Below, one piece after another: positions 1 through 30,294 of a stretch of DNA of 30,294 nt. The stretch lies in contig DATKFA010000116.1 in the NCBI GenBank assembly GCA_035511715.1, positions 1 through 30,294 on the forward strand, in the 5' to 3' direction. Position numbers and translations under genes: made by a program. The notes under the pieces were generated by a model. It was not told where the DNA came from. It did not search any database and worked only from the letters and a program-made list of their open reading frames with translations. The DNA comes from Candidatus Acidiferrum sp. Its GTDB lineage: Bacteria > Chloroflexota > Dormibacteria > Dormibacterales > Dormibacteraceae. Within the stretch, counting starts at the first letter, position 1, and the number at the start of each line of letters is the position of its first letter.

Positions 1-2155
1 GTCGCCGCCTGGCCGGCGCCCGACGCCCCATCGTCGAACGCCCACGAGAAGGTGTAGGGCGGTAGGCCCCCGCTCGCGGAGGCGCTGAACGCGACCTGAA
101 GAGGCGCTCCGCCGGAGGTCGGCGTGGCGCTGCTCGTCACGCTGAGGCCGGGATACACCGTGACCTGCACCGAAGACTGCGCCTTGGCTCCGCGGCTGTC
201 GGTCACCACCACCGCCGCCGTGTAGGTGCCGGCTGCGTTGTAGGTGTGGTTGACGGAGCTGGTCGTCGCGCTCGATCCGTCCCCGAGATTCCATGCGTAC
301 GTGTAGGGGGCGACCCCGCCCGTCACGGCCGCGGTGATCGTGGCCGGTAGAGGCGCGTCGCCGGTCGAGACGGTCGAGGAAGCAGTCGCCGCGAGCGGTC
401 CCGGAGCGACATTGACCGTCAAGGCCGTGGCCGCCGCTGTCGCGCCGTTGGCGTCACCGACCGTCAGGGTGGCGGTGAACGTTCCAGGCGCCGAGTACGT
501 GTGCTGCGGGCTCTGCTCGCTCGAGGTCACGCCGTCACCGAAGCTCCAGGTGAAGGTGTAGGGCGCCTTGCCGCCGGATTGGGTTCCGCTGAATGTGACC
601 GGCAGCGGCGCGGTGCCGCTCGAGGGCGAGACCGAGCTGCCGGCCGTCAAGGCCGGCGAGACCTGGATGGTCGCACTGGCGATCGCACTGTTGTGCTGGC
701 CGTCAGTGACCGTCAGGGTGGCGACGTAGGTGCCAGCCGAGGCGTAGACGTGGGTCGGGTTCTGGGAGCTCGAGCTGGATCCGTCGCCCAGGCCCCATAT
801 ATAGGTATAGGGGGCGGTTCCGCCGGAGGCCGAGCCGAAGAACGCGACGGTCACGGGTGCGTCACCCGCCTGAGGGACAGCCCCGGCCGTCGCTGCGAGA
901 GGACCAGACACCGTGATGGGACCGGCGTTCGCGACCGCGGTCTTCCCCACGGCATCGGTGACCGTCAGCGTGACCGTAAACGATCCGGCCGCCGCGTACG
1001 TGTGTGACGGGTTCTGGATAACCGAGTTGGCGCCGTCCCCGAAGCTCCACGAGTAGGAGTACGGTGCGATGCCGCTGGACGCTGAGCCGGTGAAGGTCAC
1101 GGGAAGCGGAGCGCTGCCGGCGAGCGGCGAGGCTTGCGCCGACGCCAGCGGGGCTGGGTTGACAGTGATCACGACGCTGGCCGAGGCGCTCCGCCCGGCG
1201 GCGTCCGTGGCGGTGAACACCACGGTGTAGGTTCCCGCAGCGGCGTAGACGTGACTCGGATTCTGGACGCCGTGAGACGTGGCTCCGTCGCCGAAGCTCC
1301 ACGAGTACGTGAAGGTTGGTGTGCCGCTCGTTGCGTTGCCGGTGAAGTTGACTGTCTGTGGAGCGTCGCCGTTGGTGATGCTCGCGGAAGCTGTCGCCTG
1401 AGGCGCGGGGTTGACGGTGACTGCGACGGTGGCGTTGGCCATGTGGCCGGTGACATCGAGCACCGTGAGCTGTGCGACGTAGCCGCCGACCGCGGTGTAT
1501 GTGTGGCTGGGGCTGGCGGCGCTCGAGGTGCCGCCATCACCGAAGTCCCACGTGTACGTGAATGGAGACGTCCCCCCCACGACCGTCGGGTTGAAGGCGA
1601 TGGTTGCGGGCGCGTCGCTGATCGAGGGGTTGGCGGCGATGATGAGCGAGGGATCGGCCGCGACCGAGATGGTGACCGATGACTTGCCGGTCGCACCGGC
1701 GCCGTCGGTGACGGTCAGCGTCGCGGTGAAGTTCCCCGCGACCGTGTAGGTGTGCGTCGGATTCTGGACCGTCGACGAGGTGGAGTCGCCGAACGACCAT
1801 GCATAGCTGTAAGAGCCGGCTCCGCCGCTTGCCGAACCGGTGAAGTTGACGGTGACGGGCACGTCTCCGAAGGTCGGATTCCCCGCAGCGGAGGCGACCA
1901 GTGTCGAGTGGACCGTGATGGTCGCGGTCGAAGCCATCGCCTGGGTGCCATGGCTGTCGGTGACGATCAATGCAGGCGTGAAGGAGCCTGCGCCGCTGAA
2001 CGTGTCGCTCGGGCTCTGCGCGCTGGAGCTCGATCCGTCACCGAAGTTCCACGAGTAGGTGTAGGGCGCGACGCCACCGCTGGCGCTGCCGGTGAAGTTG
2101 ACGGCGAGCGGAGCGGTGCCCGACGTCGTGCTCGCCGAAGCGCTCGCTGTGAGCG
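1..2155 (-). repeat. Array of nine PKD (Ig-like) domains of ~84 aa; the ninth is cut by the window edge
   Basis: WNFGDG, WSFGDS, WDFGDG, WSFGDG, WSFGDG, WGLGDG, WSFGDG, WNLGDG and WAFDDG motifs near 2045, 1790, 1545, 1295, 1040, 790, 545, 285 and 35 (spacing ~250 nt). Confidence 0.9.
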
Positions 2156-4052
2156 CAGGCGATGGCGAGGGCGAAGGTGAAGGGCTCGGCGTCGGTGTCG
2201 GCGACGGTGTAGGCGTCGCTGACGGCGTCGGTGGTGGTGACGGCGGTGGCGAGCCCGACCCGTTGATGGGCAGGGCGTTGATCGCCTGCAGGGCCGCCAC
2301 GTTGCCGGACTGCGTCGTCACGCTCCCGCCGAGGTAGTCCCACGCGAACACCCAGTAGCCGATCGCTCCGGAGTTCTGCCAGTGGGCGAACTGCGCCTGG
2401 ATTTCGGCAGGCGTCGGCCATCGCCACGGGCTGGCGCTGAAGTCCTGGATTCCGAACTCCCAGTTCTGCAGGCCGGCGGCGTGGATCTGTTGTACGGCGC
2501 TGTCGATCGCCGAGTAGTCGCACGGACCTGACTGGCAGGGATAGACATCGAAGGCCAGGATGTCCACCGAGCCGGCCATCGGGATGTTGGGCAGGACGGG
2601 GTTGCCGACCTGGAACTGGTCATCGAAGGTCCATGTCTTCGCAGTCGGATCCACAGCGTGTACCGCCTGGGTCATCGACGTATAGGCGGGCGCCGCGACG
2701 CATCCGTTGGCGGTGGGCTCGTCGCCAACCATGTAGCGCAGACCTGGATGTCCGGCGGCAACGTTGGCCTGGACCAGGGCCTGGATCGCCGCGTTGGTCA
2801 TGGTCTGGGTGCACGTCGTGTTGCTGTACGCATCGACCCAGACCATGCCGGTGAGCCCGGCCGCAGCCTGCGCAACGCCATTGTCCTGGACGCCGCCGTC
2901 CGTCGCGGCATTGAATCCCGCGGCATGCATGGCCGACCAGTCAGTCGACGCGAATCGCACGATGCCGCGCGTTCCTGACGAAGGCCCCGGCGTGGGAGGC
3001 GGTGTCGGGCTCGGTGTCGCCGACGGCGATGGTGTTGGAGGAGGAGTCGGCGTTGGTGTGGGGGTTGGCTTCGGAGTAGGCGTGGGTGTGGGAGTTGGCG
3101 TTGGTGTCGGCGAGGGGCTCGGGGGCGGCGGAGGTGGAGGTGCCGCCCCCGTGAGCAGAGGAAGGATGTCGCCTACAGTTCCGCCCTCGGCGGGCACATT
3201 CGAGTCCGCAGAGTGACCGAGCAGACCGACCCCGTAAGCCTCTTCCAGGCCGCGGAGCACGCCGTAGTGGCTGGCCGGTCCGATCGTCACGCTGTGGTTG
3301 GCACCAACGGAGATCAATAGGATCTGCTCGTTGCTGGTCCCTTCGTCCTCGTCCCACCAGACCACGATCCGGCTGCCGGGAGTGAACCAGCTCGAGTTAC
3401 GCAGCTGCGTGACCTGGGAGTTGAGGTAGGCGTCGCCCTGCTGATCGGTGCCGTCGTGCATATCGTTGATCAAGTTGGGTGTGATCCAGATAAATGACGG
3501 CGCGGTGCCTGCGCTCAGGTCGGTGGCGAGCTGCGTGTAAGGCACCATGCGGTTGCACTGGGTGGCGTTGTTGCGGACTGAGTCGTAGTAGTACTGGGGC
3601 GCATGGTTGACATCGAAGTTGCTGAAACCGCTGTCCTTGTCGCAGAGAATGCTCTGGTCCTGGACGTAACCCTTCCAGCTGATCCCGGCGTTGGCCAGCT
3701 CGTCGTAGAAGGTGGGGCCTGGGTACGTGGCGTTAGACGGCGCAGTGTCCTGGGGACAGCCGTGGATCGAACCGTCGGTGATGCTGAGATAGTTGGGCAG
3801 GCTGGGATGACACGTGTCGGTGATGCTTGCGATCCCGTTGCCGTTGATGAGGCTCTGAGTGAACGGCATGCTCGAATTGCCGACGACAGTCGTGTAACCG
3901 TGGTTCTCCATCGCGATGAAAGCGATGTGCGGTGGAGTTGCAGCTGATGTTGGTCGCAAGCTGAACGGTAGGACGAGCAGCGCGAGCAGCACCGCCCACG
4001 CGTAAGCGGACACGCGTTTCTCCCAGAGGCGCGCAATCATCGGACCGTTCAT
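1..4052 (-). CDS. Large secreted multidomain protein, truncated by the window edge: signal peptide + phosphoesterase (SapM/AcpA-like, PF04185-type) + Pro/Thr linker + GH-like TIM-barrel domain + Pro/Thr/Ser linker + >=9 PKD repeats
   Basis: Manual translation of the reverse strand from ATG 4052 (or ATG 4040) is open to position 1: MIARLWEKRVSAYAWAVLLALLVLPFSLRPTSAATPPHIAFIAMENHGY...CHPSLPNY...NDMHDG...RGLEEAYGVGLLGHSAD, then (TP)n, then MHAAGFNA...GDEP...DILAFDVYPC...IQDF...GYWVFAW, then repeats of Y(T/S)YxWxFGDG...NPxHTY. Absent from the ORF track because there is no stop in the window. Confidence 0.92.
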   Translation of the reverse strand, partial: MNGPMIARLWEKRVSAYAWAVLLALLVLPFSLRPTSAATPPHIAFIAMENHGYTTVVGNSSMPFTQSLINGNGIASITDTCHPSLPNYLSITDGSIHGCPQDTAPSNATYPGPTFYDELANAGISWKGYVQDQSILCDKDSGFSNFDVNHAPQYYYDSVRNNATQCNRMVPYTQLATDLSAGTAPSFIWITPNLINDMHDGTDQQGDAYLNSQVTQLRNSSWFTPGSRIVVWWDEDEGTSNEQILLISVGANHSVTIGPASHYGVLRGLEEAYGVGLLGHSADSNVPAEGGTVGDILPLLTGAAPPPPPPPSPSPTPTPTPTPTPTPKPTPTPTPTPPPTPSPSATPSPTPPPTPGPSSGTRGIVRFASTDWSAMHAAGFNAATDGGVQDNGVAQAAAGLTGMVWVDAYSNTTCTQTMTNAAIQALVQANVAAGHPGLRYMVGDEPTANGCVAAPAYTSMTQAVHAVDPTAKTWTFDDQFQVGNPVLPNIPMAGSVDILAFDVYPCQSGPCDYSAIDSAVQQIHAAGLQNWEFGIQDFSASPWRWPTPAEIQAQFAHWQNSGAIGYWVFAWDYLGGSVTTQSGNVAALQAINALPINGSGSPPPSPPPTPSATPTPSPTPTPSPSPSPSPSPALTASASASTTSGTAPLAVNFTGSASGGVAPYTYSWNFGDGSSSSAQSPSDTFSGAGSFTPALIVTDSHGTQAMASTATITVHSTLVASAAGNPTFGDVPVTVNFTGSASGGAGSYSYAWSFGDSTSSTVQNPTHTYTVAGNFTATLTVTDGAGATGKSSVTISVAADPSLIIAANPSISDAPATIAFNPTVVGGTSPFTYTWDFGDGGTSSAASPSHTYTAVGGYVAQLTVLDVTGHMANATVAVTVNPAPQATASASITNGDAPQTVNFTGNATSGTPTFTYSWSFGDGATSHGVQNPSHVYAAAGTYTVVFTATDAAGRSASASVVITVNPAPLASAQASPLAGSAPLPVTFTGSASSGIAPYSYSWSFGDGANSVIQNPSHTYAAAGSFTVTLTVTDAVGKTAVANAGPITVSGPLAATAGAVPQAGDAPVTVAFFGSASGGTAPYTYIWGLGDGSSSSSQNPTHVYASAGTYVATLTVTDGQHNSAIASATIQVSPALTAGSSVSPSSGTAPLPVTFSGTQSGGKAPYTFTWSFGDGVTSSEQSPQHTYSAPGTFTATLTVGDANGATAAATALTVNVAPGPLAATASSTVSTGDAPLPATITAAVTGGVAPYTYAWNLGDGSSATTSSVNHTYNAAGTYTAAVVVTDSRGAKAQSSVQVTVYPGLSVTSSATPTSGGAPLQVAFSASASGGLPPYTFSWAFDDGASGAGQAA
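2160..2258 (-). repeat. Pro/Ser/Thr low-complexity linker between the GH-like domain and the PKD array
   Basis: Translates as SPPPSPPPTPSATPTPSPTPTPSPSPSPSPSP. Confidence 0.85.
2985..3150 (-). repeat. Pro/Thr low-complexity linker between the phosphoesterase and GH-like domains
   Basis: Translates as APPPPPPSPSPTPTPTPTPTPTPKPTPTPTPTPPPTPSPSATPSPTPPPTPGP. Confidence 0.85.
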
Positions 4053-4512
4053 TTGAGCGAGCACGTGGAAGCACTGGTTTCACATGAGTGCATGTGTCGT
4101 CTACCCCCGGTGACACTGACCCTGTCAGCGTTTGATCAGTTGGACCGTCCTCTCGTTCGATGCTGTCCAACCATCCGAACGACCAGACCGCGGTGTTCTT
4201 GCGTTTGTTATTCGCCGCCGGGCGGCGCAAAACCCCCGCTCTCTTTGCAGTTCTAAACCATTTGCCCCATAGGTTGCAAGTCCTATGGCATTCCGCAAAG
4301 TCACAAAACGCGTCACATCGCGCATGAGACCACGGGCCTATTTACATCAGGACACCTTGCTCATGCGTCCCAAAGTCATTCGGGACAGCCCTCGATCGCG
4401 CGCCCTTCTTCCCTAATGAGATCGAGAACGCGTTCGCATACGCTCCGAAGCACATGACGCCGCAATCGTCCAAGTCCATCGTTTGCCTAACGGCGCCCAC
4501 ACGGAGCTGACA
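4053..4512. promoter_or_regulatory. Divergent intergenic/promoter region with several operator-like inverted and direct repeats
   Basis: Non-coding and more AT-rich than its flanks. CACATG-N4-CATGTG (4081-4096), CTGAC-N3-GTCAG (4116-4128), CGCCGCC-N-GGCGGCG (4213-4227), CCATAGG-N8-CCTATGG (4267-4288), GTCACA-N6-GTCACA direct repeat (4300-4317), GTCCC-N10-GGGAC (4367-4386). Confidence 0.55.
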
Positions 4513-5832
4513 TTGGGACTTCAAGAAGTTATTCGACGCATCGTGCTCGGCCACTGGTACGTGATCGCTTTCTTCGTCCTCGCGGCGTTAGCGGGCGTGG
4601 TGGTGATTCATCTCGGTGAGCCGGCGACCTACACAGCATCCACGCGACTCGTCCTGGATGCGCCCGCGCCGCAATCAGTCGGAGAAGCGCAGGCGCTGTC
4701 AGACGCTGCCAAAGCCATCGTCACGAGTCCTTCACACATCGTCGCCGCCCTCAAGGCCGCGGGAGTCTCGCGTGACCCGGTCAACGTCGAGAAGAACATC
4801 ACGCTCGTCCCGGTCGGCACGTCGGGAGTCCTCCAGCTCTCGGTGCAGGACACCAGCGCGACAGTTTCGGCGGCGATTACCAACGCGCTCGCTGACAACC
4901 TGATTCAGACGCGACTCGCGGTCAGTCCCGCGGCTCGTATCACTTCCCTCGATTCGCGGATCAACACGCTCAACGATCGGATCACGGCAATCGATGAGCA
5001 GATCGCGTCCCTCCAGGATCAGCTCGCGCAGCTCCACGTGAATCCCAACGATCCGACCACTGCAGCCGTCCAGGCGCAGATCCTCGACGACCGCATCGCG
5101 GCGTACAGCAGCGAGCGGGCGGCCCTCACGCAGGAGGAGCTTCAGCTGGAGTCGGAGCGCAACAACCTCATCTCCAGCGGTTCCGACTCGACGCCATCGG
5201 TGATCGACAAGGCGACTCCGCCAGCGAACCCGGACCCGTCGCGGCTGCCGATCGACCTGGCGCTGGCGCTGATCGTCGGTCTCGTGCTCGGCACCGGAGC
5301 GGCGTCGATGCTCGAGATCTTCGGCCCGTCCCTGAGCGGCGCCGAAGCGATCGCGTCGACCCTGGGCCTACCCGTGCTGGGCACGCTGCCGGACGAGGAC
5401 GGGTCGCTTTCTGATCGTCTGACCCTCGGGGCACGTGCTGCCGATGTGGAGGCCGTCGAGCTGGTGGGGATCGGCCGTGTCACCGGCATGTCGTCGCTGG
5501 CCAAGGCGCTTTCTGGAAGCGGTCTTTCCGTCTTCACTGTCGAAGATGCGCCAGGCAAGCACGGGTCCACGGCGCCAACCGGGCCGTCGGCGCTCGTGCT
5601 CGTCGCGCCTGAACGGATCCGCAAGTCCGCGGTCGGTCCGGCCAAGGACCTGCTGTCCGTGAGCGAGCGGCCGGTGCTCGGACTCGTGGCCTACTCGAAC
5701 CGCCGGACCCATATCGACGAGGGCCCTCCGATCAACGTGGGGCCACGCCTCGAGGTCGTCACCAAGCGGCGCAGTGAAGCGCCCGATGGGATCAGCAAAG
5801 AGATCCTGTCGGACCTTTGGGGTGCGCGATGA
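4513..5832 (+). CDS. Polysaccharide co-polymerase / chain-length determinant (Wzz/Wzc-N-like) with a degenerate kinase-like C-terminal tail
   Basis: Likely TTG start at 4513 with GGAG at 4503-4506. N-terminal TM (WYVIAFFVLAALAGVVVI) followed by TYTASTRLVL, a coiled coil (ITSLDSRINTLNDRITAIDEQIASLQDQLAQL), VIDKATPP..P, a second TM and the LGLPVLGTLP motif. Confidence 0.85.
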   Translation: MGLQEVIRRIVLGHWYVIAFFVLAALAGVVVIHLGEPATYTASTRLVLDAPAPQSVGEAQALSDAAKAIVTSPSHIVAALKAAGVSRDPVNVEKNITLVPVGTSGVLQLSVQDTSATVSAAITNALADNLIQTRLAVSPAARITSLDSRINTLNDRITAIDEQIASLQDQLAQLHVNPNDPTTAAVQAQILDDRIAAYSSERAALTQEELQLESERNNLISSGSDSTPSVIDKATPPANPDPSRLPIDLALALIVGLVLGTGAASMLEIFGPSLSGAEAIASTLGLPVLGTLPDEDGSLSDRLTLGARAADVEAVELVGIGRVTGMSSLAKALSGSGLSVFTVEDAPGKHGSTAPTGPSALVLVAPERIRKSAVGPAKDLLSVSERPVLGLVAYSNRRTHIDEGPPINVGPRLEVVTKRRSEAPDGISKEILSDLWGAR

Positions 5833-7046
5833 CGATCGCACTGAACCAGCCGTCCCACGCCGCGCGCATACCGTTCGCCAAAGCCGAGATCAGCGCTGAA
5901 GCCCGCGAAGCCTCGGCTCGAGTCCTCGCCTCCGGATGGATCACGACCGGACCGGAGGTCCTGGAGTTCGAGCGTGAGCTCGCGGACCTGGTCGGTGCCA
6001 AGCACGCGGTGGCCGTCGCGTCGTGCACGGCTGGAATCGAGATTGCGCTACGCGCGCTGCGGCTGCGTCCGGGGGCGAAAGTGCTGACCTCGACGATGAC
6101 CTTCTGCGGCGCGGTCAACGCCATCATCCACGCCGGCCTGGAACCTGTTCTCGTCGACGTCAACGAGGACACGCTGATGCCGGACGCGGCCACGACCGAA
6201 GCTGCAGTGCGGCGCGTGGGCCGCGTCGATGCGATGGTCGTCCTGCACTTCGCAGGTCACCCTGCTCCGGTCGAGGAGCTCGCCGCCGCGGCGGGCCTTC
6301 CGCTCTCGGTCGTGATCGAGGACGCGGCCCATGCACTGGGCACCTTCGTCGACGACGTCCCGGTCGGCGCCATCTCAGCGGCCGCTTGCTTCAGCTTCTA
6401 CGCGACCAAGAACCTGCCCATCGGCGAGGGCGGAATGATCACCACCGACGATGAGGACCTCGCAGCCCACGCGCGACAGGTGCGCCTGCATGGGATGAGC
6501 CAGGACGCGTGGAAGAGATACCTGCCCGGCGCGAGCTGGCGCTATGAGGTCGACGTCGCCGGAATCAAGGCGAACATGACCGACGTCCAGGCAGCGATCG
6601 GCCGCGCGCAGCTGCTGCACTTCCACGAGTGGCAGACGCGGCGCGAGCAGGTGGCCATCGCGTATGAGTCGAGACTTGCGCGGATCGAGGGCGTACGCAC
6701 GCCATCATGGCCGTCGACTGGCAAGCACGCGTGGCACCTCTACGTGATCCAGCTCGAGCGCGAGTTCGGTCTCGACCGCGACAGCTTCATGAGAGACATC
6801 GCGGAGCGGGGCGTCGACTGCTCTGTGCACTTCATCCCGCTCCATCACCAGCCCTACTTCAAGCGACTGCTTGCGAGCCAGCGACCTCAAACGTTTCCGG
6901 CCGCGGATGCCGCGTTCTCGAGGATCGTGTCGCTCCCCTTTTATCCCGGCCTTTCTGATGGCCTGGTCGATCGCATCTGCGAAGAGATCGACTGTGTACG
7001 AATGACCGCAAGAGAGACGCGGGTCGCACGACGGGTGGTGGCCTAG
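5829..7046 (+). CDS. DegT/DnrJ/EryC1/StrS-family PLP-dependent nucleotide-sugar aminotransferase
   Basis: SGWITTGP, IEDAAHALG, FSFYATKNLPIGEGGM (PLP lysine), KANMTDVQAAIG, WHLYVI. ATG 5829 overlaps the upstream stop (ATGA). Confidence 0.95.
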   Translation: MTIALNQPSHAARIPFAKAEISAEAREASARVLASGWITTGPEVLEFERELADLVGAKHAVAVASCTAGIEIALRALRLRPGAKVLTSTMTFCGAVNAIIHAGLEPVLVDVNEDTLMPDAATTEAAVRRVGRVDAMVVLHFAGHPAPVEELAAAAGLPLSVVIEDAAHALGTFVDDVPVGAISAAACFSFYATKNLPIGEGGMITTDDEDLAAHARQVRLHGMSQDAWKRYLPGASWRYEVDVAGIKANMTDVQAAIGRAQLLHFHEWQTRREQVAIAYESRLARIEGVRTPSWPSTGKHAWHLYVIQLEREFGLDRDSFMRDIAERGVDCSVHFIPLHHQPYFKRLLASQRPQTFPAADAAFSRIVSLPFYPGLSDGLVDRICEEIDCVRMTARETRVARRVVA

Positions 7047-8570
7047 ATGGCGCTCGAGATAGAGACGGGAGAGCTCAAGCCGGTTCCCGAGTGGCAGCCG
7101 TCGCGCCCGCGCGGAGGCAAGGAGGCGGGCCGCCGGACCCTCGTCATCGGCGCCGGCGAAGCGGGACGCACCCTCGCGCGCGACCTGCGGCGCACGCCCT
7201 CGTACGGGCTCGAGCCGATTGGATTCCTGGATGACAACCCTCGACTGAAGGGCGCGAACGGGCTGCCGGTGCTAGGAAAAATTTCCGAGCTCGGGGCGAT
7301 CACGTCGACATACGCGATCGCGGTCGCGATCGTCGCGATTCCTTCTTTGAAACCGCAGCAGATCCGCCGCCTGGCGGAGGCCGCAAGCGCGGCCGGGGTC
7401 AGCGTCCGTTACCTGCCGTCGTTCGGCGCCGCGCTCGAGCGCGACGCGCGCATTGCTGACCTGCGGCGACTGAGCGTCGACCGCCTTCTCGGCCGTCAGG
7501 AGATGCACGTCATGCGCACCGCCTCGCGGTCGGTGATCGAAGGCAAGCGCGTGCTCGTGACTGGCGCCGGCGGATCGATCGGCAGCGAGCTCTGCCGGCA
7601 GATCAAGGGGTTCAACCCGGCCGCGATGTACCTGCTCGACCACGACGAGTCGAACCTCCATCGGCTGCAGCTGCAGATGAGCGGCAAGGCGCTGCTCGAC
7701 AGCGACGAGCTCGTGATCGCCGACATCCGCGACCGCAATCGGATCTTTCAACTTTTCTCCGACCTTCGATTCGACGTCGTCTTCCACGCCGCCGCGCACA
7801 AGCACCTGCCTCTGCTCGAGCGGCACCCGTGTGAAGGCGTCAAGTCGAACGTCCTCGGCACCAAGCACCTTGTCGAGGCCGCGGTCGCGACCGAAGTCGA
7901 GCGGTTCATCCTGATCTCGACCGACAAGGCCGCGGATCCGATCTCGGTCCTGGGCGCGACCAAGCGTGTGGCCGAGATGATCGTGCAGGCTCACGCCGGC
8001 GGCTACACGCGATTTGCGTCCGTGCGGTTCGGCAACGTGCTCGGCAGCCGCGGCTCGTTCCTCTCCGTTCTCTCGGAGCAGATCGAGAACGGCGAGGCCG
8101 TGACCGTCACCCACCCGGAGGTGACTCGTTTCTTCATGACGGTCGAGGAAGCGGTCGGCCTCGTGATCGAGGCGGCGAGCATGGCCGAGCTCGGCGAGAC
8201 GTTCGTCCTCGACATGGGCGAGCCGGTGCGGATCGTCGACCTGGTTCACAACTACGCCGCGCAGTTCCACCTGAGCGAGGGCGACTTCGAGATCCTGTTC
8301 ACCGGACTTCGCGGAGGCGAGAAGCTGAACGAAGCGCTGTTCAGCGAAGGCGAGGAGCGGCTGCCAACCGACCATCCCCGCATCTGGGCGGCCCTGCCAA
8401 CGCCCGCGCCATACGACGTGGACCTGAGCATCGACGGCCTCATCGATGCCGCCCTGATGAACCGCAGCGATCTCGCGCGCCAGCTGCTCGGTCAGATCTT
8501 GCCGCCGTTCACAAAGTCGCAGATTCCATCCACGCCTGCACTCGCAGCTCCGTATCCCGACGGGTTCTGA
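7047..8570 (+). CDS. UDP-GlcNAc 4,6-dehydratase-like protein (CapD/PglF/WbpM family, Polysacc_synt_2) lacking the N-terminal TM region
   Basis: TLVIGAGEAG linker domain, VLVTGAGGSIGSELCRQ, VFHAAAHKHLP, ISTDKA, GATKR, VRFGNVLGSRGS, VTHPEVTRFFMT, GLRGGEKL.E.L. Confidence 0.93.
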   Translation: MALEIETGELKPVPEWQPSRPRGGKEAGRRTLVIGAGEAGRTLARDLRRTPSYGLEPIGFLDDNPRLKGANGLPVLGKISELGAITSTYAIAVAIVAIPSLKPQQIRRLAEAASAAGVSVRYLPSFGAALERDARIADLRRLSVDRLLGRQEMHVMRTASRSVIEGKRVLVTGAGGSIGSELCRQIKGFNPAAMYLLDHDESNLHRLQLQMSGKALLDSDELVIADIRDRNRIFQLFSDLRFDVVFHAAAHKHLPLLERHPCEGVKSNVLGTKHLVEAAVATEVERFILISTDKAADPISVLGATKRVAEMIVQAHAGGYTRFASVRFGNVLGSRGSFLSVLSEQIENGEAVTVTHPEVTRFFMTVEEAVGLVIEAASMAELGETFVLDMGEPVRIVDLVHNYAAQFHLSEGDFEILFTGLRGGEKLNEALFSEGEERLPTDHPRIWAALPTPAPYDVDLSIDGLIDAALMNRSDLARQLLGQILPPFTKSQIPSTPALAAPYPDGF

Positions 8571-9745
8571 TGCTTCGCGTCGCTCAGGTGATCACACGAT
8601 TCATCGCCGGCGCCGGCGGCGTTGCGCTGCGCGGAGCCCTCGCGCTCGACCCAGATCTGTACTCGGTCTCCATCCTTTCGGCCCCTGGCGGACCCCTGCT
8701 GGCGGAGGCGGAGAGGGCCGGCCTCGAGGTCATTCTCCTCGAGCACATGCATCCCGAGATCAACCCGGCCGAGGACTACCGCTGCCTTCACGAGCTCGAA
8801 GAGAAGCTCGGCGACGCCCACTTTGACCTGGTCCATACGCACAGCGCAAAGGCCGGCGCCCTCGGTCGCATCGCTGCTCGACGCGCCCGCGTCCCCGCTG
8901 TGGTCCACACCTTTCATGGGTTTCCGTTTCACAACTTTCAGTCGTGGCCGCTGCGCATGACCTACGTCGAGGTAGAGAAACGGTTGGGCCGCATCACCGA
9001 CCAGTTCCTCGCGGTGGGAGGTGCCGTTGCGGCGCAGGCGATCAGCCTGAAGATCGCGTCGCCCGAGCGCATCCGCACGATCGCCAGCGCGATCGACATC
9101 AACGTCGCACCCGTCTCTCAGGGGGGTCGCATCGAGGCTCGCCGGCTGATGGGTCTGCCGATGGATGCGCCGGTCGTGGGCACGGTCGGAAGGCTGGCCC
9201 CGCAGAAAGCTCCGCAGGACATGGTCGCGGCGATGGAGGCGATCGGCCGGGCCGGTGTGTACTGCGTCTGGATCGGCAGCGGTCCGTTGCTGCGCGACAC
9301 CGCCGACCTGATCCAGCGCAAAGGTCTCGCCGAGCGCTTCCTCCTTCTCGGCGAGCGCAACGACGTCGCCGCGCTCCTCCCGGGCTTCGACGTGTTCGCG
9401 CTGGCGAGCCGCTACGAGGGCATTCCCTGCTCGCTGGTCGAAGCGATCACCTGCGGCATCCCTGTCGTCGCGACTGCCGTCAACGCGGTGCCCGAAGTCG
9501 TCGTTCCGGGTCGTACCGGAATGCTCGTCCCACCCGGCGAGCCAAAGCTCCTGGCCAGGGCGATCGCATTCCTTCTCGATCATCCCGAGCAGGGCGAGCG
9601 GATGGCCGACGCCGCGCGGGTGCTGATCGGCGACCGCTTTCATCCCGCGATCCTCGGCCAGGACCTGGCTTTCACTTACGAGCTGGCTCTGCGCGGCCGG
9701 TCGTCGTCCTTCCGGCGTCCGCTCGGACTGGTTGCGAATGCGTGA
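8570..9745 (+). CDS. GT4-family (GT-B) glycosyltransferase
   Basis: DLVHTHSAKAG, VVHTFHG, VGTVGRLAPQKAP, FLLLGERNDV, SRYEGIPCSLVEA (EX7E), VVATAVNAVPEVV. TGATG overlap with the upstream gene. Confidence 0.93.
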   Translation: MLRVAQVITRFIAGAGGVALRGALALDPDLYSVSILSAPGGPLLAEAERAGLEVILLEHMHPEINPAEDYRCLHELEEKLGDAHFDLVHTHSAKAGALGRIAARRARVPAVVHTFHGFPFHNFQSWPLRMTYVEVEKRLGRITDQFLAVGGAVAAQAISLKIASPERIRTIASAIDINVAPVSQGGRIEARRLMGLPMDAPVVGTVGRLAPQKAPQDMVAAMEAIGRAGVYCVWIGSGPLLRDTADLIQRKGLAERFLLLGERNDVAALLPGFDVFALASRYEGIPCSLVEAITCGIPVVATAVNAVPEVVVPGRTGMLVPPGEPKLLARAIAFLLDHPEQGERMADAARVLIGDRFHPAILGQDLAFTYELALRGRSSSFRRPLGLVANA

Positions 9746-10712
9746 GCGAACGGTCGCGACAAGCGGCGAGCAACTCTCGATAGCGTGCGACCCCGCATGG
9801 GTCGAAGACCTGGTGGACGAGGCCCTGGCGGGAGCGACAGGCTCGAGCGCCGGAACCCCGACGGTCAGCGTCCAGGTCGAGTCTTCACGGAGTGCGTTCG
9901 ACGTCACTGCGTGGGAACCCTTAACTCGTGGCGCGTGGGCCCGCGGCGGCAACGTGGTCATCGAGGATGTGTGCTCTTCCGGCTTCGACCTTGGCCTTCG
10001 CGGTGACATCGACCGCATGGAGTTCGTGCTGCGATGGCGGCCGCGCCTGCGTGGTCACGCCGCCGCGACGCTGCTGAGAACGCGCTTCATCCTTCTCGCG
10101 CGCGCGGTGCTGATCCAGTACCCGGTGCTGTGGCGGGCGACGATTCGCGGCCGGGCGCCGCTGCATGCGGTGGTTTGCACCTCCGGCCGCGCAACGCCAA
10201 TGCTCGCCGGACCGGGTGGGGTCGGCAAGTCGACGCTGCTCAACCTCGAGCTTGCCGCGGGGGGCAGTGCGATCTCGGACAACGTCTGCGTCAGTGACGG
10301 CACCACAGCCTGGGGCCTCGTTGAGCCCCTGCGTGTGGAGGGTGGCTCTGGTCGCCCCGTCACTCACGGCAGGCGGGAGGGTGAGATCAAGCGGCGCGTC
10401 GACTCCCTGGCGCCCGATCTCCTCGTCGCGCTTCACCGCGACAACTCCGAAGACGCGACGGTCCGCTCCTGCGACGGCGCCACGGCGGCGCGGTCCCTGA
10501 TCGCGGGCACGTACATGGCAGGGGAGCTCCGGCGCTTCTGGGGTTTCGCCGCGACGCTGGCCGCGGGCACCGGCCTCGGGCCGGCGCATCCACCGGTCGA
10601 AAGCATCGCCGCCGCCCTCGCATCTCACCTGCCCGCGCTCGAGATCGTCCTTCCTCGTCATCCCGGGGTTCGCCTTGCGGACCTCCTGAATCGCGCTGAG
10701 GTCACCGCATGA
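9738..10712 (+). CDS. HPr-kinase-related P-loop kinase (C-terminal domain type)
   Basis: PLHAVVCTSG followed by LAGPGGVGKSTLLNLELAAGGSAISDN, matching the HPrK pattern LHa...GxSGxGKST...L...G...sDD. ATG 9738 overlaps the GT4 end. Confidence 0.72.
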   Translation: MRERTVATSGEQLSIACDPAWVEDLVDEALAGATGSSAGTPTVSVQVESSRSAFDVTAWEPLTRGAWARGGNVVIEDVCSSGFDLGLRGDIDRMEFVLRWRPRLRGHAAATLLRTRFILLARAVLIQYPVLWRATIRGRAPLHAVVCTSGRATPMLAGPGGVGKSTLLNLELAAGGSAISDNVCVSDGTTAWGLVEPLRVEGGSGRPVTHGRREGEIKRRVDSLAPDLLVALHRDNSEDATVRSCDGATAARSLIAGTYMAGELRRFWGFAATLAAGTGLGPAHPPVESIAAALASHLPALEIVLPRHPGVRLADLLNRAEVTA

Positions 10713-12169
10713 GCACTGAGCTGATAACCGAACCGGATCTCGCACCGAGCCGCTGGTCCCAGGCCCCCACGATGCAGCCGCGCATCTTCGACAGCCCGGA
10801 CCATCCCGTGCGGCTCGACTCGCTGGCGCTGTTGAGGCAACGCACGGAAGGTGTGGACCTGGCCGCTCCGCCGGTCGTGCTGCCCGACTTCTACCACAAG
10901 AAGCTGATGGAGTCGCCCTCGAGCATCGCGGTCGCGACGACCGACACGATCCGCCCGGTGTTCACCAGCGCGGCGCTGAACTGCGGCATGGCGCTGGTCG
11001 GACTCGACATCGAGCGACCCGATGCCGCCGCGCTTACCGATTTCTATGGCCAGATCCGCGCGGCCCTCCCCTATCCCCCGCCCAATCGCGCCGTCTTGAC
11101 CGCCGAAGAGGTGATCCGCTGCGCTGTCGACGGAGCTCGGTTCGCTGTCGACCGCTACGGCCTGGAACCCGCCGAGCTCGACCGCATCGAAGAGGGTGGC
11201 CGCCTCGACGTGGACGTCTACGGGGGTGAGCGCCGCGTCCGACGCGAGCTGTCATGGATGGCGACGCAGCTGGCGCGGATCCGCTTCGGCACAGTCGGGC
11301 CGAGCACCCACTTCGTCGAGTTGCAGCAGGTCGAGGAGATCTTCGACGCCGAAGCCGCGCGGCACCTGGGCGTCGAGCGGGGCCAGCTCACCATGCAGTT
11401 CCACGGCGGGGACGGCGTCTTGAACATCCAGATGGGCGCGCGGTTCGGCCGCCGCCTGGCCGGATCGAAAGCGCTGCGCGCGGTGATGGCGGTGCAGAAG
11501 CCCATGTATCAGCTCGGGTCGGTTCGCTCACGCGGCCAGCTTGCAGAGCGGATGTCCCTCTACTTCTCGGGTGGCTGCCCGCCCATCCCTCGGGAGAGCG
11601 CCGAGGCTGAGCGTGTGATGCTCGCCAACGCGGTGGCGATGAACTACGGCTTCGCCTACCGCCAGGCGACCTACTCCACTCTCCGGCGCCTGGCCGCGAA
11701 GGTTTTCGGCGCGCGGACCAGCATGATCGTGGACTCGCCTCACAACACCATCTACGAGGAGGAGGTCGAGGGTCGCTCCGCCATCGTCCACCGCCACAAC
11801 AGCGCCCGCGCGTTCCCGGGGTCGAGGATGCAGGGCCACCCGGTCTTCGCGACGACAGGCATGCCGCTTCTGCTGCCGGGCACGAACCGCACTTCCTCTT
11901 ATCTATGCGTGGCGGCTGAGGGCGCGGAGCAATCGATTTTCTCGGCGTCCCACGGCACCGGCAGCATCATCACTGACTTCGAGCGCCGCGGCCTGTCGAC
12001 GACCGACCCCGAAGGCCACTCGACGCTGAGATTCCGATACGACGGAAATGGCCCCGTCGTGGTGCCCCACCTCGATGACAAAGGTGTGAACGAAGGTGTG
12101 CGAATCCTCGCGAGCCACAACCTGATACGACCCGTGGCCCGGATGCGGCCCTTCGCGGTCCTGAACTGA
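10709..12169 (+). CDS. Divergent RtcB-family (GTP/Mn2+-dependent ligase fold) protein
   Basis: All RtcB motifs occur in order: LPD, (A)LNCGM, GTVGPSTHFVELQQVEEIFD..AA, QFHGG, AMNYGFAYRQ, DSPHN, VHRHNSARAFP, LLPGT..TSSYL, FSASHGTG, VARMRP. ATGA overlap with the kinase gene. Confidence 0.88.
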   Translation: MSTELITEPDLAPSRWSQAPTMQPRIFDSPDHPVRLDSLALLRQRTEGVDLAAPPVVLPDFYHKKLMESPSSIAVATTDTIRPVFTSAALNCGMALVGLDIERPDAAALTDFYGQIRAALPYPPPNRAVLTAEEVIRCAVDGARFAVDRYGLEPAELDRIEEGGRLDVDVYGGERRVRRELSWMATQLARIRFGTVGPSTHFVELQQVEEIFDAEAARHLGVERGQLTMQFHGGDGVLNIQMGARFGRRLAGSKALRAVMAVQKPMYQLGSVRSRGQLAERMSLYFSGGCPPIPRESAEAERVMLANAVAMNYGFAYRQATYSTLRRLAAKVFGARTSMIVDSPHNTIYEEEVEGRSAIVHRHNSARAFPGSRMQGHPVFATTGMPLLLPGTNRTSSYLCVAAEGAEQSIFSASHGTGSIITDFERRGLSTTDPEGHSTLRFRYDGNGPVVVPHLDDKGVNEGVRILASHNLIRPVARMRPFAVLN

Positions 12170-12348
12170 TGCAGCTACCCATTCGCAGCCGCGATTCGAC
12201 GTCGCTGAGGTACCGCCAGAGGATGATCCGCGGTCGTCACAGGCGCGCCGCCATTCGCGAGTTTGCGGGCATGGCGTTGTGGTCGGTCGGCTTGCTGGCG
12301 GGCGGCGTGGTCGCGGTGGCGCTGGCACTGGGCCTGACCGGCAGGTGA
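12169..12348 (+). CDS. 59-aa Arg-rich single-TM microprotein (below the ORF-track size cutoff)
   Basis: MQLPIRSRDSTSLRYRQRMIRGRHRRAAIREFAGMALWSVGLLAGGVVAVALALGLTGR*. Its ATG overlaps the RtcB-like stop (TGATG) and its TGA overlaps the formyltransferase GTG (GTGA), so it exactly fills the gap. Confidence 0.7.
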   Translation: MQLPIRSRDSTSLRYRQRMIRGRHRRAAIREFAGMALWSVGLLAGGVVAVALALGLTGR

Positions 12349-13298
12349 GGATCGGCTGGATCGGATTCCACATGGAGGGGGTGCCGGCGCTTCGCGAGGT
12401 CCTCGGTCAGGGGTATCCCGTAATGGGCATTGTCACGCTGACCCAGCACGCGGCCGACCGGCGCAGCGGCGCCGCCGACTACACGAGCATCGGCCGGGAG
12501 TTCTGCGTCCCGGTATTCGAGGTGGACGACATCAACGGCGAGGTTGCGCTGGGGGTCCTTTCCGAGCTGGATCTCGACCTCGGGTTCTGCATCGGCTGGA
12601 CCCAGCTCATCGGCTCGGCGGCGAGAGACCTCTTCCGCATTGGCGTCGTCGGCGCGCACGCGTCGCTCCTCCCCCACAACCGCGGCCGGGCCCCCGTCAA
12701 CTGGACCCTCATCCGCGGCGAGAAGGAAACGGGCAACACGCTGCAGTGGCTGGGTGACTCGGTCGACGGCGGGGACGTCATCGACCAGAGGCGCATCCCG
12801 GTCACTCCCTACGACACCTGCGAGTCCATCTACGAGCGGGTCGCCGAGTCGAACCGCGACATGATCCTCGAGCTGCTGCCCAGGCTTCTGAACGGAGAGA
12901 GGCCTGCGACGCCCCAGGTCCACTCCGATGAAGAGCTCCTCCCGAGGCGCCGACCCGCGGACGGCGAGGTCGATTGGTCCGCGGACAGCTCTCGGGTTTA
13001 CGACTTCGTGCGCGCGCTGACGCGACCTTATCCGGGGGCCTTCGGGTGGTTCGATGAGCGGCGCTGGACGATCTGGTCCTGCTCTCTCCCCCCCACCGCG
13101 ATGACCGCCGAGGGGAAGCCGGGCGATGTCATCGGGGCCGTGGTGAGCCCGGTCGACGAAGCCTGCGGCCAGACCGTGCGGTGCGGCCAGGGCGCCATCA
13201 CGCTGCTCGAGCTCGAGGACGAAAGCGGCCTGGTCCTGAAGGGCCGCGAGCTGAGTGATCAGCGCTGGCAGGGCCGGAGGTGGCGCGATGGCGCATGA
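12345..13298 (+). CDS. Sugar N-formyltransferase-like protein (formyl_trans N + C domains)
   Basis: Likely GTG start (MRIGWIGFH). GAHASLLPHNRGRAPVNWTLIRGEKETGNT...DGGDVI; C-terminal RRPADGEVDW...DFVRALTRPYPGAF. Confidence 0.88.
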   Translation: MRIGWIGFHMEGVPALREVLGQGYPVMGIVTLTQHAADRRSGAADYTSIGREFCVPVFEVDDINGEVALGVLSELDLDLGFCIGWTQLIGSAARDLFRIGVVGAHASLLPHNRGRAPVNWTLIRGEKETGNTLQWLGDSVDGGDVIDQRRIPVTPYDTCESIYERVAESNRDMILELLPRLLNGERPATPQVHSDEELLPRRRPADGEVDWSADSSRVYDFVRALTRPYPGAFGWFDERRWTIWSCSLPPTAMTAEGKPGDVIGAVVSPVDEACGQTVRCGQGAITLLELEDESGLVLKGRELSDQRWQGRRWRDGA

Positions 13299-13974
13299 GC
13301 CCAAGCGCGTGCTGGTCATCGCGGCTCATCCGGATGATGAGCTTCTCGGATGCGGCGGAACTGTTGCCCGTCACGTCCAGGTCGGTGACACGGTCACCTC
13401 GATCATCGTCTGCGAGGGCGAATCCCTTCGCTACGGGCCCAACGGGGTCGGCCAGCGGTCGCACATCCAGGCCGCCGCGGACCGTCTTGGGGTGAAGGAC
13501 GTGCGGCTGCTCGGCTTCGCCGACCAGCGTCTCGACACGATCAACCTCACCGACGTCATCGGGTGCATCGAGCCGATCGTCCGTGAGATCCGCCCGCAGA
13601 TCGTGTATGGCCAGCACGGCGGCGACGTGAATCGCGACCATCACCTCGTCTTCCAGGCGCTGCTCGTCGCCACGCGGCCGACCGAGGACTTCATCGAGTC
13701 GGTCTACGCATTCGACACGGCCAGCAGCACAGAGTGGGCTTACCCGCGGACCTTCATCCCCGACACCTGGATCGACATCACCGACACGCTCGAGACGAAG
13801 CTCGAGGCGATGGCGTGCTACGAGAGCGAGATGCGCGCCTATCCCCATCCGCGCTCACTTCAGGCGCTCAGCTACCGCGCCCACAGCTGGGGCGTGCAGG
13901 CGTGCCTCGACGCGGCGGAGGTCTTCATGACCGTCCGGAGAGTCGTGCGACCGGGGAACGGATTCCTGGGCTAG
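13288..13974 (+). CDS. PIG-L/LmbE-family N-acetylhexosamine deacetylase
   Basis: VLVIAAHPDDELLGCGGT, DVNRDH, DITDTLETKLEAMACYESE, AEVF. Confidence 0.92.
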   Translation: MAHEPKRVLVIAAHPDDELLGCGGTVARHVQVGDTVTSIIVCEGESLRYGPNGVGQRSHIQAAADRLGVKDVRLLGFADQRLDTINLTDVIGCIEPIVREIRPQIVYGQHGGDVNRDHHLVFQALLVATRPTEDFIESVYAFDTASSTEWAYPRTFIPDTWIDITDTLETKLEAMACYESEMRAYPHPRSLQALSYRAHSWGVQACLDAAEVFMTVRRVVRPGNGFLG

Positions 13975-13978
13975 CGCC

Positions 13979-14947
13979 CTACCGCCCTTGAAAGTAGTGG
14001 GCGTTCTCGTACGCCAGCTCGGCGACGTTGCCCGGCACATCGTCCAGCTGCCGTCCGATGCTGCCGTAGGTGCAGGCGTTGCCCGTGAAGTTCCACGAGA
14101 AGACCAGGTATCCGACCAGGTGCGTGGCGAGGTTCTGCCAGTGGGTCATCTGCGTCCGAAGATCGGCGCTGCTTGGCATCTCGTAGAAGCAGTCCTGGAA
14201 ATCCTGGAGCACGCCGATGTATCCGTTGATGTGCGCGGCTTCGATGCGCGTGATGTTCGCGTCGAGCACGTTGCCGAAGTCGCAGGGCTTGCGGCTCTTG
14301 GGCTCGGCCGAGAAATCAAGGCCGTTGCCGAAGCTGCACGGGTAGAGGTCGAAGCCGAGCACGTCGACAGCACCTTTCCAGGCCGCGTAGTCGACGGGCC
14401 CATGATCCCAGTCCTGGATCAGGGTGAAGGTCTTCGCCTGCGGGTCGAGCTGATGGATCAGCGCCGTCCGAGCGGCGAACGCGACAGGCGCGTGCGGGCA
14501 GGACGACAGGAGCGGCTCGTCGGCCAGGTAGTACATCAGGATGTCGGGGCTGCCCTTGATGGCGTCCACCATCTGCGTCACCTGGGCGTCGGACTGGTCC
14601 CAGAAGCAGCCTGGCTTGTTCCAACCGCCGAGCCAGACGATGGCCTTGAGCCCGGTGCCGGCCAGGGCCGCGATCGCGCCGGGGTACGGCTCGGCCTGCA
14701 CGGCGTTGAAACCGGCCGCCTTCATGTTCGACACGCCGGTCCCGAAGAAGCAGCCGTTGTCGTTGCTGTAACCCGGCGCCTGGCACGTCGTGTCGCGGCC
14801 GAATGTCCCGCGAACGAACAACGGCAACGCGGATCGGACCGGAATGCTCGTGCCGGCGGGCGGAGTGGATGTCGAGCACGCGCATGACCAGAGAACACAG
14901 AACAGAAGCGGCGAAACCAGGCGAGCCAGCCGCAAAGCGCTGGCCAC
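13979..14947 (-). CDS. Putative secreted/lipoprotein with a GH-like (beta/alpha)8 domain; start uncertain (GTG 14947 or 14968)
   Basis: Hydrophobic LARLVSPLLFCVLWSCAC followed by S/T/P, then MKAAGFNA, GLKAIVW, YYLADEP, DVLGFDLYPC, VLQDF, HWQN, GYLVFSW. Homologous by eye to the second domain of the 1-4052 protein. Confidence 0.8.
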   Translation of the reverse strand: MASALRLARLVSPLLFCVLWSCACSTSTPPAGTSIPVRSALPLFVRGTFGRDTTCQAPGYSNDNGCFFGTGVSNMKAAGFNAVQAEPYPGAIAALAGTGLKAIVWLGGWNKPGCFWDQSDAQVTQMVDAIKGSPDILMYYLADEPLLSSCPHAPVAFAARTALIHQLDPQAKTFTLIQDWDHGPVDYAAWKGAVDVLGFDLYPCSFGNGLDFSAEPKSRKPCDFGNVLDANITRIEAAHINGYIGVLQDFQDCFYEMPSSADLRTQMTHWQNLATHLVGYLVFSWNFTGNACTYGSIGRQLDDVPGNVAELAYENAHYFQGR

Positions 14948-15236
14948 GCTAGCAGCCGGCTGATGCACCCGCAAGGCTTCTGGGACTTTCTGGACGCATG
15001 CGCCCGGACGAGCTTGGGAATCACTCCCAGGCTGCTGGGACACTCGTCCTAGCGAATCCTCCTCTTCCCATTGGATTCGAGGGTCGTGTGAGGCAGCATC
15101 GAACTTCGAGGATGCTGCAGGCCGGGAGGGCAAAACGGGGCGCGACTGGGCCTGCACACGAGGGCGCGGGCAGGCGCGCCCAGTGCTCGGCCGGCCGGCC
15201 TACACGCAACCCGTGGCAGTGATCGGGTCAACCGCG

Positions 15237-16493
15237 ATGGGCCGGCGCTGGACGCCGGTGGCGAGAGGGTTGGCTGCGCCTGGCGTGCCGTGGGTCCTGC
15301 TTGCTCCCATCCTCGCGGGGGTGGCGCTGATCCCGCTGCTGAGGCCCAACGGACCAGGCAACACATCGGTACCCGACGTCCCGATCGCCCTGAGCATCCT
15401 GGCCGCGCTGGTGTGGGCCGGCGTCACCGGCCAGGAGCTGCGACTTCCCTACGCGCTGGCTGTGGGCTTCACCATGCTGGGCGGCGCCGTCGCTTCGATC
15501 GCCGGGCCGCTGCCGGGCAACGGTCTCCTGGCGGTGGTGCAGGACCTCTTCCTGCTCGCGTGGTGCGGGGTCATCGTCAACGTCGCGCGCCAGGCCGACG
15601 CCTTCAGGTGGCTGATGCGGGCCTGGGCGTGGAGCGCGGTCGGCTGGGCCCTGATCCTGATTGGCGCGGTCGCCACCGGAAACCTCGCACTCGCCGGAAT
15701 CACCGACCGGACCGGCGTGCGGGCCTCGCTCACGTTCGGCGATCCGAACTACGCCGCCAGCTACTTCTTCGTCGCGTTCATGATCGTCTTGGCCGCCCAG
15801 ATTCCTCGGCGCCGAATCCTTCGCATCGGCGCGTGCGGGATTCTCCTCGCCGCGCTTGCCCTGACCGGATCCAACGGCGGCATCCTTTCCTGCGCGGTCG
15901 GCACGGCGGTGGTCATGGTCGGATTCGTAGCCAAGCGCTGGGGACGCACGCAGCTCCTGGCCGTTGTGTGCATCGCCGGGGCGATCGGCATCGTCGGCTT
16001 GATGGTCGTGCAGACCCTTCCCATCGAAGACTGGGCGAACGCGACGGGCGTGCCCTTGCTCCGGGACTCGATCGGCCGAAGCTCGCAGAGCGCTCAGGAA
16101 CGCGAGTGGCTCGTCCAGGAAACCCTTGGCCTCTTCGCGCAAGGCGTGCCCTGGGGGCTCGGACCGAACACGACCAAGCCGCTGCTTCAGTACCAGCTCG
16201 CGCCTTACGCCTATCAGACACATGACGATTACATCGAAGCGATCGTCGAGCGCGGCGTCCTGGGCGCGATTGGTCTCTTGCTCTTGATCGGGTCGCTGCT
16301 GGTACGCACCTGGACGATGGTCACGATGCCGATGCGGCGCGAGTTCGCGGCGGTGATTCCCAACCGGGCGCCGCTTGTCGGTGCCGCGCTGGGACTCGCG
16401 GTGTCTGCGTCCTATTACCAGATCCTCCATTTCCGCCACGTCTGGACATTCTTCGCCGTGATCGCGGCGCTCTACGTGTGGGGCCGCGAATGA
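15237..16493 (+). CDS. Wzy polymerase / O-antigen ligase-like multi-TM protein (Wzy_C type); start could be GTG 15213
   Basis: About 10-12 hydrophobic segments; R.SLTFGDPNYAA, ALTGSNGG, WGLGP, THDDYIEAIVERGVLG (HNxY..E.G-like motif). Confidence 0.85.
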   Translation: MGRRWTPVARGLAAPGVPWVLLAPILAGVALIPLLRPNGPGNTSVPDVPIALSILAALVWAGVTGQELRLPYALAVGFTMLGGAVASIAGPLPGNGLLAVVQDLFLLAWCGVIVNVARQADAFRWLMRAWAWSAVGWALILIGAVATGNLALAGITDRTGVRASLTFGDPNYAASYFFVAFMIVLAAQIPRRRILRIGACGILLAALALTGSNGGILSCAVGTAVVMVGFVAKRWGRTQLLAVVCIAGAIGIVGLMVVQTLPIEDWANATGVPLLRDSIGRSSQSAQEREWLVQETLGLFAQGVPWGLGPNTTKPLLQYQLAPYAYQTHDDYIEAIVERGVLGAIGLLLLIGSLLVRTWTMVTMPMRREFAAVIPNRAPLVGAALGLAVSASYYQILHFRHVWTFFAVIAALYVWGRE

Positions 16494-18424
16494 ACGCGCT
16501 AAGGCGGTTTGCTCAACGCGCACGTGGTCCATTCGCGGAAAACGTGATCGCGCTCTTTGGCGCGATGGCCGCGCTCGGAATCGCAACGCTGTGGGTCGGT
16601 CGGATCGCGGGACCGGTCGGAGTCGGCAACTACGCGATGCTGCGAATTCTCCCGTGGCTGGTGGCGGTGGTCGTCTCCGGAGGCCTGGCCGGCTCGCTGG
16701 CTTACTTCCTCTCGGGCCCGACGCGAGACCGCAAAGACGCGCCGTCGACCGTGGTCGCGATCGCGTTGGCAAGCGGCACCGCGGGCGCGCTTCTGTGGCT
16801 CGTCGCATCACCGCTGCTCCGGACCGTCTTCTTGCGCCAGGTCGGCCTTGGTCTTGTCGCATGGGTTGCGTTGAGGGTTGCGCTGCGCCTTTTCGTCATC
16901 ACCGGAAAAGCCGCTGCTCAGGGCGTCGGAGACCTTCGGGGCAGCAACCTGACGATCTTCCTCGAGGAGCTGATGTTCCTTCCCGCATACGCCGTTATGC
17001 AGCTCGCGGGTCTCGGAGGCGACGCGGCGGTGATCGGCGCGCTGCTGACGGCGGACACAGCGACCGCAGCGCTCGCGTGGGGGCGTCTTTTGCGGCGGGG
17101 CTTCGTGCGTGAAGCCACCGCGCCCTCGTTCGAGCTTGCGCGTCGCATGTACGGCTTCGGAATGCGCGGCCAGATCGGAAGCCTCATCCAGCTGCTCAAC
17201 CTCCGCTTCAACTTCATCTTTCTCGGTGCTCTCGCGGGTCCGGCAGCTCTAGGCCTCTACGCGGTCGCCGCCAAGTACGCCGAATTCCTCCGCCTGGTGC
17301 CGATTGCCGCGAACTGGGTTCTCTATCCGCGGTTCGCCAGGTCCGACCCGGCTGCGGCCGCGAGAACCTCGCGGCGAATGATCCTTCGCGCGGGTGCCGT
17401 CACGGCCACTGGCGCGGTGCCCCTTGCGCTGGGCGCGGTGCTCGTGATCCCGCTGCTTTTCGGAAGGGCGTTTGGGCCGGCGGTTCTGCCCGCGCAGATC
17501 CTCCTGGTCGGGCTCGCGGCCGAAGGGGTCGGAGGTGTGGTGACGGCCTTTCTATTCGGCCGCGGCCGCCCCGGCCTCAACTCGCTTGCGGCAGGCGCAG
17601 GGGTCACCGTGACGGTTGCCCTCGACGTGGTGCTGATTCCCCGCTATGGCGCGGTCGGCGCCGCCATTGCCTCGTCGATCGCGTACCTCACGACGACTTT
17701 CTGCCTCGTGCTGTGGTACCTGCACGTGGTCGGGCCGACTTCGCGTGCCGACCCCATCATCCCGGGCCTGGACAGCATCGCGCCCGACCCGGCACGCCGC
17801 ACCCTCGACATCGCTGTGGCGCTCCTTGGCCTGGTCGTCCTGGCCCCGGTGATGATGGTGGTTCTGATAGGGGCGCGCCTCAGCACGGGAGGCTCGGCCA
17901 TCTACCGCCAGACGCGCGTCGGGGAGGGCGGCCGCCCGTTCACGATGTACAAGATCCGCAGCATGCGGACCGGTCAGGCAGGACCGGAGGTGACTGGGCC
18001 GGCCGACCGGCGCATCACCCGGCTGGGCGCCGCGCTCCGCATGACGAGCCTCGACGAGGTGCCGCAGCTGGTCAACGTGCTGCGCGGCGAGATGACCCTG
18101 GTCGGTCCTCGCCCCGAGACTGTCGCCCTTGCCCTTCGCTATCCGGCCGAGTACCAGGGTGTGTTCGCGTACCGACCGGGGCTCACGGGTCCCGTGCATG
18201 TTCAGCTGCAAGACGCGGTGCCAGAGAACGTGGACGACGTCGAGGCGTTCTACATAAGCGAGCTCCTGCCGTATCGCACGAAGATCGACCTCGCCTACCT
18301 GACGAACCCGTCTCTCGCCGCGACCGTCGGCCTCATCTGGCAGACCGTCGCCTATGTGATGTCGCGTGTGGTCAGCAAAGCGGTTTCGAGATCACGCCGC
18401 CGCGCGGCCGCGCCGGTGACCTGA
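16490..18424 (+). CDS. Fusion protein: Wzx/MOP-type flippase (N-terminal ~410 aa) + monotopic phosphoglycosyl transferase (Bac_transf, C-terminal)
   Basis: Single open frame. Flippase part: [52 protein letters not shown] part: [72 protein letters not shown] overlap with the upstream gene. Confidence 0.9.
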
Positions 18425-18461
18425 GAAACGCGGGTGATCTTGACCGTGACATTTGACTCGC

Positions 18462-18490
18462 TTGACGCACGGATGGCCCGTCCTTACGTT
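18462..18490 (+). promoter_or_regulatory. Candidate sigma70-type promoter for the large FN3 protein
   Basis: TTGACG (18462-18467) - 17 nt - TACGTT (18485-18490), 36 nt upstream of ATG 18527. Confidence 0.5.
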
Positions 18491-18526
18491 TGCCTCGCAG
18501 CTATCCGAAGGAACAGTACAGGGCTC

Positions 18527-21500
18527 ATGCGCAGAACCCTGAGCCTCGGCTTGACCCTTGGCTTGGTGGTCTTCTTTGTCATTTCCGCTCCCCAGCGAGC
18601 GGCGGCCGCGTCCATCGCGTGCACCACCGCGGACCTCATCGCCGCGATCAATTCAGCCAACGCCACCCCGGGCGGCGCCACGATCACCCTGGCGACGGCC
18701 TGCGCCTACACCCTGACCGCGGCAAACAACTCAACCGACGGTGCCACGGGCCTGCCGGTCATCACGGGCAACGTCAGCATCGCGGGTGGTGGCGCGACCA
18801 TAACCCGCTCGGCGGCAAACGGAACCCCGACCTTCCGCATATTCGACGTGGCAGGCTCGGGCACCCTGACGGTGGATTCGCTGACGATCAGCAACGGTCT
18901 GATGTCCAGCAACGGATCGATTGGCGGTGCCGGCATCTACAACCACGGAACCCTTTCCGTCAGTAGGAGCACGTTCACGGGCAACTCATCGCCGTCCCCC
19001 AACGGTGTATCCGGCGGCGCCATCAGCAACAGCGGCAACCTGACCGTGACGACCACCACCTTCACGAACAACCGCGCCCAGGAGGGCGCGAGCATCTTCA
19101 ACCAGAACATGGCGACGGTCTCGCAGACGACGTTCGCCAACAACAACGGCTTCATCTACGGGGGCGGCGGCGTTCTCAACGCCTTCGGCACGACCAACGT
19201 CGACTCGAGCCTGTTCGTGGGCAATATCGGGAAAGGCGGCGGCGCGATCGACAACGACACGACGATGACCGTCCGCAACAGCACCTTCTACAACAATTCG
19301 GACAACGGGAGCGGCGGTGGGGCCGTCAACAACTTCGGGACCATGACCTTCATCCAGACAACGTTCTCCGGCAACAAGGCGAACACCGGGGCGAACATCC
19401 ACAACTACAGCTCCGGATCGGTCATCGCTTCGACGACCCTGGTCATGACCATCGTGGCCAACCCTGTCGGCGGCAGCAACTGCAACACCAACGGAAAGGC
19501 GTTCATCGACAACGGCTACAACCTGGCGAGCGACTCGTCGTGCGGCCTCTCGTCCGCCCAGCATTCGCTCAGCAACACAAATCCGCAGCTGGTGGCGCTC
19601 GCGTCGAACGGCGGAGCGACCCAGACGATGGCGCTTCCTTTGACAAGCCCGGCCGTCAACGCAATTCCAACGAGCTTCAACGGATGCAGCGGCAGCACCG
19701 ATCAGCGTGGGGTCGCCCGGCCGCAAGGCGCCGGTTGTGACGTCGGGGCTTTCGAGACGATCATCGACAGCAACGACACGCAGCCACCCACAGTTCCGAC
19801 CGGGCTCGCCGCGACTTCGGTTTCCGCATCATCCGTCTCGCTCTCCTGGAACCAATCGACCGACGACGTCGCGGTCACGGGCTACACGGTTTACCGCAAC
19901 GGGTCCGCCATCGGCAGCACCGGATCCGTTGGCGCGACCACCTACACCGACGGCACAGTCAGCCCCGCGACCACGTATTCGTACACGGTGGATGCATTCG
20001 ACGCGGGCACGCTCCATTCGGCGCAGTCGCCGCCGCTGTCGGTCACGACGTCTGCACCGCCACCGGGTGTGCACTGGAACCAGAGCGCGCAGCTCGGCAC
20101 CGGCGGCACCGCTACGTCGGCGACGCTCAGCCTCAGCGGAGCTGTCAACGCCGGCGATCTCCTTGTCGGATGGTTCGGCCAGTACAACTCGAGCGGCCAG
20201 GTCAAAGTTTCTGACAACGTCAACGGAGCCTGGATTCGGGGCGCCTCGGAGACATGGTCGAGCAGCTCCGGAGATCTGGCGCTGTACTACGTGCAGAACT
20301 CGCTCGCCGCACCGAACGGCGTGAACATCACCATCACCTCCACGTCGGCGACCTACCTCGAGGCCGCGGCCGGCGACTACTCCGGGGTGGCGCTCACGGG
20401 AGCGCTGGACACGGCGTCCGTGGCCAAGGGAGTCGGTACGGCCGTCGACTCGGGCGCCACTGCCGCCACCGGCGCCGGCGAGCTCGTCGTGGGCGGGATC
20501 ATCACCGGCGGGTCGCCGAGCAGCGTGACACCAGGAACCAGCCAGGGTCAGGCCTTCACCATGAGGGCGCAGAGACCGTCCGGGTCGGTCGACATCGAGG
20601 ATGTTCTGTCGAGCGCGGCGGGAGCGCAGAACGGACGCGCGACGTTCGGGTCGTCCACCGACTGGTACGCGGTGGGCGCGGCCTTCCATCAGTACACCAA
20701 CCCGGACGCGCAGCCGCCCACGGTACCGGGCGCGCTCACCGCCACGGCGAGCTCGTCGCCGCTGCAGGTCACCGTGGCCTGGAACGCCTCTACGGACAAC
20801 GTCGGCGTGACGGGCTACACGATCCGCCGGAACGGTGCTGTGCTGACCTCGGTCTCAGGCTCGACGCTGTCGTACGTCGACACGACCGTGGCCAGCGCCG
20901 CGACCTATTCGTACACGGTGGACGCGTCAGACGCCGCCGGCAACCACTCCGCCCAATCTTCACCCGCGACCGTGACGACGCCCGACACGGTCCCTCCCAC
21001 CGTGCCGACCGGCTTGAAAGCCAATCCGGTGTCGAGCGGTGAGGTCGACCTGAGCTGGAGCGCCTCCTCCGACAACGTCGCCGTCACCGGGTACACGTTG
21101 TACCGCAACGGATCGGTGCTCACCACGACCGTCGCGACCGCGACGTCCTTCGCCGACACGACCGTCACACCGACGACGACCTACACCTACACGGTCGACG
21201 CCTTCGACGCCGCCGGCAACCACTCCGCTCAGTCCTCGGGCGTGAGCGCGACTACACCCGGAGTCCCCGACACGCAGCCACCGTCCATTCCGACCGGCGT
21301 CGCCGCGAACGCGGGACCGGTGGGCGAGGTGGACGTGAGCTGGAGCGGATCGACGGACAACGTCGCGGTGACGGGCTATACCGTCTACCGCAACGGGACC
21401 GTGCTCGGAACGGTCTCGGCGTCGAGCCTCGCGTACGCCGACAAGACGGCTGCCGGCTCGACCACGTACACCTACACCGTCGACGCATTCGACGCGGCCG

Positions 21501-23575
21501 GCAACCACTCGAGCCAGTCCGCGGCCGCTTCGATCACGACCCCCGACTGGACGCCGCCCACGACGCCGACCGGCCTGACCGCCACTGCCGTGTCGAGCGG
21601 TGAGGTCGACTTGAGCTGGAGCGCCTCCTCCGACAACGTCGCTGTCACCGGGTACACGGTGTACCGCAACGGCTCGGTGCTGATCACGACCCCCGCGACC
21701 ACGACGTCCTTCGCCGACACCACCGTGGCTCCGACGACGACCTACACCTACACGGTCGACGCCTTCGACGCCGCCGGCAACCACTCCGCCAGGTCGTCCG
21801 GCGCGAGCGCGACGACCCCCGGCGTCCCGGACACGCAGCCACCGTCCATTCCGACCGGTGTCGCCGCGAACGCAGGGCCGGCGGGCGAGGTCGACGTGAG
21901 CTGGAGCGCGTCGACGGACAACGTCGCGGTGACCGGCTACACCGTCTACCGCAACGGGACCGTGCTCGGAACAGTCCCCGCCGCGAGCCTCGCCTACGCC
22001 GACAAGACGGTTGCCGCCTCGACGGCGTACAGCTACACGGTCGACGCTTTCGACGCGGCCGGGAACCACTCGAACCAGTCGACGGCCGCCACGATCACGA
22101 CCGCCGACTGGACGCCGCCCACCACGCCGACCGGCCTGGTCGCGACGGTGGTGACGAACGGCGAGATCGACCTTTCCTGGAACGCATCCACCGACAACGT
22201 GGCCGTGACCGGTTACACCGTCTATCGCAATGGAGTTGCGATCGGCACGACCGCCGGCTCGACCCTGACGTACGCCGACACCACCGTCGGCCACGGCTTC
22301 ACCTACTCGTACACGATCGATGCCTTCGACGGGGCGGGCAACCACTCGCCGCAGTCGACTGGAGCCACCGCGACCACTCTGGACGACATCGCGCCCACGA
22401 CTCCCGGCGGTTTCACCGCGAAGGCTGCGTCGGGGACGAGCGTGACCATGTCCTGGTCGGCGGCCACCGACAACGTTGGCGTCACCGGGTATGACGTGTT
22501 TCGCGACAGCGTCTTTCTGATCAAGGTCGGCGCGACGACGCTTACCTACACGGACACGGTCGGTGTCGGCAGCACGCACACCTACGCCGTCGACGCGGTC
22601 GACGCAGCAGGCAACCACTCTGCCCTGTCCACGCCGGTGACCGTGACCACGCCGACCACCGACGTCACGCCGCCCACCGTGCCTGCCGGACTCACGGCGA
22701 CCGCGGCCGGCTCGACCAAGGTCAACCTGGCCTGGAACGCGTCGACCGACGACGTGGGCGTGACCGGGTACACGATCTACAAGAACGGCACGGCGCTCAC
22801 CACCGTCGGCGCCTCGACGCTGACCTACGCCGACGCGGCCGTGACGCCCGCGACCAACTACTCGTACACGGTCGACGCGTTCGACGCAGCCGGCAACCAC
22901 TCGGCGCAGTCCGCGCCGGCGACCGTGCACGTACCGGGTGTGCCCAAGTTCGTCCAGGCCGCGGTGGTCTCTACGGGTACGACGGTGACCAGCGTGACCC
23001 TCAGCTTCGGCCCGGTTGCCGGCGGCGACCTCCTGGTGGGATGGTTCGGCCAGTGGAACTCCACAGGGCAGGTGAAGGTCTCAGACAATGTCAACGGCGC
23101 GTGGACGCGTGCTGCCGGCACTGTGTGGAATGGAGGCACGAGCCCAGGCGATGTCGCGCTCTACTACCACGCCAACTCGGCCGCCGCCCCAGGCGGGCTC
23201 ACGATCACGATCTCGAGCACAAGTGCGACGTACCTGCAGGGCAGCGCGGCCGAGTATTCCGGTGTGGCGACCGTGAACCCGATCGACCAGGTGGTCATCG
23301 CCACGGGCTCCAGCAACAGCGCCGACTCCGGGCTGACCGCCGCAGTTGGAGCGGGCGAGCTCGTCTACGGCGGGATGATCGCGACCAACGGTCCAGGCAC
23401 CTCGACGGCCGGAACGAGCCAGGGGATCGCTTTCACCAAGCGCGCCCAGAACGCCAGCGGATCGCAGGCCGAGGAGGACATCGCCTCGAGCGCCGCCGGC
23501 CAGCAGCACGCCGGCTTCACCTTCCCCACCTCGACCCCGTGGTTCGCGGTCTGCGCGGTGTTCAAAGCCGCCTAG
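18527..23575 (+). CDS. Large secreted protein: signal peptide + beta-helix/GGAI-repeat domain with a choice-of-anchor-Q-like end + FN3 + unknown ~210-aa domain + 8 FN3 + second copy of the unknown domain
   Basis: MRRTLSLGLTLGLVVFFVISAPQRAAAA; GGAI.N repeats; DQRGVARPQGAGCDVGAFE; D..PP(T/S).P.G...W..STDNV.VTGY.VYRNG repeats. Confidence 0.92.
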   Translation: MRRTLSLGLTLGLVVFFVISAPQRAAAASIACTTADLIAAINSANATPGGATITLATACAYTLTAANNSTDGATGLPVITGNVSIAGGGATITRSAANGTPTFRIFDVAGSGTLTVDSLTISNGLMSSNGSIGGAGIYNHGTLSVSRSTFTGNSSPSPNGVSGGAISNSGNLTVTTTTFTNNRAQEGASIFNQNMATVSQTTFANNNGFIYGGGGVLNAFGTTNVDSSLFVGNIGKGGGAIDNDTTMTVRNSTFYNNSDNGSGGGAVNNFGTMTFIQTTFSGNKANTGANIHNYSSGSVIASTTLVMTIVANPVGGSNCNTNGKAFIDNGYNLASDSSCGLSSAQHSLSNTNPQLVALASNGGATQTMALPLTSPAVNAIPTSFNGCSGSTDQRGVARPQGAGCDVGAFETIIDSNDTQPPTVPTGLAATSVSASSVSLSWNQSTDDVAVTGYTVYRNGSAIGSTGSVGATTYTDGTVSPATTYSYTVDAFDAGTLHSAQSPPLSVTTSAPPPGVHWNQSAQLGTGGTATSATLSLSGAVNAGDLLVGWFGQYNSSGQVKVSDNVNGAWIRGASETWSSSSGDLALYYVQNSLAAPNGVNITITSTSATYLEAAAGDYSGVALTGALDTASVAKGVGTAVDSGATAATGAGELVVGGIITGGSPSSVTPGTSQGQAFTMRAQRPSGSVDIEDVLSSAAGAQNGRATFGSSTDWYAVGAAFHQYTNPDAQPPTVPGALTATASSSPLQVTVAWNASTDNVGVTGYTIRRNGAVLTSVSGSTLSYVDTTVASAATYSYTVDASDAAGNHSAQSSPATVTTPDTVPPTVPTGLKANPVSSGEVDLSWSASSDNVAVTGYTLYRNGSVLTTTVATATSFADTTVTPTTTYTYTVDAFDAAGNHSAQSSGVSATTPGVPDTQPPSIPTGVAANAGPVGEVDVSWSGSTDNVAVTGYTVYRNGTVLGTVSASSLAYADKTAAGSTTYTYTVDAFDAAGNHSSQSAAASITTPDWTPPTTPTGLTATAVSSGEVDLSWSASSDNVAVTGYTVYRNGSVLITTPATTTSFADTTVAPTTTYTYTVDAFDAAGNHSARSSGASATTPGVPDTQPPSIPTGVAANAGPAGEVDVSWSASTDNVAVTGYTVYRNGTVLGTVPAASLAYADKTVAASTAYSYTVDAFDAAGNHSNQSTAATITTADWTPPTTPTGLVATVVTNGEIDLSWNASTDNVAVTGYTVYRNGVAIGTTAGSTLTYADTTVGHGFTYSYTIDAFDGAGNHSPQSTGATATTLDDIAPTTPGGFTAKAASGTSVTMSWSAATDNVGVTGYDVFRDSVFLIKVGATTLTYTDTVGVGSTHTYAVDAVDAAGNHSALSTPVTVTTPTTDVTPPTVPAGLTATAAGSTKVNLAWNASTDDVGVTGYTIYKNGTALTTVGASTLTYADAAVTPATNYSYTVDAFDAAGNHSAQSAPATVHVPGVPKFVQAAVVSTGTTVTSVTLSFGPVAGGDLLVGWFGQWNSTGQVKVSDNVNGAWTRAAGTVWNGGTSPGDVALYYHANSAAAPGGLTITISSTSATYLQGSAAEYSGVATVNPIDQVVIATGSSNSADSGLTAAVGAGELVYGGMIATNGPGTSTAGTSQGIAFTKRAQNASGSQAEEDIASSAAGQQHAGFTFPTSTPWFAVCAVFKAA
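19775..22940 (+). repeat. Nine fibronectin type III repeats: one at ~19775-20060 and eight in tandem at ~20705-22940
   Basis: Repeat starts DTQPPTVP, DAQPPTVP, DTVPPTVP, DTQPPSIP, DWTPPTTP, DTQPPSIP, DWTPPTTP, DDIAPTTP, DVTPPTVP; most end in YTVDAFDAAGNHS. Confidence 0.9.
21029..22140 (+). repeat. Recent 561-nt tandem duplication of a two-FN3 unit
   Basis: GTGTCGAGCGGTGAGGTCGAC begins at 21029 and 21590; GACTGGACGCCGCCCAC begins at 21545 and 22106 (both offsets 561). Long near-identical stretches lie between these anchors. Confidence 0.88.
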
Positions 23576-23668
23576 TTCAAAGTCCGGCTCGATCCTGGGT
23601 CTGGTGTCCCAGCCCCGACGATCCCCACTATGGGAACGACGTCGCATCGAACATAAGCTCGAGGTGGC

Positions 23669-25501
23669 TTGTGCGGCATCATCGGCTACCTCGGCAACCG
23701 TGAGGCGACTCCGGTGCTGCTCGACGGCCTCCGCAGCCTGGAGTACCGCGGCTACGACTCGGCCGGGATCGCGGTCCTGGATCGCACCGCACGCTTGACC
23801 ACCACGACCAAGAGTGAGACGAACGTGGCCAGGCTTGCCGAAACAATCGGCGATCGGATCCCTGAGGGCCGGCTGGGCATCGGCCACACGCGTTGGGCGA
23901 CTCACGGCAAGCCGAACCTCACCAACGCACATCCCCACTCTGACTGCAGCGGCCGGATCACGGTCGTGCACAACGGCATCATCGAGAACTTCGCCGAGCT
24001 CAAAGCAGCGCTGATCGCAGGCGGCCACCGATTCGTGTCCGACACCGACACCGAGGTGATCCCGCACCTGATCGAGGACAGCTACAAGGGGGATCTGCTC
24101 AGCGCGGTAAGGGCGGCGCTCAAGCGCGTCCGGGGTGCCTACGCGCTCGCCATCTTCTCGCTGGATGAGCCAGACCTTCTCATCGGCGCCCGTCTCAACG
24201 CGCCATTGGTGATCGGCGTCGGAGAGGACGAATTCTTCATTGCCTCGGATATCACGGCCGTCATCCCGTACACGAAGAAGGTGCTCGTCCTGGGCGAGGG
24301 TGAGATCGCAGCGGTCACGCCGCTTGGGCCAACGGTCTCGACGATCGACGGAACTCCAGTGTCGAGCAAGCTCATCCATGTCGACTGGGATGTGAGCCAG
24401 GCGCAGAAGGGTGGCTACCACCACTTCATGCAGAAGGAGATCCACGAGACCCCGGACGCCGTGGCCAACGCCCTGCGCGGCAGGCTGACGAGCGACGGCA
24501 AGGTCGATCTCCAGGATTGCTCGTTGACCGATCGCGAGCTGCGACGCGTCCGCAACGTGCTGCTCCTGGGTATGGGCACGTCGCTGCACGCCGCGATGAT
24601 CGGCCAGTACCTGATCGAGGACTGGCTCGGCCTTCCCGCTCGCGCCGAGGACGCTTCCGAATTTCGCTACCGCCGGCCGACGATCGGGCGGGAAACGCTC
24701 ACAGTCGCCCTGACGCAGTCAGGCGAGACCGCCGACACCATCGTCGCCCTCCGCCAGGCGAAGGCTCAGGGCTCGCTCACGCTGGCGATCACGAACGTAG
24801 TCGCCAGCACGGCGGCCAGGGACAGCGACGGCACCATCTACCTGCACGCCGGTCCCGAGATAGGCGTCGCCTCATCGAAGACTTTCGTCAGCCACCTCGT
24901 CGCCCTGGCACTCGTTGCAACCCGCATCGGCGTCGCCCAGGAAAGGATCGCCCTGGAAAGGCGGGAAGAGCTGACGCAGACACTTCGCGAGCTCCCCGAG
25001 ATGCTGCGCGGAATCCTCGTACGCGAGGCCGAGATCGAGCGGCTGGCGAAGCGCTACTCGACGTTCGAGGACTTCATGTTCGTGGGTCGAGGCATCAGCT
25101 ATCCCGTCGCGCTCGAGGGCGCGTTGAAGCTCAAGGAGATCTCCTACGTCCATGCGGAAGGGACGTCGGCGGGCGCGCTCAAACACGGACCCATCGCGCT
25201 TCTCGAAAAGACATTCCCCGTCATCGCCATTTGCACCGACAGCGCCACCACCGACAAGATGGCGGGCAACGTCCACGAGGTGGTGGCCCGCGATGCACCG
25301 GTCCTGGCTCTGGTCACGGAAGGAGACCGCCGCCTCGACGGTGTCGCCACGGATGTGATCTCGATCCCACCTGGCGACGAGGTCGCGGTGGCGATCATGA
25401 ACACGGTCGTGCTTCAGCTCTTCGCGTACTATGTCGCGGTCGAGCTCGGTCGCAACATCGACCAGCCACGCAACCTCGCCAAAAGCGTGACCGTCGAGTA
25501 A
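23669..25501 (+). CDS. glmS: Glutamine--fructose-6-phosphate aminotransferase (isomerizing)
   Basis: GTG start, (M)CGIIGY N-terminal Cys nucleophile, LEYRGYDSAG, GIGHTRWATHG, HNGIIEN, TQSGETADT, EGALKLKEISY.HAEG, KHGPIAL, C-terminal NIDQPRNLAKSVTVE. Confidence 0.97.
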   Translation: MCGIIGYLGNREATPVLLDGLRSLEYRGYDSAGIAVLDRTARLTTTTKSETNVARLAETIGDRIPEGRLGIGHTRWATHGKPNLTNAHPHSDCSGRITVVHNGIIENFAELKAALIAGGHRFVSDTDTEVIPHLIEDSYKGDLLSAVRAALKRVRGAYALAIFSLDEPDLLIGARLNAPLVIGVGEDEFFIASDITAVIPYTKKVLVLGEGEIAAVTPLGPTVSTIDGTPVSSKLIHVDWDVSQAQKGGYHHFMQKEIHETPDAVANALRGRLTSDGKVDLQDCSLTDRELRRVRNVLLLGMGTSLHAAMIGQYLIEDWLGLPARAEDASEFRYRRPTIGRETLTVALTQSGETADTIVALRQAKAQGSLTLAITNVVASTAARDSDGTIYLHAGPEIGVASSKTFVSHLVALALVATRIGVAQERIALERREELTQTLRELPEMLRGILVREAEIERLAKRYSTFEDFMFVGRGISYPVALEGALKLKEISYVHAEGTSAGALKHGPIALLEKTFPVIAICTDSATTDKMAGNVHEVVARDAPVLALVTEGDRRLDGVATDVISIPPGDEVAVAIMNTVVLQLFAYYVAVELGRNIDQPRNLAKSVTVE

Positions 25502-25537
25502 GCGCAGCGGCCCTGACGAACCGAGGAATTCGCTGAT

Positions 25538-26827
25538 ATGCGGCTCCGCCTGAACTTCGTCTTCAGACTCGTCGTCGCGCTGCTGATCGCTGCGTGCGGG
25601 TCGGCGGGCGCGAACGTGGCCCCATCGCGCGCTGCTGCGCAGCCTCACATCCTCGTGGTGCTCATGGAGAACCACAGCTACCCGGAGGTGGTCGGCAATC
25701 CCTCAATGCCGTTCCTGAACGGGCTCGTCGCGTCCAACGGGTCGGTGAGCACCACGGACCTGAGCCATCCGAGCCTTCCGAACTACCTCGGCCTCGTCGG
25801 CGGCTCCATCTACAACAATCCGGCGGACACCACCCCGCAGGACGGCACTTACCCGGGTCCGCAGCTCACCGATGAGCTGGCCGCGGCCGGCGTTGGATGG
25901 AAGGCGTACATGCAGGACATGCCGGCGCCCTGCGACCTCACCGACCAGTTCGGGCCCGGCGGCTACGACGTCAATCACGACCCGTTCATGTACTTCAACA
26001 CCGTTCGCGCCAACCCGGCACAGTGCAATCGCATCGTGCCCTATCCGCAGCTGACCGCGGACCTCAACGCCGGTGGCGCTCCTCCTTTTCTGTGGGTCTC
26101 ACCAAACACGACCAACGACATGCATGACGGCACGTACCAGCAGGGAGACGCCTTTCTGAAAGCGCTCGTCACCCAGGTCGAGGCATCCAGCTGGTGGAGC
26201 TCCTCCGCGAGAATCGTCATCACCTTCGACGAAGGAGAGACCACCGAGCAGGTGCTGACCGTGGTGGTCGGCTCCGCCCACGGCAGTGCGGCCACCGGGG
26301 GCAACCACTACGGGACTCTGAGGGGCCTCGAAGAGGCCTACGGGGTCGGGTTGCTCGGACACTCGGCCGACGGAAACGTCGGGGACCTCTTGCCACTGCT
26401 CACCGGAGCCTCTGCTCCACCCACCGCTCCACCGACCGCCCCACCCACCACTTCGCCTTCGGCTCCCGCTTCCCCGCCGTCCCAATCTCCACCGTCGCAG
26501 TCTCCAGCGTCACAGTCGCCACCGTCGCGGGCCGTTGCATCCCCGTCCTCTCCGCCCCACTCCCCCACATCAGCGCTCCAGTCGCCATCGTCGATTCCGT
26601 CTGACTCGGCGGCGCAGTCACCCTCGTCGGCCGACCAGCCACCGATCGGACCAAGCCCCTTCCTGTCAGGCGCCGCGCCGACCCGTTCGGTTCTTGTCGC
26701 GTACACGGTCGTTGTCCGCGACGGCGGACCGCAGTTCCTGCTTGCGGGCGCGGGCGTGCTGGCGTGCATCCTCCTGCTGATGCTGGGGTTCGGGCCCGAC
26801 ATCCGTCGAATCCTGCGCCGACGCTAG
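25538..26827 (+). CDS. Surface phosphoesterase (SapM/AcpA-like, PF04185-type) with a Ser/Pro linker and C-terminal TM anchor
   Basis: Signal/lipobox (LLIAAC), PHILVVLMENHSY, SHPSLPNY, NDMHDG, RGLEEAYGVGLLGHSAD, S/P-rich stalk, FLLAGAGVLACILLLMLGFG followed by DIRRILRRR*. Confidence 0.88.
   Translation: MRLRLNFVFRLVVALLIAACGSAGANVAPSRAAAQPHILVVLMENHSYPEVVGNPSMPFLNGLVASNGSVSTTDLSHPSLPNYLGLVGGSIYNNPADTTPQDGTYPGPQLTDELAAAGVGWKAYMQDMPAPCDLTDQFGPGGYDVNHDPFMYFNTVRANPAQCNRIVPYPQLTADLNAGGAPPFLWVSPNTTNDMHDGTYQQGDAFLKALVTQVEASSWWSSSARIVITFDEGETTEQVLTVVVGSAHGSAATGGNHYGTLRGLEEAYGVGLLGHSADGNVGDLLPLLTGASAPPTAPPTAPPTTSPSAPASPPSQSPPSQSPASQSPPSRAVASPSSPPHSPTSALQSPSSIPSDSAAQSPSSADQPPIGPSPFLSGAAPTRSVLVAYTVVVRDGGPQFLLAGAGVLACILLLMLGFGPDIRRILRRR
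26410..26650 (+). repeat. Ser/Pro/Thr-rich stalk including (SQSP[P/A])n and (PPTA)n units
   Basis: APPTAPPTAPPTTSPSAPASPPSQSPPSQSPASQSPPS... Confidence 0.8.
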
Positions 26828-26833
26828 CGTCGC

Positions 26834-28252
26834 TCAAGCAGCGAGGCGCTTGAAAAGCTCCCAGTGGTGGCGGGCAAACTCCGGATGGTCCGCCGTGGCG
26901 GCGATCTCCGCCAATCCGGCCAGCGCGACGTACCGCCAGGCTTGCGGCTCGCCGCCGATGCGCTTCAGGCTCTCCTGGAGAAAGCCGCGAAATGCCTCCG
27001 GAAACCAACCCTGGCCGTTGATCGCGTAGGTGATGCCGGCTCCCCACGGTCCGGCTAAGAGACCGGGGTGTCCAAACACCGGGCGGCCGGCTCTCGAGTG
27101 CCGATCGAGGTAGAGCGAGTAGCTCAAGGCGAAGCGCGCCACGTCACGCAAGGGCTCGCCCGAGGGCGAGGCAGACTCCCAATCGACGACCCCCGCGATC
27201 TGGCCTCCCTCGACGAGCAGGTTGCCGAACCAGAAGTCGCCGTGCACCGCGGTGCGCGGCGTACGCATTTCCCCAAGCCGCTGCGAGATCGCCCTCAGGG
27301 CGGCGAGGCCACTCGCCATATGCGCGTCGTCGTCAAACCGCTGCCCGATCGAGCTGTCCAGCCCGGCGCCGAGATCGCACGCCGAGACATCGCCCGCGGT
27401 CGCCGCCTGGAACGAGCCCAGCCATCGCTCGACGATGGCGAAATCGCCCCGGACTTTCGCGGGCGAGGCAAGGTGCCGCCAGGCGTGATAGGACGTCGAC
27501 ATGGGTGTCCCGGTCATCGCAGCGGTGGTGAGCACCGAACCCGGCGCTCCGGCGACGGCGATCACCTGGGGCACCGTGTCAGCCAGATCGGACGTCAGCC
27601 GCCGGCGCAGGGTCTCGAGGACCTTTCTTTCCGCCTGTACGATCCGGCTCGCCACATCCGTCGTCGGCACCTTGGCGGCCACGACCGGCTCTGATTCCCC
27701 GTGCGGGAGCAACAGGACGGTCAGCTTGGCATTCGGATCCTTGGATAGAGCGAGCACGATCGAATCCATGCCGGGAACGGCCAGCAGGCTTCCTGGAGCC
27801 TGTGCGCGGCCACCATGGTCGAGAGTTCGGGCCACAACAAGCCGCTTGCGTGCGAGCAACCGCAGCGCACGATGACCGCCGAACCGGTTGGCGGCCTTCC
27901 ACGCGCTGACCGCTGCCGACGCGACCGCCCCGCCGCGCGGGATTGTCAGGAGCCGGCCGATAAAGAAACGAGCAGCGCTCGGAGTATCGGCCACATACTG
28001 CGCCGGCGGCTCGAGCGACGGAATCGTCAGGAGCCGTGCCAGGACCTGCAAGTGCGCCTGCTTGACGACTGGCCCAAGGCTTCTCCTGACCGCGGAGGCC
28101 GATCCGCTCAGCAGCACGATCGTCCCGGGCGGAAGTTCCCGAAGCTCGCCGACGAGACGCCACTGTTCGGCACGCGTCGAGGGGAGCTCCGCGTGCCGCG
28201 CGGACGATTCGGTCAAGCTTCTCCACGGCTCCAGAATTCCGGCGGACGTCAT
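26834..28252 (-). CDS. APH/choline-kinase-fold phosphotransferase with an uncharacterised N-terminal extension
   Basis: Likely ATG 28252 (MTSAGILEPW). VAAKVP...AE (kinase Lys/Glu), VHGDFWFGNLLV...GVVDWE (Brenner motif + DWE), G.PL.DVARFAL. Confidence 0.85.
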   Translation of the reverse strand: MTSAGILEPWRSLTESSARHAELPSTRAEQWRLVGELRELPPGTIVLLSGSASAVRRSLGPVVKQAHLQVLARLLTIPSLEPPAQYVADTPSAARFFIGRLLTIPRGGAVASAAVSAWKAANRFGGHRALRLLARKRLVVARTLDHGGRAQAPGSLLAVPGMDSIVLALSKDPNAKLTVLLLPHGESEPVVAAKVPTTDVASRIVQAERKVLETLRRRLTSDLADTVPQVIAVAGAPGSVLTTAAMTGTPMSTSYHAWRHLASPAKVRGDFAIVERWLGSFQAATAGDVSACDLGAGLDSSIGQRFDDDAHMASGLAALRAISQRLGEMRTPRTAVHGDFWFGNLLVEGGQIAGVVDWESASPSGEPLRDVARFALSYSLYLDRHSRAGRPVFGHPGLLAGPWGAGITYAINGQGWFPEAFRGFLQESLKRIGGEPQAWRYVALAGLAEIAATADHPEFARHHWELFKRLAA

Positions 28253-28302
28253 CGATCGGTCGCCCGCTCCGGCCGGCGGCCGGCGGCCGCGCCGGACGCT
28301 CT

Positions 28303-29166
28303 CTAGAGGAGGGCTCGCAGCCAACGCGGAACCCGGGTTTCGGTCCCGTTGAGGACGATTCCGCTGACCCGGTCCTGGCCGATGAGCCTGACCGCTGCCT
28401 CGAGGTCGTCGGTCGGCGTGGATCCGCTCCGGACGACGATCAAAAGTCGGTCGGCCAGTGCGTACGCCAGCGAGGCGTACGAGATGCTCAGGCTCGGCGG
28501 GAGGTCGACGACAACGTTCGCGAACACCTGCCTCAGACCCAGCATCACGTCCCGGTCGACGAGCTCGTGGAAAAACCTGGCCGGCTCCTCCTGAGCCGAG
28601 CCCGCCGGCACGATGAAGAGGTTCGGAACAAGTGCCGCTCCCTTGACGATCCGCAGTCGCGAATCTCCGTCGAGCCAATCGCTCAAACCACGGCCGCGAT
28701 CGATCCCAAGGAAGCGGTGGAGCGATGGCTCCGCGAGGTCGAGCTCGAGGAGAAGGGTAGGTCGCTTGGAGTCGACCGCCATCGCCGTCGCGATGCCGAT
28801 CGCGATCGAATCCTTACCCTCGCCGTAGTTGGTGCTGGTCACGCCGAGGACCCGACAGTTCTGATGGAGGTCGAACGGCACCGACAGGTAGGCCCGCCGG
28901 CAGCGGTCGACGAACCATGCCGGCAGCTCAATCGGATTGACCTGCTCCATCCTGGGATCGGCGAAGCCTGGAAGCGACTGGCGCGGACCCAGAGCTTCAT
29001 TGATCACCTCGACCACGTCGTGACGGGGGTGGCCGTTGTCCGCCCCGTCGTCGCCGGTCGCGTCTCTTTCATCGGCGTTGGACTCGAGCGGCTCGTTGCC
29101 GGCCATCGCCTCCTCGAACGCCGCGATGGGATCGTCCTCTTTGGATCGCGCGACTTTCGGGGACAC
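28303..29166 (-). CDS. CpsD/CapB-family (BY-kinase-like) P-loop protein with a non-canonical Walker A
   Basis: GTG 29166 lies 1 nt after the upstream stop. VLGVTSTNYGEGKDSIA, LLLELDLAEPSLH, GLSDWL, NLFIVPAG, VVVDLPP, ADRLLIVVRSGST, GIVLNG. Confidence 0.85.
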   Translation of the reverse strand: MSPKVARSKEDDPIAAFEEAMAGNEPLESNADERDATGDDGADNGHPRHDVVEVINEALGPRQSLPGFADPRMEQVNPIELPAWFVDRCRRAYLSVPFDLHQNCRVLGVTSTNYGEGKDSIAIGIATAMAVDSKRPTLLLELDLAEPSLHRFLGIDRGRGLSDWLDGDSRLRIVKGAALVPNLFIVPAGSAQEEPARFFHELVDRDVMLGLRQVFANVVVDLPPSLSISYASLAYALADRLLIVVRSGSTPTDDLEAAVRLIGQDRVSGIVLNGTETRVPRWLRALL

Positions 29167-29167
29167 G

Positions 29168-30112
29168 CTAAGCGGACAACCTCGGAATCGTCGCCACCAC
29201 CGGCACTCCAACCAGCCGCTCGATCGCTCTTGGATCGCGAGCGGTGTGATCCATGCGCGCCGTCGCGATCACAACAGCCATCACGACGAGCATGCCGGCC
29301 AACAGGACCGCCGCCGCGGCGATGAGGCTCGTGCCGTCACCGATGTAGCGGGAGCTGGCCAGGTGCGCGGGGTCGGCGACAGACAGGCCGACCTGCAAGA
29401 GGCGAGCGGAGGTGGAGCCGAGGTAATCGGCCTGCGTCAGCCCGGTCTGTGCCTCCATGACCTTGCCCCGCCACAGCTGTAGGTCGCTGTAGAGCTGGAC
29501 TGCTTGCGGGTCCGTCGAGTCGGCGGCGACCGTCGCGCCGGGATGGGCCGACTTATAGGTGCTGACCGCGCCTTCAGCTGTCGACAGGCGGGATTGCGCG
29601 TCCTTCAGCTGCGCGGTCCAGAAACTCGAGATCGACGCCGCGCGAGCCTGCTCCTCGGTGACCAGCTGTGACTCCAGCACGCTGACCGTGGCGTCCAGGA
29701 CTCGAACACAGAGGTTGTGGCTGTGGCACGAGTAGCTCAAGGTCAGGAGGTGCGGTCCGTTCGCTGTGAGCTTCAGGTTGGCCACCACCGAGCTGACGAT
29801 TGCCGGCACCTGGTCCGGGCCGGCGATGTCGCTCCTGGTCTCAAGGCTGTTGGTCAGGGCGGCGGCAAAGCTTGACCCGGCGACCACTCCGCTGACCGCG
29901 TCAGACAGGTTCTCGGCCGGCGTCGATCCTGGACTCCATCCGACCGGAACGAAATTGGCCCCAAACGAAGAAGGATCCTGCACCTCGAGGACGGCGCTCG
30001 CTCGAAAGCTGAGCAGTTCGTAGCCAACCGCGCCGGCCGCCACCAAAGGGATAAAGGCCAACGCCAGGAAGCGCCGCTTGTGCTGGAAGAGGACCTCGGC
30101 GTACCTAGTCAT
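29168..30112 (-). CDS. Second polysaccharide co-polymerase (CpsC/CapA-type BY-kinase modulator, two TMs + coiled coil)
   Basis: N-terminal TM (FLALAFIPLVAAGAVG) + FRASAVLEV, coiled coil (AQLKDAQSRLSTAEGAVSTYK), C-terminal TM, and the activator-type tail DPRAIERLVGVPVVATIP. Confidence 0.82.
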   Translation of the reverse strand: MTRYAEVLFQHKRRFLALAFIPLVAAGAVGYELLSFRASAVLEVQDPSSFGANFVPVGWSPGSTPAENLSDAVSGVVAGSSFAAALTNSLETRSDIAGPDQVPAIVSSVVANLKLTANGPHLLTLSYSCHSHNLCVRVLDATVSVLESQLVTEEQARAASISSFWTAQLKDAQSRLSTAEGAVSTYKSAHPGATVAADSTDPQAVQLYSDLQLWRGKVMEAQTGLTQADYLGSTSARLLQVGLSVADPAHLASSRYIGDGTSLIAAAAVLLAGMLVVMAVVIATARMDHTARDPRAIERLVGVPVVATIPRLSA

Positions 30113-30294
30113 CAATTGCCTGTGCCACGTCCAGGATCGAGCGCGCGCGGGTCCAGGCTGAGGCTGTCAATCGATCCATCGTATTGGTGGTCGGACACCC
30201 GCGCATGAGGCGGTCGTCCCGCGCCGTCTGGGACAAACCGGCCGCAGCGCCGCAAGCGCTTGTCTTCGGGACTTTGGCCTACGCAAAGCGGGAC

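Follow-up and report, generated by a model that had tools for sequence, protein, structure and literature searches.

An RtcB-like protein and two putative kinases in a conserved Wzx/Wzy-type glycan locus: possible reuse of RNA-ligase chemistry

To our knowledge, RtcB is known solely as an RNA/DNA end-joining enzyme, and a literature search found no publication tying RtcB to glycans. What, then, is an RtcB-like protein doing between the genes of a bacterial glycan locus? The locus lies in a 30,294 nucleotide stretch of DNA from Candidatus Acidiferrum sp. (GCA_035511715.1, DATKFA010000116.1:1-30294), here called the window. It makes up an entire contig of a MAG from soil, and the closest matches of that MAG bear the name Dormibacterota.

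The glycan locus and its genes

The window carries a Wzx/Wzy-type glycan locus. A first-pass annotation had described it as holding an HPr kinase-like and an APH-type kinase, an RtcB-like protein and two phosphoesterases. All are found in the window, the second phosphoesterase lying outside positions 9738–28252, and all of the genes named earlier were verified at their coordinates. Counts out of 50 refer to related loci flanked on each side by 8 kb or more. The features are:

3..4064, minus strand: accessory large surface protein with a PF04185 domain, a middle domain and 8 PKD repeats, its frame open where the contig ends
4483..5832, plus strand: Wzz/PCP-like chain-length determinant (weak Wzz and EpsF matches; 46/50 loci)
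5817..7046, plus strand: DegT/PseC-type sugar aminotransferase (PF01041, E 3e-105; 48/50 loci)
7047..8570, plus strand: PglF/PseB-type UDP-GlcNAc 4,6-dehydratase (Polysacc_synt_2, E 1.6e-100; PseB model 183 bits; 44/50 loci)
8570..9745, plus strand: GT4 glycosyltransferase (Glycos_transf_1 and Glyco_transf_4; 50/50 loci)
9738..10712, plus strand: P-loop protein of PEPCK/HPr-kinase fold, about 325 aa, cytoplasmic (Walker A; structure model; 50/50 loci)
10709..12169, plus strand: non-canonical RtcB-like enzyme, 486 aa, cytoplasmic (PF01139, E 8e-42, 144.3 bits)
12279..13298, plus strand: formyltransferase, accessory (Formyl_trans_N and Formyl_trans_C; 23/50 loci)
13255..13974, plus strand: PIG-L family de-N-acetylase, accessory (PF02585, E 1e-21; 18/50 loci)
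13979..15157, minus strand: protein without Pfam match, accessory, paralogous to the PKD protein's middle domain (matches in 23/50 loci)
15183..16493, plus strand: Wzy_C polymerase or ligase (PF04932; 49/50 loci)
16478..18424, plus strand: Wzx-type flippase fused to a Bac_transf phosphoglycosyl transferase (Polysacc_synt_3 and Bac_transf; flippase in 47/50 loci)
25538..26827, plus strand: anchored PF04185 phosphoesterase, accessory (70.5 bits; homologue in 16/50 loci)
26834..28252, minus strand: APH/choline-kinase-fold kinase, 472 aa (PF01636, 40.3 bits)

The Wzx/Wzy assembly set is complete in the window, with Bac_transf together with Polysacc_synt_3, Wzy_C, and Wzz/EpsF-like matches, and is kept in 46–49 of the 50 related loci. 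The best explanation is that this conserved, Wzx/Wzy-type cassette builds a glycan based on a 4-amino-4,6-dideoxy-HexNAc-type sugar. Its fixed parts include three soluble cytoplasmic enzymes, the PEPCK/HPrK-fold P-loop phosphotransferase, the non-canonical RtcB-like protein and the APH-fold kinase, none of which has a transmembrane segment or signal peptide. The P-loop gene overlaps the stop codon of the GT4 gene and, via ATGA, the start of the RtcB-like gene.

The phosphoesterases had been proposed as members of the same module, which did not hold. PF04185 is present in only 16/50 loci and PF04185 or Metallophos in 33/50, leaving 17/50 with neither within 10 kb; the phosphoesterases are accessory rather than core. 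Both PF04185 proteins of the window have hydrophobic N-terminal segments. That of 25538–26827 includes a Cys and is accompanied by a C-terminal transmembrane segment, while in the protein at 3–4064 the PF04185 domain forms the N-terminal part. In the 50 full loci, homologues of 13979–15157 and the PKD protein often share one ORF.

Co-inheritance, gene order and fusions

Co-inheritance was assessed in 402 genomes, made up of a phylum sample (n=251) and a Terrabacter family sample (n=151). In the phylum sample the P-loop, RtcB-like and APH genes occur in the same 2 genomes, and in the family sample in 12, 13 and 12 genomes, respectively. The trio shares one presence/absence pattern, in the same 14/402 genomes, and the association is far beyond chance. 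The expectation that four families would co-occur across genomes is thus borne out for the two kinases and the RtcB-like protein, as parts of a glycan cassette, and not for the phosphoesterases. The whole nine-gene cassette is co-inherited, therefore linkage alone cannot mark the trio as one pathway.

The cassette is present in at least 253 species, including cultured Terrabacter, Dactylosporangium and Nonomuraea. Gene order is shuffled among lineages and the gene set retained. The P-loop and GT4 genes each accompany the RtcB-like gene in 50/50 loci, and no gene neighbours the P-loop gene more constantly than GT4, which adjoins it in 93% of loci. Wzy_C adjoins the APH gene in 95% and the flippase gene in 94%. 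The APH gene is present in 43/50 loci, those without it including close relatives of the window, and adjoins the RtcB-like gene in 84%; in the window the two are more than 14 kb apart. The locus was found only in soil DNA runs, none of the RNA runs holding it.

Within the cassette, the P-loop and RtcB-like proteins are the deeper conserved pair. They are fused in one lineage (P0163, with 4 independent full-length copies and an hhalign probability of 99.1%) and their genes are also adjacent in clusters at 31–39% identity. No APH homologue was detected in 6 more distant RtcB-like loci, several on short contigs, which keep the P-loop gene and a flippase neighbour. A Wzx flippase is in turn fused to the RtcB-like protein in P0193 (2 copies), and flippase and RtcB-like genes adjoin in two further loci (L087 and L089). 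Recurrence of the P0163 fusion was established through cluster members. Together, these natural fusions tie the P-loop and RtcB-like proteins to each other and locate them at the membrane. The complex prediction for the P-loop and RtcB-like proteins scored 0.01, a value that says nothing either way on binding.

Sequence and structural features of the three enzymes

The P-loop protein has the Walker A sequence GPGGVGKST and no Pfam match, including to Hpr_kinase_C or PEPCK. Its structure model (pLDDT 93.8) resembles PEPCK 1ii2 over its whole length (Z 14.5 over 267 residues), and the modelled residues 140–326 resemble HPrK/P structures 1ko7, 1knx, 1jb1 and 3tqf (Z 12.8–13.3, rmsd 2.8–3.2 Å). 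A PDB profile search gave only an E value of 0.015, to 1jb1, and a distant orthologue has a weak Hpr_kinase_C match under the cut-off (17.8 bits). The invariant motifs DN, EP.R, HGR and TY..GELRR.W are peculiar to this protein. No HPr or PTS genes are present among all window genes in Pfam and NCBIfam scans. Arg replaces the Walker Lys in 15/78 loci, a change noted in one clade, so the protein may not be an active kinase in every locus.

The APH-fold kinase is well above the PF01636 cut-off of 23.2 bits. Across 22 orthologues there is no variation in the catalytic K194 and E208, the motif H337-G338-D339 with N344, or the metal-binding D357. A pseudokinase reading was rejected for this clade on the strength of these invariant catalytic residues. 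Its core matches small-molecule kinases at Z values of about 15–17, LicA (4r77) scoring Z 15.3 and the glycan kinase WaaP Z 11.8. The N-terminal segment of about 150 aa is a separate 148-aa ORF in one related locus (L004). An archease-like role for this domain was considered and rejected, there being no Pfam or structural match and only a poor model, in which much of the 80–160 region scores under pLDDT 60.

The RtcB-like protein exceeds the PF01139 cut-off of 27 bits by a wide margin and matches Pyrococcus horikoshii RtcB (PH1602, 1uc2) at 98 bits. It is the sole RtcB-family gene found in the MAG of the window, which is 77% complete. All 83 orthologues carry D60, N91, C92, H201, E204, H232, H345 and H415 unchanged. 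Among them are the nucleophile H415 (P. horikoshii His404), the M1 metal ligands, and the equivalents of P. horikoshii H203 and E206.

In the P. horikoshii enzyme, M1 is held by Cys98, His234 and His329 and M2 by Asp95, Cys98 and His203, with Asp95 touching the beta and gamma phosphates of GTP (PMC9745838). Asp95 is replaced by Ser or Ala in 82/83 of the RtcB-like orthologues and by Gly in one, leaving the binuclear metal site incomplete. The nucleotidylation step of the RtcB-like protein may therefore differ or be weak. Arg238 and Arg190 of the P. horikoshii enzyme grip phosphates of the 5'-OH strand (PMC8051266). The former is Gly in 83/83 orthologues and the latter aligns with Leu188. Likewise, K351 is His, R408 is Ser, Thr, Ala or Met, and Asn202 is kept in 54/83 and Thr in 29/83. 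Canonical RtcB paralogues in the cassette-bearing Dactylosporangium and Nonomuraea genomes keep Asp95, Arg238, K351 and R408, and the Dactylosporangium copy also keeps Arg190. Residue conservation thus supports a clade that retains the nucleotidyl-His machinery and has lost the RNA-strand contacts. At least 75 RtcB-like clusters (50% identity) are without most of the RNA-type residues, and those with context examined are in surface-glycan loci.

A proposed role in phosphodiester formation, and comparison with known systems

An RtcB-like protein that has no RNA-gripping residues and is always in the company of two kinases suggests that RNA-ligase chemistry may have been redeployed to introduce phosphate linkages in a glycan. 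The preferred reading, to which somewhat less than an even chance is given, is phosphate activation followed by phosphodiester formation, carried out by the P-loop and RtcB-like proteins on the lipid-linked repeat unit before it is flipped. The P-loop enzyme would phosphorylate a hydroxyl on this unit at the inner membrane face, just before flipping. The conserved His of the RtcB-like protein would be charged with NMP, which would then be passed to the sugar phosphate to give a glycan-P-P-nucleoside anhydride. Attack on this anhydride by a hydroxyl would form the phosphodiester and release NMP. The hydroxyl might belong to a small alcohol or to a different sugar, or else to the same sugar, which would yield a cyclic phosphate. 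A second phosphorylation would come from the APH-fold kinase of the cassette, and the anchored phosphoesterases may provide optional extracellular trimming or recycling. The wider proposal, that this non-canonical RtcB branch and its PEPCK/HPrK-fold kinase are glycan-building enzymes which NMP-activate a sugar-bound phosphate and seal it to a hydroxyl beside the flippase, is put forward more tentatively.

The division of labour suggested by the first-pass annotation was different. There, the APH-fold kinase would act like LicA to produce a small phospho-alcohol, X-P, from which the RtcB-like protein would make NDP-X and transfer P-X to a glycan sugar in place of LicC and LicD, with editing by secreted phosphoesterases. 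The APH core is indeed closer to small-molecule kinases such as LicA than to WaaP, its gene frequently adjoins that of the RtcB-like protein, and a phosphoesterase of some family is near most loci. The absence of classical LicC/LicD/TagF-type enzymes, also expected on this view, was confirmed in the window and they are not recurrent in related loci. A six-frame search of the contig of the window gave no NTP_transferase or NTP_transf_3 match, and neither LicD nor TagF-type enzymes were found in the whole, 77% complete MAG. LicD (PF04991) is in 0/5 cassette-bearing genomes, the positive control being found in L. lactis, and TagF-type genes are in Nonomuraea alone of these, on other contigs. NTP_transferase is present in 7/50 related loci. 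These form one group, in which its neighbours are an RmlB-like dehydratase, DegT and a stand-alone Bac_transf. It therefore looks like a precursor enzyme and was rejected as a LicC equivalent. Against the LicA-like scheme, the deep partner of the RtcB-like protein is the P-loop protein, a fused and universal companion that the scheme leaves without a role, the APH gene is undetected in the 6 distant loci, and the phosphoesterases are not core. The APH-fold kinase as provider of X-P is not favoured, and the scheme as a whole is considered unlikely.

A more doubtful explanation is that the RtcB-like protein only makes a nucleotide-activated donor through a covalent His-NMP, like GalT, the donor being used by the GT4 enzyme or another transferase and the ligase step being unused. 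Retention of the nucleotidyl-His core alongside changes in the strand-joining residues (R238, and Thr for N202 in some orthologues), the constant presence of GT4 beside the P-loop gene, and the lack of a classical NTP_transferase in 43/50 loci would all fit. However, UDP-GlcNAc-derived precursors require no extra nucleotidyltransferase, Asn202 is retained in the majority of orthologues, and the fusion and adjacency of flippase and RtcB-like protein favour a lipid-linked membrane substrate over a soluble precursor.

Serines in proteins or peptides are the targets of HPrK and its lasso-peptide relatives. The trio could on this basis be a regulatory or protein-modifying module, in which the HPrK-like enzyme puts a phosphate on some protein of the assembly machinery and the RtcB-like protein nucleotidylates or ligates the protein-bound phosphate, gating export. 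The flippase fusion would also suit a regulator, and the clade with Arg for the Walker Lys suggests that binding without catalysis could suffice. This is improbable given that the RtcB-like catalytic residues are strictly conserved (83/83), the whole-length PEPCK-like fold and many invariant arginines suit a small or phosphorylated ligand, and a conserved candidate target protein was not found. An ordinary RNA-repair RtcB lying by chance in a glycan locus would be consistent with PF01139 membership, the intact His nucleophile and the single RtcB-family gene of the MAG, but is highly improbable: the contacts to the RNA 5'-OH strand are lost, the gene is strictly co-inherited with glycan genes across about 250 species, the protein is found fused to both flippase and P-loop protein, and it coexists with a canonical RtcB in Dactylosporangium and Nonomuraea.

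If the wider proposal is true, phosphodiester or cyclic-phosphate glycans would be made without a CDP-alcohol, LicD, TagF or Stealth enzyme. Should the RtcB-like proteins act on sugar phosphates, bacteria would have a previously undescribed enzymatic way of forming phosphodiester links in their cell-surface polymers, and a well-studied fold would gain a new activity. The annotation "tRNA-splicing ligase RtcB" would be corrected for more than 1000 metagenomic proteins.

The canonical RtcB 3'-phosphate/5'-OH RNA ligases (P. horikoshii PH1602, E. coli RtcB, human RTCB) have fold and family in common with the RtcB-like protein, and share with it the nucleophile H404, the M1 ligands C98, H234 and H329, and H203, E206 and N330. 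They differ from it at Asp95 (Ser/Ala), Arg238 (Gly), Arg190 (Leu) and Lys351 (His), and at Arg408 and Arg412, both lost from the RtcB-like protein. The RtcB-like protein is never accompanied here by RtcA, RtcR or archease, but rather by Wzx/Wzy glycan cassettes and the P-loop partner. HPr kinase/phosphorylase and PEP carboxykinase are like the P-loop protein in Walker A and fold, its C-terminal domain resembling HPrK/P and the whole protein PEPCK. Unlike them, it has no Pfam signature or nearby HPr/PTS, has motifs of its own, and carries the Walker Arg in one clade.

WaaP and WaaY of the LPS core and the WbdD kinase domain add phosphate to a sugar while the glycan is lipid-linked or nascent. 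Like the APH-fold kinase they have a protein-kinase/APH fold and are on the cytoplasmic side, but the fold similarity is only distant and they have no RtcB-like or PEPCK-fold partner. The LicA-LicC-LicD phosphocholine pathway shares an APH/choline-kinase-fold kinase with the cassette, and a phosphodiester on a cytoplasmically made glycan is the outcome proposed here also. In contrast, the cassette has no LicC-type nucleotidyltransferase or LicD, activation and transfer being proposed for the RtcB-like His-NMP enzyme, and its deeper kinase partner is the P-loop protein rather than the counterpart of LicA.

Gene content of the window and of related loci

The window is one entire contig (30.3 kb) of a MAG that was obtained from soil and is 77% complete (2.4 Mb in 444 contigs); its nearest protein matches carry names indicative of Candidatus Dormibacterota. 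The gene map generated from Pfam and NCBIfam scans is given below; the gene coordinates proposed in the first-pass annotation were all correct.

Genes of the window, with strand where recorded
3-4064 (-), PF04185 phosphoesterase with a further domain and 8 PKD repeats
4483-5832, Wzz/PCP-like protein
5817-7046, DegT/PseC-type aminotransferase
7047-8570, PglF/PseB-type 4,6-dehydratase
8570-9745, GT4 glycosyltransferase
9738-10712, P-loop protein, without a Pfam hit
10709-12169, RtcB-like protein
12169-12348 (+), 59-aa ORF in the gap between the RtcB-like and formyltransferase genes
12279-13298, formyltransferase
13255-13974, PIG-L deacetylase
13979-15157 (-), 392-aa protein, domain without a Pfam family
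15183-16493, Wzy_C protein
16478-18424 (+), flippase fused to Bac_transf
18434-23575 (+), 1713-aa fn3/RGI-lyase-repeat protein
23669-25501, GlmS
25538-26827, PF04185 phosphoesterase
26834-28252 (-), APH-fold kinase
28303-29211 (-), BY-kinase-like protein
29168-30115 (-), chain-length determinant

One frame at 16478-18424 (+) encodes both a flippase of the Wzx type and a phosphoglycosyl transferase (Bac_transf); Bac_transf is a stand-alone gene in 20 of 50 related loci and in locus L086 is joined to a dehydratase instead. The 59-aa ORF has a basic N-terminal half and a single hydrophobic helix. Its counterpart in L008 is also directly 3' of the RtcB-like gene (51% identity, E 6e-10); L002, L003 and L011 give weaker matches, and none was found in more distant lineages. 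The 392-aa protein and the middle domain (approximately residues 300-600) of the phosphoesterase-PKD protein at 3-4064 (-) are paralogous. The opposite-strand ORF lying over the gene of the 392-aa protein, 13988-14887, is a shadow. The 1713-aa surface protein, located between the flippase and GlmS, contains fn3, RGI-lyase beta-sheet and CbhB-like repeats; homologues are present in only 13 of 50 loci.

When surveyed with one genome per species, the RtcB-like subfamily is encoded in 253 species genomes of the Dormibacterota and many Actinomycetota, with strains of Terrabacter, Dactylosporangium and Nonomuraea being cultured carriers. Fifty loci have at least 8 kb of flanking sequence on both sides. 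All 50 contain the P-loop and GT4 genes, followed by Wzy (49), DegT (48), flippase (47), Wzz-like (46), PglF-like (44) and APH (43), while formyltransferase (23), PIG-L (18) and PF04185 phosphoesterase (16) are found in fewer. Loci without APH include close relatives of the window, and the APH gene of the window itself is more than 14 kb from the RtcB-like gene. Gene order varies among lineages, with two blocks remaining stable: P-loop with GT4, neighbours in 93% of loci, and RtcB-like, APH, Wzy and flippase (84–95%). Only 53% of loci have the P-loop and RtcB-like genes side by side.

The P-loop, RtcB-like and APH genes (the trio) share a genome-wide pattern. In the phylum sample of 251 genomes, exactly two carry the RtcB-like gene and the same two carry P-loop and APH; in the Terrabacter family sample of 151 genomes, the RtcB-like gene is found in 12, P-loop in 13 and APH in 12, with all three in 12 genomes, although the sampled genomes are related to one another and these counts are not independent events. 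The genome with the additional P-loop match is fragmented, and the match falls on a short contig. In the genus of the window, three genomes (G200, G240 and G248), each 94–95% complete, lack the whole trio. The cassette is accessory and patchily distributed, and has probably moved from lineage to lineage. The trio proteins lack TM segments and signal peptides; hydrophobic anchor segments are present in the phosphoesterases of the window. The trio is a co-inherited cytoplasmic set within the Wzx/Wzy cassette.

Phosphoesterases and classical transferases

The first-pass annotation placed the phosphoesterases in one module with the kinases and the RtcB-like protein. Co-occurrence holds for the trio but does not extend to the phosphoesterases, which are accessory. 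Metallophos-family genes were found by iterated search in approximately 23 of 50 loci; taking this approximate count, 33 loci have either PF04185 or Metallophos and 17 have neither, cultured Terrabacter strains being among the latter. Two unrelated phosphoesterase families recur near the cassette. In the window one PF04185 domain forms a single protein with PKD repeats, and in L004 and L005 stand-alone Metallophos genes adjoin large beta-helix and PKD proteins. This recurrence is suggestive of a phosphate-bearing glycan.

The reported lack of classical LicC/LicD-type enzymes was borne out. Six-frame searches of the window contig gave no match to NTP_transferase or NTP_transf_3, and neither LicD nor TagF-type genes were found in the 77% complete MAG. 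LicD was not found in five cassette-bearing genomes, and among the cassette-bearing genomes checked, TagF-type genes are present only in Nonomuraea, on contigs other than that of the cassette. A classical NTP_transferase is found in 7 of the 50 full loci, all from the group in which Arg replaces the Walker Lys of the P-loop protein. Its neighbours are a short dehydratase, DegT and a stand-alone Bac_transf, a context as expected of a precursor enzyme.

The Walker A Lys is replaced by Arg (GxGRST) in 15 of 78 loci, mostly from MAGs labelled Gaiellaceae/Thermoleophilia (L004, L005, L019, L020, L026, L031, L035, L038, L039, L041, L042, L044, L045, L082 and L085). Classical NTP_transferase is present in 11 of these 15 loci versus none of the 63 Lys-type loci. 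The Arg group may represent a single evolutionary event.

Fusions in the wider RtcB-like branch

At a stringency of E ≤ 1e-30, 130 clusters were recovered from a library clustered at 50% identity. The best 150 matches included 85 full-length representatives, of which 50 combine an intact His core with the complete signature (Asp95 and Arg238 both missing, His at 351; P. horikoshii numbering) and 25 have variants of this signature. Only one is of the canonical type, at the tail of the list.

Cluster representative P0163 (885 aa) has a P-loop domain joined to an RtcB-like domain. Its P-loop part matches the P-loop profile with an hhalign probability of 99.1% (E 4e-19) and has the Walker A GLPGCGKTT; the gene adjoins a flippase in a glycan locus. 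There are four independent full-length copies of this fusion, one in a named Chloroflexota MAG. In P0193 (996 aa) a Wzx flippase is joined to the RtcB-like domain, in a locus with DegT, a PglF-Bac_transf fusion, Wzy and GT4; this fusion is represented by two independent copies, of which one comes from a Candidatus Eisenbacteria MAG. The P-loop and RtcB-like proteins are coupled, being fused in one lineage, and the RtcB-like protein is tied to the flippase by fusion and adjacency.

In the flippase-RtcB-like fusion L086:10001-12991, Asp aligns at the site of Cys98, the residue that bridges both metals. The following gene (L086:13000-14076) belongs to a further type of phosphodiester-forming enzyme, the CDP-alcohol phosphotransferases (PF01066, 30.7 bits), and a P-loop homologue was not detected in this locus.

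More distantly, L089 (cluster at 39% identity) has the order P-loop, methyltransferase, RtcB-like, flippase, and in L091 (31% identity) the P-loop gene is directly upstream of the RtcB-like gene. L089:1143-10378 also contains DXP-synthase/transketolase-like, FMN-dependent dehydrogenase and radical SAM/SPASM genes, a chemical context different from that of the window cassette. No APH homologue was detected in six distant RtcB-like loci, several on short contigs. The deeper unit is therefore the pair of P-loop and RtcB-like genes next to a flippase, to which APH may have been added in this cassette only.

Proposed function and comparison with known enzymes

The P-loop protein has the Walker A GPGGVGKST. 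Folded with 26 orthologues (pLDDT 93.8, pTM 0.92), the model as a whole aligns with PEP carboxykinase 1ii2 over 267 residues (Z 14.5), and residues 140–326 superpose on the HPr kinase/phosphorylases 1ko7, 1knx and 1jb1 (Z approximately 13, rmsd 2.8–3.2 Å). Judged from these superpositions, the earlier label 'HPrK-like' is right at the level of fold. The HPr kinase sequence signature is nevertheless lacking, and neither HPr nor PTS genes lie nearby.

Every catalytic residue of the APH-fold kinase is invariant in the orthologue alignment, and for this clade a pseudokinase reading does not hold. Small-molecule kinases match its core at Z approximately 15–17, namely aminoglycoside, homoserine and choline kinases, LicA (Z 15.3) and NahK (Z 14.4); the value for WaaP is 11.8. 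The N-terminal domain of approximately 150 residues has been fused or split, since other lineages encode it as a 148-aa ORF of its own. The domain in the window (within 26834-28678, -) and the ORF L004:11460-11906 are 31% identical (E 2e-8), and the position of the domain is always between the RtcB-like protein and the kinase core.

In the proposed route, the P-loop enzyme would phosphorylate the lipid-linked repeat unit, the RtcB-like protein would activate this phosphate with an NMP, and a hydroxyl would then seal the activated phosphate into a phosphodiester, with APH contributing a second phosphorylation. The polarity first envisaged, from X-P through NDP-X to the glycan, may apply instead. 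The RtcB-like protein may also act as a donor synthase only, or the module may be regulatory. Literature searches found no paper linking RtcB to glycan synthesis.

The RtcB-like protein matches PF01139 at 144 bits and P. horikoshii RtcB at 98 bits. Identical in 83 orthologues are D60, N91, C92 (P. horikoshii C98), H201 (H203), E204 (E206), H232 (H234), H345 (H329) and H415 (H404, the GMP acceptor). Asp95, which coordinates metal M2, the metal in contact with the beta and gamma phosphates of GTP (PMC9745838), is replaced by Ser or Ala in these orthologues. Arg238 is Gly and Lys351 is His in 83 of 83, Arg408 is Ser, Thr, Ala or Met, Arg412 is variable, and Leu188 aligns with Arg190. In the published structures the 5'-OH strand is held at its phosphodiesters by Arg238 and Arg190; in the E. 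coli enzyme, mutating the residue that corresponds to Arg238 makes sealing 200-fold slower (PMC8051266). The RtcB-like protein is very unlikely to serve ordinary RNA repair; in Dactylosporangium and Nonomuraea a canonical RtcB that retains D95, R238, K351, R408 and R412 is present alongside the RtcB-like paralogue. Compared with canonical RtcB, the alignments indicate that the RtcB-like protein has kept the nucleotidyl-His core but has lost the RNA-strand contacts.

Follow-up and report, generated by a model that had tools for sequence, protein, structure and literature searches.

The window (the whole 30,294-nt stretch of DNA that was analysed) holds the gene set of a Wzx/Wzy-type locus, including a Bac_transf and Polysacc_synt_3 fusion, Wzy_C, GT4, Polysacc_synt_2 and DegT (Table 1). 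Within this cluster lie an RtcB-like gene (RtcBL) and, directly upstream of it, the gene of a kinase-like partner (HprKL). The stop codon of the GT4 gene overlaps the start of HprKL by 8 nt, and the ATG of RtcBL overlaps the HprKL stop codon (ATGA), with a GAGG 7 nt upstream of the RtcBL start; RtcBL is translationally coupled to HprKL. For HprKL, the ATG at 9738 fits the 324-aa orthologues (the listed ORF begins at a TTG at 9732), while the true start of the APH gene probably lies further in than that of its maximal ORF. The products of the Wzz-like gene (NCBIfam EpsF and others) and of the dehydratase gene (PseB and FnlA) also have matches below the cut-off. The stretch from 12279 to 13974, with the formyltransferase and the PIG-L-type de-N-acetylase, is an accessory insertion present in a minority of related loci.

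Table 1. Genes of the cluster, with the profile matches of their products and their occurrence among related loci.
Feature	Position	Strand	Evidence and occurrence
Wzz-like chain-length-determinant candidate	4483..5832	+	Pfam Wzz 18 bits, cut-off 25.5; 58/84 loci
DegT/PglE-type sugar aminotransferase	5817..7046	+	Pfam DegT_DnrJ_EryC1 353 bits; 66/84 loci
PglF-type UDP-GlcNAc 4,6-dehydratase (Polysacc_synt_2)	7047..8570	+	Pfam 336 bits; 57/84 loci
GT4 glycosyltransferase	8570..9745	+	Pfam Glycos_transf_1 and Glyco_transf_4; 70/84 loci
PEPCK/HprK-fold P-loop kinase-like partner HprKL	9738..10712	+	~324 aa, Walker A GPGGVGKST
RtcB-like enzyme RtcBL (P0001)	10709..12169	+	486 aa, HRHN clade
Formyltransferase	12279..13298	+	Pfam Formyl_trans_N/C; 14/84 loci
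PIG-L-type de-N-acetylase	13255..13974	+	Pfam PIG-L; 12/84 loci
Wzy_C family protein (polymerase, ligase or O-oligosaccharyltransferase)	15183..16493	+	Pfam Wzy_C 54 bits; 60/84 loci
Wzx-type flippase fused to PglC-type phosphoglycosyl transferase	16478..18424	+	Bac_transf 162 bits and Polysacc_synt_3; 53/84 loci
APH-fold kinase with N-terminal u148-like domain	26834..28678	-	Pfam APH; maximal ORF 614 aa

The RtcBL reading frame is uninterrupted and its product, predicted to be soluble and without a transmembrane segment (maximum hydropathy under the threshold), matches the Pfam RtcB family (PF01139; 144.3 bits, E 8e-42, gathering cut-off 27) over its full length, residues 57–484 corresponding to profile positions 17–423 of 426. 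RtcBL thus belongs to the same full-length fold family as the canonical enzymes (P. horikoshii PH1602, E. coli RtcB and human RTCB) and shares their HG.G histidine nucleophile. In P. horikoshii RtcB (Pho), metal M1 is bound by Cys98, His234 and His329, Asp95 is one of the ligands of M2, the metal bound to the GTP beta- and gamma-phosphates, Glu206 contacts guanine N1 and N2, and Asn330 contacts the gamma-phosphate (PMC9745838). Residue equivalences were drawn from a HMMER alignment to this protein (1uc2, E 6e-27) and MAFFT alignments with canonical RtcBs, which together reproduced every retained and every substituted residue listed in the preliminary description. The nucleophile (H415 in SHGTG, Pho H404) and all three M1 ligands (C92, H232 and H345, Pho C98, H234 and H329) are conserved in 119 of 119 close homologues, as are D60 (Pho D65), H201 (Pho H203) and the HRHN motif, with E204 (Pho E206) and N346 (Pho N330) each kept in 118. 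This core remains near-invariant in a 34-member alignment reaching 27% identity. Fixed as it is across 119 homologues, the residue pattern is not due to chance, and the purifying selection that the invariant core implies argues for catalysis.

The residues that differ from canonical RtcB are equally consistent. The M2 ligand Asp95 is replaced by A89, at a position that is Ala in 76 and Ser in 43 of the 119 close homologues and never Asp, while the other two M2 ligands, C92 and H201, are present. Further, the stretch after the nucleophile has lost two arginines that presumably contact the RNA strand (Pho R408, now S419, and R412, now D423; S or T and D, S or E, respectively, family-wide). Two further contacts to RNA strands (PMC8051266) are replaced as well, R190 by L188 and R238, which holds the 5'-OH strand, by G236, the latter a loss additional to those listed earlier. 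Asn202, which anchors the attacking 5'-OH in canonical RtcB, is T200 in RtcBL (Thr in 76 and Asn in 43 of the 119, with Asn predominating in the wider clade), the HRKG lysine is H363, and Lys480 is N486 at the C-terminus (...AVLN), a position held by N, T or S in the RtcBL subclade and mostly by K across the wider clade. The canonical AYKD segment is absent, the N-terminal MPD.H.G.G loop reads LPD.H.K...E.PSS, and a clade-specific insertion of ~20 residues within ~aa 250–290 carries an invariant K264 and R281. The proposal of the preliminary description, that the catalytic core was kept while RNA recognition was lost, fits this family-wide pattern and the published residue roles (PMC9745838, PMC8051266). 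Because the M2 aspartate is replaced in all members, nucleotidylation of the histidine may be impaired or may proceed differently, and with the guanine-O6 lysine (K480), the M2 aspartate and the AYKD segment lost, GTP is not fixed as the nucleotide. A literature search returned no data for a D75A mutant. The loss of the M2 aspartate would also suit a catalytically dead scaffold of the glycan assembly machinery or a subunit of it that binds substrate, as would the few clade members without key residues (Cys to Asp in P0192, no His nucleophile in P0188 and P0217), but the nucleophile and four residues that bind metal or phosphate are invariant over the 119 close homologues and near-invariant down to 27% identity, leaving a dead protein extremely unlikely.

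On a phylogenetic tree, RtcBL and its relatives split from the canonical RtcBs with strong support (SH-aLRT 100, 51 rows; signature HRHN versus HRKG), bearing out the distinct clade that had been anticipated. Outside three fully canonical rows, 51 of the 79 representative clusters on the tree fell in the RtcBL clade, and the RtcBL subclade alone had 216 matches in species-level genomes. RtcBL itself missed the NCBIfam RtcB equivalogs by wide margins (NF007153, 72.7 versus 407; TIGR03073, 41.7 versus 271.8; NF038162, 93.4 versus 1150). The PrfH-associated RtcB2 and other bacterial paralogues (TIGR03073, NF007153), which act in rRNA or RNA repair, likewise coexist with other RtcBs, but RtcBL lies far below their cut-offs and has no prfH neighbour. 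Genomes of Terrabacter, Dactylosporangium and Nonomuraea each encode a canonical RtcB (370–530 bits) and an RtcBL-type protein (150–164 bits), so the two are not redundant. The annotation ‘tRNA-splicing ligase RtcB’ is probably wrong for genes of the RtcBL clade.

The surroundings of RtcBL were compared across related loci (80–84 loci, covering only the 54–77% identity subclade). In 84 loci from the Dormibacteria and Actinomycetota, the RtcBL-HprKL pair sits with GT4, PglF/DegT, Wzy_C, the flippase-phosphoglycosyl transferase fusion and an APH-fold kinase, and this company persists although the gene order is shuffled. Distant clade members (31–39% identity) likewise occur in a glycan context, and linkage to glycan genes, as expected from the earlier reading of the gene as part of a glycan operon, was found in every locus whose length allowed a judgement. 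Natural fusions were also found: a single 885-aa ORF joins HprKL to RtcBL (P0162) and adjoins a flippase gene, and a single 996-aa ORF joins a Wzx flippase to RtcBL in a locus with Wza, Wzz, DegT, PGT-PglF, Wzy and GT4. Overall, it is well supported that RtcBL has been repurposed within a glycan pathway, with the proviso that gene linkage is evidence of pathway membership, not of chemistry. A general link with secreted phosphoesterases was considered and set aside: only the four loci closest to the window share its PF04185 domains, and none of 58 long loci matched a regex for the metallophosphoesterase signature.

HprKL, which was absent from the preliminary description's reading, is the strongest clue to the mechanism of RtcBL. 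It was found in 75 of the 84 surveyed loci and, among 401 Actinomycetes genomes, in all 12 that carry RtcBL. Two genomes had HprKL only, one with a frameshifted RtcBL and the other with HprKL close to where a small contig begins, and three genomes of the same genus lacked both genes. The AF2 model of HprKL (pLDDT 91) had ATP-PEPCK structures as its top Foldseek matches (E 4e-7 in PDB, 6e-8 in Swiss-Prot), at a TM-score of only 0.4–0.48. HprKL has the same fold and LHA...G..G.GKS/T P-loop arrangement as HPr kinase/phosphorylase, the HprK-related kinases (TIGR04352, ScmC, FomB) and PEP carboxykinase, but its sequence matches to NCBIfam (HprK_rel_A, ScmC and FomB) are weak and far below the family cut-offs, with 10.7 to 13.3 bits for HprK-related kinase A (TIGR04352), whose cut-off is 200. 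A complex prediction for RtcBL with HprKL returned no verdict (score 0.00) and carries no weight either way. Three neighbouring proteins in two loci (296 aa in L104; 358 aa and 386 aa in L105) were tried as hidden HprKL homologues and rejected (hhalign probability <1%). Given the constant company of a kinase-like partner in clusters for surface sugar polymers, RtcBL probably carries out phosphate chemistry with a glycan, not RNA, as its substrate.

Another reading is that RtcBL continues to join or cap the ends of RNA or DNA and that regulation or accident placed its gene among glycan genes. In favour of this are its Pfam score well above the cut-off and the fact that no second RtcB homologue turned up in its own 77%-complete genome. 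This explanation has to contend with the family-wide loss of the strand-binding arginines, the distinct clade, the strictness with which proteins of the glycan pathway co-occur with RtcBL, their fusions to it, and the three genomes with a canonical RtcB alongside. Further, the window contains no rtcA, archease or prfH-type gene, in agreement with the preliminary description, and no tRNA or Rfam RNA, and archease and RtcA had no match in the 77%-complete genome; an enzyme still devoted to nucleic acids therefore has a very slim chance. A second possibility is a protein or peptide target, with HprKL phosphorylating Ser/Thr and RtcBL joining a glycan or nucleotide to that phosphate. Ser/Thr phosphorylation is known from HPr kinase and lasso-peptide kinases, and the HprK/PEPCK fold of HprKL and its weak HprK_rel_A and ScmC matches would be in keeping with such a role, as would the O-oligosaccharyltransferases among Wzy_C proteins and the PglF/DegT/PglC-like set of the window, which we take to resemble that of protein-glycosylation loci. 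It is nonetheless highly unlikely, since neither a small conserved ORF nor a candidate for the acceptor protein stood out in the 84 loci and the flippase fusion puts RtcBL at the lipid-linked stage.

The APH-fold kinase, present in 60 of the 84 loci, offers a second candidate source of phosphate. In the window its protein is 50% identical to the APH protein of one related locus (L001), its HGD...N and DWE catalytic motifs are intact, and residues 177–284 resemble u148, a 148-aa protein without a Pfam match whose gene follows RtcBL in related loci. The window gene is orthologous to the u148 and APH genes found directly after RtcBL in most other loci, and u148-APH fusions also occur in L016, L017 and L030. 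The predicted fold of u148, which is N-terminal on APH proteins as well as free-standing, is a small Rossmann/methyltransferase-like domain with a weak PDB match (E 3e-3). With this predicted fold and no Pfam match, a role as an archease-like cofactor was rejected. The u148-APH pair is reminiscent of the chain terminator WbdD, but as a WbdD-like kinase-methyltransferase it had no PDB sequence match to WbdD, the best match being a hygromycin-B 4-O-kinase (E 0.0015).

Taken together, these observations favour a reading in which RtcBL is a cytoplasmic enzyme of the RtcB superfamily that no longer acts on RNA, has become a fixed part of a Wzx/Wzy-type pathway and, with HprKL, performs a ‘heal-and-seal’ reaction on sugar, to which we assign a probability of about 0.5. 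Direct support comes from family membership, the kept and lost residues, the distinct clade, the gene linkage, the co-occurrence and the fusions; the activity of RtcBL, the nucleotide used, the phosphate acceptor and the final phosphodiester step are what we infer. In this scheme a kinase (HprKL and/or the APH-fold protein) would phosphorylate a hydroxyl, on either the lipid-linked repeat unit or a small alcohol, to give a phosphomonoester, and H415 of RtcBL would be charged with an NMP, probably GMP, via the retained M1 site (C92, H232 and H345). The NMP would then pass to the phosphomonoester, giving a pyrophosphate-linked activated intermediate, and attack by a second hydroxyl would form a glycan phosphodiester and release the NMP prior to flipping by Wzx. 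The more specific proposal, that an RtcB cycle and a dedicated PEPCK/HprK-fold kinase build phosphodiesters on a lipid-linked surface glycan, is tentative and stands somewhat short of even odds.

RtcBL might instead stop after NMP transfer and act as a nucleotide-sugar or nucleotide-alcohol synthase, in which case a kinase would make a sugar-1-phosphate or alcohol phosphate, the RtcBL histidine would donate the NMP, and GT4 or another transferase would use the NDP-activated donor. The chemistry would be analogous to that of Gal-1-P uridylyltransferase, which uses a His-UMP intermediate. Such a synthase would rely on the same retained core, and in keeping with it the cluster in the window lacks an NTP_transferase gene and RtcBL has Thr in place of the hydroxyl-positioning asparagine. 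That asparagine is kept by most clade members, however, the related loci L001 and L002 also have an ordinary NTP_transferase, and the fusion or adjacency of RtcBL to a flippase suggests a lipid-linked rather than a soluble substrate, all of which make a synthase unlikely. Less likely again is that RtcBL acts on a cyclic or terminal glycan phosphate without ligation, for instance by forming a cyclic sugar phosphate or opening one, or by capping a terminal phosphate to end chain growth. Canonical RtcB has a 2',3'-cyclic phosphodiesterase step (PMC3458531), of which the reaction on a cyclic sugar phosphate would be the counterpart. The Wzz-like gene within the locus core and the combination of a methyltransferase-like domain with a kinase in u148-APH, which recalls WbdD, would be compatible with capping, but the u148 fold match is weak and no data point specifically to cyclic phosphates.

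The favoured reading, ligation on a lipid-linked glycan, can be set against known systems. RtcBL differs from canonical RtcB in context, lying in glycan loci with a P-loop partner and outside any archease, RtcA or RtcR setting. The P-loop kinase encoded with or fused to RtcBL parallels the logic of ‘heal and seal’ RNA repair by a polynucleotide kinase and an NMP-transferring ligase, but HprKL has a PEPCK/HprK fold and not that of Pnk, and the context is glycan, not RNA; the parallel is a working analogy and no homology is claimed. Bacterial glycans are known to receive phosphodiester substituents through LicA/LicC/LicD (a choline kinase, a cytidylyltransferase and a transferase), TagF/CDP-glycerol and the Stealth hexose-1-phosphate transferases, and a phosphodiester on a glycan is the presumed end product that RtcBL has in common with these routes. 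An APH-fold kinase, of the fold class of LicA, likewise occurs in the RtcBL locus, but RtcBL would replace both the activation and the transfer steps, and no cytidylyltransferase, LicD, TagF or Stealth gene was found in the window.

To our knowledge the only role described for RtcB is the joining of nucleic-acid ends, and we know of no phosphate-bearing glycan from any RtcBL host. Literature searches on RtcB together with polysaccharide, O-antigen, flippase or glycosyltransferase, and on RtcB-like proteins or paralogs, found nothing relevant. A large RtcB branch dedicated to glycans would widen the known chemistry of the RtcB fold and would give the synthesis of bacterial surface polymers a new enzymatic step. 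If ligation on a glycan is correct, RtcBL would have the first non-nucleic-acid substrate in the RtcB superfamily and would represent an unrecognised route to phosphate-bridged glycans that needs neither a CDP-alcohol donor nor a Stealth-type transferase. The question is directly testable, as the cluster is present in cultured, non-pathogenic actinomycetes from soil and roots, with carriers that include Terrabacter sp. Root85 and Root181, Intrasporangium oryzae NRRL B-24470, Terracoccus, Dactylosporangium and Nonomuraea.

The RtcB-like protein (RtcBL; 486 aa, from an open reading frame) is probably a phosphate-handling enzyme of a glycan pathway and not an RNA ligase (probability about 0.8). 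It matches the Pfam RtcB profile (PF01139) over residues 57–484, nearly the entire profile (144 bits, cut-off 27, E = 8e-42), and scores far under the curated cut-off of each of three NCBIfam RtcB models. Among solved structures the best match is to P. horikoshii RtcB (E = 6e-27 over residues 87–484; 1uc2 and others). Residues were mapped from this alignment and from MAFFT alignments with canonical RtcBs (RNA ligases with the HRKG signature) of the same survey, and every residue call of the preliminary description, which had the RtcB core kept and specific positions substituted, was reproduced by both alignment types. Kept are D60, C92, H201, E204, H232, H345-N346, and H415 (D65, C98, H203, E206, H234, H329-N330, and H404 in P. 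horikoshii [Pho] numbering). Changed are Pho D95 (A89), N202 (T200), the Lys of HRKG (H363), R408 (S419), R412 (D423), and the C-terminal K480 (N486), with the canonical AYKD segment gone as well; R238 (G236) and R190 (L188) are also lost. In Pho RtcB, C98/H234/H329 are the ligands of metal M1, on the GTP alpha-phosphate, and D95/C98/H203 those of M2, on the beta/gamma phosphates (PMC9745838); E206 and K480 contact the guanine, N330 contacts the gamma-phosphate, and N202 anchors the attacking 5'-OH (PMC9745838, PMC8051266), while R238 and R190 hold the 5'-OH strand (PMC8051266). Read against these roles, the alignment indicates that RtcBL retains the apparatus for forming a covalent His-NMP, along with its M1 metal, and has lost one M2 ligand and the residues that bind the strand.

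A word-indexed search returned 1584 relatives, the best 120 of which share 57–91% identity and come in many cases from Dormibacteria MAGs. Across 119 full-length members, D60, C92, H201, H232, H345, H361-R-H-N364, and H415 are invariant and position 236 is always Gly; position 89 is Ala (n = 76) or Ser (n = 43) and never Asp. Position 419 holds Ser or Thr, 423 holds D/S/E/A/N, and 486 holds N/T/S, with Lys at 486 in none. Positions co-vary, with A89/T200/D235 in 72–76 members versus S89/N200/G235 in the remainder. D235 lies three residues past the M1 ligand H232, and its carboxylate might conceivably stand in for the lost M2 Asp. Searching the 50%-identity representatives exhaustively yielded 1086 matches, and just one of 75 full-length representatives had the complete canonical signature. 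A maximum-likelihood tree (82 sequences; root on the canonical RtcBs of Terrabacter and Dactylosporangium) grouped 51 rows, RtcBL among them, in one clade distinct from ordinary RtcBs (SH-aLRT 100), marked by HRHN for HRKG and Ser/Ala for the M2 Asp; within it, RtcBL falls in a 9-row subclade (SH-aLRT 100) marked by the lost C-terminal Lys. The N-terminal motif of the clade is LPD.H.K...E.PSS versus MPD.H.G.G..IGG, and an insertion of ~20 residues within about aa 250–290, absent from canonical RtcBs and with K264, P265, R281, and L284-F286 invariant, is a candidate new substrate-binding element.

Terrabacter, Dactylosporangium, and Nonomuraea encode both a canonical RtcB (370–530 bits, Pfam) and a glycan-locus copy (150–164 bits); in Intrasporangium oryzae, Dormiibacter inghamiae, and the window's genome, the glycan-locus type alone was seen. 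Archease and RtcA had no match in the window's genome (77% completeness). Canonical RtcB RNA ligases have the full M2 ligand set, strand contacts, and genomic partners, whereas RtcBL is a superfamily member that fails all three of these defining features.

Genes of the window, with the number of loci (of 84) matched by tblastn; single positions are starts
Feature	Position	Strand	Loci	Remark
Giant PF04185 phosphoesterase-family protein	3-4064	-		at least 8 PKD repeats; runs off window end
Wzz-like	4483	+	58	weak match
DegT aminotransferase	5817	+	66
PglF-type 4,6-dehydratase	7047	+	57
GT4	8570	+	70
HprKL	9738	+	75	324 aa; no family assignment by profile
RtcBL	10709-12169	+
Formyltransferase	12279	+	14
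PIG-L deacetylase	13255	+	12
299-aa protein	13988	+	5	no assigned function
Wzy_C	15183	+	60
Flippase-phosphoglycosyl transferase (PGT) fusion	16478	+	53
1713-aa protein	18434-23575	+		fn3 + RGI-lyase beta-sheet domains; after flippase
GlmS	23669	+
PF04185 phosphoesterase	25538-26827	+
APH-fold kinase	26834-28678	-	60

The window holds neither tRNA nor Rfam RNA. Within it, the GT4 stop and the HprKL start overlap, and the TGA of HprKL in turn overlaps the RtcBL ATG as ATGA, with GAGG 7 nt upstream of the ATG. HprKL carries the Walker A motif GPGGVGKST, preceded by LHA, and by sequence has sub-threshold matches alone, to HprK-related kinase A, ScmC, and FomB. Its predicted fold (34-homologue alignment; pLDDT 91, pTM 0.89) has ATP-dependent PEP carboxykinases as top structural matches (E = 4e-7 in PDB, 6e-8 in Swiss-Prot models; TM 0.4–0.48). 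HprKL is therefore described here as kinase-like, with a P-loop and a PEPCK/HprK fold.

Scanning one genome per species turned up 216 stretches that encode relatives, of which the best 80 (54–77% identity) were used. Their hosts are Dormibacteria, Thermoleophilia, Gaiellaceae, Acidimicrobiia, and many Actinomycetes, including the cultured Terrabacter spp., Intrasporangium oryzae, Terracoccus, Dactylosporangium, and Nonomuraea. Together with three metagenome loci and the window, these made up the 84 loci searched; misses were mostly on short contigs. The expected linkage of homologues to glycan loci was borne out, with HprKL in 75 of the 84 loci and each of the main glycan-cluster genes in 53–70. 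As gene order varies by lineage (in Terrabacter and Intrasporangium it runs PglF, DegT, RtcBL, Wzz-like, HprKL, GT4, APH, Wzy, flippase), the association is more than inherited synteny. Five loci (L010, L012, L013, L016, and L020; 56–77% identity), some with the window's gene order, are labelled as Verrucomicrobiia, Eisenbacteria, Nitrosopolaris (an archaeon), Terriglobales, and Gemmatimonadetes MAGs; mis-binned Dormibacteria contigs seem a more probable explanation than transfer on that scale.

Among 401 genomes sampled from Terrabacter's class, RtcBL (>650 bits) occurred in 12 and HprKL in 14, including all 12 RtcBL-positive genomes, counts that are descriptive and carry no statistical test because the genomes are related. 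In one HprKL-only genome, RtcBL lies beside HprKL broken into four frames (L100/L101, G332:C6:158522-159925; Actinomycetes), which reflects either pseudogene decay or indel errors in the assembly; in the other, HprKL is close to the start of a small contig. In the window's GTDB phylum, two of 301 genomes have the subclade gene, the window's own and one more, and three same-genus genomes (94–95% complete) lack both RtcBL and HprKL. From this pattern the cluster is an accessory, patchily distributed unit, as is usual for surface-glycan loci.

Clade members at 31–39% identity likewise sit in glycan-type loci: L007 (GT1-like protein, HprKL homologue [hhalign 97%], methyltransferase, RtcBL, flippase), L102 (GT2s, epimerase, HprKL homologue [hhalign 96%], RtcBL, flippase, UbiA prenyltransferase, PEP-utilising kinase-like protein), L104 (GT4s, Wzy_C, RtcBL, methyltransferases), and L008 (RtcBL, then flippase). 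Two fusions translate exactly from their own contigs. P0162, a single 885-aa ORF with an adjoining flippase, joins HprKL (hhalign 98.3% over the whole profile) to RtcBL and retains every clade-defining residue; P0192, a single 996-aa ORF, joins a Wzx-type flippase (11 predicted hydrophobic segments) to an RtcBL whose bridging Cys is replaced by Asp; the surrounding locus encodes Wza, Wzz, DegT, a PGT-PglF fusion, Wzy_C, and GT4. Directly after the flippase-RtcBL fusion gene in L105, a 358-aa protein (13000-14076, +) weakly matches CDP-alcohol phosphatidyltransferases and may be another phospho-transfer enzyme in the same locus type.

RtcBL is genetically inseparable from HprKL, and both are built into Wzx/Wzy glycan assembly loci. 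RtcBL combines an RtcB fold and a conserved nucleotidyl-histidine site with the absence of RNA-holding residues. Neither protein has a hydrophobic segment, which locates the reaction on the cytoplasmic side, near the flippase. We infer that the pair would apply a kinase-then-ligase logic to a sugar: a kinase would create a phosphomonoester, RtcBL would activate it by NMP transfer from H415, and a hydroxyl would displace the NMP, so that the lipid-linked unit carries a phosphodiester when it is flipped. The cycle might instead end at the NDP-linked intermediate. The odds on the full scheme through to the phosphodiester seem about even. The repurposing of an RtcB in a glycan operon, as first proposed, is well supported by clade, residues, and linkage; the accompanying GMP-transfer chemistry is hypothetical. 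No literature linking RtcB to polysaccharide, O-antigen, flippase, or glycosyltransferase genes was found; the question is testable in cultured actinomycetes.

In most related loci RtcBL is followed by u148, a gene of 140–150 aa, and then by the APH kinase. The window's APH protein is 50% identical to that of L001, has the HGD...N and DWE motifs intact, and contains a u148-like region (aa 177–284), which identifies it as a u148-APH fusion relocated 15 kb downstream on the opposite strand; such fusions also occur in L016, L017, and L030, at least three further lineages. An archease identity for u148 was rejected, the predicted fold being a small Rossmann/methyltransferase-like domain. The methyltransferase-like-domain plus kinase architecture is reminiscent of the O-antigen chain terminator WbdD, to which no sequence match was found.

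Three genes, for a formyltransferase, a PIG-L de-N-acetylase, and the 299-aa protein, are inserted between RtcBL and Wzy_C (12279-14887, +), and their presence in only a minority of loci suggests that the amino sugar has an N-formyl or de-N-acetyl variant specific to this lineage. PF04185 phosphoesterase-family proteins flank the glycan cluster on both sides, and the edges of L001 and L002 carry Metallophos/purple-acid-phosphatase-type genes instead; secreted phosphoesterases adjoining a presumed phospho-glycan cluster are suggestive, with no general pattern shown across related loci. Where the window has the 1713-aa protein, L001, L002, L003, and L105 have other giant beta-helix/NosD/CBM or PKD proteins, and these giants after the flippase may be glycan-processing or glycan-binding surface proteins.
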